Origin: Candidatus Lustribacter sp.
GTDB lineage: Bacteria > Vulcanimicrobiota > Vulcanimicrobiia > Vulcanimicrobiales > Vulcanimicrobiaceae
Direction of reading: 5' to 3'
Assembly: GCA_965277805.1 (NCBI GenBank)
Contig: OZ255842.1
Coordinates: forward strand, 2,112,001 to 2,176,000
DNA length: 64,000 bases
Each line of letters opens with the position of its first letter. Position 1 is the stretch's first letter. The position numbers were made by a program, and so were the translations under genes. The notes under the pieces were generated by a model that was not told the origin of the DNA, ran no database searches, and saw nothing but the letters and a program-made list of their open reading frames with translations. This document shows, in pieces, positions 1 to 64,000 of the stretch.

Positions 1-155
1 GCGAACGCCTCGACGACTGGGCCGAACGCGTCCGCCGTCCCACCGAATCCGTCGCGAGCCTCGAACGCCGCACTGGTACGCAAACCGCCCGCGGCATCCT
101 CATCGGCATCGTGGATGAGGACGATCTCGTGCGGCAAAAAAACTGCGGCGGATAA
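1..155 (+). CDS. 3' end of an unidentified CDS entering the window
   Basis: Frame 3 is open from the window edge (ERLDDWAERVRRPTES...NCGG) to TAA at 153-155. Confidence 0.4.
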   Translation, partial: ERLDDWAERVRRPTESVASLERRTGTQTARGILIGIVDEDDLVRQKNCGG

Positions 156-182
156 CGCCGGCGAATTGTCGTATCTGGCGGG

Positions 183-1217
183 ATGCGAACTACACAAGTT
201 CGTTGGGTTCACGTTTGTCTGACGGCTCTCGCGGCGCTCCTTACGAACTGCGGGGGCGGTGGCGGCGGACAAGCAAGCGCTGGCTCCCAATTGGCCCCGG
301 CGACGCCCGCCGGCACGGCCGAAGTCGACATCGTCATCATGATTCCGCGAGCAGCCGCTGCAACGAGCCGCGCCCCGCAATACGTCTCACCCGCAACGGC
401 CGGCATCAGCGTCACCGTTAGCGGACAGACAACCAGCGGGCCCTGCCCGGCCTCATCGACGACGTGCAGCTTCGGTGTCGTCGCGCCGCTGGGCACCGAT
501 ACGTTTACGATTTCCGCGTACGATGCGTCCTCAGCGCTGCTGGGAACCGGAAGCACTACGGCGACCATCCTGGCGAACGGCGTCAATACGATTTCGGTGA
601 CGTTCGATGGGATCGTGTCATCGCTCAGCGTCAACCTCTCACCGAGTACGCTGACGGTCGGCCTGCCGGCAACGACGACGCTCTCGGTCGTAGCGAAGGA
701 CGCCGCCGGGTACGTGATCTTGCAGCCCGGCAATTACGAGCAGCCGATCCGAATCACAACCTCGCCGCCGCTGCCCGCGCCGCTGACGTTCGGCGGACCA
801 ACGACCATTGCCGCAATCCCGGCAACGACGACGATGATTCCGGTCGATTATTCGGGCGCGCTCGCCGCCGGACCGATCACCTTCACGGCAACGTCCGGCA
901 CGGTCTCGGGATCGGCTTCGCTCACCATTCCGCCGCCGGGACCGCTGACCGTATCACCCGGCACCGTGCAATTCACGACCGTGCCCGGCGCTGCGTCGAT
1001 CTCGGTGAGCCAGAACAACTATAACGGCGGCTTTGTCTTTACGCAGTCACCGCCCGGAAGTTGCTCGGGGGTCGTGTCGCTCGGAACCTTCTCCGGCGGT
1101 TTGCTGCCGTTAACGTCGCTCGGCGTGGGCACGTGCACCGTGATCGTCTCGAACTCGCTCGGCGCCAGCACGCCGGTGACGGTCAACGTCGAGACGACGA
1201 CCTTGGTGGGTTCATGA
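183..1217 (+). CDS. Ser/Thr-rich beta-sandwich lipoprotein
   Basis: Signal peptide ending LTNC-GGGGG; PQYVSPAT motif; beta-rich; stop overlaps next start (ATGA). Confidence 0.8.
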   Translation: MRTTQVRWVHVCLTALAALLTNCGGGGGGQASAGSQLAPATPAGTAEVDIVIMIPRAAAATSRAPQYVSPATAGISVTVSGQTTSGPCPASSTTCSFGVVAPLGTDTFTISAYDASSALLGTGSTTATILANGVNTISVTFDGIVSSLSVNLSPSTLTVGLPATTTLSVVAKDAAGYVILQPGNYEQPIRITTSPPLPAPLTFGGPTTIAAIPATTTMIPVDYSGALAAGPITFTATSGTVSGSASLTIPPPGPLTVSPGTVQFTTVPGAASISVSQNNYNGGFVFTQSPPGSCSGVVSLGTFSGGLLPLTSLGVGTCTVIVSNSLGASTPVTVNVETTTLVGS

Positions 1218-2848
1218 TGGTATCGTTCGTTCGTATTGCACTCGCTGCCGCGATGGTGAGCCTAGCCGCCTGTGGCGGCGGCGGCGGAACCGGATCGTCG
1301 ATACCATCGGCGACCCCAACCAAGGCCGCCGCCCAAACGGTCGCGGTAACGTTCACCATCACCATTCCGCGCGCGACCAGCAGCACGAGCCGTCACCTGC
1401 AATACATTTCCGCCAGCACGGCGTCGGCCAGCGTCAGCGTCAACGCGGGCGCGCCGGTCAACGCGGCGTGTTCGACCACCTGCACGCTGACCATCAACGC
1501 GCCGGTCGGTCTCGATACCTTCGCCGCCTCGCTGTACGACGCGTCGCACGTGCTCCTGTCCCAAGGGTCGACATCGGCGACGATCGGCGCAACGATCGCG
1601 AACGTGGTTGCCATTGCCTTCGGTGGCCAGGTCGCGAAAATCCAGCTTGCGTCGGCGGTCACGCACCTCGTGCCGGGAACGTTAGCGACGACGGCCACCG
1701 TCAGCGTGACCGTTCTCGATGCCGACAACAACACGATCGTCGGCACCGATCCGTACGCGAACCCGATCACGTTGAGCGATAGCGACGTCTCCGGCAACAC
1801 GACCGTATCGGCCACCTCCATCACCTCGCCCGCCGTCAGCAGCGTTACGTTCACGTACAACGGTTCCGGAACGCTGGCCGGCAACACCGTCACGATAACG
1901 CCGTCGGCAACCGGCGCCGGCACGATTACGCCGGTAAGCTTTAGCGTTTACCCGCACCACACGATTCTCGAATACGCTATTCCCGGCGGAGACTTTCCTG
2001 ATTCGGTCGCGACCGGATCCGATGGCAACCTGTGGTTCGGTCAGCAGAACGTCTCGAAGGTGGGGTACGTCACTCCAGACGGCACGGTCCAGCAATTTTC
2101 GGTCCCGAGCGGCGGGATCGCGTTCATTTGCAAGGGCTCTGACGGCAACATCTGGTTCACCGAGCCGCTGGCCGATAAAATCGGGCGCGTTACGCCGGCT
2201 GGCGTCGTGACCGAGTTCAACGTGCCGACGGCGAACGCGCAACCCGAAGGCATCGCGTCAGGCTCGAGCGGCAACCTTTACTTCGCCGAATTCGGCGCGG
2301 GTAACTCCGGCCGTCTCGGGCAGATCACGACGAGCGGCGTCGTGACGGAGTCTGCGCAAATCCCAACCATGCCCCAGCTCGATAATGTCGCCATGGGCCC
2401 AGACGGCCGAATGTGGGTATCCGAGCCTTTTGCTGGCGGCGCGCTGATGCTCGATGCGTTCTCGCAGACGGACCTCTCGTATACGCAATACTCGATTCCG
2501 GGCGGCGCGCAGCTGCGCAATGTCGTCAACGGGCCGCTCGGCGCCCTCTGGGTCCTGGACGCGGCCAATCACAAGCTCGATCCGGTAGACACCAGCAACG
2601 GCATCTTTGCGGCCCAACTGCCGCTCGTTGACGTCGAGCCGCAGGGACTCGCCGTCGGTTCGGACGGCAACCTGTATTACGGCGGCGATAACACGAACGT
2701 CATCGGCGCGGTGACGACAGCCGGCGTGGAAACCGATTATGCTATTCCCACCGGTAGTGCGGTCCCGAGCGACCTTACCTCGGGTCCGGACGGAAACATT
2801 TGGTTCGCCGAGTTCTCAGCAAACAAGATCGGCCGCCTGATTCTCTAA
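1214..2848 (+). CDS. Lipoprotein: N-terminal domain shared with upstream gene plus C-terminal Vgb/NHL-like beta-propeller
   Basis: Lipobox LAAC-GGGG; repeated GxDGNxWFxE blades; start re-called to ATG 1214. Confidence 0.85.
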   Translation: MMVSFVRIALAAAMVSLAACGGGGGTGSSIPSATPTKAAAQTVAVTFTITIPRATSSTSRHLQYISASTASASVSVNAGAPVNAACSTTCTLTINAPVGLDTFAASLYDASHVLLSQGSTSATIGATIANVVAIAFGGQVAKIQLASAVTHLVPGTLATTATVSVTVLDADNNTIVGTDPYANPITLSDSDVSGNTTVSATSITSPAVSSVTFTYNGSGTLAGNTVTITPSATGAGTITPVSFSVYPHHTILEYAIPGGDFPDSVATGSDGNLWFGQQNVSKVGYVTPDGTVQQFSVPSGGIAFICKGSDGNIWFTEPLADKIGRVTPAGVVTEFNVPTANAQPEGIASGSSGNLYFAEFGAGNSGRLGQITTSGVVTESAQIPTMPQLDNVAMGPDGRMWVSEPFAGGALMLDAFSQTDLSYTQYSIPGGAQLRNVVNGPLGALWVLDAANHKLDPVDTSNGIFAAQLPLVDVEPQGLAVGSDGNLYYGGDNTNVIGAVTTAGVETDYAIPTGSAVPSDLTSGPDGNIWFAEFSANKIGRLIL

Positions 2849-2859
2849 TAGAACATCTC

Positions 2860-3717
2860 ATGGTTGACGTCATCCCCTACGGCCCGACGTTCGTCGCCGA
2901 AGTGCGCGGCATCGACTTCACGCAGCCCGTGAGCGACGCAACGGCACAGCAAGTTCACCAAGCGTTGATGGACCATAAAGTGCTGTTCTTCCGCGACGCC
3001 GAGATGACGCCCGAACAGCACGTCGCGTTCGGCAAGAAATTCGGTGAACTCACGATCCATCCGTTCGTGCCGCACCTCGAACACCTGCCCGAAGTGCTCG
3101 TCCTCGACAACCATCAAGACAACCCCGTCTTCTCCACCGACGTCTGGCATTCAGACGAAACGTTCCGCATCGATCCGCCGATGGGATCGATCCTGCGCTG
3201 CATCACGATCCCCGAACGCGGCGGCGACACGCTCTGGGCCGACATGGCCGCCGCCTACAGCGGTCTCAGCAGCAAGATGCAGCACCTGATCGACGATCTC
3301 GAAGCGATCCACGACTTTCAGAACTTCCGCCACAAGTTCGACGACCTCTCACCGCGCGAACGCCACGAACGCCTAGCAAAAATGGAAGAGGAACTCCCGA
3401 ACCCGACGCACCCCGTCGTCACCGCGCACCCAGCCACCGGTCAAAAAATTCTCTTCGTCAACCCTCAATTCACGCTCGCAATCAAAGGCATGTCGGAAAC
3501 CGAAAGCCGCGCACTCCTAACGCAGCTCTTCATGCAGGCAATGATCCCCGAATACCAGTTCCGCTTCCACTGGCAACCCAACTCCATGGTCTTCTGGGAC
3601 AACCGAGGCACCCAACACTACGCCGCCAACGACTACTACCCCAACCGCCGCACCATGCAAAGAGTAACCATAAAAACCGAACACCCCGCGCACGACCTAA
3701 AGTCATCCCGAGCTTGA
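2860..3717 (+). CDS. TauD/TfdA-family Fe(II)/2-oxoglutarate dioxygenase
   Basis: WHSD, GGDTLW, WDNRGTQHYA, R(x)MQR motifs; stop codon lies inside a REP copy. Confidence 0.92.
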   Translation: MVDVIPYGPTFVAEVRGIDFTQPVSDATAQQVHQALMDHKVLFFRDAEMTPEQHVAFGKKFGELTIHPFVPHLEHLPEVLVLDNHQDNPVFSTDVWHSDETFRIDPPMGSILRCITIPERGGDTLWADMAAAYSGLSSKMQHLIDDLEAIHDFQNFRHKFDDLSPRERHERLAKMEEELPNPTHPVVTAHPATGQKILFVNPQFTLAIKGMSETESRALLTQLFMQAMIPEYQFRFHWQPNSMVFWDNRGTQHYAANDYYPNRRTMQRVTIKTEHPAHDLKSSRA

Positions 3718-3730
3718 CGAGGGACCGCCA
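3702..3730 (+). repeat. REP-like element copy 1
   Basis: GTCATCCCGAGCTTGACGAGGGACCGCCA; one change creates the TGA ending the TauD-like gene. Confidence 0.9.
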
Positions 3731-3735
3731 CCATC

Positions 3736-4215
3736 TTGCCCACGAGATTCTCCGTCCGCCTACCACTCATGCTCGCGCTCCTCGGAGTCGCGCTCCAAGG
3801 CCGCGCCACAGCCGCCGTCCTCACCACCCACACGCAAACGTTCATCGGTGCCGAGGGCTCGTTGAAATTCCCAGGCGGCGTACCCCAGTGCGACACATCA
3901 GCAAAAGGCATCGACGCACTGACGCTCCCGGAGGCCACTCTCGCACCCACATCAGCAGCCACGCAGCTGGCGTGGACGCCCTCGGGTAGTCAATCGAGCG
4001 CGTACCAAATCACAGTAACCGATCCCACCGGCGCAGTCGCAACAACGTGGCAGATCGGCGCAAACTCAACCGCGCAAGTCTCGTTTTTCAAATCCGGCGA
4101 GCCGGCCGGCGCGTGGTCGCTCCGCGAGTCGGGACTTCCCTCGAGCATCTGCTCCAACGGCTCGCTCATGGGCAGCCCCGGCACCGCTACCGGCACCGCC
4201 GCCTGGTATCAGTAG
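3736..4215 (+). CDS. Secreted hypothetical protein
   Basis: Hydrophobic N-terminus with ATA/AA cleavage-like site; two Cys; start uncertain (3736 TTG or 3769 ATG). Confidence 0.6.
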   Translation: MPTRFSVRLPLMLALLGVALQGRATAAVLTTHTQTFIGAEGSLKFPGGVPQCDTSAKGIDALTLPEATLAPTSAATQLAWTPSGSQSSAYQITVTDPTGAVATTWQIGANSTAQVSFFKSGEPAGAWSLRESGLPSSICSNGSLMGSPGTATGTAAWYQ

Positions 4216-5153
4216 CTCACGAAACCGGCCGGTACGCCCGCTAACCCTTCTTCGATGTCCAGCGCGCAGCGCATGATCAGCGCGAGCAAATGGCTGCGGA
4301 CGAGCCGATAACCGCCGGTGATGTCGAGCACGCCCAGAATCGCCTGCGTATCCGGATCGCGGATCGGCGCCGCCGTGCACGTAAGGTGTTGCCAACCGTC
4401 GCAAAAATGCTCGGCGGCCATCAACTGCAACGGGCGGCCGTCGGCAAGCGCGGTCCCGATCGCGTTGGTGCCTGCGGCGCCTTCGCTCCAGTCGGCGCCC
4501 GCAACGAATTCAAGCCGCTCCAAGAGATGCACGACGGCACGATCGCCTTCGATGTGGAGTATTCGACCCGCACTGTCGGTCAACACGACGACATAGCCCG
4601 AACCGGCAAGGTGATCGACGAGAAAGGTCACCACCGGACGAGCCGCACGCAACAGCCGTTCGCTCGCAAGCAGCAAGTCATCGAGTTCCGCGGCGCGCGT
4701 GATCAACAGCGGTGCGATCGCGCGCGCCGCGTCAACGGCCGCAGCCCGGCTGCGCAGCCACGACGTCACGATGCGCGCGCGGCCGCCCGGTCGAAGTTCA
4801 CCCGTCTGGAGGAAGCGTTCGCGGATGCGCATCAAGTTGCGCGCGGTCTGCTCGATCTCGGCCGGTGTGGCGATCGACAACGCGATGCCCGGTGCGGCCG
4901 CAAGCGTGAGGATCTCCGGATTCGCCGTGATATCCACCGTCGACGCGCCCGCCAGACCGATGTCCGGCAGCGCCATGCGCAGCAGCCCGAGCCGGTCGGG
5001 AACGTCGAGCGCGAAGACGTCGGCCAGGCGGCCGGCCAGCGCCGCCGAGGCGTGTGACCCACCGGCTTCCAGCAACGCATACCACGTCCGGCTCACGCCG
5101 ACTGCCTCCGAGACCTCTTCCTGCGTCACCGGGCGCCCAACCCGCGAGGGCAA
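4209..5153 (-). CDS. XRE/MmyB-like HTH fused to AcoR-type GAF domain regulator
   Basis: VTQEEVSEAVGVSRTWYALLE HTH; WSExxAGTNAIGTAL...EHF...CTAAPIRDP...GVLDI GAF; frame stays open upstream to about 5273 without a canonical start. Confidence 0.8.
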   Translation of the reverse strand: MPSRVGRPVTQEEVSEAVGVSRTWYALLEAGGSHASAALAGRLADVFALDVPDRLGLLRMALPDIGLAGASTVDITANPEILTLAAAPGIALSIATPAEIEQTARNLMRIRERFLQTGELRPGGRARIVTSWLRSRAAAVDAARAIAPLLITRAAELDDLLLASERLLRAARPVVTFLVDHLAGSGYVVVLTDSAGRILHIEGDRAVVHLLERLEFVAGADWSEGAAGTNAIGTALADGRPLQLMAAEHFCDGWQHLTCTAAPIRDPDTQAILGVLDITGGYRLVRSHLLALIMRCALDIEEGLAGVPAGFVSY

Positions 5154-5176
5154 ACGCTCGTAGGATCCGAGCTGCG

Positions 5177-6238
5177 TTACCGCCGGATTGGTCGCAAGCC
5201 GTAGCCTCCGCAGGAAGCTCCCAAAGCTGAGATCGGTCGTAGTAAAGCAGCCCTTTGCAATCGAGCTATTTTTTCACCTTCGGCGGCAAAGGAGGGGTCG
5301 TAAAGGTCGGCCATGGGCGGCAGCGCGGGAATGATGCCGAACCCGACCTGATATTTCCCGATCGCGGCGATCCCCGACGGCGAGAGCTTTAGGTTCGGAT
5401 CGTAGGCTTTCCACTTGCCGAAATCGATATCCCAAGCCCGGGCGGCAATCAGCGGATCGATGTGCGCGCTGGCAACGAGCGCCGCGACGGACGCCGCCTT
5501 GTGCGCATAGCCGTACTGCATCCCACGGTGCACGGCGCGCAAAAACTTCACCAGCAGCGGGCGATTCTTTTCGGCCCAACTCGTGTTGGCGAAGATGCAG
5601 GCGAAGGCCCAATCCTGGGTCGTATCGACCGCACTGCCGAGAATGCGATCGCCGGCAGCTTCAGCCACCAAATCGTAGGGTTCGTTCAGCATCGCGCCTT
5701 GCACGTTGCCGCTGTTGAGGCCGGCGATGCGCTCAGTGCTGTTGCCGCTGATCACGATGGAGAAATCGTCGAGTTTGAGGTTATGCGCTGCGGCCATCGT
5801 CGTGAAAGCGATTGCGGTGACGTCTTGTTTCGTCGCGAGCATGACCGACTTGCCCTTGAGGTCGGCCCACGTCTTGATGTCCGGAGCGACGACGAGCGAG
5901 TAGGGGTTCACGCTGAACATCGGCGCGACGATCTTGATCGGAAGCTGATGCGCGATCGCGACGATTTCGGAATCGCACCCGTTGGCGCCGAGATTGACGG
6001 CGCCGGTCGCAACTTGGCTGACGACATTGGGCGGCGTTCCGCCCACGACCATCGTCACCGCGATGCCCTCGTCCTTATAGAAGCCTTGCGATTCCGCCAG
6101 GATCAACGGCCACCCCGCCGTGCCCGGCGCGACCAGCGCAAAGGTCAGTTCGGTGAGACCGCTTTGAGCGACGGCCGGGCGAGGCCCGGCGAACGAGGCC
6201 AGGCTTGCCAGCAAGACGAGCGCGATCGCGCGCATCAT
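5177..6238 (-). CDS. NMT1/SsuA-type ABC substrate-binding protein (tail probably extended by a frameshift)
   Basis: Signal peptide; GFYKDEGI, DLKGKSV, KFLRAV motifs. Confidence 0.85.
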   Translation of the reverse strand: MMRAIALVLLASLASFAGPRPAVAQSGLTELTFALVAPGTAGWPLILAESQGFYKDEGIAVTMVVGGTPPNVVSQVATGAVNLGANGCDSEIVAIAHQLPIKIVAPMFSVNPYSLVVAPDIKTWADLKGKSVMLATKQDVTAIAFTTMAAAHNLKLDDFSIVISGNSTERIAGLNSGNVQGAMLNEPYDLVAEAAGDRILGSAVDTTQDWAFACIFANTSWAEKNRPLLVKFLRAVHRGMQYGYAHKAASVAALVASAHIDPLIAARAWDIDFGKWKAYDPNLKLSPSGIAAIGKYQVGFGIIPALPPMADLYDPSFAAEGEKIARLQRAALLRPISALGASCGGYGLRPIRR

Positions 6239-6241
6239 CGT

Positions 6242-7900
6242 CTAATCTCCCGGTTCGAGTTTGACGATCGATGCGCCCTGATTGCTGCCGACCCAGAACG
6301 TCACCGGGTTCGTCGTGTTGTCGACGAACACGCGGCGCACGTTCGTCGCGCGCGGCAACAAGTACTCGACGGCCTTGCCGCTCTTCGAATCGAGCCGCGT
6401 AATGAGGTCGGTCGACATGTTGCCCGTCCACAATTCGCCGTGCTTGTCCTGGACCGCGTCGTAGGGATCGCTCCAGGTGGTCGGAAGCTTCCACTCCGTC
6501 ATCTTGCCGGTGTTTGCGTCGTACATGCCGATCTGATCGCCGGCAAACTCCGCAAACGTCAGCTGGTTTTTGTCGTTGAAGTGTCCGCGGCGCAGCCGGA
6601 CGTTCTTGGTCGGCGTCGGAATCATCGAGAGCGCTTTGGTTTGATAATCGACTTTCCCGAGGTAGTTGCCGTCGGTCTGGCTGAAGTCGAGCGCATAGGC
6701 GTTGTTGTGTGCGTCGGTGAGCACGCCGTAGAGCGTTTCCGAATGCAGCCCGGTGTTGTCGGTAATCTTGAACGGCCCGTACGTCTGCCACTGATTCGTT
6801 GCCGGGTCCAAGAGGTGGACGGTGTTCTTGTCGACGTCGTTGGTGATCACGAGGCCGTTCGGCAGCGGATCGACCATCGCGATCTGGGAGGCGTTATCGT
6901 TCAAGTCGGGCGGCAGCGAGAACGTCTTGAAGGTCTTCGTTTTCGGATCGAATTCGGCGACGCCGGCCTGCAACAGCATTCCCATCCAGATATTACCGGA
7001 CTTGTCCATTTCGAGGTCCAGCGAGCCCGCAGGAAATTGCGGTTTGAGACGCGGCAGCGTGTATTCCGTGACCACGCCGGTACGCGGATCGAGTTCGCCC
7101 AGCACTTGCGCCGCAAAATCCGAGTACCACGCCATGCCGTGCGCATCGAGGATCACGTCGTGCGGTTCGGTCAGCGCGCGCGGCAGGTCGTACTCCGTGA
7201 CGATCGCGTGCGTCGCGCCGCCGCTCGGGCGCGGGTGCGTCTTGAGCGGATACTTCCACGAGCCGCTGCTCAAGTTGATGCTCGCGATGTATTCCGCGAG
7301 CGAGCGCAGTTGTGCCGGATCTTGTTTGCGCGGTGGCGAGAGCCGGCGGTCGGGCGACAGCGGCTGCGCGCCGGGCGCGAACCCGCTCATCATCGGGATA
7401 ATCTGCACGAGCTGATTCGCCGTATAGTGCGTCGTCACGATCCGGAAGATCGTGTGGCAGCCCATGCAGTCGATCAGCCGCTTCTTCTCGTCGGGCGTGC
7501 CGGGCATGCTCGTCAGCCAGTCTCCGTTGCTGAGCTGCGCGGCGAGGTCGGTCGTCTTCTTCAGGCGAAGGTCGGCGCTCGTCGTGGCCGAGCCGAGCGT
7601 GACCGCGTTGGATCCGTCGAGGTCATAACCGGCCGCGCGAATCGTGAGGGCATACGCGCCCGGACCGAGTCTCGCCGCGGGGAAGCTGTAACGGCCATTT
7701 GCGTCGCTCACGACGGTGGTCGTGACGTTCGAGCCGTTCAGCCGGGCGCTGACCAGCACGCCTTCCATCGCCCCCTCTTCGGCTGAGCTGACGGTCCCCG
7801 TCAGCGCGACGCCGGGCGTCTGCGCATGAAGTCCGCTAGCGGCCGTAATGAGCAGGACGGCAAAGGCGAGCGCGACGATGACGAGCAACGGTTTGCGCAC
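6242..7900 (-). CDS. Secreted carboxypeptidase-regulatory-like Ig domain + CxxCH heme-c motif + Vgb-like propeller protein
   Basis: GTVSS..MEGVLVSA..SDANGRYSF; CMGCH; propeller repeats; SD GGAGG upstream of GTG. Confidence 0.8.
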   Translation of the reverse strand: MRKPLLVIVALAFAVLLITAASGLHAQTPGVALTGTVSSAEEGAMEGVLVSARLNGSNVTTTVVSDANGRYSFPAARLGPGAYALTIRAAGYDLDGSNAVTLGSATTSADLRLKKTTDLAAQLSNGDWLTSMPGTPDEKKRLIDCMGCHTIFRIVTTHYTANQLVQIIPMMSGFAPGAQPLSPDRRLSPPRKQDPAQLRSLAEYIASINLSSGSWKYPLKTHPRPSGGATHAIVTEYDLPRALTEPHDVILDAHGMAWYSDFAAQVLGELDPRTGVVTEYTLPRLKPQFPAGSLDLEMDKSGNIWMGMLLQAGVAEFDPKTKTFKTFSLPPDLNDNASQIAMVDPLPNGLVITNDVDKNTVHLLDPATNQWQTYGPFKITDNTGLHSETLYGVLTDAHNNAYALDFSQTDGNYLGKVDYQTKALSMIPTPTKNVRLRRGHFNDKNQLTFAEFAGDQIGMYDANTGKMTEWKLPTTWSDPYDAVQDKHGELWTGNMSTDLITRLDSKSGKAVEYLLPRATNVRRVFVDNTTNPVTFWVGSNQGASIVKLEPGD

Positions 7901-7976
7901 GTGAACTCCCTCCAGGGCGAATAGTCGCTCCTATCGCGCACGGAAACCCATGTCCCCTCCAGAAGGGCATCCCATT

Positions 7977-8930
7977 ATGCCGAAAGCAGTGCAGCTCTCC
8001 GCCTACGGCGGACTCGACCAAGTGAAGATCGTCGACGTCGCAAAACCGGAACCCCAAGCGGGCGAGGTCGTCGTGCGCGTGATCGCCGCGGGCACGAACC
8101 CCGGCGAAATCTCGATTCGCGAAGGATACCTCAAGGAGATGTATCCGATGGAGTTTCCGTTCGGGCAAGGCTCTGATTTTTCCGGACGCGTCGATTCCGC
8201 CGGTGCCGGCGTAACGGAGTTTGCGCCGGGCGACGCGGTCATGGGATGGTCCGAGCTGCGCGCCGCGCAGGCGGAATACGTCGCGGTTCCCACGTCACAA
8301 CTTATCGCGAAGCCGCCCGCGCTCGACTGGTACCGCGCCGGCAGCCTGAAGGTCGTCGCATCGACCGCCGTCGCCGCGGTGCGCGCCGTCGCGTTGAAGC
8401 CGGGCGACACCGTGGCCGTCGGTGGTGCAGCGGGCGGCGTCGGCTCCATCGCCGTGCAGCTCGCGCAACGCACCGGCGCGCGCGTCATCGGCATTGCGAG
8501 CAACCAGAGCGCGGCGTTTCTGCGTTCGGTCGGGGTCGAACCCGTCGCGTACGGCGACGGTCTCGCCGACCGTTTGCGGGCGGCGGCCCCGAACGGGATT
8601 ACCGCGTTCATCGACCTCTTCGGTAACGGTTACATCGACCTCGCTGTATCGCTCGGCGTTCCGCCCGCACGCATCAATACGATCATCGATTTCGCCGGCG
8701 CACAAAAGGTCGGCGCGAAGACGGATGGTTCGGGCGCCGCGAACACGCGCGAGGTCTTAGCATCCGTTGCAAACCCGATTGCATGGGGCGACATCAAGAT
8801 GCCCCTGGAGGCGATTTACCCGTTCGCGATGGTGAAGGACGCGTATACCGAACTCGCGCGGCGCAAAGCCCACGGCAAAATCGTGATCGCACTCGACGAA
8901 TCCGTCACGAAACCGCTGCGCCCGAACTAA
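7977..8930 (+). CDS. NADP-dependent MDR (quinone oxidoreductase-like) oxidoreductase
   Basis: PxPxAGEVVVRV..AGTNP, GSDFSG, GAAGGVG, GKIV. Confidence 0.9.
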   Translation: MPKAVQLSAYGGLDQVKIVDVAKPEPQAGEVVVRVIAAGTNPGEISIREGYLKEMYPMEFPFGQGSDFSGRVDSAGAGVTEFAPGDAVMGWSELRAAQAEYVAVPTSQLIAKPPALDWYRAGSLKVVASTAVAAVRAVALKPGDTVAVGGAAGGVGSIAVQLAQRTGARVIGIASNQSAAFLRSVGVEPVAYGDGLADRLRAAAPNGITAFIDLFGNGYIDLAVSLGVPPARINTIIDFAGAQKVGAKTDGSGAANTREVLASVANPIAWGDIKMPLEAIYPFAMVKDAYTELARRKAHGKIVIALDESVTKPLRPN

Positions 8931-8933
8931 CCG

Positions 8934-10019
8934 TTACCGCGAAGCGGAGAGAATCTCGACTTCTTTCTTCTGCCCTTCGAGCGCCTCGGGGTGCGCCGAC
9001 CACCAATTCATGTCGATCGTGGTGAACTTCACCCCGCTGCGCCGGTACGGCTCGAGAAACTGACTCGTCTTCGAGCCGGGAAGCATGTCGTTGTCCATGC
9101 GCATCGCGTCGTAAAACAGCGACTGCCCGGGCTGGCTCAACATGTAGAGCACGAACAGCACCGCGGCATTGGGGTGCGGCGTGTTCTTTGGAATCGCCAA
9201 GTAGTAGTAGCGGATCTGCGCGCCGTCGCTCGGGACGTAGAAGTTGACGGGCGCCCCCTTTTCCTTGAGCAAGCGCGGCCCTTGGCTCGAGCAGTCCTCG
9301 ACGAACGCCGCGTACTCGCCGCTGGCAATGCGATCGTCGTCGCCGCAGCGCACGAGGCCGGCCTGGAGTGAGACGAGCTTGCGCACCGCGTCGAGCGCTT
9401 TCGCTTGGCCCCAGAAATCGGTTGCCGAGAGCACGTCGAACCCGGACGCGTTCGGCGGCGTCGCGAGCTTACCGGTCCATTGCGGCGTCAGCAAGCCCTG
9501 GATCGTCGACGGCGGATGCGGCATCAGCGTCGGATTGTACACCACCACCGGAATCGACGTTCCCGTGCGAATGATCCGTCCGCCGCCTTCGATGAACGCG
9601 GGCGTGATGCGATGATCGCGCGCGAGCGACGGCCACGGCACGATGTAGAACATGTCGTGCGGCAAGAGCGGCGCGAGCGACTGCGCGGACGAAAACAGAA
9701 TGTCGCTCGACGATGGCTGCCCCGCGCTGAACTCGGTAAAGAGCTGATTTCCTTGCCGCGCCATCTCCGGGCCGGCCGCAAATCGATACGTCAGGTGCAA
9801 GCCCCAGAGCTTGTTGAACGCGTCCATATGCCGCCGCGCGACATCGGCATCGCCCATCACCGACGCGCTCCACGTCAGATCGATCGTCCCCTCGCGCGCC
9901 GCACCGGCGATGATCTCATTGAGATTCTTCCCAAGCTGGGCCCCCGACTGCGCCCGCACAGCAGACCCCATCAAAACCGCCAAAACAAGAAGCGTAGCGA
10001 ACCCGCGAATCCACCCCAT
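8934..10019 (-). CDS. Fe3+/thiamine-type ABC substrate-binding protein
   Basis: Signal peptide; GAAREG, YNP, PHPNAAVLFV; SD AGGAGG; divergent from permease and ATPase. Confidence 0.8.
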   Translation of the reverse strand: MGWIRGFATLLVLAVLMGSAVRAQSGAQLGKNLNEIIAGAAREGTIDLTWSASVMGDADVARRHMDAFNKLWGLHLTYRFAAGPEMARQGNQLFTEFSAGQPSSSDILFSSAQSLAPLLPHDMFYIVPWPSLARDHRITPAFIEGGGRIIRTGTSIPVVVYNPTLMPHPPSTIQGLLTPQWTGKLATPPNASGFDVLSATDFWGQAKALDAVRKLVSLQAGLVRCGDDDRIASGEYAAFVEDCSSQGPRLLKEKGAPVNFYVPSDGAQIRYYYLAIPKNTPHPNAAVLFVLYMLSQPGQSLFYDAMRMDNDMLPGSKTSQFLEPYRRSGVKFTTIDMNWWSAHPEALEGQKKEVEILSASR

Positions 10020-10038
10020 GCGATCCTCCTGACTGCTA

Positions 10039-10067
10039 TGTCATCCCGAGCTTGTCGAGGGACCGCC
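10039..10067 (+). repeat. REP-like element copy 2
   Basis: TGTCATCCCGAGCTTGTCGAGGGACCGCC in the divergent spacer. Confidence 0.92.
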
Positions 10068-10096
10068 GCGATCCTTGCCAAACCGACCCAACGGTA

Positions 10097-11818
10097 ATGA
10101 AAGACGCGGTATTGCCACGTCCGCGGAAGCGCGGCGGCGATCGTTCATTCGTCGTCGCGACCGGCGTCTTGGTCGCGATCGGCTCAGCGCTGATCCTCTG
10201 CCTGCTCGCGATCCTCGTGGCGCAAAGCCTCTCATCCAGCAGCAACTACGCCAACCTCGCCAGCCCCGCCGTCGTCCGCATTCTCCTCAATTCGGTCGAG
10301 CTCGCGGCGATCGCAACGGTTGTCGCCTTCTTCTTCGCGCTGCCCATCGCATGGCTCGTCGAACGCACAAACGTGCAAGGCAAAGCCGCAATCGTCAGCA
10401 TCATGCTCGTATCGATGCTTGTCCCCGGCTTCGCAATCGCCATGGGCTGGCTATTCTTACTCCACCCGCAGATCGGCTTGATCAACCGCCTCTCCGCCGC
10501 AGCCTTCGGCCCCTCGCACCCGGTACTCAACGTCGTCACGATCACCGGCATGGGCATCATCATGGGCTTCCAGCTCGCGCCGGTTGCGTTTCTGATGGTC
10601 AGCGCCGCACTGCGCTCGCTCGACTACCGGTTGGAAGAGGCCGCATCGATCGCCGGCGCTCCCGACGTCGCAGCGATTCGCCGCATCGTATTGCCCCTGA
10701 TCCGGCCGGCACTCGTGTCGTCGGCCATCTACGTGTTCATCATCGCGTTCGGCACGTTCGACGTTCCCGCCATCATCGGCTGGGGCAACCGCATCTTCAC
10801 CTTCAGCACCTACGTCTACCTCACAACGAATCCGCAAGCCGGCTTGCCCGATTACGGACGGGCCGGCGCGTTGAGCGTCGCCGTGCTGGGCGCCGCACTG
10901 CTGCTCACGGTCTGGTCGCGCTACCTCTCGCTCGACACCAAACGGTTCGCGGTGGTCTCGGGCAAAGGCTATCAGACCACGCAGCTCGCGCTCGGGCGCT
11001 GGGCGTTCCCGGCTTACGCGTTCGTCGCCGTCTACCTCATCATCGGCATCTTGCTTCCGCTGGCCATCGTGCTGTGGGAATCGTTTCTGCCGTTCGTGCA
11101 GCCGATCTCGGCGACGGCGCTGCACGTCGCGAACCTCGCCAACTACAACGCCATCTTCGGCGACGCGTTCTTCAGCGGGCTCGCCAACAGTGCGCTCTTG
11201 ATGCTCGTCGTGCCGCCGATCGTGCTCATCTTCAGCTTCGCCTTCTCCTGGATCGGCTTTCGCACGCAGCTGCGCGGGCGCGCCCTGCTCGACGGCATCG
11301 CATTCTTGCCGCACGCCGTCCCGAGCGTCATCATGGCCGTCGGCGTGATTCTACTCTCGCTCTATGGGCTCAACCATGTCGTCCAACTCTATGGGACGAT
11401 TTGGATCATCGTGCTGGCCTATAGCGTCAGCTGGGTGAGTTACGGTACGCGCATGACGAACTCGGGTTTGCTGCAACTCTCGCGCGAACTCGAGGAATCC
11501 GCGAACGTGAGCGGAGCGAACACCTGGGCGACGGTGCGGACGATCGTGCTGCCGCTGATCGCGCGCACGCTTTCGCTTGCCTGGGTGTATCTGGTAATCC
11601 TCGCCGGCCGCGAACTCACGCTCGCCGTGTTGCTGACGACGCCGGGAAACACGACCGTCCCCGCGTTCGTGTGGATTACGTGGCTCAACGGCGGCCTCAC
11701 CCGCGGCGCCGCTGCCACGGTGTGTTACCTCATCTGCCTCTCGCCGCTCATCGTCGGGTACAGCTTTCTGCTCAACCGCACGCGCCGTTCAAGCACCACC
11801 GTCGGGAGCCCGGTATGA
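10097..11818 (+). CDS. FbpB-type ABC permease (two fused halves)
   Basis: About 12 TM segments; two EAA loops (LEEAASIAGA, LEESANVSGA). Confidence 0.9.
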   Translation: MKDAVLPRPRKRGGDRSFVVATGVLVAIGSALILCLLAILVAQSLSSSSNYANLASPAVVRILLNSVELAAIATVVAFFFALPIAWLVERTNVQGKAAIVSIMLVSMLVPGFAIAMGWLFLLHPQIGLINRLSAAAFGPSHPVLNVVTITGMGIIMGFQLAPVAFLMVSAALRSLDYRLEEAASIAGAPDVAAIRRIVLPLIRPALVSSAIYVFIIAFGTFDVPAIIGWGNRIFTFSTYVYLTTNPQAGLPDYGRAGALSVAVLGAALLLTVWSRYLSLDTKRFAVVSGKGYQTTQLALGRWAFPAYAFVAVYLIIGILLPLAIVLWESFLPFVQPISATALHVANLANYNAIFGDAFFSGLANSALLMLVVPPIVLIFSFAFSWIGFRTQLRGRALLDGIAFLPHAVPSVIMAVGVILLSLYGLNHVVQLYGTIWIIVLAYSVSWVSYGTRMTNSGLLQLSRELEESANVSGANTWATVRTIVLPLIARTLSLAWVYLVILAGRELTLAVLLTTPGNTTVPAFVWITWLNGGLTRGAAATVCYLICLSPLIVGYSFLLNRTRRSSTTVGSPV

Positions 11819-12903
11819 TCTCGATTACCGACCTGCAGCAAGTCTACCGCGACGGCGCGACCACGCACGCGGCGCTGCGCGGCGTGAGCGTCGACGTTGC
11901 CGCCGGCGAATTCCTGGCGCTGCTCGGACCGAGCGGCTGCGGCAAAACGACGCTGCTGCGCTGCATCGCCGGGTTGACGGAACCCGAAAGCGGCACGATC
12001 GCAATCGACGGCGAGACCGTGTACTCCGCAACGGAGCAGATCAACGTCCCTGCGCGCATGCGCGACATCGGCATGGTGTTCCAGTCATACGCGATCTGGC
12101 CGCACATGACGGTCGCGCAAAATGCTGCGTTTCCGCTGCGCTACCGGCGCCCCGAACTCAACCCAACCCAAGTCCGCGAACGCACGGCCGAGGTCCTACG
12201 GCTCGTGCATCTCGACGCCCTAGCCGAACGCCCCGCGCCCGCGTTGAGCGGCGGTCAGCAGCAGCGCCTAGCGCTCGCGCGCGCCCTGATTTCCGACCCG
12301 AAGGTGCTGCTGCTCGACGAGCCGCTGAGCAACCTCGACGCGCGCTTACGCGAAGAGATGCGCTTCGAGCTGCGCGCGCTGACAAAACGCCTCGGCGTGA
12401 CGACCATCCTCGTGACGCACGAGCAAGCCGAAGCGCTGAGCCTCGCCGACGTCGTCGCGGTCATGGACGACGGCCGCTTCATGCAAATCTCGAGCCCGCG
12501 CGAACTCTACGACCGCCCGCGCACGGAATTCGTCGCCGGCTTCGTCGGCCGTGCGAACCTGATCCCTGCCGAAGTCATCGCCGGCGCCGTCAACGGTTCG
12601 CCCCAGTGGGTCTCCGTCTCAACCCCCTACGGCATCGTCGAATGCTACACCGAACGCCCGCGCACCACCGGCGAACGCGCCACCCTAGCCGTCCAACCCG
12701 AATCAATATCCATCGCACCACCAAGCGACGGCACCGCAATCGGCACGATCGAAGGCGCAGCCTTCATCGGCGACGCCACCGAACTCGTCATCCGCATAAA
12801 CGAATCAATCCTAATCGCCAAAGTAACCACCGCCAACGCCCCCGCACCAGGCGCGACCGTAACAATCCGTATCCAATCCCAAACGTGCACGTTACTGAAT
12901 TAG
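11815..12903 (+). CDS. ABC ATP-binding protein (FbpC/PotA type, C-terminal TOBE)
   Basis: GPSGCGKT, LSGGQQQR, LLLDEP; ATGA overlap with permease. Confidence 0.93.
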   Translation: MISITDLQQVYRDGATTHAALRGVSVDVAAGEFLALLGPSGCGKTTLLRCIAGLTEPESGTIAIDGETVYSATEQINVPARMRDIGMVFQSYAIWPHMTVAQNAAFPLRYRRPELNPTQVRERTAEVLRLVHLDALAERPAPALSGGQQQRLALARALISDPKVLLLDEPLSNLDARLREEMRFELRALTKRLGVTTILVTHEQAEALSLADVVAVMDDGRFMQISSPRELYDRPRTEFVAGFVGRANLIPAEVIAGAVNGSPQWVSVSTPYGIVECYTERPRTTGERATLAVQPESISIAPPSDGTAIGTIEGAAFIGDATELVIRINESILIAKVTTANAPAPGATVTIRIQSQTCTLLN

Positions 12904-12942
12904 CAACGCTTCACTGAATTAGCAAGGCAGACGCCCCCCAAC

Positions 12943-12971
12943 TGTCATCCCGAGCTTGTCGAGGGACCGCC
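12943..12971 (+). repeat. REP-like element copy 3
   Basis: Consensus copy between convergent genes. Confidence 0.92.
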
Positions 12972-12991
12972 ACCATCGCGCCCGCTAGGCG

Positions 12992-13975
12992 CTAAATTCT
13001 AGCGAACAGCTCGTCAACGCTGAGGTGCCGCTTCGTATACCCCTGCTCGTACCCATAGCGCGCAAACGCCGCAATCCCATCGCGATTCCCGTCAAGCCCA
13101 TGCGTATACATCGTCGGCCCCAACAACCGCCGCTGCCGCTCAAGCGCCTCAATCCCACCAAACACGCTAAGAAACTTCGGTTTGAGATACGCCTTATCCA
13201 CGAGCGCTTGCGCGTTACGGAAAGCCTCGACCCAACTCCCGACAATCCACGGCTCGCGCTCGAGCAAATCTTCGTGCACAACGACAACATGCGTCATCGG
13301 CGCACACCCGATCGTCCGAATATGCGCTTCACCCTCCGCAATATGATCTGCAAAGATCCGGCGAATCCGCGGATCGCCCGCATTGAACGCCGGCGGAGCA
13401 TTCGGCAAGAACAGCGCATCGACGCGCCCTTCGAGCAACATCTTCTCCGGATCGCCCGCGTTGAAGTTCACCTTCACGCCGTCCGGAAAAACATAACCCG
13501 CGCCTTCATCCTCGAGGCTCGAGAACCACTCGCAGTCTTGCGGCTTGAGCCCATAGCGATCGCCGCAGATGCCGCGCAGCCAAAGGTTCACCGTCAGCCG
13601 GTACGCTTCGCTGCCGATACGGCGGCCCTTGAGCTCGGCCGGCGACTGATACGGAGAATCCGAACGAACGTAGATGTGCGAGAGCGGCGGCATGCGCAGC
13701 GGAAAGATCGGCAACGCCCACACCGGCTCCCCACGATCGCGCGCCATGATATACCACGAGAACGACATCTCCGTCACATCGAAATCGAGATACACCGGCC
13801 GCAAACAGAACTCGCCGCCCTCAGCCAGCGAGTACGTGGGCGAAATCCCAGGCACCTTAACCATGCCGTCGGAAAGCGGCCGCGTTCGGTCGTAATCGCA
13901 AAACGCAACGTTCAGCGGTAAGCTAAGCCGCGGCAGCCCCTCGACACCAGTCGTCCGCTCGTTCAAAAGCTCCAT
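12992..13975 (-). CDS. 4,5-dihydroxyphthalate decarboxylase-like (SBP fold) protein
   Basis: DYDRTRPL.DG, FDVTEMSFS, LPIFPLR, LKGRRIG, WLRGI, YGYEQG. Confidence 0.8.
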   Translation of the reverse strand: MELLNERTTGVEGLPRLSLPLNVAFCDYDRTRPLSDGMVKVPGISPTYSLAEGGEFCLRPVYLDFDVTEMSFSWYIMARDRGEPVWALPIFPLRMPPLSHIYVRSDSPYQSPAELKGRRIGSEAYRLTVNLWLRGICGDRYGLKPQDCEWFSSLEDEGAGYVFPDGVKVNFNAGDPEKMLLEGRVDALFLPNAPPAFNAGDPRIRRIFADHIAEGEAHIRTIGCAPMTHVVVVHEDLLEREPWIVGSWVEAFRNAQALVDKAYLKPKFLSVFGGIEALERQRRLLGPTMYTHGLDGNRDGIAAFARYGYEQGYTKRHLSVDELFARI

Positions 13976-14003
13976 CCCGAAAGATTCGCCCGCAGGCCCC
14001 TCC

Positions 14004-14032
14004 TGTCATCCCGAGCTCGTCGAGGGGCCGCC
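14004..14032 (+). repeat. REP-like element copy 4
   Basis: TGTCATCCCGAGCTCGTCGAGGGGCCGCC; contains the MFS stop codon. Confidence 0.9.
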
Positions 14033-15256
14033 CCCGGACACGCCCAGTTCGTGATCGATATTGCCGATCAAAAACGCGATCGGAAGACAGCCGAGGATGA
14101 GCGCCACGCCGGCGGCGACGAGCAGCGGCACGAGGAAGCTGCCGCTGCTCGTGACCAGAAGTCCGGTGACGATCGGCGCGAACGAGCCGCCGACGTTTCC
14201 GCCGAAGTTATGCAAGGCCGCCAGGGATCCGACGAGTTTGGGCGGCGCGATGTCCACCGGAATCGCCTGAAGCGCCGCCGTCGAAAAACTGAACCCCGCC
14301 ACGGCCAGCGTCAACGACGTGACGGCTGCGAATGTCCCGGCGGCAAACGCTCCATAGATCGTAAAGACCGTTGCCGCGATGAGACCCGCGATCGAGATGC
14401 TCTTGCGCGCGATCGTGACGCGCATTCCCCGCGCGATCAGTGCGTCGCCCAACCAGCCACCGATGATCGTGACGACGAAACCCACAACGAACGGCAGCAT
14501 CCCGACGAAGCCGCTGTTCAAGATCGAGAGATGCCGCTGAAGAACGAGATAGCCCGGCAGCCACGTTGCAAAGACGTAGTAAATGTAGAGATAGCCGGCA
14601 TTCCCGAGCATCATGCCCCACGTCGTGCGATAGCGCAGCAACTGCGCCCACGCGAACGGTTCGCTCGTTCCGGGCAAGCCCGCGGGGCGGTAGACAGCGA
14701 GAAACAGCACGACCCAAACGATGCCGAGCAAGCCGGTGAGGTAAAACACCCACGGCAATCCCAGCGCGTGCAAAATGATCGCGGCGAAGGGAATGCCGAG
14801 TGCGAGGCCGATCTTGTTGCCGGCAAAAAACGCTCCGACTGCCCGGGTTCGTTCGTTGATCGGAAACGATTCACGAATCACGCGCTGGCCGGCTGGAATC
14901 ATCGGTCCCTCGCCGATGCCGACGAGGGCGCGAAAAACGGCGAGCGGCGCGAAGGCCGTCGTCACGCCGCAGAGGATCGTCCCGACCGACCACGCCGTCA
15001 CGCCCGCCCCGTATGCAATGCGCGGGCGCACCCGATCGACGAACGGTCCTGCGAAAAGAATCGCGACGGTGAAGACCCAGTTGAAGATCGAGAAGAGCAC
15101 GCCCAGACTCGCCGCGCTGTAGCCGAAGTCTCGAATGAGCACCGGCGCCGCAACGGACAGGTTGACGCGGTCGATATAGGCGATCGTTTGTGCGGCCACC
15201 AGCAGCGTTAAGATCCGCCACAAGTATCCGCGAGCTGGGGCCATCGGGTTCACCAT
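14006..15256 (-). CDS. MFS transporter (ACS/hexuronate-phthalate type)
   Basis: YIDRVNLSVAAP, RALVGIGEGP, 12 TM; C-terminal GGPSTSSG encoded by REP. Confidence 0.9.
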   Translation of the reverse strand: MVNPMAPARGYLWRILTLLVAAQTIAYIDRVNLSVAAPVLIRDFGYSAASLGVLFSIFNWVFTVAILFAGPFVDRVRPRIAYGAGVTAWSVGTILCGVTTAFAPLAVFRALVGIGEGPMIPAGQRVIRESFPINERTRAVGAFFAGNKIGLALGIPFAAIILHALGLPWVFYLTGLLGIVWVVLFLAVYRPAGLPGTSEPFAWAQLLRYRTTWGMMLGNAGYLYIYYVFATWLPGYLVLQRHLSILNSGFVGMLPFVVGFVVTIIGGWLGDALIARGMRVTIARKSISIAGLIAATVFTIYGAFAAGTFAAVTSLTLAVAGFSFSTAALQAIPVDIAPPKLVGSLAALHNFGGNVGGSFAPIVTGLLVTSSGSFLVPLLVAAGVALILGCLPIAFLIGNIDHELGVSGGGPSTSSG

Positions 15257-15313
15257 CGACGTTTACCCAAGCGGCTGCTCGTATAAGCCGCACCGCTCGG
15301 GTATACTCTCCCA

Positions 15314-15766
15314 ATGAGAGCAATCTGCCTGTGGGACGGTTCGGGTCGCGCGATGGCGGCGCTGCAACAGGTCGTCCCCTTGTTTCGAGCACAGGCGCTC
15401 TCCCACGTCGAGATCATGATGCTCGTGTGGCCGCAGCGCGACAGCGCCATGTGGCGCGATATCCTCGAACGCCAAGTCGTCACAAGCGATCTGCACCGCG
15501 CAGCGGCCGAGATCTCGACCGAATACGGCGAGCGCCTGCGCAAGACCATTCTGCCGACAGCAGAGACGGTGCACGTGTCGATCGTCGACGCGGACACCGT
15601 GCCCGCCGTCAGAAAGGCCGTTGTCGAGCTTCGAGCCGACATCATCTTCCTCGTGCTAGGAAGCGTCAAGCCCGACAGCCAGGTCGCCAACAATCTGCGC
15701 GAGATCCTGCACGAAAACATCGTCCCGCTCTGGGTCCTACACGCCCCTGCCCGACCGGCGGCTTAG
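15314..15766 (+). CDS. Universal-stress-protein-like protein
   Basis: WDGS near N-terminus, ADIIFL, PLWVL at C-terminus; TATACT 6 nt before ATG. Confidence 0.6.
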   Translation: MRAICLWDGSGRAMAALQQVVPLFRAQALSHVEIMMLVWPQRDSAMWRDILERQVVTSDLHRAAAEISTEYGERLRKTILPTAETVHVSIVDADTVPAVRKAVVELRADIIFLVLGSVKPDSQVANNLREILHENIVPLWVLHAPARPAA

Positions 15767-16395
15767 CGGCGGAGCTTGCTCTTTAAGTAAAGGGCCGTCA
15801 TCGCGCGCAGTTCCGCGATGGCGCCCGCGTTCTGCTCAACGTCGAGCGATTTTATCGCCTTCATATTCTGCAACAACACGACCGCCATGTCGTTCGCCAT
15901 CGCATCGCTGAGCGTGGCATCGCGAAGCTTCAGCGAAGTGACGACACCGCGCAGCGACCGATCGTGGAATTCTCCCCGCCACGTATTCGCATCCGAGCGC
16001 GCATCGAGCAGGGCAATGATGCACGGCGACTCGCCGCGCACGCTGGCAAAAACGTCGAGCAAATCATCCGCAAATTCCTCAACGCTCGACGACCCCGCCC
16101 GCCGATCGGCTTTCTCAAACGCCGCATCCACCAGTTCCCGATACCGCACGATGAGCGCATCCGCCAACGCGTCCTTATTCGGAAAAAACCGGTAGAGCGA
16201 GCCAATCTGCGCGCCCGCCCGGGACGCAATTTCGGCCATCGTCGCCGCCTCGAACCCGCGCTCGGCGATCACGTCAGCGCCCGCCCGCAGCAATTCTGCG
16301 ACCCGGCGCTTGCCCGTACTCCTCTGCGGTTCGAGAGCTGCTCGCCCGCGCGCCTCAGCGATTTTTGCCAAATTCGTCTCGGATTGTGAAACCAT
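15763..16395 (-). CDS. TetR-family regulator
   Basis: PQRS.G.RR...GFEAATMAEIASRAGAQIGSLYRFFPNK. Confidence 0.92.
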   Translation of the reverse strand: MVSQSETNLAKIAEARGRAALEPQRSTGKRRVAELLRAGADVIAERGFEAATMAEIASRAGAQIGSLYRFFPNKDALADALIVRYRELVDAAFEKADRRAGSSSVEEFADDLLDVFASVRGESPCIIALLDARSDANTWRGEFHDRSLRGVVTSLKLRDATLSDAMANDMAVVLLQNMKAIKSLDVEQNAGAIAELRAMTALYLKSKLRR

Positions 16396-16402
16396 AAGTA
16401 AT

Positions 16403-16443
16403 TTGAGGATGTCCTCAAGTACAATGCTTGAGGATACACTCAT
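16403..16443. promoter_or_regulatory. Two tandem TetR-type operators
   Basis: Palindrome TTGAGGA-TG-TCCTCAA (16403-16418) and degenerate TTGAGGATACACTCAT (16428-16443) just upstream of tetR. Confidence 0.7.
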
Positions 16444-16457
16444 CTATAACCCACCCA

Positions 16458-16816
16458 ATGCGCTACCCTTTGCAGCGCTGCTGAAAGCCGATCTCGAGGA
16501 CGACGGGCTGGAGTTCTACCTCCGCATGTCCCGCGACATCGAAACGGTGGCCGCCGAAACGGAGCGTCGCACGGACGGCGCCGACCTTGCCGACGCCCTC
16601 CTAACCGCGCTGGTCGCGACCCCGGCGGGGCGCACGGCGTCCTGGCGGCAGTTCTACCGGGGCGTCCGACGGCTCGTCGCCGGATTCGCGCCCCGCGAAC
16701 ACGTGCCGGCGTTCAAGCGCCTGCGCCAGTTCGTCCGCGAAAATGCCGACCTCGCCGAGACCCTCGCAATCGTCCACCTCGAACGGGACGCCTACCACCG
16801 AGCCATCAGCGCCTAG
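16458..16816 (+). CDS. Hypothetical helical protein, apparently frameshifted near its start
   Basis: TATAAC-N7-ATG at 16458 is out of frame by one base with the long ORF (PFAALLKADLEDDG...); alternative in-frame ATG at 16424. Confidence 0.5.
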
Positions 16817-16823
16817 CCGCCCA

Positions 16824-16852
16824 TGTCATCCCGAGCTTGTCGAGGGACCGCC
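16824..16852 (+). repeat. REP-like element copy 5
   Basis: Consensus copy; contains the Rieske oxygenase stop codon. Confidence 0.92.
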
Positions 16853-17893
16853 ACCAGACTCGCTTGACTGCAGCTTCGCCAACACGCGCTGCACGCGCGT
16901 TGCGCCCGCATCGACGGAGAACAGTGCCGGACGGCGTCCGGGCCGGCTATCCATGCGCGCCTGCTGAGCTTCGATCATCGGCTTGTCCTGTTCGGCGAAC
17001 GCAAAGCGCCGCGCCGCCGAGATCGTCTCGCGCAGTGCGAGATCGTCTTCGCGCGAGCGCGGCTGAACGCCGAACCGCACCGCAGCAAAATGGTAGTGCG
17101 TCGAGCGCCGGCTCTCGGGCGTGAGCAAGTGGAGCCCGAAGTAGCCCGCGCCGCTCGCCTTCTCGCTCCCCGGTGCGCGGACGCCCGTATCGAGAATCAT
17201 GCACCCCACCGGCATCCAGTGCATCTCGGTCCAGCTATCCACATTCTTGCCGTCGGCACGAAAGAGCGCATCGAACAGCGACGGCACTGCCGCGTCATAG
17301 GCCCAACGCGAGATCATGACGTGATCGCCGATCTGCGTGACGTCGACGGCGTCGTCGACGGATCCGCTCAGCACGCCGCCGTGCAGAAACGGAACGTGGC
17401 TCAGGTCGAGCAGATTGTTGGTGATGATCTCATAGTCGGCGTCGATCGTCATGTAGTCGCGCACGCTGATGTGCAGCGGATCGGCCTCGTCGAGCAGATG
17501 GTAGTCGGGAATATCGTCCACGTTCCCATCGCCGGACCCCATCCAAATCCACGCCAGCGAGTAGCGCTCGACGACGCGGTACGGTCGCGCCTTCGCCGTG
17601 GGCGGTATCTTGTGGTCCCCGTGCGGATTGTACACGCACGACCCGGTACGATCGAAGTGCAGCCCGTGATAGCCGCATTCGAGGATATCGCCTTCGAGCA
17701 GATGCCCGCGCGAGAGCGGCGCAAACCGGTGCGGGCACATGTCTTCCAGCCCGACAACCCCTCCCGCCGCGTCGCGGAAAAAGACGATCGGTTCTTCGAG
17801 AATCGTCCGCGCGAGCAAAGCACCGGGTGCAAGATCGGCCGACCAGAAGGCAACGTACCAGGCGTTGCGGATGAACGGTCCGGTCGCATCCAT
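16826..17893 (-). CDS. Rieske non-heme iron oxygenase alpha subunit (VanA/dicamba O-demethylase-like)
   Basis: RNAWYV, CPHR...CGYH Rieske ligands, NLLDLSHVPFLH, EQD. Confidence 0.9.
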   Translation of the reverse strand: MDATGPFIRNAWYVAFWSADLAPGALLARTILEEPIVFFRDAAGGVVGLEDMCPHRFAPLSRGHLLEGDILECGYHGLHFDRTGSCVYNPHGDHKIPPTAKARPYRVVERYSLAWIWMGSGDGNVDDIPDYHLLDEADPLHISVRDYMTIDADYEIITNNLLDLSHVPFLHGGVLSGSVDDAVDVTQIGDHVMISRWAYDAAVPSLFDALFRADGKNVDSWTEMHWMPVGCMILDTGVRAPGSEKASGAGYFGLHLLTPESRRSTHYHFAAVRFGVQPRSREDDLALRETISAARRFAFAEQDKPMIEAQQARMDSRPGRRPALFSVDAGATRVQRVLAKLQSSESGGGPSTSSG

Positions 17894-19092
17894 TATTTGG
17901 CGAGGCCCAATCGAATGCCGGTTTTGAGCGGCGTTCCGCCGGGCTTGCTCACCGCGACGAACGTTGCCTTCGCGGGGTCGTACTCGACCATCATCACGCC
18001 GTCGTCGGAAATACCGTGCATGTTGCCGGTGGTAAAGTCGTACGTCCCGCCGATGCCGGCCATGCCGCGCACGTGCAAGATGTAGTCACGCAACTGCGCG
18101 GCGGTGGCGTTCGTGCCGAGCTTTCGCAAGCCCGCAACGATCAGGCTGGCCGGATCCCACGCGTAGTTATCGTTCGGGGTCATGATCGCACCGGCGGCAC
18201 TGTAAGCGGTCCGGTAGATCTGCAGCGCTTTGGCGAACTTGCCGGCTTGGGAGAGATCAAGTCCCCACGACGGCGGTGCATTGAAGGCCACCTGCACCGG
18301 GAGCGAATCATTGAACGGAGATAACACCTTCAAGTCCATGTTCGCACTCGACGTAACGACCGGCGTCTTCATGCCGGCATTCGCCATGCTGCGCAACACC
18401 GTCTGAAACGCCGCGCCGTTCGAATTCACGTACAGGTATTCCGGCCGCGCCGCTTTGAGGCGTGCGATCTGCGCGTCAATCGTCAACGCGCCAGGGTCGA
18501 AATGCTCGAGGTCGACGACTTCCATCCCTTTGAGGTCGGGATTCGTCATCGCGACGGCGAGCAATTTCTCACTGTTCATGCCGGTCGCGTCGGTCATGAC
18601 GATCACGCCGAGACGCTTGGTGCCTTGATCGTGCACGTACTTGAGCGAGACATGCTGCGTGTGCGTGATGTACGCCCCGGCTCCGAAGAGATACGTGCCG
18701 GTCTCACCCGGAAAGCCCGGCGAGAAGCAGTACTCGATGGGACCGTTGGCGGAAGCGAGCGGCGCGACCGCGTTGCATTCCTGTTGATTGCTCGGACCCA
18801 AAACGACCGGCACGTGCTTGGCCACGATCTGGTTGTAAAGTTGCACGGCGAGTTGCGGCTGCGACTGGTTATCGAGCACCTCGAAGTGCACGGGCCGGCC
18901 GTTGATGCCGCCATCCCGGTTCACGACCTTCTCGTACACGCCGAGCGCCGTCGCCATTTCCTGACCGAAATACGCGGCCGGCCCCGTCAACGGTGAGATC
19001 GCGTAAACCGTATACGGGTCCGGCGTCGCAGCACGCCCGCTTGCCGTCAAGAGCGCGAGCGCAAGCGCGAATCCGGCCAGTGGCTTCAGCAT
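17893..19092 (-). CDS. LivJ-type ABC substrate-binding protein
   Basis: Signal peptide; LTGPAAYFG, VN..GGINGRP. Confidence 0.88.
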   Translation of the reverse strand: MLKPLAGFALALALLTASGRAATPDPYTVYAISPLTGPAAYFGQEMATALGVYEKVVNRDGGINGRPVHFEVLDNQSQPQLAVQLYNQIVAKHVPVVLGPSNQQECNAVAPLASANGPIEYCFSPGFPGETGTYLFGAGAYITHTQHVSLKYVHDQGTKRLGVIVMTDATGMNSEKLLAVAMTNPDLKGMEVVDLEHFDPGALTIDAQIARLKAARPEYLYVNSNGAAFQTVLRSMANAGMKTPVVTSSANMDLKVLSPFNDSLPVQVAFNAPPSWGLDLSQAGKFAKALQIYRTAYSAAGAIMTPNDNYAWDPASLIVAGLRKLGTNATAAQLRDYILHVRGMAGIGGTYDFTTGNMHGISDDGVMMVEYDPAKATFVAVSKPGGTPLKTGIRLGLAK

Positions 19093-20318
19093 TCGTGGAG
19101 CATTGGGGGTCGCACACCCAGCCGTTCGGCACCCGTGGCAGTCACCGCCACCGTATCGCCCCACCGCGCCAGTTCTCGCTGGCCATCGTCACGGTCGCCG
19201 TCATGGGTGTAGGGTTTGATGGCAAACGAACAGCCCGCTTCGATAACACGGTCGAGGAAGCTCTCCGGATAACGCCGGCCGGCGACCAGCAACGGACCGT
19301 CGTCGCCGGTACCGCGCCCGTGTCCGCCCAGCCCCGTCCACACCGTAGAGTCCGGCTTTTTCTGAAGACCGGCCGCGATCAGTTCGCGCACCGTGACGCC
19401 CGGCTTGAGAATCGCCATCACCCGGTCGAACGCCTCGACCGATCGCTTGTGCGCGTCGATCGTTTCCGGATGCGCCTTCCCGAGCGTGAGCGTTTGATCG
19501 ATCTGCGCGATGTAACCGCTCCAACGGCCGTCGACTTCGAGCGAAAACATATCACCGGCTTGAAACGAGCGCGTCGTCGGCTGCTCGATACGGTGGTACG
19601 GAGCCTCACGCGGACCGCTCACCCAGCCGAACATCGGCGTGAACGTGCCGCCGGCTTCCGCGTTGGCCAACATCATGCGGCCGAAAACGTGTCGTTCCGG
19701 CACGCCGATGCGGGCCGTTTCGACTGCCTCCGCCAGCGTTTGTTCGGCCACCCAGGTGGCCTTGCGCAAGAACGCGATTTCCTCATCCGACTTCACGTAA
19801 CGGGCCTGACCGAGGATGCCGCTGGCACTGACGAAGTCCGCCTTGGGAAATGCCGCCTTGAGCATTTCGACGGACGCGTGGTTCACTTCACCCTCGCGCG
19901 ACCGCACGTGAATGAGGTCGGTCGACGTGAGGCCGGCGATTGCGATTCGGGCTTTCTCGAACCCGCCGCGTTCTTGCATCCAAGCGATTAGGCACGATCC
20001 GCTTTCACCACGCGGCCAGGCGCGAATATCGTCGAACCAATTCGACGACGGCCACACGCCGCCGCGCGAATGCCACGCCGTGACGCCGCCCTCGAACGGA
20101 AACGCGACCGTTTGATCTTCGCCGTTATCGCCGAGCTGGGTGAGATAACGATGGTTAGCCGAACCTCGTCCATGCGCGTTCGTATTCGACATGCACACGA
20201 TCAAGTCGACCTTTTCCGCGTCCATCAGACTGCGTACGCGAGCCCAGCGGCGATCGCGCTCGGCGATCGAGAAGACGGGATTACTCCAGTCCGGTGACCA
20301 TTTCTTCGCATCCGGCAT
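19086..20318 (-). CDS. M24 (pita-bread) peptidase-like protein with non-canonical metal ligands
   Basis: FSxAERDRRW, RYVKSDEEI, GHGRGTGDD, AIKP, WGDTV. Confidence 0.8.
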   Translation of the reverse strand: MPDAKKWSPDWSNPVFSIAERDRRWARVRSLMDAEKVDLIVCMSNTNAHGRGSANHRYLTQLGDNGEDQTVAFPFEGGVTAWHSRGGVWPSSNWFDDIRAWPRGESGSCLIAWMQERGGFEKARIAIAGLTSTDLIHVRSREGEVNHASVEMLKAAFPKADFVSASGILGQARYVKSDEEIAFLRKATWVAEQTLAEAVETARIGVPERHVFGRMMLANAEAGGTFTPMFGWVSGPREAPYHRIEQPTTRSFQAGDMFSLEVDGRWSGYIAQIDQTLTLGKAHPETIDAHKRSVEAFDRVMAILKPGVTVRELIAAGLQKKPDSTVWTGLGGHGRGTGDDGPLLVAGRRYPESFLDRVIEAGCSFAIKPYTHDGDRDDGQRELARWGDTVAVTATGAERLGVRPPMLHEC

Positions 20319-20319
20319 C

Positions 20320-21381
20320 TTAGGCTTTGACGAGTCCGAATTTCGGAATAACTTCTTCGCCGAAGAGTTGCATCGAACGCATTTTCACATCCCGCGGCAT
20401 CGATGTGATCTGATGCTGCGCGAGCAAAATGTCGTAGCCGCAACGCTCTTGCTGCGCGCGGATCTGGCGCACGACGGTCTCGGGCGAACCGATGAACGCT
20501 AACCCTTCGTCGATCCAGAACTCGTATGACTTTGCCGTCTCGAGATAGATGCGCGCCATCTCGAGCATGACCGGGTTCTTCTCCTCGGGCTTCAGCGAGA
20601 GCGCTCGCGCCACGCCTTGCTCGCCGAGCAGGCCTTTGAGCATGTGCGGTTCCGCGTTCTTGCGCGCTTCGGCGTCGGTCTCCGCCACGTGAACGTGACG
20701 GACGAGCAGCGTGCGCGGCAGCGGCTGCGAGGGCTTCTTCTCCGCCCACATGTCGCGGAAGAGCTGAAACTTCTCCGCCGTCGTTTTCTCGGCATCGAGA
20801 TTTTGCGCCATGTTGAAGCCGTGCTCGACCGCGTAGGCGATCGACGTCGCGCTGTGCGCGCCGACCCATACCGGCGGATGCGGTTTCTGAAACGGATGCG
20901 GTTGCACGACGGCATTCTTAAACTTGAAATACTCGCCCTCGTGGGTCACCTCTCGACCGCTCCACGCCTCGAGGACAACATCCATGACTTCGTTGCCGAG
21001 TTCGCGGCGGTGCTCGTAGTCGAGAAACCACGGCTGGAACTCCGGCAAGCGCGTCCCATACCCAAGTGCAAACTCGAGGCGTCCACGCGAGAGCTGGTCG
21101 ACCATCGCCGTGTCCTGCGCCAAGCGGATCGGGTGATGCATGGGCAATTGCAACACCATCGCGCCGATGCGAAGCGTGGTCGTGGCCGCCGCGATGGCAG
21201 TGAGATACACGGCCGGCGATGTAATCACCGGGAATCGGGCGTTCTGGTGCTCGATGAAGAAATAGTACCGGTACCCGAGCTTCTCGCACAGGGCGGCGTC
21301 GCCGATATGCGTGTGGTAGGCGTCGCCGGCGCTGCCCGACTCAGCGCCGACCGTATCGAAAAGGCCGAATTCGAGGTTCAT
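20320..21381 (-). CDS. Luciferase-like (LLM) flavin monooxygenase
   Basis: EHQ, TTTLRIG, HPIRLAQD..MVDQLSRGRLEFALGYG, PFQKPHPPVW. Confidence 0.92.
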   Translation of the reverse strand: MNLEFGLFDTVGAESGSAGDAYHTHIGDAALCEKLGYRYYFFIEHQNARFPVITSPAVYLTAIAAATTTLRIGAMVLQLPMHHPIRLAQDTAMVDQLSRGRLEFALGYGTRLPEFQPWFLDYEHRRELGNEVMDVVLEAWSGREVTHEGEYFKFKNAVVQPHPFQKPHPPVWVGAHSATSIAYAVEHGFNMAQNLDAEKTTAEKFQLFRDMWAEKKPSQPLPRTLLVRHVHVAETDAEARKNAEPHMLKGLLGEQGVARALSLKPEEKNPVMLEMARIYLETAKSYEFWIDEGLAFIGSPETVVRQIRAQQERCGYDILLAQHQITSMPRDVKMRSMQLFGEEVIPKFGLVKA

Positions 21382-22406
21382 GCGGTTCCCATTCTGCTTG
21401 CAGGACCGGACCCACTTTGCCCAGGCTTGCGAATTCTGTAAGATCCTTGCGCTTTGGCCGGCAGCACGGGCTTTTGGAGCGGAACGTATTCGGAGAGGAA
21501 GGCCCGCGCGTCGTACTGTTTGTCGATGACCCCGTATTTGTAGGCAAAGTCCAACGGCGTCTGCACGTCGGCAACCGTAATGGTTTCCGCGATGACCGTA
21601 CGAACGCCGGCTCGAATCTGGGCTGGATCCTGCTTGGTAAACTGCGCTACCATGTCGACGGTCTCGCTTTGGTGGCGATTGGCGTATTGCGCGCCGGCGC
21701 TGAGCCCCGTGACGAATGCCTTTACGGTCGCCGGATTCTTGGCAATGTAGTCGAGCGATGCCACCCAGCACGACAGCAAAAAGCGCGGTGCGACCACGTC
21801 GAGCGGCTTTGCAAGCACGCGAATGCGCCCCGACTGCATCGCTCGCGTGAGGAAAGGCGGCCTCAATACAGCCGTGTCGATCCGTCCCTCGAGGAGCGCC
21901 GCAAGAATTTCGCTCGCGTTGAGTGCGAGCGCACGCAGCGATTTACCGTCGGCTTCATTCCGATCCATCCAAACCCGCGTCGCCACGACGCTGATTTCCG
22001 AAGGGGTGTCGCCCCCCATCACCTTGCCGTTGAGATCGCGCGCCCGATGGATATCCGCATCAGAACGCACGACAAGCCATGCATCGCAGTGATTGGTATC
22101 ATAGAGCGCGATCGGTGCAACGACACGCAACGGAATTCCATGTCCAACGGCCGAGAACACCGGAAACAAACTGCCCGAACCGAACTCGCCCGAACCGCCG
22201 ACGACCCCTGCGATGATCGCCGCCCCGCTTCCCATCGGATCCAACTCGATCTGCACCCCGAGCCGGCTAAAAATCCCAGCCTGCATCGGATAAAGCACTT
22301 GCTTGATCGCATCGCTCGCAAACGAAAGCACTCGCAACGTCGGCAACGTCTGCGCCCCGGCGCCGCTACCAAGGGCAACAGCCGCAAACGGCGCGGCCGC
22401 AGCCAA
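21378..22406 (-). CDS. NMT1/SsuA-type substrate-binding protein with Tat-like signal
   Basis: In-frame upstream RRDFV but no canonical start before it; DLNGKVMG, GRID. Confidence 0.75.
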   Translation of the reverse strand: MAAAAPFAAVALGSGAGAQTLPTLRVLSFASDAIKQVLYPMQAGIFSRLGVQIELDPMGSGAAIIAGVVGGSGEFGSGSLFPVFSAVGHGIPLRVVAPIALYDTNHCDAWLVVRSDADIHRARDLNGKVMGGDTPSEISVVATRVWMDRNEADGKSLRALALNASEILAALLEGRIDTAVLRPPFLTRAMQSGRIRVLAKPLDVVAPRFLLSCWVASLDYIAKNPATVKAFVTGLSAGAQYANRHQSETVDMVAQFTKQDPAQIRAGVRTVIAETITVADVQTPLDFAYKYGVIDKQYDARAFLSEYVPLQKPVLPAKAQGSYRIRKPGQSGSGPASRMGTA

Positions 22407-22429
22407 CCGAACGAAGTCGCGACGATAAA

Positions 22430-23392
22430 CTAGCGTGCAGGTTTCTCCACGGCAGGATTGACGATCTCAGCTGCAGCGAATGTCTTCGCAATCAGCCCGT
22501 ATTTCGCCGACATGTCGATCGCCGGCTGCAGGTCCGAGGGCTCGAGGTACACGGGATCCTCGGAGCCGACGCTACGGGCAACCGTTTTTACGTCGATGCC
22601 GCTAAACTTCGCGACCAATTCATCGGCGCGCGCCGAGTTTGCTTTGGCGGCAACGTTCGCTTCCCGCATCGCCGCTGCAAAACGGCGTACGGCATCCGGG
22701 TTTTGTTCGACGAAGCTGGTCGTCGCCGCCCAACCGGAAAACGCGAAATGTTTCGCGATGCCGTCGTACGCTTTGCCGAGGACGCGATACTTGCCCGAGT
22801 CCACCGCAGCCGTCGAAAAAGGCGGAACGAGGGCGGTTGCCTCGATCCGCCCCGCGTCCAGCGCCGGCAGCATCGCGGAGTTCGACAACTCGATCACGTG
22901 CACGGATTTCGAATCGCCGCCATTGGCATCGATCCACGCCAAGGTCGAGAGCGCATTGAGGTCTTGCAAACTCTGCGAGGAGATCGTCTTGCCGTTGAGA
23001 TCGCGGGCCGACTTGATCGGTGAGTTTTTCAGAACGAACAGCAGCGCAAACGGCATCTCGGTATTGTACATGCCGCCGGGCGCGATGTACTGCAGGTTGA
23101 TCCCTTTGACGTGCGCCTGCGCGACCGAGATGACGTTGACGTAGTCTGCTTGGAGCGAGTTTCCGATCAGCCCGGATAACGGTGAGCCGCCGCCGCTGCC
23201 CGTCAGCACGATTTGGACATCGAGGCCGTACTTCTTGAAGATTCCAGCATCGACACCGAAGAGAGCCGTTCGTGCGCCGATCGTCGGTCCTGAAGCGATC
23301 TGCATCGAGACGACCGCCTGCCCCCCGGCGGGCCCGCCCATGCCGGCGGCGAGCGCGGCCGCGCACGCGAAAACGAATGTCCGGAAATTCAA
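22430..23392 (-). CDS. NMT1/SsuA-type substrate-binding protein
   Basis: Signal peptide; GIFKKYGLDV, SPIKSARDLNGKTI. Confidence 0.88.
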   Translation of the reverse strand: MNFRTFVFACAAALAAGMGGPAGGQAVVSMQIASGPTIGARTALFGVDAGIFKKYGLDVQIVLTGSGGGSPLSGLIGNSLQADYVNVISVAQAHVKGINLQYIAPGGMYNTEMPFALLFVLKNSPIKSARDLNGKTISSQSLQDLNALSTLAWIDANGGDSKSVHVIELSNSAMLPALDAGRIEATALVPPFSTAAVDSGKYRVLGKAYDGIAKHFAFSGWAATTSFVEQNPDAVRRFAAAMREANVAAKANSARADELVAKFSGIDVKTVARSVGSEDPVYLEPSDLQPAIDMSAKYGLIAKTFAAAEIVNPAVEKPAR

Positions 23393-23907
23393 TCGACCGG
23401 ATCCGCTACGTGGTCGACGCGAGCGTCGAGGTATGCGGTCGATCCCGAGCGCTGCAAGCGCTCCTCTGCCGGCACGGCGCTGTAATTGGCGTAGTCGTTG
23501 TCGCGTTCGCGCGCGAAGCCCTCAACTTGGAGCAACTGGAGCGGCTCGTCGGAGCAGCTCTCAAACGAATACATCACACCGCGCGGAACGTAGACGCCTT
23601 CGAGCGGCCCGTACTCACCAACGACCGTATCGTTCTCGCTATAAAAACGTGCCCGCCCGCTCAGCACCATCCAGAGCCCGTCCATTGCCGCATGCGAATG
23701 CAGCGTCGTCTCTCCACCGCGGTTGATTACTTGGATGAAGCCGAACATCAAGTCGCTCGTGAAGAGGCGGGTAATGGCTTTCGGGCGCTCGCCGATGTCG
23801 GGCGGCGCGTAGCGAAACTCTTGGATCTTCGGCTCGTACGGGGGCAGACCGGTGAACGAGAACTTACTCTTGAGCAAAGCACGGGTCTCGGTATCGATTT
23901 CCTTCAT
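23389..23907 (-). CDS. Cupin-domain protein
   Basis: GGETTLHSH...WMVLSGRARFY...VPRGVMYSF; SD GGGGG. Confidence 0.8.
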   Translation of the reverse strand: MKEIDTETRALLKSKFSFTGLPPYEPKIQEFRYAPPDIGERPKAITRLFTSDLMFGFIQVINRGGETTLHSHAAMDGLWMVLSGRARFYSENDTVVGEYGPLEGVYVPRGVMYSFESCSDEPLQLLQVEGFARERDNDYANYSAVPAEERLQRSGSTAYLDARVDHVADPVD

Positions 23908-23963
23908 ACGTCCCCCTGACGGTACGTTGAAATTCGTGGCCCGCGAGGGCGCGCCTTTTCCGA

Positions 23964-24710
23964 TTAGTTAAATGCGGCCCCGCCATCAACAACGAGCGTC
24001 TGCCCGGTAATAAAATCGCTCTCCCCCGAGCACAGAAAGATCACCGCCCCGACAATATCGCCCGGAGTTTCGACGCGCCGCAGCGCTCGCGTAGCTACAG
24101 TCGCAGCACCACGCTCATTTGGCTCCGTGCCTTCCGGCGGTGTATTCCCCGGTGCCACGACGTTGACGCAAATGTTATCGCCCCCGAGCTCACGCGCCAT
24201 CACGCGCGACATCGCGATGACCGCGCCCTTAGAAGCGACATAGTGCATCAATCCGGTGCTGCCCTTAAAGACCGTACCGGATGCAATGTTGACGATCTTC
24301 CCGTGCTTCTGCCGCCGCATGACCGGCGCCACCGCGCGTACGCACTCAAACGTTCCCCGGACGTTCACGCTCATCACGCGATCCCACTCCCCGGAGGAGA
24401 TCTGCTCGAAGGGCTGCGGCTTCAACGTCGTAAAAAGGCCGGCATTGTTCACGAGCGCATCGATCCGTCCGAACGCCTTGTCGGCCCGCTCCACCAACTC
24501 CCCAATCGCGCTCGCCGACGTAATATCTGCAGCACAGCTGAGCACCTCTCCGCCGGACGCGCGAATCTCCGCAGCAACCTCTACCGGATCGGTGAGGTCG
24601 CAGAGAACGGCGATCGCACCTTCGGCAGCTACCGCCTTACCGTAAGCCTTGCCGATCCCCTGACGCGCCCCCGTCACCAAAACAACCCGCCCACCAAGCC
24701 GTCCGCTCAT
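23964..24710 (-). CDS. Classical SDR oxidoreductase
   Basis: TGARQGIG, NNAG, YVASK; start re-called at 24710. Confidence 0.93.
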   Translation of the reverse strand: MSGRLGGRVVLVTGARQGIGKAYGKAVAAEGAIAVLCDLTDPVEVAAEIRASGGEVLSCAADITSASAIGELVERADKAFGRIDALVNNAGLFTTLKPQPFEQISSGEWDRVMSVNVRGTFECVRAVAPVMRRQKHGKIVNIASGTVFKGSTGLMHYVASKGAVIAMSRVMARELGGDNICVNVVAPGNTPPEGTEPNERGAATVATRALRRVETPGDIVGAVIFLCSGESDFITGQTLVVDGGAAFN

Positions 24711-24757
24711 CTCGTCTTGGTAAGACCACATCGCCGTCTGATCCTCCGGAGAATTAC

Positions 24758-25204
24758 GTGATCTACAAAAGAATACTCGTCGGAATCGACGGGTCGGATC
24801 CATCAAAGCTCGCGCTCAAAACGGCGATCGAACTCGCCAAAGCCGCCAACGCCGCGCTCGCGATCATCACGGTGCACGACGAGCGGTTCCTCGAGAGCAG
24901 CGCCACTCCCGAAGATTTCTCAAACATCACCGCGGTCATCGAAACCGACGAAGAACTCGGCAAGGCGCTCCTCGAACGCGCGCGCTCGCAAGCCGCCGCC
25001 GCCGGCATTTCGGACGTAAGCGTGCGAATGCTCGAAGGGGAACCATCCGCACATATCGTGGACGCGGCCAAAGACTTCCACGCGGATCTCATCGTCGTGT
25101 CGACGCACGAGCGCACCGGCCTTGCGCGACTCTTCGTCGGCAGCGTTTCCGAACACGTCATCCGCCACGCGACGTGTAGCGTCTTGGTCGCGCGCCCGTC
25201 CTAA
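24758..25204 (+). CDS. Universal stress protein (UspA family)
   Basis: YKRILVGIDGS, DLIVV..H.RTG...GSVSEHVIRHATCSVLV. Confidence 0.93.
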   Translation: MIYKRILVGIDGSDPSKLALKTAIELAKAANAALAIITVHDERFLESSATPEDFSNITAVIETDEELGKALLERARSQAAAAGISDVSVRMLEGEPSAHIVDAAKDFHADLIVVSTHERTGLARLFVGSVSEHVIRHATCSVLVARPS

Positions 25205-25213
25205 CGCCCGCGG

Positions 25214-25831
25214 TTAGGGAAGCATCGCATCCGCGAGGTCGTCCGCGCCGCGTTCCCGCAACGTTTCAGCCGCCCCAAGCCGATCGCGTTGTTCCTTGTT
25301 CTGGCTCAGCTTCGATTTGCCGCGCAGTGACGTCACGGTGACCTCGAGACCAACGATGTTCCGGAGCATTTCCTCAAGGTAGTCAGGCATCGCATCGCTC
25401 ATGCGCCACGGAACCGGTTCGCCGGCTTCATGAATCTTTGTCAGCTGTCCGACGATACCGCGCAAAAATGCCTCGTCGTGCCGCCATGTAATCGTACCGC
25501 GCGCGTGAACCACCCGGTAGTTCCACGTCGGAACCTGCCGATGCGATTCGTGTTTGCTCGGGTACCAGTTCGGCGAAACGTAATGCTGCGGCCCCTGAAA
25601 TACGACGAGCACCTCGGCACCGTCCGGTACCAGTCGCCATACGTCGTTCGCCCGCGCCACGTGCGCGCGCAAAAGCCCGTTTGCACCACCCGCCGCGTCG
25701 AATACGAACGGCAGGTGATTGGCGAGCAGACCGCTCGACCCGTTCGCGATGAGCGTCGCGAACGGGTACTCGGTCATCAGCGCCTGAACCGCTTCGGCGC
25801 TCGGTTCACCGAAGTGCTCAGGAACGTACAT
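25214..25831 (-). CDS. PaiB-family FMN-binding protein
   Basis: MYVPEHF, HVARAN, GPQHYVSPNWY, VPTWNY, KLSQNK. Confidence 0.92.
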   Translation of the reverse strand: MYVPEHFGEPSAEAVQALMTEYPFATLIANGSSGLLANHLPFVFDAAGGANGLLRAHVARANDVWRLVPDGAEVLVVFQGPQHYVSPNWYPSKHESHRQVPTWNYRVVHARGTITWRHDEAFLRGIVGQLTKIHEAGEPVPWRMSDAMPDYLEEMLRNIVGLEVTVTSLRGKSKLSQNKEQRDRLGAAETLRERGADDLADAMLP

Positions 25832-25839
25832 GTGACCGT

Positions 25840-26367
25840 CTATTCGGTGTGCTCGCCGCCGACCGCGGTTTCGTAGAGGAACCAGATGCGGCGTTCGCTC
25901 TCGTCGATGAAGTTCTCGAGCAGCGACGCGGTCGCGACGTCGCCGGCCTCGTCGACGAGGCTGTGCAGCTCGCGCATCCGCGAGACCAGATCCTTGTTGT
26001 CCTCGACGAGCTGGCGCAGCATCGCGTGCGGCTCGACGTACTCGCGATCGTCGTCGTCCACCTTCGTGATCTTAGCGATCTGGCCAACACTGCGCAGCGC
26101 CGGCTGGCCAAGCTTGCGCCCGCGTTCCGCAAGCACGTCGATCATCGCGAAGATCTGATCGGCATGCTCGTCGAGCAACTCGTGATATTCCTTATAGTGG
26201 CTGCCCGAGACGTGCCAATGGTAGTTCTTCGTCTTGAAATAAAGTGCCACCACATCAGCCGTGACCGGCAACAGCGCTTCGCCGATCTTCCGGCGGTCGT
26301 CTTCCGGAAGATCCGAAGGCGTTCCCAATCGTGCTTGAAACTTCGAAACTTTGGTCGTGGTCGTCAC
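25840..26367 (-). CDS. dps: Dps ferritin-like DNA protection protein
   Basis: KTKNYHWHVSG, HELLDE, D.LAER, E.RIWFL. Confidence 0.93.
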   Translation of the reverse strand: MTTTTKVSKFQARLGTPSDLPEDDRRKIGEALLPVTADVVALYFKTKNYHWHVSGSHYKEYHELLDEHADQIFAMIDVLAERGRKLGQPALRSVGQIAKITKVDDDDREYVEPHAMLRQLVEDNKDLVSRMRELHSLVDEAGDVATASLLENFIDESERRIWFLYETAVGGEHTE

Positions 26368-26492
26368 GGACTCGTCTCCCTTAACTGCGAACTCCAGTGC
26401 CTAGAGGCAACAGGGTACACCCCCTCGCCGGTCTTTGCAAGGTGTTTTTCTTCGGAAGCGCTCTCACCATCGGGGCGAGAACACTGGCCGTA

Positions 26493-26730
26493 ATGGGTCC
26501 TCGTTGGGCCGCGCTGGCAGTGCTCTGCGTCGGCATGCTGATGATCGTGCTCGACAGCACGATCGTCAACGTGACGTTGCCGTCAATACAATCCGATCTC
26601 GGGTTCACCCCCGCGAATCTCGCCTGGGTCATCAACGGCTACATGATCCGGAGCTGTGCCTTTTTACGTTTGCGTCGTTACTGTGCGGGATCGCGTGGAC
26701 GCGGGAGTTGCTCGTCGGCGCGCCCCGGAC
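26493..26730 (+). pseudogene. Remnant of a DHA2/EmrB MFS efflux gene
   Basis: MIVLDSTIVNVTLPSIQSDLGF...WVINGY, then FTFASLLCGIA...LLVGA in another frame; the motif A loop between them is deleted. Confidence 0.8.
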
Positions 26731-26828
26731 TCATTCAAACGACGGCGTAAGTCGGCAGCGCATTCGGGCTCGCAATTCTCACAACGACGCCGTAACCGTC
26801 TTGCACGCTTAGTTATACTTGAACACGA

Positions 26829-27137
26829 ATGGTTCGCGAGGCTGCGCTGCCGGCCGTCGCCGCGGTGGTGGCCGCCGTGTTCTTTGCGACGCGGCGCCGA
26901 TGGGTGCTCATGGCATTAGCGACCATCGTTGCAGGCATGCTCAAACCGAACGACGCGCTGGTGCGGTTGGCGACGCTGCGCGCGGCGATGGCATTCTACG
27001 TCGTCGGCGGGCGTGACCCGCACGAGTTTCGTCGATGCGTCCCGCTCGCATGCGCGCTCTTGCCGCTCATTCCCCCATACGAACACGAACCGGATACGGT
27101 CCTCGCTCTGTTGCAACCGTCAAAAACTGACCGTTGA
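26829..27137 (+). pseudogene. Membrane protein remnant, possibly GT87-like
   Basis: Hydrophobic pieces with MLKP and PYEHE; short and internally compressed. Confidence 0.3.
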
Positions 27138-27405
27138 CCGCAACGCCCACGGTATCATCCGCTTTCGGCGACTGCGGGACGTCCGGATTCACCCACACGG
27201 TGCCGTCAGCAAACGTCGCCTTCTCCACCGCAACACGCATCTCCGAATTGAGCTCGTTCTCCGCAAATGAATGCTTGATGAACACCCCAGTCGCGAAAGA
27301 ACCGACATCGTCGAAGCGGTCAACAACATAATCCTTGGTCTCGAGAGCAAACACAACTTCGGTCGCGCCGTAGACCGCAATTGGCCCGAGCCGGCCGCAG
27401 GTGCG
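27067..27405 (-). pseudogene. N-truncated fragment of a secreted beta-sandwich protein
   Basis: ATEVVF...DVGSFATGV.IKHSF...FADGTVW; no signal peptide; in-frame stop immediately upstream. Confidence 0.45.
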
Positions 27406-27467
27406 TTACTGTATCAGTTACGCCGCCCGTCTACCGGTCGGATGACCGCGCGCGAGAAGGCCTCTCC

Positions 27468-27761
27468 TCAGCAGAATCCCGGGTACAGGAGACGCAGCAG
27501 TGCCAGGCGATCGTCGCGGCCGAGCATAAGGGCGTCCGCGATCCGGCTCAGCAAGCGGGGCGAAACATCGCTTCGCCCGCCTTCGATGAGCGCGTACCAC
27601 ACGCGGCTCACACCGACGGCCTCCGCGAGTTCTTCCTGTGTAACAGCGCGCCCGATCCGGCGCTGCTGACGAAGGTGCGGTCCGATGGCCGGGGCCGTGG
27701 CGGAAAGCTGCTTGCGTCTCGCCTTGATAAAATTGCCGGCGTCAACTACGCGATCTGTCAT
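27468..27761 (-). CDS. Stand-alone XRE/MmyB-like HTH regulator
   Basis: RRIGRAVTQEELAEAVGVSRVWYALIEGG; paralog of the 4209 HTH. Confidence 0.85.
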   Translation of the reverse strand: MTDRVVDAGNFIKARRKQLSATAPAIGPHLRQQRRIGRAVTQEELAEAVGVSRVWYALIEGGRSDVSPRLLSRIADALMLGRDDRLALLRLLYPGFC

Positions 27762-27936
27762 GCGCGAATGCTAGCCGAACAGCGGTCGCGCGGACAAGAC
27801 GAACCGTGATCCTATGAACGCAGGCTACCGTCATGCAACCGTATACAACCGCTGAACTGTCCGGACTCCAAACGGCTCTCTGCTCGGTACCGTACCAGAG
27901 GAGAGCCCGTACGCTGTGATATAGGAAACCAGCAGC

Positions 27937-28308
27937 ATGAAAACCATCAAGATTCCCAACGCCGATCACCCGATCACCGTCGAGCCGACCTCCGGCCGCG
28001 TCCGCGTGCTTTCGGGCGGCAAGGTTGTCGCCGATACACGCAATGCCCTCACGCTTCGCGAAAGCGACTATCCGCCAGTACAGTATATTCCGCGCAGCGA
28101 TGTTGACATGCAACTGCTCGCTCGCACGGACAATGCGACGTACTGCCCCTACAAAGGTGATGCGGCGTATTACAGCGTGACGCCCGGCGGCGAGCGCGCG
28201 ATCAATGCGGTCTGGACGTACGAAGCACCTTATGAGGCGGTCGCAAGCATCAAAGACCACCTCGCCTTCTACCCGGATCGCGTGGATGCGATCGAGCAGA
28301 CCGCCTAG
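27937..28308 (+). CDS. DUF427 protein
   Basis: HPITVEP, L.ES.YPPVQYIPR.DV, TYCPYKGDAAYY, AVWTYE. Confidence 0.9.
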   Translation: MKTIKIPNADHPITVEPTSGRVRVLSGGKVVADTRNALTLRESDYPPVQYIPRSDVDMQLLARTDNATYCPYKGDAAYYSVTPGGERAINAVWTYEAPYEAVASIKDHLAFYPDRVDAIEQTA

Positions 28309-28727
28309 TCGTCGTCGAGCCCGTTGTCTTCCATATACTGTAAGAAATCGAGCGAGTACGTGATCTCGGGGTGCTCGGCGAGCCACGGATTTTCCTCGAT
28401 CGCCTCGACCCGGTTACCGAGATAGAGCTCGCGGTTGAGCGCGTAGTTGTTCCAGGCGTCGGCACCACCGGCAACGGCATGTTCTCGCACGTACGCCGCG
28501 ACGTCTTCGTCCGTTTTCGCTGCGGCTACGACGTCGCGAAGATCGTCGGGCTTGATGCCGAGGCTCTCGAGCATCCGCCCGGTGAAGCCTTCGATCGTGT
28601 AGCCCGCGAGATTCCCGCCCGGCAGCGACGCGCGAAACTTATCGATCGAGCGCGGCAGAAAGACGATGCCGGCAAGTTCGTCACGCGTCCGGCGCGGGTG
28701 TTGTTGGCTGAGATCGAGCGGTTCCAT
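28305..28727 (-). CDS. DUF5069-like protein
   Basis: LDL...PR....LAGIVFLPRSIDKFRA.LPG.NL.GY. Confidence 0.75.
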   Translation of the reverse strand: MEPLDLSQQHPRRTRDELAGIVFLPRSIDKFRASLPGGNLAGYTIEGFTGRMLESLGIKPDDLRDVVAAAKTDEDVAAYVREHAVAGGADAWNNYALNRELYLGNRVEAIEENPWLAEHPEITYSLDFLQYMEDNGLDDD

Positions 28728-28789
28728 ACGCCGCCATCAACTCGTACCGCAAACGATCGTTTGCACTAACCTCGACGTTAGTACCCCTG

Positions 28790-29836
28790 TTAGAAGCCCC
28801 CATGATCATCTGAAAGAAAGAAGCGCATGATTTCGCGGCTTGCATCAGGGCCTGTCGGATCTGTGTATGAGCCGGATGCGCTCCCGCCCGACCACGCGTG
28901 CCCTGCGCCGTGAATCACCCATTGTTCGAAGACCGTCTGGCCACTCGCGTTCGTGTACGCTGTTTGCGTGTAGGCGCGGCCGCCGTCAACGTGCCCCGTT
29001 CTCACCCGTTGTTTGCTGTCCGTCATAGCCATCGCTGCGGAAAAACGATCGCCATTGCGCGGATGAACGGTGGCATCACGATCGCCATGAAAGACGATCG
29101 TCCGAATTGGGCGCTGCGTGAACGGCCGGCCCGCCTCGCGGACCCGGGAATCTCCCTCGCCGTCTTTCATCGCCGCGAATGCAGATCCGACGTCATGCGC
29201 TAATCCGCACGTAAGCCCTGAATGGACGGCTAGACCCTGGTACACGTCGGGATACGCGCCGGCGAGAACGGCGGCGGCGGCACCCCCGGCCGACATACCG
29301 GCCACATACACGCCTTTCGGGTCGATTGCGTAGTGCTGCATGACTTCACGCGTGATGCCGGCGATGATCGAGGGCTCACCTCGATCGCGCGCTTGATCGC
29401 CTCGCTTGAACCAATTCCAGCACTTCGAGGCATTCGCGCTCGCCGACTGTTCCGGATAAGCGATGAAGCAGGTGAATTCGTCGGCGAGTTCGTTCATACG
29501 CGTGCCGGCGGCAAAGTCGTCCGGTGATTGCGTGCAGCCATGAAGCATCACGATCAACGGACACGCTTGACCATGATAGTCTCGCGGAACATAGAGTTTG
29601 TACGCCCGCGTTCCGGCGGCGTTCCCGAACGATAATGACAAGAATTGGCCGGCCGGGTCGACCTCGCTTCGTTCCATCGCTACGGGCGGCAATGCGAGAG
29701 TAAGGATGGGTGCGCGGCGTTCGGGTACTGAGCCGCCGCGCAGTGTCTGTTGCAGGAGGGCAGTGGCAGCAACGAGATCGCCGGCGCGCGTCAGTTGCAG
29801 CGCCGCGCGCATATTGTTGAGCGGGAGAGGGTTCAT
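28790..29836 (-). CDS. PHB-depolymerase-family (LpqC) esterase
   Basis: MLHGCTQ, CWNWF, GMSAGG, FHGDRD.TV, GHAWSGG. Confidence 0.92.
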   Translation of the reverse strand: MNPLPLNNMRAALQLTRAGDLVAATALLQQTLRGGSVPERRAPILTLALPPVAMERSEVDPAGQFLSLSFGNAAGTRAYKLYVPRDYHGQACPLIVMLHGCTQSPDDFAAGTRMNELADEFTCFIAYPEQSASANASKCWNWFKRGDQARDRGEPSIIAGITREVMQHYAIDPKGVYVAGMSAGGAAAAVLAGAYPDVYQGLAVHSGLTCGLAHDVGSAFAAMKDGEGDSRVREAGRPFTQRPIRTIVFHGDRDATVHPRNGDRFSAAMAMTDSKQRVRTGHVDGGRAYTQTAYTNASGQTVFEQWVIHGAGHAWSGGSASGSYTDPTGPDASREIMRFFLSDDHGGF

Positions 29837-29851
29837 AAGGTACTTTCAGTG

Positions 29852-30277
29852 CTAGGACGTCCGGTCAGCGAGAGCCGCTTTCACGGCGGGACTGGCTTGA
29901 ATGGCGCCAAGCACGGTGATAGAAGCAATGGTCGCGCGTGCGAGATCGGGCGTAACATCCGCTGCGATTCGAACCAGTCCCAGAACACGAATGTGCACCG
30001 AGCGTCCGGATTCACGTAACGATTCTAAAAATTTCCGGTCGTAGTCGTGCAATCCCAAGTCGAAATTCTTTCGGCTCACCGACTGCTTGAGGACGTCAGC
30101 ATGTTCGGTCAGCTGATTGCGGATTGCGGTCCGAATGAAATCGGTTCGATTGGAATAGAACCCATCGGCGACGATGAGATCGATTTGACCCAAGTCCACG
30201 AATCCGAGATTGATCGTTATTTTTTCCGTGTCAGCTGCGCGTAAGGCGCTAGCTTGCGGCCCCTTCTTGGAATTCAT
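29852..30277 (-). CDS. CopG/ribbon-helix-helix regulator
   Basis: EKITINLGFVDLGQIDL.V.DGFYSNRTDFIRTAIRNQL; start could be 30277, 30283 or 30289. Confidence 0.88.
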   Translation of the reverse strand: MNSKKGPQASALRAADTEKITINLGFVDLGQIDLIVADGFYSNRTDFIRTAIRNQLTEHADVLKQSVSRKNFDLGLHDYDRKFLESLRESGRSVHIRVLGLVRIAADVTPDLARATIASITVLGAIQASPAVKAALADRTS

Positions 30278-30288
30278 AACCATCCGCA

Positions 30289-30308
30289 TACCATCCCGAC
30301 AGATGGTA
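30289..30308. promoter_or_regulatory. Inverted repeat, probable RHH operator
   Basis: TACCATC-N6-GATGGTA immediately upstream of the RHH gene. Confidence 0.55.
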
Positions 30309-30460
30309 CGGATTCAGAATGCGGCTGTCAATGCGTGCTCGATTGCGAGCCCGCCGGCGCCGCATTCAAGTCGGCCATCGCTTGCCTGCTGACCTACATT
30401 GAAATCGAGACCGATTTGTAGAAGGCGCATGATATGTTCACGAAAGCTAGGAGGGCATAG

Positions 30461-30721
30461 ATGCAGCCGACTTGGGAACCGCACACCAAACACGGGCACC
30501 TCACGACCCAAAGCGATCTGCCCAGCACGGTCTTTGCCTTCCCCCGCGAACGCAAAGAACCACTGACCGACGCGCAACACGTTCGCAGTGCGATCGCGCG
30601 CTTCAACCAGGTCATCGGTGTTAGCGATGAAGAGCGCGACCTCGCCTTTGCCAACATCCAGAAGGCCGCCGAGTACTACGGCGTTAGGCTCGCCGAACGG
30701 TCGTGGCACGACCTCGCTTAG
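30461..30721 (+). CDS. DUF6582-like small protein
   Basis: LPSTVFAFPRERKEPLTDAQHVRSAIARFNQV; SD GGAGG. Confidence 0.8.
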   Translation: MQPTWEPHTKHGHLTTQSDLPSTVFAFPRERKEPLTDAQHVRSAIARFNQVIGVSDEERDLAFANIQKAAEYYGVRLAERSWHDLA

Positions 30722-30731
30722 CGCTCAGCCG

Positions 30732-32630
30732 TCAGCCCTGGTCCGCGCCCAATCGCCGCTCGATAACGAAGCCGTTCTGCCGTTCCGTCACGCCGCTGAA
30801 GGCCGGTGATGCGGCAACCGCCAGCGCGCCGTGCACATCGGCGGACGTGCAACGCGCCAGACTTCCCTCACGCTGTAAGCGCTGATTCACGAGTACGGCA
30901 AGCGCCTCAGCCGTCAACGCATCGCCGCTCCCATCGTTCGCCAGCGACATCTGATAGCTAAGCCCTTCTTGCATCACGTACCGCAATACGACATGCGCCC
31001 GCTGATGTGCCCCGTGCAAATGCTCCGCCCGAAACGTCGTCACGGCGTCCGCCGCGCGGCCCGGCGCAAACAACGGCGCGAGCTGCGACCACATGATCGG
31101 ATGATCGAGCTGACACTCGAGCACGGCAATCAGATCCTCGATCGTCCAAAGCGCGACCCGATGCGTCGCCAACTCTTCAGCAATGCCGCGCTCGTCAGGA
31201 AAATCCAATCCCAGCAACACGGCATACGTCGCCCCGACCGCATCACGCATCCGGGCCGCCTCCGCAACGAATGCAGAACTTCCGTGCAACTTCATCGACG
31301 CAACGGTCTTGCACTCAAATGCAACCTCATATGCAAGCGCCCCGAGCGGCGCCGTCGCAACCACATCCGGCTCGCCCTCGGCACCCAAGCGCTGGGCACT
31401 AAGCCCAAGATACGCCAATGCCTCGGCCACCGCGCGTTCGAACGGCGCGCCGATATTCGGCCCGTCCGCCGGATCCGCCGGCACGTTACGCACCACGGCC
31501 GCGCGCAACTGTGCGATCAACGCATCCAGCGCCGTACGATCGTGCTGCGGCTCAACGTGACCCGCAAATGGGTTCACCGGCACGTTCAGCCGGTACGTTC
31601 CATCCGGCAATAACAGAAATTCGGGTTTTTCGCCGCGATCGCGCTGTCGATCCAAAAGCGTCGCAATCCCATGCTGCACGTACGCCGGAATCGTCGATTT
31701 CGGCAACAGCCCGCGAGCAATGGCACTCGAGCAAATCTCGGCGGCCGAATGCGCCCGCTCATCGGCCAAAATCGCCCTCACCGCCGCAAGAATCTGCCCA
31801 TGCCCTTCCCCCGAAACCAACAACGCCTCCGTCACGAGGAGCTTGTCGTTCTCTGTCACCCCGAGCTCGTCGAGGGGCCGCCCCAACCGCTGCTTTCCAA
31901 TTCGCTGGACCTCAGCATCAAACACATCCTCGGTCATGCGCCCAAACGCCGCAACGTCGAGCGGAGCCGTCACAAGATCCAACTCATCCCAACGCACGGG
32001 CGTCACAACGCTCGCAGCCGCCGCACCGATCAGCGAGTACGGCACGAGACTCCAGTGCCCAACCGCGTTCGAAGTAACATGAAATTCATGCACACGCAAC
32101 GACGCGTCCGCCGCGACGCATGAAGCAACAAGCCCATGCAGCCAAACGCGGACCTCCGTATAGCCCGGTCCATCCGACAGAGGCACCCAAACGCAAGCGC
32201 TCGAGGCTCCGTCACGCAACACGAGCCCGTCAAGCCCATGCGTGCGTAGCGCAGCCCGCACCGCCCGCACGGCCTGCGCCGAAAACCCGGCCGGCCGGTC
32301 AGCGTCCGGGCGAACGAGCACGCGCGCAAACGCCGCTTTCGCCGAATCATTAGGAAGCGGCGACCAGGAATGCACCTCGATGGCACCGCGGTGCGCTTCA
32401 TACAAGATCGAGGCCTGGGAAAGCGCGAGGTACTCCACCTTCCCGGCTGCCGACATCACATCGACGGTCGCCTCATGTCCCGGCGCCGGGCCGTGCAGCG
32501 ACGCGGAGTAGCGCGCGTCATCCCCATCACGATAGAATGCCGTTACAAGTGGTACGCCGCCGAGATGCCGGACAATCCACGAACCCGCCCGTCGATAATG
32601 ATCGACGGCGCTCGCAACCACCGTTTCCAT
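30732..32630 (-). CDS. Fusion: inactive LigD PolDom-like domain + HARE-type HTH + Mrr-like PD-(D/E)xK nuclease + C-terminal helical domain
   Basis: GAIEVHSW and PYSL..A.A.V.TPVRWDEL (PolDom); ILADERAHSAAEIC..AIARGLL...PEF...DGTY.L (HARE-HTH); FERAV..L..LG...EPDVVA...FECKT (nuclease). Confidence 0.75.
   Translation of the reverse strand: METVVASAVDHYRRAGSWIVRHLGGVPLVTAFYRDGDDARYSASLHGPAPGHEATVDVMSAAGKVEYLALSQASILYEAHRGAIEVHSWSPLPNDSAKAAFARVLVRPDADRPAGFSAQAVRAVRAALRTHGLDGLVLRDGASSACVWVPLSDGPGYTEVRVWLHGLVASCVAADASLRVHEFHVTSNAVGHWSLVPYSLIGAAAASVVTPVRWDELDLVTAPLDVAAFGRMTEDVFDAEVQRIGKQRLGRPLDELGVTENDKLLVTEALLVSGEGHGQILAAVRAILADERAHSAAEICSSAIARGLLPKSTIPAYVQHGIATLLDRQRDRGEKPEFLLLPDGTYRLNVPVNPFAGHVEPQHDRTALDALIAQLRAAVVRNVPADPADGPNIGAPFERAVAEALAYLGLSAQRLGAEGEPDVVATAPLGALAYEVAFECKTVASMKLHGSSAFVAEAARMRDAVGATYAVLLGLDFPDERGIAEELATHRVALWTIEDLIAVLECQLDHPIMWSQLAPLFAPGRAADAVTTFRAEHLHGAHQRAHVVLRYVMQEGLSYQMSLANDGSGDALTAEALAVLVNQRLQREGSLARCTSADVHGALAVAASPAFSGVTERQNGFVIERRLGADQG
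31831..31882 (+). repeat. REP-like element copy 6 plus a degenerate upstream half-copy, inside a CDS
   Basis: TGTCACCCCGAGCTCGTCGAGGGGCCGCC at 31854-31882; GTCACGAGGAGCTTGTCG at 31831-31848. Confidence 0.85.
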
Positions 32631-32719
32631 TGTCACACCCCCGTCGCCGTTCCGGCGACCGATGCGCGACTTCGACAAAGGGGAGCGGCAAAGCCCGCCG
32701 GTGAGAGGCGGCCGGCCTG

Positions 32720-32779
32720 CTCGTCAGCCGTGAAAACGCACATCGGCGCGTCGGCGCCGACGCCGCGTCCGTGCATGAG
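32720..32779 (-). pseudogene. 60-bp fragment of an M24-like gene, direct repeat of 46854-46913
   Basis: 55/60 identical by hand alignment; LMHGRGVGADAPMCVFTADE vs LMHGRGVGDDAPMYVFTADE. Confidence 0.85.
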
Positions 32780-32884
32780 TGTGGCATGCTGAACTCAGTG
32801 CTCTGCTCAATACTCAGCAGCCGTTGGTTTCGCTACTCCGGCTCCTAACGCTCGCCGGCTGCGCCTGCTATGGTCGGCATGAGG

Positions 32885-33661
32885 TTATACGTTCAGCGGC
32901 AGGTAGGCACCGCCGTTAAGCGGGACGGTGCATCCGGTCAGGCTGCTAGCCGTAGGCGACACCAAAAAGCGAACCGCGTCGGCGACGTCGCCCGGTAGTC
33001 CGAGACGACCGGTCGGGGTGGCGCGCCGGGTTGCTTCGAACACTTCTGTGGCGTGGCGCGCCCGCAGTCGGGGCGTGTCGATCATGCCTGGTGCGAGGGT
33101 ATTCACCGTGACGCCGAGCGTAGCGGCTTCGACCGCCGCAGCACGCGAGAGCGCGATCACTTGAGACTTCGCCGTCGAGTACGCGGGATTCGGCCCAGCG
33201 GCTGGATCCAGTCCAACGGTGGACGAGATCGTGACAATCCGTCCGCCGTCGACCCGGCTACCTATCCAACGCCGCAAGTACGCACGCAGGCAAAGAAATG
33301 TACTGCGCACGTTGAGGACCTCGTTCCCAACCCACGCGTCTAGCTCAAGCGTTCGGAGTGTTGGGGGTGAACCCGAGCTACCCACGACTAAGCCGCCGGC
33401 GACGCAGACGAGCACTGCGGCCGGGCCGAGGTCACGCCAGACGGCATCGAACAGCGCTTCGACCGAGGTTTCGTCGACGACATCGACGGCAAACGCACCG
33501 TGTCCGACACCAGCGAGGCTTGCCGTCACGGACTCGGCCGCTGCTCGGTCGATGTCGGCAAGTGCAACACGCATGCCGTCAACGGCAAGAGCGCGACTGA
33601 TTTCCGATCCGATTGCCCCGCCGCCGCCAGTCACGATTGCGATGCGCGCTTCCTCACTCAC
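32885..33661 (-). CDS. SDR oxidoreductase
   Basis: TGGGGAIG, YSTAK, VNTLAPGMIDT. Confidence 0.9.
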   Translation of the reverse strand: MSEEARIAIVTGGGGAIGSEISRALAVDGMRVALADIDRAAAESVTASLAGVGHGAFAVDVVDETSVEALFDAVWRDLGPAAVLVCVAGGLVVGSSGSPPTLRTLELDAWVGNEVLNVRSTFLCLRAYLRRWIGSRVDGGRIVTISSTVGLDPAAGPNPAYSTAKSQVIALSRAAAVEAATLGVTVNTLAPGMIDTPRLRARHATEVFEATRRATPTGRLGLPGDVADAVRFLVSPTASSLTGCTVPLNGGAYLPLNV

Positions 33662-34347
33662 AGGTGGAGATGCGCTCCGTCGTCGACCGCGATCGCGGCC
33701 CCCGTTAGATGCCGCGCTCCCGTGGAGCTGAGAAAACTCACGGTTTCGGCAACCGCGCCCGCAAGGGATCCGCTCACGCCTGAAACGACCGCGTTAACGG
33801 TAATCCCCAGTGGGCCCGCCTCTAGCGACGCGATGCGGGTGATGGCGAGAACCCCCGCTTTACTGGTCGCGTCGGCCGCACCAGTCGCGGCGTCGGCCAT
33901 GAGCGCAGCCGACGACGCAACCGTCACGATGCGCCCATCAGCAACGGCCGTATTCGTACGCCGTCGGAGAAATTCGCGAACGCACAGAAACGTAGCACGC
34001 GCATTGAGGGCCTCCGTTTCCATCCAGGTATCGAGGGTCATCGTCGCAATGCGCGGCCGCACGCCGGGTTCGGGTGGCGTACCGCCTGCAATGCAAACGA
34101 GCGTTGTGACGGATCCGATTTGCGTCTCCACGGTCTCGAATAGACGCGTAACGGACTCCTCAACGCGGGTGTCGAGCGCCAGCGCACGATGCCCTTCCCC
34201 GTCCAGTCCTGCCACGGTCGCCTCCGCGTGGACCAGATCCGGATCCGCGACCACAACACGGTCGCCGGCGCGCGCGAGCGCCCGACTGACCTCGGTTCCG
34301 ATGAGTCCGGCACCGCCGGTTACGATGGCGATGCGCGTCGTCGTCAC
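33658..34347 (-). CDS. SDR paralog lacking the catalytic Tyr
   Basis: TGGAGLIG present; DATSK replaces YxxxK; substrate-binding loop deleted. Confidence 0.8.
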   Translation of the reverse strand: MTTTRIAIVTGGAGLIGTEVSRALARAGDRVVVADPDLVHAEATVAGLDGEGHRALALDTRVEESVTRLFETVETQIGSVTTLVCIAGGTPPEPGVRPRIATMTLDTWMETEALNARATFLCVREFLRRRTNTAVADGRIVTVASSAALMADAATGAADATSKAGVLAITRIASLEAGPLGITVNAVVSGVSGSLAGAVAETVSFLSSTGARHLTGAAIAVDDGAHLHL

Positions 34348-35213
34348 GACTCCTCCCATTGATGTCCGAAGAGGCCTTGCGGACGCAACGTGAGCAGCAC
34401 GAGCAGCAAACCGAAAGAAATCACGGTTTGGTAACTCGATGAAATATAGCGGCCGACAAGCGCGTTAACGATGCCGAGCAGAATGCCGCCCGCGAGTGCT
34501 CCGCTTAGGCTTCCGAATCCGCCAAGTACCGCGGCGACGAAGCCGAACACGCCGTACGCGAGTCCTGCATCCGGCGACGTAAACTGCGCGGGGGCGATGA
34601 CGGCACCACCGAATCCGCCGAGCATGGCCGTAACCCCGAAGCCGATGGCGCCGACGCGCTCGGGGGAGATGCCCAAGAGCGCGCTCGTCTCGCGACTTGC
34701 TGCGCAGGCCCGCATCGCGCGGCCCAGCGTCGTGTATTTGAGCGTAAGCGCAAACGCACCGAGCGCGATCAGCGTTACCGCCGCAACAATCAGATATTGT
34801 CCGTCAATGCGGTTGCCGCCGAATTCCAGCGCAAAGCCGGGGAACCACGGTGGCAGCGTCTGCGGCGCCGGCCCAAGCGCCAGCAGCATCGCCGTGCTCG
34901 CGATGACGCCGAAGATGATCGTTTCGATCAAGATGACATACGCGGGGCTGCGCCGGCGCCAGAGCGGCAACACGACGACGCTCCAAAGCACGAGCCCGGT
35001 CAGCGTCGCCGCGAGCACGCCGAGCACGACCGCCAGCGGATACGGCAAGTGTACGCTCGTGTAGAGCCACGCCGTCACGAGACCGCCGATCATCACGTAG
35101 CTGCCTTGGGCGAAATTAACGACGGCAGTCGTGCGATAGATCAGCGAGTAGCCCGCCGCGACCAGCGCGTAGACGCAGCCGGTCGCGATGCCGATGGCAA
35201 GGACGAGGATCAT
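34344..35213 (-). CDS. livH: Branched-chain-type ABC permease
   Basis: GCVYALVAAGYSLIY..T.VVNFAQG, GRAMRA, AAVLGG.GS. Confidence 0.9.
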   Translation of the reverse strand: MILVLAIGIATGCVYALVAAGYSLIYRTTAVVNFAQGSYVMIGGLVTAWLYTSVHLPYPLAVVLGVLAATLTGLVLWSVVVLPLWRRRSPAYVILIETIIFGVIASTAMLLALGPAPQTLPPWFPGFALEFGGNRIDGQYLIVAAVTLIALGAFALTLKYTTLGRAMRACAASRETSALLGISPERVGAIGFGVTAMLGGFGGAVIAPAQFTSPDAGLAYGVFGFVAAVLGGFGSLSGALAGGILLGIVNALVGRYISSSYQTVISFGLLLVLLTLRPQGLFGHQWEES

Positions 35214-35989
35214 GTCGGTGTGCCCTGGCCGGCATCGCTGCCGAGATATGCTTCGACCACCGCGGCGTCGGCTCGCACGACGTCCGGCTTCCCTGACGCG
35301 ATCATTGAACCGAAGTTCATGACGGTCATGCGATCGCACAACCCAAAGACGAGCGGCACGTCGTGATCGACGAGCAACACCCCCACGCCGCGATCGCGCA
35401 ATTCGCGCACCACGCCGGCGAGGCGCTTACGTTCGGGTTCGTTTAGGCCGGCGGCGGGTTCGTCGAGCAAGATGATCTGCGGCTCCATCGCAACCGCCCG
35501 CGCAATCTCAAGAAAACGGAGCTGGCCGAACGTTAGGTTCTTTGCGTCCGTTTCGGCCAGTGCGCCGAGATCGAAGCGCGCCAGCAACGCTTCGACCGAA
35601 ACCGTCAACGCACGGGCTTCGCGGGTCGCGGCTGGAAGGCGCAATGCCACGGCGCCCAGACTTGCGTGAAAGCGCGTGTGCATGCCCACGATGACGTTCT
35701 CGAACACGCTCAGCCCAGCAAGCGGTGTGGCTTGCTGGAAGGTACGCGAGACGCCGAGGCGGGCAATCTCTGAGGGCTCGAGTCGCGTCAGGTCGTGTTC
35801 GTCGAACGTAATGCTGCCGCTTGTTGGGCGCAAAAATCCCGAGAGCAGTCCGATCGTCGTCGACTTCCCCGCGCCGTTCGGTCCGATCAGCCCGTGGATC
35901 TCGCCCTGCTCGATGCGCAGGTCAAGGCCCGAGACGGCCGTCAAACCGCCGAAGGTTTTCGTCACGCCGGTCATCGTCAGGACACTCAT
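35210..35989 (-). CDS. livG: Branched-chain-type ABC ATPase
   Basis: FGGLTAV, GPNGAGKST, LLDEPAAGLN, EAYLG. Confidence 0.92.
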   Translation of the reverse strand: MSVLTMTGVTKTFGGLTAVSGLDLRIEQGEIHGLIGPNGAGKSTTIGLLSGFLRPTSGSITFDEHDLTRLEPSEIARLGVSRTFQQATPLAGLSVFENVIVGMHTRFHASLGAVALRLPAATREARALTVSVEALLARFDLGALAETDAKNLTFGQLRFLEIARAVAMEPQIILLDEPAAGLNEPERKRLAGVVRELRDRGVGVLLVDHDVPLVFGLCDRMTVMNFGSMIASGKPDVVRADAAVVEAYLGSDAGQGTPT

Positions 35990-36972
35990 CGCGATGGTAA
36001 CCGCCGGCGCAACCAAAGCGGCAACATATCGGCCATCGTCCCAGTATCAGCTGAACGGCCGAAGAGGCCGCTCGGCCAGAGCAGTAATAGCACGAGCAAG
36101 AGAATGAAAAAGATCAGGTTCTGCGCCTTCTCGAATCCGGATAGCACTTCGGGGGCGAACGTGAGCAAAGCAGCTCCAATCAGCGGCCCAATAAACGAGC
36201 CTCGGCCACCGATGAAGAGCATCAAGAAAATGTTGACGACGATGCTGATGTCGTACAAATCGGGGCCGACGAACGACGTGAACTCCGCGTAGAGCGAACC
36301 GGCAATACATGCCATCACGGCACCGATCGCAAACGCGAGGGTCTTATACTGCGTGAGGTGGATCCCGAGACTAGCCGCGATATCTTGGCCGGTTGCAATC
36401 GCGCGCCAGGCGCGGCCGATATACGATGTCGCCAGTGTGGCGAAAAACGCCAGAGCGATCGCGCAAGCGATCCAACTAAGCACATAAAAGGCCAGCGGAT
36501 CGGCAAACGAGAGCGACCCGATCGCCAGTGGCGGAATTCCTGAGATGCCGATGCTGCCGTTGGTCAACGGGGTCGCCGCACCAACGAACGAGTCGACTCC
36601 GAGGGCGAGGGCAAATGTCGCCATCGCAAGGTAGTGTCCGCGGAGCCGCAACAACGGCGGTCCGAGGCCCAGGGCGACGACGAGCGCGCAGAGCGCAGAA
36701 ACGACGAGCGCGAGCCACGGATTTAGATGGGCGCGCGTCGTTAGCAGAGCGGAGCCATAACCCCCGATCGCCATGAAAGTAGTCTGCGCGAAACTCACCT
36801 GACCCGCAAGGCCCAGCACGATGTTAAGCGAGATGGTGACGATGGCGTAGATCGCGGTGATCGTCAAGCTATAGGTAACTAGGCGCGATCCGCCCAGTGG
36901 CGCCAGCACGACCACGATAACGATCGCGGCCAAAACAATACGCTCTACGCGCTGCCGGAGTGGTTCCGTCAT
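35986..36972 (-). CDS. livM: Branched-chain-type ABC permease
   Basis: GLAGQVSFAQ, LRLRGHYLAMAT, GGRGS..GP. Confidence 0.9.
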   Translation of the reverse strand: MTEPLRQRVERIVLAAIVIVVVLAPLGGSRLVTYSLTITAIYAIVTISLNIVLGLAGQVSFAQTTFMAIGGYGSALLTTRAHLNPWLALVVSALCALVVALGLGPPLLRLRGHYLAMATFALALGVDSFVGAATPLTNGSIGISGIPPLAIGSLSFADPLAFYVLSWIACAIALAFFATLATSYIGRAWRAIATGQDIAASLGIHLTQYKTLAFAIGAVMACIAGSLYAEFTSFVGPDLYDISIVVNIFLMLFIGGRGSFIGPLIGAALLTFAPEVLSGFEKAQNLIFFILLLVLLLLWPSGLFGRSADTGTMADMLPLWLRRRLPSR

Positions 36973-37700
36973 CGGTTTTCAGTCATTCCGAGATAGAGCG
37001 CGGCGAGCTGTTCGTCGTCGGGGCGCCGGTCTTCATGAAAGACGGCGCGTCCGTTCTGCAACACGATCGTCGTCTCGCGTTCGCTGCGCAGCGGTACCGC
37101 TTTCTGCTCGACGAGGATCATGCACAGCCCTCGTTCGAGCAGCTGCGCGAGCGCGTCGTACACACGGGTGACCGCTAGGGGAGCAAGCCCGAGTGACGGT
37201 TCGTCGAGGAGCAGCACGAGGGGTTTCGCAAGCAGTGCACGCGCGATCGCCAGCATTTGCATCTCGCCACCACTGAGCGTGCTGCAATCCTGTTCGAAGC
37301 GCTCGCGCAGAACGGGGAAGAGCTCTAAGACGCTATCAAGATCGCTAGTGAAACGCCCGCGCCGCGAGCGGGACGCCGCATCCCATCCGAGGATGAGGTT
37401 GTCGCGGACGTTTAACCCTGGTAGCCGGCCGCGACCTTCGGGGACGAGCGAGACGCCGCGCGTCACACGCCGATAGTCCGGAACGTAGGTGATGTCGACG
37501 TCCTCGAGCATGACGCGACCCGCACGCAGCGGCACGGCGCCGGCGAGCGCCTTCACGAGTGTCGTCTTGCCGGCCCCGTTCGCCCCCAGGACGAGCGTGA
37601 GGCTCCCGCGCCGCGCGGTGAGCGAAATCGGAGCCAAAGCCTCGATGCGGCCATAACTGACCGCGACGCCATCGGCGCTGATTAGAGTACGCTCGTCCAT
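36969..37700 (-). CDS. livF: Branched-chain-type ABC ATPase
   Basis: GANGAGKTT, VPEGR, LSGGEMQMLA, LDEPSLGLAP. Confidence 0.92.
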   Translation of the reverse strand: MDERTLISADGVAVSYGRIEALAPISLTARRGSLTLVLGANGAGKTTLVKALAGAVPLRAGRVMLEDVDITYVPDYRRVTRGVSLVPEGRGRLPGLNVRDNLILGWDAASRSRRGRFTSDLDSVLELFPVLRERFEQDCSTLSGGEMQMLAIARALLAKPLVLLLDEPSLGLAPLAVTRVYDALAQLLERGLCMILVEQKAVPLRSERETTIVLQNGRAVFHEDRRPDDEQLAALYLGMTENR

Positions 37701-37721
37701 ACTGGCTGTCTCGACTGCGGT

Positions 37722-38885
37722 TTAATGTACGCCAAAAACGATGTTGATCGTCGACCCTTGCAGCTTGCCGATTTGGAGCGGGTTGGGAACGTTTTTCTGC
37801 CCGGAATGATCGTCAGCCGTATAGTGATAAGCGGAGTTCGTGCCGTCGATCGACACCTTCTCCAGTGCCGCGCGCAACGCGTCGCCGCCGGTCGCGCCCG
37901 AAGCTTTGACGGCTTGCGCGAGGATCGTGACCGCATCCCAGCCGTACGCGGCGCCTAGCAAGTTCCCCGGGTCCAGCCCGGCAGCTTTGTACGAAACCAG
38001 AAAACCTGCGATTTTTGCCTTGATGCGCGGATTGGGAACGTTCGGGTACGCCTGCGGTGCCGTCGCGCTAAAGTAGACGTTCGGATAGGCCATCGTGGAC
38101 TGTTGCATGATCCCAAGGTCATCGCCGGTCATTACGATCGGCACCTTGAGACCGACGGTCGTTGCGGCCTTCGTTTCAACGATGTGGGTCGATCCCGTAA
38201 CGACATCGATGATCGCGTCGGGGTTCGAGTCTTTGACCTTCGACATCAAGGGCGTCAGATCGGTGGTCGATCCCTCAACGCCCGAAGACGAAAGCACGTT
38301 CAAACCCAGCTGTTGGGCCCCCGCCGCCATTTGCTGCGCGCCGAGTTGTCCGAAAGGGGTCTGCGAGTAGATGATCGCGATCGTTTTCGCGTGGAGACGA
38401 TCCTTGACAAACGCGAGCTGAATATCGACGTGCTTGTTGTGGGGGGTATTTGCGAAGAATGCCCACGTCGGATTCGGCGGAAGGTCCGAATAGACGAGCA
38501 TTGGCACTTTCGCACGCTCGACGATGGGCTCAGCCGCTCCATTCTGGGCCGAAGATAGGCCGTTGATCAGAACGCTAACGTTGAATTGATTGAGCAGCTG
38601 GTTGATCGCCGTGACCCCGGTCGTCGCGTTCGAGGCATTGTCAAGAATGTGAAGATGCACTTCGTGCCCGTCGATGCCGCCGGCCTCGTTCGCCACCTTG
38701 ACCGCCAACTTCACGCCGTCGATAAATGCCGCGTCGTTCGAGGCAAGGAACCCCGTCAGGGAAACCGCCATGCCCACCTCGATCGGCGGCTTATTCGCCG
38801 CACGACCTGAGAGGGGCATCGCAAGGAGCGACACCGCCGCGATCAGCGCAAAGGTCCGTGCAAAGAGTTTGGCTCGTAGAGTCAT
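37722..38885 (-). CDS. LivJ/K-type substrate-binding protein
   Basis: Signal peptide; PIEVG..SLTG, N..GGIDG; start re-called at 38885. Confidence 0.88.
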   Translation of the reverse strand: MTLRAKLFARTFALIAAVSLLAMPLSGRAANKPPIEVGMAVSLTGFLASNDAAFIDGVKLAVKVANEAGGIDGHEVHLHILDNASNATTGVTAINQLLNQFNVSVLINGLSSAQNGAAEPIVERAKVPMLVYSDLPPNPTWAFFANTPHNKHVDIQLAFVKDRLHAKTIAIIYSQTPFGQLGAQQMAAGAQQLGLNVLSSSGVEGSTTDLTPLMSKVKDSNPDAIIDVVTGSTHIVETKAATTVGLKVPIVMTGDDLGIMQQSTMAYPNVYFSATAPQAYPNVPNPRIKAKIAGFLVSYKAAGLDPGNLLGAAYGWDAVTILAQAVKASGATGGDALRAALEKVSIDGTNSAYHYTADDHSGQKNVPNPLQIGKLQGSTINIVFGVH

Positions 38886-38932
38886 CTTGTCGTCTCCTTC
38901 ATAACGCCTCAACGGCGTCGCGTGGTGGTCAG

Positions 38933-39631
38933 TCATGCTTCGTCCGAATCCGTGACCAGCCGCGAGAGGTAGGCCCATGTACGGGGTCCCTCGCGCATGA
39001 TGTTCGCGATTTTGTGGCCTTCCATGGCGTTGATGTACGTGGGCGTTCCGCCGAGAAGCATCGTTTGCGCGAGGATACGCGCGTTGAGCACGGCGTAGAC
39101 GGCGCGAAATACCGCTTCACGAACGGACGCCCCCACAATCGTCGCTCCGTGTCCACGCATTAGGACAACCGGGCGGTCACCGAGACTCTGCGCCAAGGCT
39201 GCACCCTGCTCATTGCTGTGAATGAGCATTTCCGTCTCCGGACCGAACTGATCGCGAATTTCGAAAACCGGCAGCGGATTCTCGCCTTGGAATCCTGCCA
39301 TATGGTAAATCGGGCGAAGCGGTATCCCCGCAGCGCCAAACGGAATCAGCTCCGGCGTATGACAGTGCACGACCGCCTTGACGTCGCTACGTGCGCGGTA
39401 GATCTGGCCGTGAATGTAGCGTTCGCCGTAGGTCCGTTCCGCATGTCCGGCGGGCTCGCTCTCGAGCGTCCATCGGAAGATGTTTTTTTCGCGAACGTTT
39501 CCGGGTGGGGACGCATCGGCGATATCGTAGAAGTTCGGATCGTCCTCGCAGCGCGCGCTGACGTGCCCGTAACCATCGAGGATGCCTTGATGGGCAAGAA
39601 TCCGGTTGGCCATGACGAGGTCGTCGATCAT
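38933..39631 (-). CDS. Class II aldolase/adducin-fold protein (decarboxylase-like)
   Basis: DGYGHVSAR, ERYIH..IY.AR.DV.AVVHCH, LMRGHG. Confidence 0.88.
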   Translation of the reverse strand: MIDDLVMANRILAHQGILDGYGHVSARCEDDPNFYDIADASPPGNVREKNIFRWTLESEPAGHAERTYGERYIHGQIYRARSDVKAVVHCHTPELIPFGAAGIPLRPIYHMAGFQGENPLPVFEIRDQFGPETEMLIHSNEQGAALAQSLGDRPVVLMRGHGATIVGASVREAVFRAVYAVLNARILAQTMLLGGTPTYINAMEGHKIANIMREGPRTWAYLSRLVTDSDEA

Positions 39632-40365
39632 CCGACCTTGACCCCGGCCAACAGTTCGCGCCGTAAGAACTCAAGCAATTCCGTCCAAGCCGCGTTGGCC
39701 GCGTCTTCGACGTAGTGGCTCGGGCTCGTGTAATCTTGGAACGCATGACCGGCGTCGTCGTAGGTGTGGAACTCATAGCGAATCCCGTTACGCTTTAGCT
39801 CCACCTCGAGGCGCGCAACGGCCTCGGGCGACGGGTTCGTATCACGTCCCCCGAAGAACCCGGCAATCGGGCAATGAATGTGCGCGGTCAATTCGATCGG
39901 GGGCGGCATCGCAGCATCGCGCGACTCGAAAAGATTGCCATGGTAGAGCAGAACGGCGGCCTGGTAGATCGGATTCGTACCTAAGCCAAGATAGCCGGTA
40001 CGTCCCCCAAGACAGTGGCCGACCATGCCGATGCGGTCGCGGCGTACACGCGGATCCTCAACGAGATTGTCGATTGCCACGTTCATGTCGGCGACTAACT
40101 CGCTGTCGACGAGGTGCTTCATCGACGCGACGGGGTCTTCACCGATGGGCCGGCGGTGATAGTTGTTCGGCGCGGCAGCAACGAGGCCGATCGCAGCAAG
40201 GCGTTCGAGCACGTAGCGCGTGAAGGTATCGAGTCCGCCGCGATGATGAAGGACGAGAACGGCCGGATGCGGCCCTGGTCCCGGCGGATACGCCGTCAGA
40301 ACCGTCATGGGGCTGCCGCCGACGTCGAGGATTTGCTCCGAAAATTCTACAGGCTCCGCTTGCAC
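39628..40365 (-). CDS. Dienelactone hydrolase family
   Basis: GHCLGG nucleophile, GGRD, AGHAF. Confidence 0.9.
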   Translation of the reverse strand: MQAEPVEFSEQILDVGGSPMTVLTAYPPGPGPHPAVLVLHHRGGLDTFTRYVLERLAAIGLVAAAPNNYHRRPIGEDPVASMKHLVDSELVADMNVAIDNLVEDPRVRRDRIGMVGHCLGGRTGYLGLGTNPIYQAAVLLYHGNLFESRDAAMPPPIELTAHIHCPIAGFFGGRDTNPSPEAVARLEVELKRNGIRYEFHTYDDAGHAFQDYTSPSHYVEDAANAAWTELLEFLRRELLAGVKVG

Positions 40366-40370
40366 GATAG

Positions 40371-40459
40371 TTGATCTGTTAATCTACTGGCGCCACACCT
40401 TCCTGCCTGTCGGGCGCTGGAAGGGCGCTGCTCCGGGGAAGGTCTACTTGATATATCAA
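40371..40459. promoter_or_regulatory. Divergent promoter with probable MarR-type operators
   Basis: Perfect palindrome TTGATATATCAA (40448-40459) and related TTGATCTGTTAA (40371-40382). Confidence 0.6.
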
Positions 40460-40472
40460 TGAATCAACGGGC

Positions 40473-41330
40473 ATGCGGCTTTTCACCTATGACGACGGCG
40501 GTGAGCCCCGCGTCGGCGTCGCTGTCGACAATGAGCGGTTCGTGGCGCTCCACGAATGCGCGGCGGATTTGCCGCGCAACCTACGCCGACTGATCGCGCT
40601 TCCCGATGGCATCGATCGCGCTCGGCAGGCCGTCTCGGGCCGGCCGGGCGACCGGATGCTGAGCGCGGTTCGCTTTCTGCCCGTCATCACCGATCCGAAC
40701 GCCGTATGGTGTCTCGCGCTCAATTTCAAGACGCACCTGCGCGAAACCGGGCTCAGCACATCGACTGAGTTTCCGCATGTCTTTCTGCGTATGATGGCGT
40801 CGCTCGTCGGTCATGGCGAACCGTTGCATTGCCCGCCGGCGAACGTCGCGGTGGAATACGACTACGAAGGTGAGCTGGGCGTCGTGATCGGCCGCGGCGG
40901 CCGGAACATCGCGCTGGGCGATGCCCTCGACCACGTCGCCGGCTACACATGCATCAACGAAGGGTCGGTGCGCGACTACCAGCGCCATAACCGAAACTTC
41001 GGTCTGGGCAAAAACTTTGAAGCGTCGGGCAGCGTCGGCCCCTGGCTCGTCACCGCGGATTCGTTCGGTCATCCCTCGCAACAGCGCTTGATTACGCGTG
41101 TAAACGGGATTGAGCGTCAGAACGAAGCGCTAAGCGACATGCTGTTCGGCGTTGAACCCGTCATCCATTACCTCTCGCAGGGCTATGACTTACGACCGGG
41201 CGATGTCATCGCGATGGGGACGCCGGGCGCCCTCCCGAGCGGCCTCGTTCACATGCAGCCCGGCGACATCGTCGAAGTTGAGGTGACGACTCTTGGAATT
41301 TTGCGCAATCCTGTGATCGCTGGAGTTTAA
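40473..41330 (+). CDS. Fumarylacetoacetate hydrolase family
   Basis: DYEGELGVVIG, NEGSVRDYQ, GKNF, GPWLVT, GDVIAMGTP. Confidence 0.92.
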   Translation: MRLFTYDDGGEPRVGVAVDNERFVALHECAADLPRNLRRLIALPDGIDRARQAVSGRPGDRMLSAVRFLPVITDPNAVWCLALNFKTHLRETGLSTSTEFPHVFLRMMASLVGHGEPLHCPPANVAVEYDYEGELGVVIGRGGRNIALGDALDHVAGYTCINEGSVRDYQRHNRNFGLGKNFEASGSVGPWLVTADSFGHPSQQRLITRVNGIERQNEALSDMLFGVEPVIHYLSQGYDLRPGDVIAMGTPGALPSGLVHMQPGDIVEVEVTTLGILRNPVIAGV

Positions 41331-42157
41331 TGATGATCGTCGATACCCACGTCCATGTCGTGTCGGATGACCTCGCGCGGTATCCCAAACGCGAGGGCGC
41401 ATTCGCTTGGCCAACCCTCACCACCGAAGACTTGCTCGCGACGATGAATGCCTGCGGTATCGACCGCGCGCTCCTCGTCCAAGCGTTCTTTACCTATGGG
41501 AACGACAACAGCTACGCGATCGATGCTGCGCGAGCCCACCCCGAACGCTTCCTGAGCGTCTGCGTGATCGATCAACTCGCCGACGACGCGCCGGACGTGC
41601 TTAGCGATTTGGTCGAAAATCACGGCGTTCGGGGGTTGCGCCTCATGGGCACGAAGCGCCCCGGTATCCTCAACAACCCGAAGACGTTTCCATTGTGGCA
41701 GCGGGCGGCGGACCTCAAGATTCCGGTCTGCGTTGCGGCGGAGTTACCAGAGATTCCCGACGCGCTTGACGTGATCGCGCGCTTTCCACAAGTGCCGGTC
41801 GCGCTCGAACACATGTGGGGCTTGGAACTGGGCGATCCGCCCTACGAAGTCGTTGCTCCGGTACTCGCTGCTGCGCAACTGCCGAACGTCAAGCTCAAGC
41901 TTGCACCGAATAACTCGTACGCTGCCCGGGTCGGTGCGGCAACGCCGCGCACGTTCTTCGGGATGCTGGCCGAACACTTCGCACCAGAGCGCATGATGTG
42001 GGGTTCGAATTATCCGGCGCACTGGGATAAGTACGGTAAGATCTCGGAACGCCTTGCGGTGATGCGCGACGACCTTGCCTTCCTCGGTGCGGACTGGAAC
42101 GAGTGGTTTTTTGGCAAGTCCGCCTTGACGTTCTGGCCGTCCCTGGCAGCGGTGTAA
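41330..42157 (+). CDS. Amidohydrolase_2 family (lactonase-like)
   Basis: DTHVH, LEHM, RMMWGSNYP. Confidence 0.88.
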   Translation: MMIVDTHVHVVSDDLARYPKREGAFAWPTLTTEDLLATMNACGIDRALLVQAFFTYGNDNSYAIDAARAHPERFLSVCVIDQLADDAPDVLSDLVENHGVRGLRLMGTKRPGILNNPKTFPLWQRAADLKIPVCVAAELPEIPDALDVIARFPQVPVALEHMWGLELGDPPYEVVAPVLAAAQLPNVKLKLAPNNSYAARVGAATPRTFFGMLAEHFAPERMMWGSNYPAHWDKYGKISERLAVMRDDLAFLGADWNEWFFGKSALTFWPSLAAV

Positions 42158-42211
42158 GTCAACTTTGAAAGGGGAGCCCTGCGTCTGCGGCGCGTACTTT
42201 AACGCCGTCCG

Positions 42212-42727
42212 ATGAGCAAAGCTTCGAGCAGCGTCGCGAGGAAACACGCACGCGTCGCACCGATCCGCAAGATTCCACCGCCGCTTCCTCTCCAAATGCT
42301 GCGGGCACGGGAAGCCGTCATGCGACGCTTTCGCCCATTCCTGCGCGACCTGGGCTTGAACGACCAGCAGGGCCGGATCATCCGCGTGTTGGCCGAGGCG
42401 GACCAACTGGAGATGCGCGAGTTATCCGCGCGTACGTGTATCCACCCCGCAAGTCTTTCACGTATTATCCCACGCCTGGTCGAACGCAGAATCGTCCAAC
42501 GCTGGAAAGATGAAGACGATGCTCGTCGCGTTGTGGTTGCCATTACTGCTGGCGGGCGTTCGCTTTTCAAAGTGCTAGCCCGCAACTCTGAACGCATCTA
42601 CGCGGAGCTTGCCTCCGAAATCGGCTCGGTCAGAATGCGCGACCTCTACCGCTGCCTCAACGTCCTTATCGAACTCGATCCCGATCTAGACGGCTCCCTG
42701 GAAGAAATGGACGAAGCCGAGGGCTAG
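42212..42727 (+). CDS. MarR-family regulator (HpaR-like)
   Basis: LP.QMLRAREAVM.RFRP.L...GL.DQQ.RIIR.L; D.RR. Confidence 0.88.
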   Translation: MSKASSSVARKHARVAPIRKIPPPLPLQMLRAREAVMRRFRPFLRDLGLNDQQGRIIRVLAEADQLEMRELSARTCIHPASLSRIIPRLVERRIVQRWKDEDDARRVVVAITAGGRSLFKVLARNSERIYAELASEIGSVRMRDLYRCLNVLIELDPDLDGSLEEMDEAEG

Positions 42728-42735
42728 TTTTCGCC

Positions 42736-42873
42736 CTACTGCAGGAAGGCGCGTATGGACGCGTAGACGACCAACGGTATCGCAATAAGCACATACAGTC
42801 GCAAGACGCGCAGAGCTACCTTGGTATGGGGTGACAATGTGGCGCGTCCAAAGGCCTTGCCGTGTGCTCTCAC
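42736..42873 (-). CDS. 45-aa single-TM protein coupled to the NRAMP gene
   Basis: GTGA overlap; LS...KVALRVLRLYVLIAIPLVVY. Confidence 0.6.
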   Translation of the reverse strand: MRAHGKAFGRATLSPHTKVALRVLRLYVLIAIPLVVYASIRAFLQ

Positions 42874-44219
42874 ACAGGGTGTCCCCAACCGACGAGCGGC
42901 GCAATCGCAACGAGCGCGTACGTTGCGCCGATCAGTGAAATGGCGACCACAATTGAGCCTCCGATGACGCTGGCGCGTCGCGAATTCCGTAACTGTCCCA
43001 TGACAACCTGATCGCCGGCCAACAGCAGTACGAAAAGGAGCGCTGGGGCCATCAGCATCATGGAGAGCACATTGACGATGATCGAGATCGCGAGCAGAGG
43101 TGCATGGGGAATGAGGACGATGGCGCCGGCCAATACGCTTGAACCGAGGCCGATGGCGTAGAAACGCCAACCTTGCGCGAAGCCGCTGTTGAAGCTCCCG
43201 CTGTAGCGCAACGCTTCGCATAGACCGTAGGCCGAACTGCCTGAGATCGTCATCGCGGCGACGAGGCCCGCCTCGATCATGCCGAGCGCAAACAACGCTG
43301 CCGGACCGCTACCGATGAAGGGGCGCAGGGCCGTCGCGAAATCCGCGCCGGAAACGAGTCCCGTCGTGCCCACGTGGTGTGTGAAGAGAACCGACGTCGT
43401 GACGACTGCTGCGATCGCAACGATCGCGGCTATCCCCGCGCCGGTCGCGGTATCGAGTCGCGCGGCCGGGAGATCTTCGTGGCTCAACCCTTTGTCGACG
43501 ACCGCGTTCTGCTGAAAAAAGAGCATCCACGGCGTGACGGTGGCACCGATGTTCGCCAGGATAAGCGTGAAAAATGGAAGTCCCAGACCTCCCGGAATCG
43601 GACCCCACCCGGCAAAGGCGCGCGTGACAGCCCGCAGGTCAGGATGCGCGAAGAGGACGACCGGAACGAAGACGACGTTGACGGCGGCTAACGCCAAGAC
43701 CGTGCGCTCCCAAGTCGCGTAGCGTCGGGCCGCCATTGCGAGCGCTACCATCGCGACCGCGCCCGGAATGGCTAACTGCGGGGCAACGCCAAAATACGCG
43801 GCGCCGGCCGCGATCGCGATAAATTCCGTCACCAATGTCAGGAAATTCCCGGCCGCCAGGTCGCCGATCGCGATCCACCCCCAGCCCGAACCGAACCGTT
43901 CGAAGATCAACTCGCCGTGTCCGCGCCCCGTGGCAATGCCAATGCGAACAACCATTTCTTGAACGATATAGGCGAGCACGAACGTGAGGATGATAAACGG
44001 CAAGAAGAAACCAACGCCGTACGACGCACCGGTCGCCGCATAGGATAGCATGCTTGGCCCGTCGTTCTCTCCCAGCATGACGAGGATGCCGGGGCCGGCC
44101 AGTGCAGCGAACAGCGGTACCATCCGGCTCGTCGCGCGCAGCGCGCTGATCCGCGCGCGATCATGCGCGCGCAAACGGTCTTCGCGCGCCCCGGGCCACG
44201 CGAGTACCTGTTGGGTCAT
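42870..44219 (-). CDS. NRAMP-related divalent cation transporter (NRMT-like clade)
   Basis: GPGILVMLGENDGP, QEM.VRIG..TG.G..ELI, IGATVTPWMLFFQQ. Confidence 0.85.
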   Translation of the reverse strand: MTQQVLAWPGAREDRLRAHDRARISALRATSRMVPLFAALAGPGILVMLGENDGPSMLSYAATGASYGVGFFLPFIILTFVLAYIVQEMVVRIGIATGRGHGELIFERFGSGWGWIAIGDLAAGNFLTLVTEFIAIAAGAAYFGVAPQLAIPGAVAMVALAMAARRYATWERTVLALAAVNVVFVPVVLFAHPDLRAVTRAFAGWGPIPGGLGLPFFTLILANIGATVTPWMLFFQQNAVVDKGLSHEDLPAARLDTATGAGIAAIVAIAAVVTTSVLFTHHVGTTGLVSGADFATALRPFIGSGPAALFALGMIEAGLVAAMTISGSSAYGLCEALRYSGSFNSGFAQGWRFYAIGLGSSVLAGAIVLIPHAPLLAISIIVNVLSMMLMAPALLFVLLLAGDQVVMGQLRNSRRASVIGGSIVVAISLIGATYALVAIAPLVGWGHPV

Positions 44220-45451
44220 GGGGTAGCGAGCCCGGGAATCTGAGCGAGCTTCTTCGCCGGACGCTCGAGGTTAAACACCTTTGCTGCCGTCTCACCGAGA
44301 ATGTTCCGCTTACCGGTCTCGCTTAAGAAGGGCAAATCGTAGATCGTGCTCGGCAGATCGAAATCCCAGTGCGGGTAATCCGACGAATACATGAGCTGAT
44401 TCTCTGCGTCGATCATCCGGAAGGTATTCTGCAACGCTTCCATGTCTTGGATCTCCATGGGTTGCGTCGAGTAATACATCTTGCGCATGTAGTCGCTGGG
44501 CTTCATCTTCAGCTCGGGGCATTCGTTCGTGCGCATCATGTACTCGTGGTCGAGGCGCTGCATTAGCCACGGCACCCAAGCGAGCCCCGACTCCATCCAG
44601 ATGACTTTGAGCTTCGGGAAACGCTCCGGCAAACCGTTGACGATCCAGTTCGTCATGTGCATGACGTTGTACCAGACGAAACCCAACGCGTGCACGGAGA
44701 TGAAGCGGTTCGCCGTTTTATAGGAATTGTCGAACCAGTTGAAGTTGCCGTGAAAGGCGATCGGCAAGCCACGTTCTTCGAGCATGGCATAGGATTTCAT
44801 CAACGCGTTGTCGTGCACGGCGGTATTGTGCGTGGCCGTTACGAGGAACCCGGATACGCCCTTGGCGTCCCCGAAGTCGTTGATCATCTTGTAACACGCC
44901 TCGGGATCGTAGAGCGGCAAGTACAAGAGCGTTCGCAAGCGCGGTTCCTGAGGAATAACGGTTTCCAGCAGCCACTTGTTATATGCCCGCGCCATATGCG
45001 TTTGCACCTCGACCACCGGATGCAAATTGAGATTCAACATTTGCGTCGGAAAGAGCATCGCAATATCGATGCCCATCGAGTCCATCCAACGCCGGCTCAG
45101 CTCCGAGTGCCGCTCGAGGTCGCCGGTCTTTTCGTGGGGACGGAGCGGATAGCGCGTGACACGTCCGGCCTGATCTTGATTTCCAAGCGTTGCCGGCGAG
45201 AGCCATCCTGAGCGTCCACCCATCGGTCCGGTCGACGCCATGCCGAGATGCTTGAGTACGGGGTCATCGAGGAACGAGGCAATAGCAGCCATCGCCTCGT
45301 TCTCGTAGTGGTGAGAGTCAACGTCCACGATGAAGAGGTCTTGGTAGTTGCGGTCGCGGGCCTGCTTCGCCGCGTGTTTGAGCAGCGTGCGGGTGTCGAA
45401 CTCGGCGACCTGTTGACCGATGAAATCGCTGGTCGGTAAAACGATGCTCAT
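44216..45451 (-). CDS. Amidohydrolase-fold protein, probable dinuclear oxygenase (AibH/PtmU3-like)
   Basis: DVDSHHYE, FPT, RFPKLKV.WMESG, TQP.E, SSDYPHWD; co-transcribed with a Rieske ferredoxin. Confidence 0.8.
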   Translation of the reverse strand: MSIVLPTSDFIGQQVAEFDTRTLLKHAAKQARDRNYQDLFIVDVDSHHYENEAMAAIASFLDDPVLKHLGMASTGPMGGRSGWLSPATLGNQDQAGRVTRYPLRPHEKTGDLERHSELSRRWMDSMGIDIAMLFPTQMLNLNLHPVVEVQTHMARAYNKWLLETVIPQEPRLRTLLYLPLYDPEACYKMINDFGDAKGVSGFLVTATHNTAVHDNALMKSYAMLEERGLPIAFHGNFNWFDNSYKTANRFISVHALGFVWYNVMHMTNWIVNGLPERFPKLKVIWMESGLAWVPWLMQRLDHEYMMRTNECPELKMKPSDYMRKMYYSTQPMEIQDMEALQNTFRMIDAENQLMYSSDYPHWDFDLPSTIYDLPFLSETGKRNILGETAAKVFNLERPAKKLAQIPGLATP

Positions 45452-45720
45452 CGCGGCACTCCCGGATTCGCCCACGACTGCCAGAGTCCGAGTTCGAAAA
45501 GCTGCACGTTGACCGCACGCAGCAAGGCGGACGTTGCGACCATGCCTTCGGTGGCGGTCAGCGCGCCGGGTGTCGTCGCCGCGAATGGGCCGTTCGCTTC
45601 GACGCGCGCACAATATAGCCGAACCGCGGCCGTGAGGAGCTCCTGAATCGTCGCGTCGTCCAGCGGGGCGCCCTCAGCGCTGGCGATCAAATCTCGAACT
45701 GAGTTACGCGATAACAACAT
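45448..45720 (-). CDS. Small (~90 aa) helical accessory protein
   Basis: LLTAAVRLY...LTATEGMVATSALLRAVNVQLFELGLWQSW; overlaps both neighbours. Confidence 0.7.
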   Translation of the reverse strand: MLLSRNSVRDLIASAEGAPLDDATIQELLTAAVRLYCARVEANGPFAATTPGALTATEGMVATSALLRAVNVQLFELGLWQSWANPGVPR

Positions 45721-46072
45721 AAACATCGTCCCCTTTCGTGATGACCTCAAATTTTTTGAGTCGCTTACGGCGGTCGCCGACGAACTCGCCGGTCTTGATA
45801 TCGTACTCGTATCCATGCCACGGGCAGACGAAATGAATATCGTCCTTGGAAAAGCGCTGCCCAAGATAGGTCTTATCGGGAGCGATAATATCCTCGACTT
45901 GTGCCATCGTGAGGCCTTCGCATGCCGGTCCACCCTGATGAACGCACAGATTTTGATACGCATAGAACTGCCCGGCGCTCTGCAAGACACCGATTTCGAG
46001 TTCGCCGGCCTGCACGATTTTTCGGCCGTCATATTTGAAATCAGCGCGCGTGCCGACATAGATTTCTGCCAT
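45704..46072 (-). CDS. Rieske [2Fe-2S] ferredoxin
   Basis: CVHQGG...CPWHG; SD GAGG. Confidence 0.92.
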   Translation of the reverse strand: MAEIYVGTRADFKYDGRKIVQAGELEIGVLQSAGQFYAYQNLCVHQGGPACEGLTMAQVEDIIAPDKTYLGQRFSKDDIHFVCPWHGYEYDIKTGEFVGDRRKRLKKFEVITKGDDVYVVIA

Positions 46073-46153
46073 GCTTCCTCCCACGGGTCCGGCCCGATTC
46101 ATTAAGACATATATGATTTGACTTTTAATAGTTGATGTGTGTATTATTTACTT

Positions 46154-46621
46154 ATGACATCCTCGCTTGTCAAGCGGGAACGCAAATCTTCGGCGCTATC
46201 ATCCGGGCCAGGTTATTGGATTCGTTTGGGCTACCGGGCAATCGTGCGCTCGTTGTCCGAAGAATTGCGCGCTCATGGCATCGCATTCAATCACTATCTG
46301 TTCTTGCGCGCGCTGTTCGAAGAAGACGGCATCACTCAACGTGAACTCGCCGATCGTCTTGGAGCTGAGCCGGCAACCGTTACGGTCGTCCTCGATGCGA
46401 TGGAGGGCCTCGGCATCGTCGAACGGCGCGATCACGACAATGACCGCCGGAAAACGAACGTATTCCTCACCAGAAAGAGTGAGCGACTCAGAGCCCCAAT
46501 CCTCGATGCAATTGCAGCCAGCAATCGCGTCGTTCTTCGCGGCATCACTCCCAGCGAATTCGCGACGTTTCAAAAGACGTTAGCGAAAATGATCGATAAC
46601 GTGAACGATCTGCGCCCGTAA
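46154..46621 (+). CDS. MarR-family regulator
   Basis: EDGITQRELA..LG.EPATVT.VLD.ME..G.V.R....DRR; TATTAT 6 nt before ATG. Confidence 0.92.
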   Translation: MTSSLVKRERKSSALSSGPGYWIRLGYRAIVRSLSEELRAHGIAFNHYLFLRALFEEDGITQRELADRLGAEPATVTVVLDAMEGLGIVERRDHDNDRRKTNVFLTRKSERLRAPILDAIAASNRVVLRGITPSEFATFQKTLAKMIDNVNDLRP

Positions 46622-46685
46622 GGCAGCAAATCCCGCCCGCTAAACGATCAGGAGGGGCGACGAACGCGACAGGGGGCGGTAAACG

Positions 46686-47873
46686 TTAGACCAGTTCCAT
46701 GAACTCGGGTGCGATCGTCCCGAGCCGCTTCGCCCCGCCGGCGGCGGTGATGATCACCGAATCACCCCAGTACACGCCGGGATTACCGTCACGCGCCACG
46801 ATCGGCTTGATAATGAACGAAGCGTTTTCCTCGAGCACCCATTGCTTCGTCTCCTCATCAGCCGTGAAAACGTACATCGGCGCATCGTCGCCGACGCCGC
46901 GTCCGTGCATCAGAAAGCGCATCGTATAGGACGTGTTTTCGACGAGCGCCTCGGTCTTTTTGGCGAGTGCTCCGAGCGTGGTGCCGGGCCGCGCGAGGTC
47001 GCTGCAAAACGCCACGGCTTCTTGCTGGACCTTCCACAACTCGCGATACACCGCGGGGACCCGGCCGAGCACCGCCGGTTGCGTGACTTGGCCGCAATAT
47101 CCGGCATGGCGGCCTTCGACTTCCACGCGAATGAAGTCGCCCGGCGCAAAACGCCGCGGCGTCGGCGGTCCCGCGGAGGTCAGCGTTTCCGGTGCCCCGG
47201 CAGCCCACATGATCATCGCCGGCACTTCGCTGCCGCGTTCGATCATTGCGTTCAGCATCGCTCCATAAACGGCGTTCTCCGTCACTCCGGGACGCGCGGT
47301 CGCTCGCATCGCCGCGATCGCCGCCTCAGCGTAAGCGACGCTCGCGCGGAGAAATTCGATTTCCTCCGGCCCCTTCGTGTAGCGAGCGACGTCGAGCAGA
47401 CGCGTGCAGTCGGAGAGCGTTGCGCCGGGAAACGCGTCGTGCAGTTTCTGATAGAAGCCGTAAGCGACGATGCCGTCGGCAAAACGCGGCACGCCCGTCA
47501 GCCCGGCGAGGCCGATGCGCGGGCGAGTGAGACCGAGTTCCCGCAGACGTGTGATGAGGCCGTCTCCGAACGCGCGACCGCTCGTGCGGATATCGGTGAT
47601 CCAGTCCTGTTGCGCGCGCCACTTCTCCGCCGAGACGTCCGGCACGACGATCGCCGTCGGTTCGCCGTCGAGCGGGAACACCGCGCCGACCTCAAACGAA
47701 TAGCCGCCGAGTCCGGTGAGATAGCGGGAGTACGCCGAGAAATGATCGTGGTGCCCCGTGTGCGGCGGAGCCACCAGAACGTCAAGTCCGTCGCGTGCCA
47801 TGAGCTCCCGCACCCGTCCCCAGCGACGATCGCGTTCGGCACCGGAAAACACCCTCGTCGCAGCACTTGCCAT
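46686..47873 (-). CDS. M24 peptidase-like protein with non-canonical ligands (paralog of 19086)
   Basis: FS.AERDRRW, RYTKG.EEI, HGRGVGDD, IIKP, WGDSV. Confidence 0.8.
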   Translation of the reverse strand: MASAATRVFSGAERDRRWGRVRELMARDGLDVLVAPPHTGHHDHFSAYSRYLTGLGGYSFEVGAVFPLDGEPTAIVVPDVSAEKWRAQQDWITDIRTSGRAFGDGLITRLRELGLTRPRIGLAGLTGVPRFADGIVAYGFYQKLHDAFPGATLSDCTRLLDVARYTKGPEEIEFLRASVAYAEAAIAAMRATARPGVTENAVYGAMLNAMIERGSEVPAMIMWAAGAPETLTSAGPPTPRRFAPGDFIRVEVEGRHAGYCGQVTQPAVLGRVPAVYRELWKVQQEAVAFCSDLARPGTTLGALAKKTEALVENTSYTMRFLMHGRGVGDDAPMYVFTADEETKQWVLEENASFIIKPIVARDGNPGVYWGDSVIITAAGGAKRLGTIAPEFMELV

Positions 47874-47964
47874 TGCGAGCGACTAGGGACAAACGGGCCG
47901 GCGACTCCTGGTTGATCCGCGGGTCCGGGTTGCTTGGCGGTGCCCGTCCCGATATTATGACCCC

Positions 47965-48663
47965 ATGCTTAACGGCGAATCGCATTTCTCGACCAAGCTC
48001 TCCGAGCAGATCCCGCCGGCGGCGGCCGACCGGCCCCCGCTGCGCACCAACGTCTACGATGCCGCATGGATGGCGAACACGTCGCTCGCCACGATGTTCC
48101 CCTACGTGCATCGCGGTTCGATCGTTCCCGGTGCGACACTCTTCATGGGCGGCGAAGGCGCGGAGTTCGGCCACTTCTTCCACGAGAACACCGAAGAGGA
48201 AGTGGCGCTCGTGATGGGCGGCCGCGGCACGATGAAACCGACCGGCACGGTTATGATCGCGCCCTTGCTTCACGGCGTGCAGGCGTTCCTCAAAGACCAG
48301 AGCGATCCGAACAACTACTTGCTGATCGTCATCACGCAGCGCCAGCCCGACGACGGCGAGCAGCGCGAACGCGTGTTCTGGCGCTGCGGCTGCAACGAGG
48401 TCCTGTTCGAATTCGCGTATGTCGCAACGCCCTCGGACACCTACGATCCGCATACGAGCGAGATGTTGCTGACGACGCGCTATTCGAGCGAAGCGGCCGA
48501 ACGGTTCAACGCCGACGTCGCGAATCGCACGTGCAAACGCTGCGGCAAAGTCGCCGACAAGTTCCCGGTCGAGGCTTGGGGCTGGACCCGCAACACGCGC
48601 GCACACGATGCCGCAGCCGAAGCGCGCAAGGCGCTGCTCGAGCGCGCGAAGGCGATGGCATGA
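47965..48663 (+). CDS. 3-hydroxyanthranilate-dioxygenase-like cupin, metal triad retained
   Basis: H-x5-E (FHENTEEE), LLHGV, WRCGC, RFNAD..NRTCKRCG. Confidence 0.7.
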   Translation: MLNGESHFSTKLSEQIPPAAADRPPLRTNVYDAAWMANTSLATMFPYVHRGSIVPGATLFMGGEGAEFGHFFHENTEEEVALVMGGRGTMKPTGTVMIAPLLHGVQAFLKDQSDPNNYLLIVITQRQPDDGEQRERVFWRCGCNEVLFEFAYVATPSDTYDPHTSEMLLTTRYSSEAAERFNADVANRTCKRCGKVADKFPVEAWGWTRNTRAHDAAAEARKALLERAKAMA

Positions 48664-49238
48664 CCGCGCCCGCAGAGACGTTCACGTTCGAACGCAAGCG
48701 ATTTCTCGATATCTTCGAGCTGCAGGCCGCTGCCGGGCCTTACGACGAGCTGCCGATCGTGCTCGCGCACATCGATCCGCAACTGCACGTGAGCCGCAAC
48801 GATCGTCCGCAGCCGTTCTATCTCATCTGCGCGAAGGACGCGATGCTCGTCGCGCTCAGCGGTGAAGCACGCGTCGAGTTCAAGGACTCCTCGGTGAACT
48901 GGCACCAGATGCTGCCGGGCGACTTCGTCTACGTTCCGGCCGGAACGCCGCACCGCATCGTTCCAAACGAACCGTCGTTGCACGTGCGCTACAAAGCCCT
49001 GCATCCCGGCCGCGAAGGCGTGGCCTGGTATTGCGAGCGTTGCGGCAGCCGGCTGCACCGCATCGAATGGGACGAGAGGACGCTTCCGCAGGAAGGCTAC
49101 GCGCAAAGCTGCCGCTGGTACGGGGAGAACCTCGCCGGTCAGCCATGCCCGACGTGCGCCCTGCCGGCACCCGAACTCGCGCTGGACGGCATCCGTTGGG
49201 ACGCGATCGCCGCCGCGCTGCGGAATCAACCTGCTTGA
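48660..49238 (+). CDS. 3-hydroxyanthranilate-dioxygenase-like cupin, metal triad degenerate
   Basis: PGDFVYVPAGTPHR, EGVAWYCERC, CPTC; start re-called at the ATGA overlap. Confidence 0.7.
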   Translation: MTAPAETFTFERKRFLDIFELQAAAGPYDELPIVLAHIDPQLHVSRNDRPQPFYLICAKDAMLVALSGEARVEFKDSSVNWHQMLPGDFVYVPAGTPHRIVPNEPSLHVRYKALHPGREGVAWYCERCGSRLHRIEWDERTLPQEGYAQSCRWYGENLAGQPCPTCALPAPELALDGIRWDAIAAALRNQPA

Positions 49239-49269
49239 CCCTGATCCGCGGGTGCGACAGCATACTGGC

Positions 49270-50463
49270 ATGATGCATGCCGTCTCGTTCCGCGCGCTCA
49301 TCGCGCTCTCGCTCCTCACGGTTCTGACCGTCTCCGCGAGCCCCGGCGCCCGGGCGCAAGACCGCGCCCCTTACGAGCTCAACGCCATCTTCGCCGTCAC
49401 CGGCCCGGCCGCGTTCATCGGCGGCCCCGCGGCCCAAGCCTTCAAAGTTATTGAGGGCTACGTAAATTCGACCGGCGGGATTCACGGCCGGCCGATTCAC
49501 ATGAACGTCCTCGACGACCAGACGAACCCGCAAGTCGCGGTGCAGCTCGTCAACGGCCTTGCTGCGAAACACGTCGCGGTCTTCATCGGACCCATGGCGA
49601 CCGCGTCATGCAACGCGGTGGTCGGCCTCATCTCGAACGGCCCGGTCGCGTATTGCGTCTCGCCGTTCATCAACCCGCCCTCAGGCGGCTTTATGTTCGT
49701 CCAAGGCGGCTCACCGATCGACGGCGGCGTCGTCACGCTGCGCTATCTCAAGGAGCGCGGATTGAAGCGCGTCGCGATGCTCGATGCAACCGACGCGACC
49801 GGACAGGCCCTCGACCGTGCAACAGAAGCGGCGTTCAGCTACCCCGAATTCCGCTCGATGCAGCTGGTCTCGCACTTGCACTTCTCACCGCAAGACGTCA
49901 GCGTCACGGCTCAGGTCTCACAGATCAAGGCCGCGAACCCGCAGGCACTAATAAGCTGGAACTTGGGAACCGCGTTCGGCACAGTCGCACACGGACTGCA
50001 CGACGCAGGCCTCGACAACTTACCGTTGGTCGTTGCCGGCGGCAACGCGAGCGCCAACCAAATCAAGGCGCTCGGCGGCTTCACGCCGACCGACATGCAC
50101 TTTCTGGTCAGCCCGCTGTGGGCGCAAGATTCGCGCGTTCCCAAAGACGTGAAGGATCAGGAAGCCCTCTTCGCGCGCGTGATGCACGACGCAAATTTGC
50201 CGAGCGACGGCGCCTACGCGAGCGACTGGGACATCACGATGGTCGTGATCGACGCGTTGCGCCACTTACCGCCCGATCCGACCGCCGAACAAATTCGCAA
50301 CTACATCTCGCACATCAGCCACTTCGTCAGCACGAACGGCACCTACGACTTCCGCTTCGGCAACCAAAGCGGCGCCGGCCAAACCATCTTCATCCTCGTC
50401 CACTGGGACCCCAAAAACAACCGCTTCAGCGCCTCCAGCCAAACCGGAGGCCACCCGCTCTAG
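49270..50463 (+). CDS. LivJ-type ABC substrate-binding protein
   Basis: Signal peptide; TGPAAFIG, VNSTGGIHGRPI; paralog of 17893. Confidence 0.88.
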   Translation: MMHAVSFRALIALSLLTVLTVSASPGARAQDRAPYELNAIFAVTGPAAFIGGPAAQAFKVIEGYVNSTGGIHGRPIHMNVLDDQTNPQVAVQLVNGLAAKHVAVFIGPMATASCNAVVGLISNGPVAYCVSPFINPPSGGFMFVQGGSPIDGGVVTLRYLKERGLKRVAMLDATDATGQALDRATEAAFSYPEFRSMQLVSHLHFSPQDVSVTAQVSQIKAANPQALISWNLGTAFGTVAHGLHDAGLDNLPLVVAGGNASANQIKALGGFTPTDMHFLVSPLWAQDSRVPKDVKDQEALFARVMHDANLPSDGAYASDWDITMVVIDALRHLPPDPTAEQIRNYISHISHFVSTNGTYDFRFGNQSGAGQTIFILVHWDPKNNRFSASSQTGGHPL

Positions 50464-52376
50464 GCACTGTCATCCCGAGCTTGTCGAGGGACCGGCCAAC
50501 CGTTATTCGCGAGAAACTTCGACGGCACGAACAGCGGCATCCCATCCTCCCACATGCTATCCGTGAGCGGCCGCTTTCCACTTCCGTCGGCATTCATCAC
50601 CCAAATCTGCCCATACGGCTGGAACGTCGCATCGTAGAGCGTCGCCTCATTCCGGAATCCATACGACCCGGTGTTATAGGCAAGCTTCCCATCCCACGTC
50701 CAAACCGCGTGCGCGTTGTTCGCGCCGCCACTCGTCAACTGCGTCAGTCCCGTCCCGTCCGGCCGTATCGTATACACGTCGAACGACGTATACGTCACCT
50801 TGCGCGTGAATGCGATCAGCTTCCCATCCGGCGACCACTGAGGCAGGTTGTCGAACTGGTTCGTCAGCTCGCGAATATTGCGGGTCTGCAGATCGAGGAT
50901 GCGCAGCCCGCCGCTGGTTTCATTCCAAACGCGAAAAACGATATACCGGCCATCGGCACTATAACTCGGAAAGCCGGCGTTGATCGAGGCATCGGTCAGC
51001 GCCTCCGCACCCGAGCCGTCGCGTCGGCAGCGCCACAACACGGCCTTGCCGGTTGCACGCGCCGTAAGAAATCCGCCGACGCCGAATGCAAGCCACTCCC
51101 CGTCGGGTGACCACGCCGGCTGAAACGCTCCCGCCTGCCCCCGCGCCAGCATTTGCGGGTCTTGCCCGTGATCGACGGGATCGTATACCTTTCGCTTCGT
51201 CGTTGAATCGTAGTTCATGAGCACGACGGACGAGTCACCGAGTTGTTTCTGCGTGATCACCATCTCGCCGTTGCGCGAGAGCGCCGGGAAGACGTCGGTA
51301 TGGCGGTATTCCCAGCCGGGATCCCAGCCGTAGAGCTTCTTGCCGAACGGTCGGACCGGATTCATGCTCTGCTTTTCGTACACGACAAGCTTGCCGTCGG
51401 GTGACCATGCTGGAGAACGCAGCTGCCGCTTCAGCGGCGCTACCGCCGCCGAACTATAGGCGAGTCCCTCATCGGGGGTGTACTTTACTTGCCACGCAAG
51501 CAGATCGGGTGCCAGCCAATGCGGTGCCAGACGCAAACCGGGGCCTTGGCTGTGCTCAAGCCGCGCGCCGGTGTCCACGTTGACCGACACAATCTGCGAG
51601 GCCACTTTGCCCGCAGCTTCGGGACGATGCGCGCCCCACGTGCCTTCGGTCGTGATCTCGTAGTACGCGATACGCGTGCCGTCCGGCGACCACGCGGGCG
51701 AACCCAAGCTGAATCCCGGCTTGGTCGCTACCTGGCGAAAGCCGCTGCCGTCGGGCCGGATCACGTAGATGCTCAGCTCTTGCGTGTTCTCCCAGCCCTT
51801 ACCGTCGTCGTGGCCGCGCCACGCGGTGTTGCGGTCACTCGAGAAGGCAATCCACGTACCGTCGGGCGACCAAGCCGGTTTGAAAAAGCCGTCAGGTTTC
51901 GTCTGATCGCCCTGCACTTGCTTCGCACCGGTCAGGTTGCGCAGCCGCCCCGTGGCGATATCCATCGTCCAGATATTTGCGCGGTAGGTGTCACGCGTCG
52001 ACACGAACGCCAGCGTCCGACCGTCGGGCGACATCGCCGCGCCGTCCTCGACGGCCGGGCTCGCCGCGAGCGGCCGCATATTCGAACCGTCGAGATCGCA
52101 GCGAAAGATATCCGCTTGCCCGTCGCCGCTACGCTCGGACGTAAACACGATGCCGCGGCCGTCGGGCGTAAAGCGCGCGTGATAGTCGAAGCCGATCGTC
52201 GGAAGCAGCTTGCGCTCGCCCGAACCGTCGGCATTCGCAATGTACAGATCGGACACCGTCGGCGCGATGCGATTCATGTACATCACGCCGAGTTTCGCCG
52301 GCTGCGCCTGCGCCGGCGCGGCTTGCATCGCCAATGCCGTCAGCGGCACGGCTGAAATAAACGTGCGACGATCCAT
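50460..52376 (-). CDS. Tat-exported TolB-like (PD40 repeat) double beta-propeller protein
   Basis: MDRRTF Tat motif; many P.WSPDG repeats; C-terminus reads through a REP. Confidence 0.85.
   Translation of the reverse strand: MDRRTFISAVPLTALAMQAAPAQAQPAKLGVMYMNRIAPTVSDLYIANADGSGERKLLPTIGFDYHARFTPDGRGIVFTSERSGDGQADIFRCDLDGSNMRPLAASPAVEDGAAMSPDGRTLAFVSTRDTYRANIWTMDIATGRLRNLTGAKQVQGDQTKPDGFFKPAWSPDGTWIAFSSDRNTAWRGHDDGKGWENTQELSIYVIRPDGSGFRQVATKPGFSLGSPAWSPDGTRIAYYEITTEGTWGAHRPEAAGKVASQIVSVNVDTGARLEHSQGPGLRLAPHWLAPDLLAWQVKYTPDEGLAYSSAAVAPLKRQLRSPAWSPDGKLVVYEKQSMNPVRPFGKKLYGWDPGWEYRHTDVFPALSRNGEMVITQKQLGDSSVVLMNYDSTTKRKVYDPVDHGQDPQMLARGQAGAFQPAWSPDGEWLAFGVGGFLTARATGKAVLWRCRRDGSGAEALTDASINAGFPSYSADGRYIVFRVWNETSGGLRILDLQTRNIRELTNQFDNLPQWSPDGKLIAFTRKVTYTSFDVYTIRPDGTGLTQLTSGGANNAHAVWTWDGKLAYNTGSYGFRNEATLYDATFQPYGQIWVMNADGSGKRPLTDSMWEDGMPLFVPSKFLANNGWPVPRQARDDSA
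50468..50494 (+). repeat. REP-like element copy 7
   Basis: TGTCATCCCGAGCTTGTCGAGGGACCG inside the 3' end of the propeller gene. Confidence 0.92.
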
Positions 52377-52484
52377 AGATCACTCCCATGTAGCCTGAGG
52401 CGGCTACGGTGACCGGCCCGTTACGCATCTCTGCGCGGCAGTCCCACCCTCACATCGAAAGTCGAATCATGCCGGTGGCGCAGC

Positions 52485-53279
52485 TTATCGCTGGGGCAAG
52501 CGCGCCTCGTAGCCCTCCCAGGGCTTATCCGGCTTTTGCTCGGTGTCGTAGGCCGCCCGTTCGGCAGCGTTGAGAACGACCAGATGCCGACTGAGCGCCA
52601 GCGCGGCCATCTCGGCGCGCGCGTCAATATCGGTATAAATCGCCCGGACGGTGGCTTCTTTCACGCTCGGCCCGACGATCGTATCGCCGTGCCCGCGCAT
52701 CAAGACGACGGGGTTTTCGCCAAGCGCACGCGCCAACGCATCGCCGGTCGCCGCATCGCGCACGAGCATCCCTTTCTCAACGCCCGGAACGTTCCGTATT
52801 TCGAAGACGGGCGTAACGTCCGGCAGAAAGCCCGCTTGTCCAATAACCGGACGAAGCGGCGTGCCGCTGATCGGCAGCGGCAACACCGCCGGATCGTGCG
52901 TGTGGATCACCGACACCACATCCGGTCGCGCCAAATAAATGCGGCAATGAATGAAGCGTTCACCATTGAGCTGCACTGCCGAACGATTGACGGTCTCGCA
53001 CGTGGCGGCATCGAGCTCGACGATGTCACCACGCTGCACATCCCCCGGCGAAATCGCGCGCGGCATGAAGAGATGCTGCGGATTCTTGACCGAACGCACC
53101 GACGCATGCCCCCGGCTATCCATGACGCCCTCGTTCGCAAGAATGTGACTCGCCGTAATGAGATCCTGAATATTCGCTTCATCCGGATCACTCGCCACCG
53201 CCTGCTGCTGAGCCGAACCAACCCGCACCATTAGCGCAAGAACCAACAAAGCAATCAAAGCAACAGAACGCAAGCGCAT
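52485..53279 (-). CDS. Class II aldolase/adducin-fold protein with signal peptide
   Basis: MRLRSVALIALLVLALMVRVGSA; ERFIH..IY.AR.DV..VIHTH; LMRGHG. Confidence 0.85.
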   Translation of the reverse strand: MRLRSVALIALLVLALMVRVGSAQQQAVASDPDEANIQDLITASHILANEGVMDSRGHASVRSVKNPQHLFMPRAISPGDVQRGDIVELDAATCETVNRSAVQLNGERFIHCRIYLARPDVVSVIHTHDPAVLPLPISGTPLRPVIGQAGFLPDVTPVFEIRNVPGVEKGMLVRDAATGDALARALGENPVVLMRGHGDTIVGPSVKEATVRAIYTDIDARAEMAALALSRHLVVLNAAERAAYDTEQKPDKPWEGYEARLPQR

Positions 53280-53285
53280 TTTTTC

Positions 53286-53398
53286 TGTCATCCCGAGCTT
53301 CACTTTTGTCATCCCGAGCTGCATCTTTGTCATCCCGAGCCGCATCTTTGTCATCCCGAGCCGCATCTTTGTCATCCCGAGCTTGTCGAGGGACCGCC
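53286..53398 (+). repeat. Tandem array of four 21-bp half-REP units followed by full REP copy 8
   Basis: TGTCATCCCGAGC starts at 53286, 53307, 53328, 53349 and 53370. Confidence 0.95.
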
Positions 53399-53423
53399 AC
53401 AATCCCTCATTACGCAAGAACCG

Positions 53424-54155
53424 TTACGAAAACGCTTTCACCAAGAGCGCAATCCCAATCACGACCATAAACACAACAAACGCAAGCCGCAACTGACGCT
53501 CCGGCAAGCGATGCGCAAGATCAACCCCGAACCGCACCGCAAACACCCCGCCAACCGCCAGCGGCACCGCGACTCCCCAATCGACATCACCCTTCGACGC
53601 ATAGGCAAACGTCGTCAACGTACCCGACAAGACTGAGAACGCAAGCGACATCCCTTGCGCCGCGACCTGCGTGTAGCCAAAGAGCATCGTCATCGCCGGA
53701 ACGGCAACGATCGCACCGCCAATCCCAAACAGCCCGGAGCAGACCCCACACACCGCGCCGACAACACCGACAAACGGCCACGGCAACACCGCCACCGTTT
53801 CCGGCGTGCGGCGAGACAACGCCCGGCGCGCGATGTCGATCGCGATCAAAATGAGAAAGACGGCGAATCCGATGCGCAGTTCGCGGCTTGCAAGCGAGGT
53901 CGCGAAGAGCGCGCTCGCATACGTAAACGGCAGCGCGGTCACCCCAAGCAGCGCCGCCGCCCGCACATCGAGACCGACCTTCTGCGCATACCCCACCAAC
54001 GCGATGATGACATTCGGCATCGCCATGACGAGCGCCGTGCCTTGCGCGAGCTGCTCCGTTAAGCCAAAGACGATCCCGAGCGCCGGGATTGCGAGCGTCG
54101 CCCCGCCGATACCGAAGAGGCCGCCCAAAAAGCCGCAGAGTCCGCCGAGCACCAC
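53424..54155 (-). CDS. TauE/SafE-family membrane protein
   Basis: Two GLFGIGG repeats, AQGT/MSL, 8 TM. Confidence 0.9.
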   Translation of the reverse strand: MVLGGLCGFLGGLFGIGGATLAIPALGIVFGLTEQLAQGTALVMAMPNVIIALVGYAQKVGLDVRAAALLGVTALPFTYASALFATSLASRELRIGFAVFLILIAIDIARRALSRRTPETVAVLPWPFVGVVGAVCGVCSGLFGIGGAIVAVPAMTMLFGYTQVAAQGMSLAFSVLSGTLTTFAYASKGDVDWGVAVPLAVGGVFAVRFGVDLAHRLPERQLRLAFVVFMVVIGIALLVKAFS

Positions 54156-54198
54156 GAACTCGGCGGCTCGCGCAACCGCGATCAGGAGGAAGGTTCCG

Positions 54199-55161
54199 TT
54201 AGCGACTCATCGCGGCAAAGAAGTCGGCTTTGGCACGCGGGACTTCCGTTTGCCAAAACTGTTTCATGTCGTCCGGAATCGGAACGCCGTTGGGGAAATG
54301 CGTGAGCGGCTGCCACGATGTCTTGTTGTCGAGATCGTCGAGACACGTGGCGAGTTCCGCCTGCATGCGCTCGGGCGGGAAACCGATGCTTCCGCCATGT
54401 CCGGCTAAGAGAAAATTGAAGCGGAAATCCTGGAGCCGGCGCAGCGACCGGCGCTGCATGTCCCAATCATCCCAGCAGCGCAACGGATTCGTCCACAACT
54501 TCTTCTCGTCGATCAGCCAGTTCAGCGAATCGCCGACGAACAACCGCTCGTCGATGAGAAACGCGACGCTGCCGATCGTATGCCCGGGAATCGGAATGAT
54601 CGTCACGCCCGGAATCGGTTCCGTGATGTCATAGCCGGTCAGGATGTCGGTCGCCTCGGGCGAGGCTTCGCGATCGTTCTCATGGATCCACAACCGCGCG
54701 CCGAACTTCTGGGCGTACTTCGCCGACGCGCCGACGTCATCGCGATGCGTCAAGAGCACGTGATCGAGCCCGCCCTGCTGCTCGAAAAACTCGACCAGCT
54801 TGCCGACGTAGCGCGGCCCGTCGATCAAGATGTTCAAACCGGTGCTCGTGCGGATGAAAAACGGATGCGCACCGGCGGTCGCGTTATCGTTATAGCCGAG
54901 CCGGTAGAGATTGGGCGCGAGCTCCTGCGGAAAAACGTGGTCGGGCATCGGCAGGCCGTGCGGCGCCAAGATCGAGCCGGTCGGACACGCGAGCGCCGCG
55001 CGCCAGACTTGCATCTCTTCGTCCGGCGTTTCCGGTTGCCGCACGAAGATTGCTTTGCCGTCCTTGCCGGCAGCGATCATCCCCGGGGCCATATTCCAAG
55101 CCGCCCGGCAAATACGGCATGTGGGCGTGGTTGTCCAGACCGTGCGATCGATTGTTTCCAT
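54199..55161 (-). CDS. Ferredoxin-like N-terminus + metallo-beta-lactamase-fold hydrolase
   Basis: CRIC...AP...CPTGSI; LTHRDDV, PGHT.GS, GDS, AGHG. Confidence 0.88.
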   Translation of the reverse strand: METIDRTVWTTTPTCRICRAAWNMAPGMIAAGKDGKAIFVRQPETPDEEMQVWRAALACPTGSILAPHGLPMPDHVFPQELAPNLYRLGYNDNATAGAHPFFIRTSTGLNILIDGPRYVGKLVEFFEQQGGLDHVLLTHRDDVGASAKYAQKFGARLWIHENDREASPEATDILTGYDITEPIPGVTIIPIPGHTIGSVAFLIDERLFVGDSLNWLIDEKKLWTNPLRCWDDWDMQRRSLRRLQDFRFNFLLAGHGGSIGFPPERMQAELATCLDDLDNKTSWQPLTHFPNGVPIPDDMKQFWQTEVPRAKADFFAAMSR

Positions 55162-55202
55162 AGTCGTCCTCCCCCGAACTCTGTTCGGCCGCCGGTACAA
55201 AG

Positions 55203-55217
55203 GTTCATTGCATGAAC
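55203..55217. promoter_or_regulatory. Palindrome in divergent spacer
   Basis: GTTCAT-TGC-ATGAAC. Confidence 0.45.
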
Positions 55218-55234
55218 GGCGTAATCGGGAATCC

Positions 55235-56476
55235 ATGAGCACGACGCAACCCCGCCCCACCGCTTCGTACGACGTCGGCGGCGTGAACCTGCCGCGTCCG
55301 TTCCGCGTCCGCCGCATCGGCCACTTAGGGATCAATGTCGACCGCATGGACGAGCAGTTGGAGTTCTACACCAAGCGACTCGGGCTGCGCGTCTCAGACC
55401 CGCTCAACTTCGGCCAGCGCCTGCCGCCTGAAGAGCAGGTAAAGCACAAATATCACACCGGCTACTTCCTGCGCCACGGTACCGACCACCACTCGTTCGT
55501 GCTCTTCCCGCGTTCGACGTACGAAGCGATGGCCGCGATGCGCGGCGGACGTTCCGATTCCCGCGTCACGACGAACCAGATCACGTGGCAAGTCGGCAGC
55601 TTGCGCGAAACCGTCGACGGCGCCGCGTATCTCGAGGAACACGGTTCGCACGTCACGCGCACCGGGCGCGATACGCCGGGTTCGAACTGGCACGTCTATC
55701 CGCTCGGCCCTGAGAATTTCGTCAACGAACTCTACTACGGCATTGAACAGATCGGCTGGGACGGCGAGAGCAAGCCCGAAGCGATGCATCAGATCAAGTA
55801 CACCGAAGCACCGCCGCTGCCGCATCGCTCCGAGTCGGCCGAAATCTTGGCCGCCACGGCCGCCGGCGTCGACATCGCATCGGGCGTGCGCACGTTCGAA
55901 ACCGAGGAAGAACGCTACGACGTCAGCGGCATCTTGCTCGGCCGTCCGTTCAAAGTCACGCGCGTCGGACCGGTGCGCCTCTTCCTCGAAGACGTCGCCG
56001 CGGCCATCCCGTTCTACCGCGACGTCTTAGGCCTCGCCGTTACGGAAGAGGTCACCTGGAACGGACATCGCTGCGTGTTCCTTCGCGCCAACACCGAACA
56101 CCACTCGATTGCGCTCTATCCCGTCGCCCTGCGCGACGAACTCGGCCTACGCGCCGATAGCAAACTCTTCTCCATCGGCTTCCAAGTCGCCGACTACCGC
56201 CAGCTGCGCGATGCATTGCAATACTTCCGCGACGCCGGCACAACCGTGCGCGAACTTCCCGTCGAATTATTCCCCGGCATCGACTACAGCGCGTTCGTCC
56301 TCGACGCCGACGGCAACGCCGTGCAGCTCTACTACTACATGGAGCAAATCGGCTGGGACGGAAAACCGCGCACCGCCGCGCAACGCCGCAAGGTCGTCCC
56401 CGGCGAATGGCCCGCATCCCTCGACGCCATGGGCGACACGTTCCTAGGCGAACCCTACCTCGGCCCCTGGGGCTAA
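55235..56476 (+). CDS. Duplicated VOC (extradiol-dioxygenase-like) protein
   Basis: Two repeats RPF.V.R.G...HHS...YY..EQIGWDG. Confidence 0.85.
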   Translation: MSTTQPRPTASYDVGGVNLPRPFRVRRIGHLGINVDRMDEQLEFYTKRLGLRVSDPLNFGQRLPPEEQVKHKYHTGYFLRHGTDHHSFVLFPRSTYEAMAAMRGGRSDSRVTTNQITWQVGSLRETVDGAAYLEEHGSHVTRTGRDTPGSNWHVYPLGPENFVNELYYGIEQIGWDGESKPEAMHQIKYTEAPPLPHRSESAEILAATAAGVDIASGVRTFETEEERYDVSGILLGRPFKVTRVGPVRLFLEDVAAAIPFYRDVLGLAVTEEVTWNGHRCVFLRANTEHHSIALYPVALRDELGLRADSKLFSIGFQVADYRQLRDALQYFRDAGTTVRELPVELFPGIDYSAFVLDADGNAVQLYYYMEQIGWDGKPRTAAQRRKVVPGEWPASLDAMGDTFLGEPYLGPWG

Positions 56477-56549
56477 AAAAGTGAGGCAAGAAGACACGCC
56501 TCGCGCCCACGGCCATCGGCTACTCAAGCGAACGTGACCTTTTTATCTC

Positions 56550-56593
56550 TGTCGTCCTGAGCGGAGCGCCGACGGGCGCGCAGACGAAGAACG
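56550..56593 (+). repeat. Second, longer REP-like element type (single degenerate copy)
   Basis: TGTCGTCCTGAGCGGA-GCGCC-GACG-GGCGC-GCAGACGAAGAAC; same 5' end pattern with an inserted hairpin. Confidence 0.6.
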
Positions 56594-56643
56594 CGAGAGC
56601 ATCTTGCATATGCGCCAGGGCAACGCCACGAACGGGCAGTGCG

Positions 56644-57408
56644 CTACCGAATCGCGCTACCCGCAGCCTTACAAGCACTACGTAACGCTGCCACCATCCG
56701 CGCCCGATCGCTCGTACGAAACCGGGCCTGCGGTCCCGAAATCGTCATCGCCCCACGCAGCTCACCAGTGCGACTCATCACCGCGCAGCTCAACGCATAC
56801 AATCCAGGCTCACTCTCCGCATCGTTGATGGCAAACCCGCGCTCGCGCACAAGTTGCAAATCCCGCAACAGCGCCGTCCGCGTGCGAATGGTCCGCCGCG
56901 TCAGCGCAGGCAACGCCTCACGCGGATAACGCTCGCGGACAGCAGCATCGCCCAGAACCGCAAGCATGGCCTTCCCACCCGACGTAGCGTGCGCCGCGAG
57001 CACCGTGCCGGTGCGATTCCCCGCTCGCAGCGCCCTCGTCGACTCCACCCCGCCAAGAAACACAACGTCGGCACCGCGCAGCGTACACACGTGCACCGTC
57101 TCGCCGAACGTCGACGCGAGCGTCTCCAAATGCGGTCGCACGGCACTCTGCACGTCATCGTTCGCCGCAACCACGCTGCCCAGCGCAACGAGCGCAGGCC
57201 CAGCATGGTAGGCCCGCGTGTTCTCGTTCTGCACGACAAACTCGAAGTGCGCCAACATCGCGAGCAACCGGTGCGCGGTCGAACGCGCGACGCCGAGGAG
57301 GCGGCTCGCTTCGGTAACCCCGATCGACGGCCGCTCCCGAAACTCCAGCAACAACTGGAGGGCATTACCGACCGCCTCGACCGGGTACCGCGGCGCCGTA
57401 TTCTGCAT
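56644..57408 (-). CDS. IclR-family regulator
   Basis: GVTEASRLLGVARSTAHRLL, GETVH, HATSGGKA.LA, RERGFAIN..E. Confidence 0.93.
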   Translation of the reverse strand: MQNTAPRYPVEAVGNALQLLLEFRERPSIGVTEASRLLGVARSTAHRLLAMLAHFEFVVQNENTRAYHAGPALVALGSVVAANDDVQSAVRPHLETLASTFGETVHVCTLRGADVVFLGGVESTRALRAGNRTGTVLAAHATSGGKAMLAVLGDAAVRERYPREALPALTRRTIRTRTALLRDLQLVRERGFAINDAESEPGLYALSCAVMSRTGELRGAMTISGPQARFRTSDRARMVAALRSACKAAGSAIR

Positions 57409-57439
57409 ACCAGAACGTTTCGTTCCCCTACGGAGAACG
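57401..57439. promoter_or_regulatory. Two IclR-type operators
   Basis: TTCTG-N5-CAGAA over the iclR start codon and CGTTC-N9-GAACG at 57421-57439. Confidence 0.6.
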
Positions 57440-57479
57440 CCTCGTAGGGAAGCCGCTCGCCCTCGCGGGATGGGTGCGC

Positions 57480-57995
57480 ATGACGCCTCGCATCGCTTCA
57501 CTCGGCCACGTCGGGATCTTCGTCGACGACGTCGACCGCTCGCTGCGCTTCTACCGCGACCTGCTCGGCCTGACGCTGACCGACGCCGACGAAACCAACG
57601 GGATGTATTTTCTTTCATCGCGACCCGACGAAGAGCATCACGAATTTCTCGTCTGCCGCGGCCGCACGGCCGGGCGCGACGAACGCCTGATCCAGCAGGT
57701 CAGTTTTCGCTGCCCATCGCTACAAGACGTCGTGGCCTATTGGGAACGCTTGAAAGACGCCGGCGTAGAATTCGACCGCATCGTCTCGCACGGCAACGCC
57801 GTCGGCGTCTACTTCTTCGATCCCGACCACAACCGCTGCGAAGTTTACTGGCCGACCGGGCTGAAAGCGCGCCAGACGTTCCTGGCACAGATCGACCTCA
57901 CGCGCCCGGTCGACGAACTGATGACCGAGATCAAAGCGTACGTCGAGCGCTACGGCGAAACCGGCTACGTCGATCCCGAGCTGCTGCGCAATTGA
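57480..57995 (+). CDS. Single-domain VOC/glyoxalase-family protein
   Basis: LGHVG, FYRDLLG, EHHE, SHGNA..VYFFDPD.NR.EVY. Confidence 0.88.
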   Translation: MTPRIASLGHVGIFVDDVDRSLRFYRDLLGLTLTDADETNGMYFLSSRPDEEHHEFLVCRGRTAGRDERLIQQVSFRCPSLQDVVAYWERLKDAGVEFDRIVSHGNAVGVYFFDPDHNRCEVYWPTGLKARQTFLAQIDLTRPVDELMTEIKAYVERYGETGYVDPELLRN

Positions 57996-59563
57996 CCAAC
58001 CCCTACGACGTCATCGTCATCGGTGCCGGACCAACCGGCCTAGCCGCCAGCTTGTTTCTTCATGCGCACGGTGCGCGCGTGGCGCTGCTCGAACGCGAAG
58101 CTGCGACCGTCGTAGAACCACGCGCCGTCACCCTCGACGACGAATCGATGCGTGCGATGGCGACCCTCGGGCTCATCCCGCAACTGCAGCCGCTCATCTT
58201 ACCGGGTTACGGCACGCGCTGGTACACCGGCACCGGCCGCGAGCTGGCCCGCGTAAGCGCCAACGCGACGCGCTACGGTTACGGTTGCCGCAACGGCTTC
58301 TCGCAACCGGATTTCGTGAATCTGCTGGCGCGCACGCTGGCCGAACGCGCCGAGGTGCGCTTCGAGACGACGGTGACGTCGGTCGAACAAGACGCGGACG
58401 GCGTCACGGTGAAAACACGCGGAACGGACGGCTGGCCCCAGACCTATCGCGCCCGCTATGCCATCGCGTGCGACGGCGCCGCCTCGCCGATCCGCGAGGC
58501 CCTCGGCATCCAACTCGAAGGCGACACGCACGCCCAGCCGTGGCTCATCGTCGACACCATCAACTCAACCGAGACCGATCGCTACTCGAAGTTCTACTGC
58601 GGCAACCCACGCCCGTACGTCGCGGTGCCGGGCCGCGACGGCCGGTTGCGCTACGAATTCATGTATTTGCCCGGCGAAGATCCCGAGCAGATGCGCAGCG
58701 CCGACGACGTGCGCCGCTGGCTGCAAGGCCGCCGCGATCTGCCCGATGCGGACATCATCCGCATCGCACCCTATCGCTTTCACTCGCGCGTGAGCCCGCG
58801 CTGGCGATCCGGCCGCCTCTTCTTCGCCGGCGACGCGGCGCACCTGATGCCGCCGTTTGCCGGCCAAGGCATGAACGCCGGCATTCGCGATGCGTTCAAC
58901 CTCGGCTGGAAGCTCGCGCAAGTCGTACGCGGCCATGCCGGCGACGCGTTACTCGACACGTACGAGCGCGAACGCAAACCCCATGTGCGCGCGATGCTCA
59001 AGCTTTCCGAGATCATCGGCACCGTCGTCATGTCGCGCGACTCGACTGCGGCGAGGGCACGTGACGTCTTCCTCGGCACGGCCCGCCACGTCCCCGGCCT
59101 GCGCGAGTACATCGCCGAAATGCGTTTCAAACCGAAAGCCAGCTACCGCGACGGCTTCGTCCACAACAAAGGCCCGCTCGCGCACCTCACCGGACGGCTC
59201 GCGCCGAACCCAATGGTCGTCGACGACCAAAACATCCCGCGCCGCCTAGACGACGTCCTCGGCGACGGCTTCGCTCTGCTCTCCATCAGTGCATCCGGCA
59301 ACCCGATCGCACCGCAAACCACATCACCCTTGCTGGCAGCCCTCAACCCCCGCCACGTGCGCCTGTGCTCAGGCGAATTCATCGCGCTACCGCATCCCGG
59401 CTGCGTCTCAGTCGCCGATACTTACGCCGCCTTCGCCCGCGAGCTCGCCCTAAATCGCGACGCCATCATCCTCATCCGCCCCGACCGCGTAATAGCCGCC
59501 GCCACTCCTGCCAAAAATTTCCCCGCCGCCGAACAAAACCTAACCCGCACCTACTCCCAGTAG
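57992..59563 (+). CDS. MhpA-like FAD-dependent aromatic hydroxylase
   Basis: GAGPTG, PRAV.LDDE, ACDGAAS.IR, GDAAHLMPPFAGQGMNAGIRDA.NL.WKL. Confidence 0.9.
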   Translation: MTNPYDVIVIGAGPTGLAASLFLHAHGARVALLEREAATVVEPRAVTLDDESMRAMATLGLIPQLQPLILPGYGTRWYTGTGRELARVSANATRYGYGCRNGFSQPDFVNLLARTLAERAEVRFETTVTSVEQDADGVTVKTRGTDGWPQTYRARYAIACDGAASPIREALGIQLEGDTHAQPWLIVDTINSTETDRYSKFYCGNPRPYVAVPGRDGRLRYEFMYLPGEDPEQMRSADDVRRWLQGRRDLPDADIIRIAPYRFHSRVSPRWRSGRLFFAGDAAHLMPPFAGQGMNAGIRDAFNLGWKLAQVVRGHAGDALLDTYERERKPHVRAMLKLSEIIGTVVMSRDSTAARARDVFLGTARHVPGLREYIAEMRFKPKASYRDGFVHNKGPLAHLTGRLAPNPMVVDDQNIPRRLDDVLGDGFALLSISASGNPIAPQTTSPLLAALNPRHVRLCSGEFIALPHPGCVSVADTYAAFARELALNRDAIILIRPDRVIAAATPAKNFPAAEQNLTRTYSQ

Positions 59564-59575
59564 TCGCCCCCAACT

Positions 59576-59604
59576 TGTCATCCCGAGCTCGTCGAGGGAC
59601 CGCC
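59576..59604 (+). repeat. REP-like element copy 9
   Basis: TGTCATCCCGAGCTCGTCGAGGGACCGCC between convergent genes. Confidence 0.92.
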
Positions 59605-59610
59605 ACAATT

Positions 59611-60597
59611 TCAGGTATCGAGCATACTCGGAGCAAAAATCTCTTCGAGCCGCACGATGTGATCGGTCAAACCTTGCTCGTGCAGATACATAGCGATCGT
59701 TTCGAGCACGTGACGATTGCTCCGCACCCCATAAACCGTCGGGTCCGAAGCCAGCTCCGCAGCATCGACAGCTCCCACCTGCAGATACGGTTCCAGCAGC
59801 GCGGATCGCTGCCGCGCGTTCTCCGCCTGCACCGCAACGAACGCGTCATACATGCTCGCCACCACCCACGGATCGCGCTCCGCAACCGTTCGCCGCACCA
59901 CCATGCAATGATTGATCGGAAACGTCCCGCTCTTCGCAAAATAGCGCCGGCCTTCAGCAACCGGGTCCGGAAACAACGTGCGCACCTCAGATCGCGTCTT
60001 GAAGTCGATCGTGCTGCGGTCAACATCATTCCCACGCGGTGAGTAGAACAGCACGGCATCAAGCCCGCCGTCGACCAGCATCTCTCCGAGGTTCGTCGCA
60101 ACCGGGATATACGTCAGCCGGATTCCGGGCGGAGGCGTAAAGCCCGTCGCGCCGCCATGGCTCGTCTCGGGATTGCGTTCCATGAACCACTCCATGTCCG
60201 CCGGCGCAACACCGAACTCGTGCTCCAGCACGCCACGCACCCACACGACGCCCGTCTGTTGAAACTCCGGAACGCCCACCCTCTTGCCGCGCAGATCGGC
60301 GGGCTGCTCGATCCCGGCAGCCGTGCGCACGAAGATCCCGGTGTGAAAGAACCGTCGCGCCGTAAACACCGGAAACCCGACAAAATCCGTTGGACCATGC
60401 GAGGTCGCAATCATGAACGACGCGATCGACATATCCGAAACGTCGAACTCCGCGCCTTTCAGCTGCCGCGCAAAGATCTCACCGGGCGAAAGCGCGATCG
60501 ATTCGAGTTCGATGCCGTCCGGGACGATCCGCCCCTCGAGCAGCGCCCGCGAGCGCACGTTCTCGGCGAAGGCCGCGCGTAACTTCAGCGTGCTCAA
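59611..60597 (-). CDS. 4,5-dihydroxyphthalate decarboxylase-like protein
   Basis: EFDVSDMS, PVF..R.FFH, DLRGKRVGVPEFQQT..VW.RG.L, FPINH, YLHEQGL. Confidence 0.85.
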   Translation of the reverse strand: MSTLKLRAAFAENVRSRALLEGRIVPDGIELESIALSPGEIFARQLKGAEFDVSDMSIASFMIATSHGPTDFVGFPVFTARRFFHTGIFVRTAAGIEQPADLRGKRVGVPEFQQTGVVWVRGVLEHEFGVAPADMEWFMERNPETSHGGATGFTPPPGIRLTYIPVATNLGEMLVDGGLDAVLFYSPRGNDVDRSTIDFKTRSEVRTLFPDPVAEGRRYFAKSGTFPINHCMVVRRTVAERDPWVVASMYDAFVAVQAENARQRSALLEPYLQVGAVDAAELASDPTVYGVRSNRHVLETIAMYLHEQGLTDHIVRLEEIFAPSMLDT

Positions 60598-60598
60598 G

Positions 60599-61678
60599 CT
60601 ATGCGATCGCGGGCGCGTTCGCGAAGTGTGGAATGACCTCGCGGCCGAACAACTGCATCGAATGCAGCGCATCCGCGTACGGCAGCATGTGGAAGTTCAC
60701 TTGCATCGACGCGTGCTCGATCCCGCCGATCTCCGCGGCAAGCTTCGTCAGCGCCGCAATCACTTCGGCCGGCGTGCCGACCAGCGCGCTGCCGTTCGCG
60801 ATCATCGACTCCATCGTCATGGTCTTGAGCCGCTCGTAGCGCTTGTCGTAGTCGACGTAGTCCGTCGAGGTCGTTCCTTGGCTCCAATCCTTGCCGGCAT
60901 CGATCAGCGAGCGAAAGTAGCCTTCAATGTGGGGTTTCGCAATCCGCCGCGCGCGTTCGCCATCTTCATCGACGAACATGTGAAACGCAAGCATCACTTC
61001 GCCGTCGCCCTGATGTCCGGCGGCACGATATGCGGCCCGGTACGCCGCCAGCGACTCCCGCAGTTTGTCGGCCGCCATCGGTACGCTCATGACCGAGAAG
61101 CCCATCTTCCCGGCAAATTCGAACGAATCGATCATGCCGGTGGCTGCGACGTAGAATTTGGGGCGCGGCTTCTGCGTCGGCCGCGGCAACGACGTCGTCT
61201 CCTTGATCTTGTGAAACTGGCCGTCGTGCGAGACGTTCTCTTCACGCAGCAGGAGATCGACCTGCTCGATCCCTTCGCGGAACCGCGCGATCGACTCATC
61301 CTGCGAAACTCCGTGCCGTCGGAATTCATGCGGCATAAACGCTCGCGCAAAGCCGACGTCGAGGCGCCCGCCGCAAATCCCATCCAGCATCGCAATTTCA
61401 GCCGCCATCTTCAGCGGCCGATTGAATGCGGGAATGATACACCCGGTAACCATCCGAGCCGTCCGATTGCGTTGCGAGGCAGCAGAGAGGAAGACGATCG
61501 GATTGGGACTGTAGCCGCCATAGGCATGGAAGTAGTGCTCGACGATGCGAACGTGCGTATATCCAAGCGGTTCGGCTGCTTCGACCAAATCCAGCGACTC
61601 GCCGAAGTACTCGGCAGCCGATTTCTCCTCCGGCTTCACATCAGGAAAAAACTGAACTCCAAATTTCATCATTGCCAT
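60599..61678 (-). CDS. LLM flavin monooxygenase
   Basis: VEHYF..YGG.SP.P, GRLDVGFARA, PRPTQKPRP. Confidence 0.92.
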   Translation of the reverse strand: MAMMKFGVQFFPDVKPEEKSAAEYFGESLDLVEAAEPLGYTHVRIVEHYFHAYGGYSPNPIVFLSAASQRNRTARMVTGCIIPAFNRPLKMAAEIAMLDGICGGRLDVGFARAFMPHEFRRHGVSQDESIARFREGIEQVDLLLREENVSHDGQFHKIKETTSLPRPTQKPRPKFYVAATGMIDSFEFAGKMGFSVMSVPMAADKLRESLAAYRAAYRAAGHQGDGEVMLAFHMFVDEDGERARRIAKPHIEGYFRSLIDAGKDWSQGTTSTDYVDYDKRYERLKTMTMESMIANGSALVGTPAEVIAALTKLAAEIGGIEHASMQVNFHMLPYADALHSMQLFGREVIPHFANAPAIA

Positions 61679-61682
61679 TCTA

Positions 61683-62630
61683 CTACACCAGCGCGGCGGG
61701 GTCGATGAGTTCGCGCGCGAGGAATCGCGCCGGAATCACCTTGTACTTGACGGCCGCGTCGATCAACGGCTGAATCAGTGCCGGATCTAGCGTCGACTGG
61801 AGCCGATCGCGTTGCGTGGTGGCGATGACGCTCGGATCGATTCCCGTATACTTCGAAAGCAGCGGGATCATCTCGTTCCAGTTGGCCATCGCATAGGCCG
61901 TCGCTTCGGCCAACCCCTTGCGAAAGTGCGCCATCACGTCCGCATTCTTCGTGGCGTAGTCTACGGTACTGAAATAGGTTGTCGAAAAGAACCGCTTCGC
62001 AACAGCGCCGCACGAGTCGCCGAGCAAGCGGCATTTCCCGCTCGCGATCGCATCGCTCATCGTGGGAACCGCCAGCGTTGCGGCGTCGACCCGTCCGGCA
62101 GCGATTGCATCGGCCGCGGCGGACGCCGGCAGCTCGGCGAGTTTCACCGAGCGCCAGTCGCCGCCGTACTGATCGACCCAGGCCCAGCTCGCGATCGCAA
62201 ACAAATCGCCCAGCGACGAAACGGCAACGGTCTTTCCGTTGAGATCGCTGCCGGTGCGGATCGGTGAGTTCTTCGCGACGAGAAACCCGGCGGTCGGATT
62301 CGCGGAGTCAAAGGTCGACGCACCGGACTGCAGTACCAGCGGAATGCCGCGCACGTGTCCCTCGATGATGCCGAACAGGCTCGCCTTTCCAAGTTCGAGC
62401 GAGCCGCCGATCACTGCAGCCGAGATTGCCGATCCGCTGCTCGCGCGCGTCACTTGTACGTCGAGCCCATACTTCTGAAAGATGCCGCTCTGCGCGCCGT
62501 ACAACGCGCCGATGACGCTCCCGTCGGCCGATGCGGCAATGCGTATCTTCGTCAGCCCCTGGGCGCGCACGCGCGCGGGAAACAGCGTAACGGCAGCCCC
62601 GGCCGTAAGAAAGGCTCTGCGATCGAACAT
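61683..62630 (-). CDS. Tat-exported NMT1/SsuA-type substrate-binding protein
   Basis: DRRAFL; GIFQKYGLDV; DLNGKTVAV. Confidence 0.88.
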   Translation of the reverse strand: MFDRRAFLTAGAAVTLFPARVRAQGLTKIRIAASADGSVIGALYGAQSGIFQKYGLDVQVTRASSGSAISAAVIGGSLELGKASLFGIIEGHVRGIPLVLQSGASTFDSANPTAGFLVAKNSPIRTGSDLNGKTVAVSSLGDLFAIASWAWVDQYGGDWRSVKLAELPASAAADAIAAGRVDAATLAVPTMSDAIASGKCRLLGDSCGAVAKRFFSTTYFSTVDYATKNADVMAHFRKGLAEATAYAMANWNEMIPLLSKYTGIDPSVIATTQRDRLQSTLDPALIQPLIDAAVKYKVIPARFLARELIDPAALV

Positions 62631-62645
62631 GGAAACGCCTTACAC

Positions 62646-63593
62646 ATGCACGTACGGAATCTTTCGCGCAATGGTTTTCTGGCCGGCACCGGTGCAGCCG
62701 TCGCCCTGGTCGCTGCACGGCAGGCGGCTCGTGCGGCCACGGCGGTCGCTGTCGCAGCTTCACCTGCGGATGACCTCACGCCGGTGGTGTATGCGTTGCA
62801 AAGCGGTCTCTTCCAGCGCAACGGACTCGACGTGCACCTCGACAAGCTCACATCGGGTTCGGCTGTAGCGGCAGCCGTTGCCTCCGGTGCCTATGCGATC
62901 GGCAAATCGAGCCTGACCGGTCTGCTCACCGCGCGCGACAAGGGCATTCCGTTCACGTTGATCGCGCCCGCTGCAATCTACGACAGCGCGACGGCGGTCG
63001 GCGGCATGATCGTGTCCAACGATTCCACGGTTCACACCGGGCGCGACGTCGAAAACCAAGTTGCCGCGGTCGCAGCATTCGGCGACATCGGGCAACTCTC
63101 GCTGCAAGCATGGGTCGCGCAAAACAAAGGCAATCCGGCGCTGGTGAAGTTCATCGAAGTACCGAATGCCGCCGCGCTCGCGGCCGTTCAGGAACACCGC
63201 GTGATCGCGGCGGAAGCGGCCGACCCGTTTCTCTCCGCGGCGCTCGCCACCCACACGGTCTTCCAGCTCAAGACCTACAGCGCTGTCGCACCGCGGTTCG
63301 CCATCACCGCTTGGTTCACAACCCAATCCTACGCGGACGCACACCCCGACGTCGTCCGTGCCTTCGCCCGCAGCGTCGCGACCGCGTCGACGTATACGAA
63401 TGCGCATCACGAGGCAACGGCAGAGATGATGGCCACATATACGGGCCAGGATCCAGCCTTGGTCGAGCACATGACGCGCACGTTGACCGGCGTCACGCTC
63501 GACCCGGCCCTCATTCAGCCGGTGATCGAAGCCTGTTTCAACTACAAGCTCATCGCGCATCCGCTCAAGGCAGGCGACATTATCGCCCGCTGA
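62646..63593 (+). CDS. NMT1/SsuA-type substrate-binding protein with Tat-like signal
   Basis: SRNGFL; GLFQRNGLDV; start re-called at 62646. Confidence 0.85.
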   Translation: MHVRNLSRNGFLAGTGAAVALVAARQAARAATAVAVAASPADDLTPVVYALQSGLFQRNGLDVHLDKLTSGSAVAAAVASGAYAIGKSSLTGLLTARDKGIPFTLIAPAAIYDSATAVGGMIVSNDSTVHTGRDVENQVAAVAAFGDIGQLSLQAWVAQNKGNPALVKFIEVPNAAALAAVQEHRVIAAEAADPFLSAALATHTVFQLKTYSAVAPRFAITAWFTTQSYADAHPDVVRAFARSVATASTYTNAHHEATAEMMATYTGQDPALVEHMTRTLTGVTLDPALIQPVIEACFNYKLIAHPLKAGDIIAR

Positions 63594-64000
63594 CGCTTCC
63601 CCGCGGCGGTCCGCCGGGGCCGCCAAGGCCGCCGTCGCCGCCGGGACCGCCGGCTGGCTCCTGATAGTGGAGCGCAAGCCAATCCATTCCGTAGTCATTG
63701 AGCGGGTCGCGCGCGATCGCATGCACGTGTCCGCCTTCGCTCGTCAGCGGCTCTTGCACATCGTACTCAATGAGAATACGCGGGCCATGCACGCGGAAGT
63801 AAAATGGGGTTTTCGCATCGGGCGGCGCACCTTGCCAGGCGAAATGCGTGTCACCCCAGTTCCGGCGGATAAGCGCGTAATGCGCATCTGCCGCCTCCGG
63901 GTTGGCGTTGCCGACGAACTCCTCGATGAGTTGCCACAGCATTCGCTGCTGTCCGTCGCCGAGTTTGCTTGCTTGCAGGCCTTGAAAACTCGCAAGACTT
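63580..64000 (-). CDS. 3' part of a DUF3500-like protein running off the window
   Basis: THFAWQG...FYFRVHGP.ILIEYD...HVH.I.RDP.NDYG.D.L..HY. Confidence 0.8.
   Translation of the reverse strand, partial: SLASFQGLQASKLGDGQQRMLWQLIEEFVGNANPEAADAHYALIRRNWGDTHFAWQGAPPDAKTPFYFRVHGPRILIEYDVQEPLTSEGGHVHAIARDPLNDYGMDWLALHYQEPAGGPGGDGGLGGPGGPPRGSVSGR

Follow-up and report, generated by a model that had tools for sequence, protein, structure and literature searches.

Repeat copies and skewed flanks in the window

The window, the whole 64-kb stretch of DNA analysed here, carries nine loci of a short repeat, all on the + strand, around which the + strand is A/C-rich in stretches that we call halos. We measured these as amino–keto skew (A+C−G−T) in 300-bp windows (genome SD 0.071). 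The first copy, at 3702–3725, contains the stop codon of a TauD-family ORF (2800–3717; Pfam TauD) and is of the short form, GTCATCCCGAGC-TT-GACGAGGGAC, followed by CGCCAC. Its halo extends to both sides (3001–4200, skew +0.17, +0.28, +0.31 and +0.17, with the peak at 3301–3900 and a skew island at 3201–3967) and overlies the TauD-family gene (+) in its 3′ half, as well as ORF 3736–4215 (+), which is absent at the corresponding place in the relative G003. Third-position skew over the last 300 nt of the TauD-family gene is +0.60.

A second short-form copy (10040–10063) lies between divergent genes, a binding-protein gene (8934–10019, −) and a permease gene (10097–11818, +). Its halo, at 9800–10800, resides mainly at third positions, where consecutive 200-bp bins give +0.48, +0.25, +0.52, +0.34 and +0.36 in the genome studied here (G000) versus +0.05, −0.05, −0.01, −0.04 and +0.06 in the equivalent bins of G004. 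The strongest halo of the window (12400–14000; raw peak +0.34 at 12601) surrounds the short-form copy at 12944–12967, between convergent genes, and spans the 3′ end of an ABC ATPase gene (+) plus the entire gene 12992–13975 (−). Here third-position skew is +0.43, +0.88, +0.58, +0.64, +0.46, +0.18, +0.40 and +0.41 in G000, versus +0.25, +0.29, +0.11, −0.07, +0.01, −0.12, +0.01 and +0.07 in G004; the orthologous site holds a short form in G004 and a long form in G003.

Three further short-form copies sit at synteny breaks: 14005–14028 (relative to G003 and G004), 16825–16848 (relative to G003), whose halo is weak, and 50469–50492 (relative to G003), whose halo at 49801–50700 lies mainly on the 5′ side (+0.15, +0.13, +0.19, then +0.04). 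The copy at 31855–31878, a GTCACCCC variant, lies inside a long ORF (30732–32678, −) with an N-terminal match to the LigD primase-polymerase domain; its two-sided halo (30901–32700) reads +0.17, +0.25, +0.13, +0.25, +0.21 and +0.13, peaking at 31201 and 31801, with an island at 31765–32304. At 53287–53394, a tandem array of four 21-nt units, each the left half of the repeat plus spacer, runs into a full short-form repeat from 53371. Its halo (53101–54100; +0.15, +0.37, +0.28, peaking at 53401–54000) is strongest 3′ of the repeat, over a TauE-family gene (53424–54155, −; Pfam), and its island (53256–54005) peaks at +0.41. The last copy (59577–59600, short form, between convergent genes) has a halo on both sides at 59101–60600 (+0.23 at 59101, then +0.21, +0.19, +0.13 and +0.12).

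Repeat-free halos are present too, at 21.9–22.5, 24.0–25.2 and 56.1–57.3 kb. The second (24001–25200, + strand; +0.13, +0.15, +0.21, +0.11) lacks a repeat in G000. In G003, a long-form repeat is present within a 96-bp insertion that falls precisely at the orthologue of the junction 24711/24712. The third (56101–57300, + strand; +0.17, +0.15, +0.21, +0.17), where we found no repeat copy in G000, covers an IclR-family gene (−; Pfam), and its cause is unexplained. A block at 32780–46850, free of both repeats and halos, is absent from G003 and bounded by 63-nt direct repeats (32717–32779 and 46851–46913) that are 90% identical.

The repeat family

Genome-wide, we counted 232 copies built of GTCATCCCGAGC, then TT or an inner hairpin of ~20 nt, then GTCGAGGGACCGCCAC; no stable hairpin was found for the short form. 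Copies are mostly intergenic, mostly at the 3′ ends of genes as placed by our own ORF-scoring gene caller (4,692 genes, 87.7% coding; not a curated annotation), and some form inverted pairs and compound elements. Repeats occupy synteny breaks between relatives, and at five of seven orthologous sites their form differs between G000 and G003, with a spacer that cannot be aligned. The repeats are thus sites of DNA turnover.

Halos are centred on the repeats far beyond chance

The earlier note, made by eye, described an A/C-rich, G/T-poor + strand near the repeats, and this observation is confirmed far beyond chance. A recount reproduced all six of its hand counts, namely A49 C64 G26 T21 at 3541–3700, G 46/240 at 12661–12900, G 35/180 at 13021–13200 and G 31/180 at 53401–53580, and for the controls G 22/60 at 7021–7080 and 26/60 at 8401–8460. 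The rare codons it quoted near 3661 and 12800 are present, and the halo that it called weak at 16824 has a raw skew of +0.07. Only 0.1% of 180-bp windows in the genome have a G fraction of ≤0.195 (mean 0.321, SD 0.036).

Six of the seven strong skew islands (≥0.27) in the window contain a repeat copy. The signal resides at third codon positions, reaching +0.88 in the 200-bp bin at 12600, and is weak at positions 1 and 2. Within 500 bp of the nine repeat loci the mean third-position excess was 0.404, a value reached in 0 of 10,000 permutations drawing nine of the window's 62 gene junctions (0.124 ± 0.045); at the 52 repeat-free junctions it was 0.077. The block of 32.8–46.6 kb, noted before as lacking a halo, indeed had an excess of only 0.053.

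The halo is oriented by the repeat

Across the genome, oriented third-position excess was +0.35, +0.22, +0.12 and +0.09 in successive 100-bp bins going 5′ from the repeat, falling to about zero by 600 bp. Averaged over the upstream 300 bp, it was +0.221, and it was positive for 82% of the repeats that had enough sites (208 of 230; p = 1.9e-34). The predicted decay with distance was borne out, with an exponential decay length of 203 bp (s.e. 26) outside the special region described below, as was the predicted reversal with repeat orientation: 5′-side bins gave +0.35/+0.21/+0.12 for + copies and, in their own orientation, +0.32/+0.19/+0.09 for − copies. Halos appear regardless of gene strand (+0.37 where the 5′-side gene is co-oriented, +0.21 where it is opposite), again as claimed, and their strength is independent of replication direction or replichore. 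Gene ends lacking repeats are not equally skewed, since 3′ ends exceed the gene body by only +0.035, about tenfold less. Among extreme silent-site islands genome-wide (≥0.45), 37 of 55 have a repeat within 300 bp, compared with ~6% expected.

The claim that halos extend up to ~1 kb on both sides holds in the window's own region but not elsewhere in the genome, where the halo is confined to the repeat's 5′ side; solo repeats (115 of 211 copies outside 2.0–2.3 Mb) show no skew on the 3′ side. At four-fold sites near repeats, G falls from 0.42 to 0.22–0.32 and T from 0.078 to 0.045, while C rises from 0.44 to 0.56–0.61 and A from 0.07 to 0.12–0.17. An amino/keto pattern is typical of mutational strand bias, as in replication skew; the largest change here, from G to C, is not what simple deamination yields. 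Copies that have diverged further from the consensus do not have stronger halos (Spearman −0.06, p = 0.55, n = 95), so this comparison does not demonstrate a scar building up gradually around an ageing insert.

Substitutions and relatives

We polarised substitutions in G000 and G003 with G004 as outgroup, covering one window in two closely related lineages, with 1,238 third positions lying no more than 600 bp from a repeat. On terminal branches near repeats, the + strand showed G>A at 59/458 sites versus C>T at 18/528 (3.8-fold per site, p = 1e-7), 32 G>C versus 16 C>G (2.3-fold, p = 0.006) and 14 C>A versus 4 G>T (3-fold, p = 0.056). Far from repeats in the window, the same ratios were 1.84, 0.95 and 0.96. 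The excess classes are, in terms of the − strand, C>T, C>G and G>T. The substitutions agree with the proposed deamination of the − strand in its loss of C, seen as the G>A excess on the + strand, but not in A>G, which is not raised (+ strand T>C on terminal branches 11/110 versus 21/142, ratio 0.68, not significant).

The forward classes are raised ~1.8-fold near repeats, and there is a slight drop in some of the reverse ones (C>G 0.030 versus 0.040 and G>T 0.009 versus 0.015 per site), a combination also expected under a fixation bias; + strand A>G shows no such drop (0.148 versus 0.144 per site). All third-position substitutions on terminal branches numbered 184/2476 near and 132/2210 far from repeats. 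Of the suggestion that repeats act as local mutators, the directional bias thus stands, whereas the gain in rate is modest (~1.24-fold), a bias more than a burst.

In G004, the sites orthologous to 12944 and 14005 also carry repeats, yet its third-position skew near repeats is +0.08, compared with +0.40 in G000 and +0.39 in G003. Since the repeats at these sites are present in all three genomes and the halo is far stronger in G000 and G003, the halo grew after the repeat was present; G004 also shows that a repeat alone is insufficient for the intense form. Across seven species, skew at the end of the TauD-family gene tracks the downstream repeat. Where one is present, the last 300 nt give +0.60 (G000), +0.66 (G003) and +0.40 (G006); where none is seen, judged by eye over ~90–100 nt after the gene in the alignment, they give +0.20 (G007), +0.12 (G002) and +0.04 (G005). 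The halo recurs in four other Eremiobacterota-type MAG records. In relatives' records it is 5′-only (raw skew +0.107 at 42 sites, p = 7e-7; +0.097 at 27 sites, p = 4e-5), with no halo on the repeat's 3′ side.

Candidate enzymes

The earlier note anticipated a RAYT/HUH or GIY-YIG nuclease gene flanked by the repeats. No RAYT/Y1 transposase gene was found, Y1_Tnp having no match in the genome, nor did RVT_1 (reverse transcriptase) match. Both GIY-YIG matches lie outside the listed repeat-bracketed intervals, and no nuclease was found among the five bracketed genes tested. Those five are all housekeeping genes.

A proposed strand-specific process at the repeat and its alternatives

We consider it about an even bet (probability roughly 0.5) that each repeat copy marks the site of a DNA-level process specific to one strand and one direction. 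Over an e-fold distance of ~200 bp 5′ of the repeat, the complementary strand undergoes continuing replacement of C by T and G, and of G by T, so that the repeat-bearing strand becomes A/C-rich and G/T-poor at silent positions, whatever the direction of the neighbouring gene or replication fork. The earlier reading of the repeats as oriented local mutators is in part supported. The most likely mechanism would be that the complementary strand is repeatedly opened or rebuilt on one side, from the repeat outwards. A nick or structure specific to one strand might be followed by gap formation and resynthesis, or the complementary strand might be displaced as single-stranded DNA, for example by an R-loop extending leftwards from the repeat.

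Selection on RNA would be an unlikely alternative, in which the C-rich, G-poor tract forms a Rho-utilisation-like loading or unstructured zone in repeat-strand transcripts, the repeat acts as a pause or 3′-end structure, and silent sites are recoded by selection. It accommodates the main change (C up, G down on the repeat strand), the one-sided position upstream in the repeat's sense and the slightly lowered reverse classes. Intrinsic-terminator-like sites in positions 1–20000 of the window are no commoner than in shuffles (20 versus 18.9), so factor-dependent termination may dominate. Ribosomes should keep Rho off translated RNA, yet the strongest halos lie inside translated ORFs (+0.37 where gene and downstream repeat are co-oriented). 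In tandem contexts the repeat points with the upstream gene about as often as against it (34 co-oriented versus 42 anti-oriented), and halos also run antisense to gene 5′ ends (+0.21) and over whole opposite-strand genes (12992–13975 and 53424–54155). Nor does a C>G requirement predict that T falls as A rises, and the undepressed A>G rate likewise speaks against selection. The parts of the E. coli literature seen link REPs to Rho-dependent 3′ ends with nearby changes in C/G ratio, which favours this alternative (PMC6061677; 10.64898/2026.03.23.713779), but there the C/G rise lies downstream of REPs, not upstream (PMC6061677).

Two-sided, kilobase halos occur only in one plastic catabolic region of 130 kb, within which the window lies (2.10–2.23 Mb). 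All 17 of its repeats point the same way, with both flanks skewed in the same sign. The repeats of this region are located at junctions between cassettes, and comparison of G000, G003 and G004 shows rearrangement at the level of single cassettes. Averaged over 50 kb, third-position excess there is +0.12 to +0.16, with a baseline offset of +0.12, while other 50-kb blocks are mostly at about ±0.05 or less (one +0.11, one −0.10). These features, together with the 1.84-fold excess of G>A over C>T even far from repeats, would suit a distinctly unlikely regional cause, whereby a past separately or unidirectionally replicating or transferred element, or unusually strong one-strand transcription, left its own strand-asymmetric history that the repeats only modulate. 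The skew is nevertheless repeat-centred within the region, and the 14-kb repeat-free block inside it is flat. Of three plasmid, conjugation and integrase families tested, none has a match in the region: the sole ParB_N match is at 4.27 Mb, T4SS-DNA_transf has no match in the genome, and five integrase matches all lie far away.

It is very unlikely that mobile repeats have a preference for inserting or surviving immediately 3′ of A/C-rich tracts that were already there, favoured for instance as unstructured when single-stranded, and so mark halos without making them: consensus-identical, presumably young copies do have strong halos (+0.232, n = 17, versus +0.182 for diverged copies, n = 26), the 24.0–25.2-kb halo lacks the repeat found in G003 and 18 of 55 extreme islands have none within 300 bp, but in-place replacement can explain young-looking copies at old sites, the rarity of extreme islands without repeats leaves no evident independent source of such tracts, skew is maximal at the repeat's edge and decays monotonically, the halo grew after the repeat was in place and terminal-branch substitutions are still directional.

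A strand-specific process acting from the repeat in one direction does not predict halos of the same sign on both sides, as seen in the 130-kb region. The process may be more intense there, reaching 1 kb or more on both sides, perhaps tied to more frequent repeat-associated DNA transactions. The repeats would then mark a hitherto undescribed DNA process confined to one strand and one direction, with silent positions of ordinary genes in a soil bacterium drifting to A/C in a direction set by a nearby repeat.

Comparison with known systems

The family resembles the REP/BIME elements and REPINs with RAYT (TnpA-REP) of Proteobacteria in being short, interspersed and present in hundreds of copies, mostly intergenic at gene 3′ ends, with some inverted pairs and compound elements, and in varying between close relatives and sitting at rearrangement points. 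It differs in that the genome lacks a Y1/RAYT gene, the short form lacks a stable hairpin and the host is, judging by its relatives, of an Eremiobacterota-type lineage. An oriented flanking mutation halo for REPs was not found in the literature searched.

As far as the parts of those sources seen describe them, Rho-dependent terminators and the C>G bias at E. coli REPs also involve a polar, C-rich, G-poor tract beside a REP-like element; here the tract lies upstream, inside translated ORFs and antisense too, A/T is skewed as well, and orientation is independent of gene direction (PMC6061677; 10.64898/2026.03.23.713779). In eukaryotic GC-skew/R-loop zones and break-adjacent mutation clusters, as covered in the part of the source seen, one strand likewise gains C>T and C>G changes across stretches of hundreds of bases next to a focal site (PMC10030826), whereas the bacterial case is a steady evolutionary bias (~1.24-fold more substitutions) and not a burst. 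A deaminase or a break is not among the features seen here, and damage to the 3′ tails of a symmetric break with 5′ resection would predict the opposite skew sign.

Replication-associated asymmetry, in which the leading strand is G/T-rich, shares the amino/keto asymmetry at silent sites and a one-strand C>T excess that fits damage to exposed single-stranded DNA. Unlike it, the halo is local (~200 bp), anchored at the repeat and independent of replichore, with third-position skew of +0.4 to +0.9 compared with ~0.04 for the replichores of this genome.

A REP-like repeat family of one genus-level group

The source genome (5.53 Mb, 64.3% G+C, a single contig, 95% complete by marker genes) carries 232 copies of a REP-like interspersed repeat identified by pattern search, compared with 4 in a reversed-genome control. 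The short form (133 copies) consists of GTCATCCCGAGC-TT-GTCGAGGGAC followed by CGCCAC; in the long form (99 copies), an inner hairpin of ~20 nt takes the place of the TT. By strand, 133 copies are '+' and 99 are '-', and 186 of the total are extragenic by the gene calls. Folding of the short-form copies is no more stable than that of shuffled sequences (z = +1.4, +0.36, +1.9 and -0.03), and the inner GCGCC...GGCGC stem of the long form is visible by eye. Nine loci fall in the window, which spans genome positions 2112001-2176000, and all are on the + strand: 3702, 10040, 12944, 14005, 16825, 31855, 50469, 53287-53394 and 59577. At 53265-53394, 21-nt units that combine the left half of the repeat with a CATCTT-like spacer stand in tandem ahead of a full copy; the orthologous site in the close relative G003 has a plain long-form copy. 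The copy at 31855 lies inside a - strand open reading frame (30732-32678, 648 aa) with an N-terminal LigD primase-polymerase domain; ORF calling may have merged two genes here.

Outside this genome, an exact 30-mer of the repeat occurs only in four MAG records (one Candidatus Eremiobacteraeota, two Vulcanimicrobiota and one Candidatus Lustribacter sp.), which places the repeat in a single genus-level group within the phylum. Rfam returned no family match within the window. A second element of 28 nt has 28 copies genome-wide, of which 27 have a repeat no more than 150 bp away, so compound, BIME-like elements exist. The genome offers no second interspersed repeat family as a control, its other frequent 14-mers being (GCC)n-type coding words. 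Repeat orientation is biased at 1.0-2.75 Mb of the genome (69 '+' versus 18 '-', summed over 250-kb bins) and about balanced at 3.0-4.0 Mb; as the latter stretch lies on the same replichore, the bias is regional, not replichore-wide. Several short-read contigs of the outgroup G004 (L003, L057 and L060) end at or near sites where the source genome has a repeat, which probably breaks short-read assemblies.

Silent-site halos flank the repeats in the window

The earlier note, read from the sequence alone, described stretches around the repeats in which the + strand turns A/C-rich and G/T-poor whichever strand the gene is on, and its six hand counts proved exact on recount. Such values are extreme: a G fraction of 0.195 or less per 180 bp occurs in 0.1% of genome windows, and the amino-keto skew (A+C-G-T) over 300 bp, with a genome s.d. 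of 0.071, reaches +0.28 to +0.37 at repeat loci in the window, where six of the seven islands at or above 0.27 hold a repeat. For codon-position analysis, we called genes by ORF scoring (4,692 genes, 87.7% coding); the final version leans on amino-acid composition because a purely codon-based one missed several halo genes. The signal resides at third codon positions, while the first and second are nearly flat, ruling out amino-acid composition as the cause. Expressed as the value minus the genome mean for each gene strand, the third-position excess within 500 bp of the nine loci is 0.404, compared with 0.124 +/- 0.045 when nine of the window's gene junctions are drawn at random (0 of 10,000 draws reach 0.404) and 0.077 at the repeat-free junctions. 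Genes on either strand are affected, for example the - strand genes at 12992-13975 and 53424-54155; the region's genes are ordinary transport and catabolic genes.

The repeat-free block at 32.8-46.6 kb, which the earlier note had singled out as lacking a halo, indeed has an excess of only 0.053. This 14-kb block is bounded by 63-nt direct repeats (32717-32779 and 46851-46913, 90% identical) and is absent from G003, which joins 32708 straight to 46680; the arrangement resembles an insertion or deletion between the starts of paralogous genes. Two stretches within it, 36001-37000 and 43001-44000, have an AT skew of +0.29 and +0.25 with flat GC skew, an asymmetry that differs in kind from the halos.

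The halo is oriented and one-sided genome-wide

Across the genome, the skew decays with distance on the 5' side of the repeat (as the repeat itself reads), from +0.35 through +0.22 and +0.12 to +0.09 in successive 100-bp bins and to about zero beyond 600 bp, with an exponential decay length of 203 bp (s.e. 26). It flips with repeat orientation: outside 2.0-2.3 Mb, the 112 '+' and 97 '-' copies give the same oriented profile. The mean over the 300 bp upstream is +0.221 among the 208 copies with enough sites, 82% of which are positive (p = 1.9e-34). By contrast, at gene ends with no repeat within 1 kb (3,708 genes), the final 100 bp stand only ~0.035 above the gene body, which rules out a general effect of gene 3' ends. 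Decay, orientation flip and flat repeat-free ends together favour an oriented effect anchored on the repeat. The repeats explain most of the extreme silent-site islands of the genome: 37 of the 55 islands at or above 0.45 have a repeat within 300 bp, while the sequence up to 750 bp from a repeat makes up 5.7% of the genome. No halo-specific motif emerged, the most enriched 5-mers being generic CG-rich coding words.

The halos had been described as two-sided and up to a kilobase long, which holds for the 2.10-2.23 Mb region containing the window; elsewhere, solo copies (115 of the 211 copies outside 2.0-2.3 Mb) have a strictly 5'-side halo. For solo copies, the third-position excess in successive bins from the repeat is +0.37, +0.20, +0.10 and +0.08 where the gene reads with the repeat (gene> repeat>) and +0.21, +0.13 and +0.10 where it reads away (<gene repeat>), and it is about zero on the 3' side in either geometry. 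A 3'-side signal of opposite sign in the class 'repeat> <gene' (-0.16) was traced to inverted partner copies and is gone for solo repeats. Nor does the halo depend on replichore: repeats on the G/T-rich strand of their replichore (n = 81) give +0.28/+0.12, and those on the A/C-rich strand (n = 102) give +0.34/+0.25. The origin assignment used here is supported by the coincidence of ParB, at 4.27 Mb, with the skew minimum.

A sequencing or assembly artefact was rejected, as the changes are synonymous and leave reading frames intact, halos occur at orthologous sites of G003, and a 5' halo is present in four other MAG records. Three sequencing runs, which may be the source sample, contain 99-100% of sampled words.

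A directional spectrum and possible selection on RNA

At four-fold degenerate sites within 300 bp 5' of a repeat, G falls from ~0.42 to 0.22-0.32 and T from 0.078 to ~0.045, while C rises from 0.44 to 0.56-0.61 and A from 0.07 to 0.12-0.17. To polarise the changes, we compared the window with G003 (~92% identical), using G004 (80-89%) as the outgroup, at third codon positions, 1,238 of them no further than 600 bp from a repeat locus and 1,105 more than 1,500 bp away. Near repeats, the skew is +0.397 in the source genome, +0.394 in G003 and +0.082 in G004; far from them, it is about zero in all three.

Substitutions were pooled over the terminal branches and are given in + strand terms. Near repeats, G>A (59/458) exceeds C>T (18/528) 3.8-fold (p = 1e-7; far ratio 1.84), G>C exceeds C>G 2.3-fold per site (32 versus 16, p = 0.006; far ratio 0.95) and C>A exceeds G>T 3.0-fold per site (14 versus 4, p = 0.056; far ratio 0.96). 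Read on the complementary strand, these excesses are losses of C (to T and G) and of G (to T). The earlier note had invoked deamination of an exposed - strand, both C to T and A to G. The C>T component is borne out, but the A>G component is missing from the terminal branches (T>C 11/110 versus A>G 21/142, ratio 0.68, not significant; far ratio 0.56) and appears solely in an unpolarised, deeper comparison, in which G004 T faces ingroup C 60 times against 10 of the reverse. Third positions changed at 184 of 2,476 sites near repeats and 132 of 2,210 far from them, ~1.24-fold more, which makes the effect more a bias than a burst. The G>A changes prefer a 3' A or T (87/129 versus 81/191 for unchanged G), a preference that is suggestive only, being confounded by neighbouring codons.

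The main rival to a mutational origin is selection for a C-rich, G-poor RNA tract of the kind that loads Rho. Such a tract does lie upstream of the repeat, as the four-fold C and G frequencies attest; passages of PMC6061677 and of the preprint 10.64898/2026.03.23.713779 link E. coli REPs to Rho-dependent ends; and intrinsic-terminator-like hairpins are not enriched in window 1-20000 (20 versus 18.9 in shuffles). However, the halos sit in translated reading frames and also antisense to genes, repeat orientation is untied from gene direction (co-oriented in 34 tandem gene contexts, anti-oriented in 42), A and T are skewed as well as C and G, and A>G is not depressed. Over the same 20 kb, sigma-70-like promoters number 2, compared with 3.4 in shuffles, and neither such a promoter nor an intrinsic terminator was found at the repeats, although the consensus may not apply to this phylum; the termination and promoter signals of the lineage are probably non-canonical.

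Halos and repeats across relatives

A second rival holds that the repeats insert beside pre-existing A/C-rich tracts, and the evidence cuts both ways. Copy divergence is unrelated to halo strength, as this would have it, but repeat-free islands are rare and the comparison with G004 opposes it. In G004, the orthologues of 12944 and 14005 have short-form repeats whose halo is only weak on the 5' side (+0.25 to +0.29) and absent from the 3' side, compared with +0.88/+0.85 and +0.64/+0.70 at the orthologous places of the source genome and G003. The intense form thus arose with the repeats already in place.

A TauD-family gene (2800-3717) allowed the third-position skew of the last 300 nt to be followed across seven genomes. 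It is +0.60 in the source genome, +0.66 in G003 and +0.40 in G006, all with a repeat downstream, and +0.28 in G004, for which data on the downstream side are partial; in G007, G002 and G005, where no repeat was seen by eye in the ~90-100 nt past the gene, it is +0.20, +0.12 and +0.04. In the source genome, the reading frame runs into the repeat and stops at a TGA within it (3702-3717), whereas the G003 orthologue ends earlier, with the repeat ~50 bp further on, indicating that the repeat remodelled a protein C-terminus. Across 41 loci of the four MAG records (at least 1 kb of DNA on either side, duplicates removed), the 200 bp on the 5' flank of the repeat have a raw skew of +0.107 in one record (42 sites) and +0.097 in the other three (27 sites), with no signal on the 3' side.

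In the 2.10-2.23 Mb region, all 17 copies are '+' and the excess is +0.4 to +0.5 on both sides, over a baseline offset of +0.12; likewise, 11 of 11 copies in the examined 100 kb of G003 point the same way. A regional cause may add to the two-sided halos of the window. A plasmid or conjugative origin of the region was rejected on the three marker families searched, ParB_N, T4SS-DNA_transf and Phage_integrase, all of which are absent from it.

Repeats are sites of DNA turnover

Synteny between the source genome and G003 breaks at or beside repeat copies (3692|5246, 14016|14034, 16842 and 50460|53385), and the blocks between repeats are reshuffled or missing. G004 joins 14032 straight to 15772 across a repeat, and G003 carries 96 bp of inserted DNA, long-form repeat included, at its counterpart of the 24711 junction, where the source genome has a halo and no repeat. 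The form itself switches, long in G003 and short in the source genome, at five of seven orthologous sites (3702, 12944, 14005, 16825 and 53371), two of which have the short form in G004. The inner hairpins of the five G003 copies are nearly identical, and the spacer around the repeat is unalignable between the two genomes although the flanking genes are ~92% identical. From these alignments, the form switch and the unalignable spacers suggest that copies are replaced in place, and point to concerted replacement.

A possible oriented mutator

The repeats anchor a silent-site asymmetry that is specific to orientation and side, has a directional spectrum, and holds irrespective of gene strand and of the direction of replication. 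We infer that, starting at the repeat and proceeding to its 5' side, the complement of the repeat strand would be exposed or resynthesised again and again. This could start from a nick in the complementary strand followed by extension or gap repair, from degradation of the repeat strand exposing its complement, or from an R-loop whose transcripts begin at the repeat and extend leftwards; all three candidate routes would be consistent with the spectrum (C>T/C>G/G>T) as well as with side and strand. A symmetric double-strand break with 5' resection was rejected: it predicts mirror-image skew and loss of C on the 3'-ended strand, but the solo halo is one-sided, the core region has the same sign on both sides, and C is gained on the strand whose 5'>3' direction leads to the repeat.

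The repeat-flanked nuclease or transposase genes that the earlier note suggested looking for did not appear. The RAYT profile PF01797, which matches 6 of 14 control genomes, has no match in this genome at E <= 0.001, and neither of the two GIY-YIG matches lies in any of the repeat-bracketed intervals examined. Five genes picked from inverted repeat pairs that tightly bracket a single gene (CheW, IGPD, Dioxygenase_C, PseudoU_synth_2 and Meth_synt_2) are housekeeping genes. A bolder, tentative reading, to which we assign a probability of roughly 0.4, is that the repeats can act as heritable, oriented local mutators, at which host or element machinery repeatedly opens or rebuilds one strand in one direction and recodes 0.2-1 kb at silent and partly at amino-acid sites, by a RAYT-independent activity that may be widespread.

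Should the halos prove mutational, REP-like short repeats would be more than passive insertions: each would be a fixed site for a DNA transaction that is specific to strand and direction and shapes the codon usage, protein C-termini and local evolutionary rate of their neighbours. Long-debated elements would thereby gain a new, directly testable activity, and strand asymmetry a third source beside replication and transcription. If they instead reflect selection on RNA, they would represent an unusual way to end or silence transcripts in an uncultured phylum. Halo tracts also distort codon-usage-based gene finding, detection of horizontal transfer and skew-based origin prediction.

Comparison with known systems

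Full-text searches of main texts returned no description of repeat-anchored local skew in prokaryotes. The causes named in passages of a 2023 review on strand asymmetries are replication, transcription, repair and repeat orientation; a repeat-anchored halo is not among them. A diversity-generating retroelement, or other recoding driven by reverse transcriptase, needs that enzyme, for which PF00078 has no match in the genome. Replication-associated skew takes its sign from replication direction, and the halo does not. Integron cassette arrays share co-oriented sites at junctions, but their sites bound cassettes beside a tyrosine-recombinase integrase, whereas here the segments measure 1-18 kb and have genes on either strand, and the five Phage_integrase (PF00589) matches lie at 0.81, 1.53, 4.85 and 4.94 Mb, none near 2.1-2.2 Mb. 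A Rho-dependent terminator likewise has a C-rich, G-poor tract of at least ~80 nt upstream of its termination zone, but that tract is untranslated and the element co-oriented with the gene, unlike halos inside reading frames and a 34 versus 42 split of orientations. REP/REPIN-RAYT systems usually include a RAYT (Y1 HUH transposase) gene, often bracketed by repeats, which the PF01797 search did not recover here; what the two share is a short extragenic repeat in ~100 or more copies, 232 in this genome.
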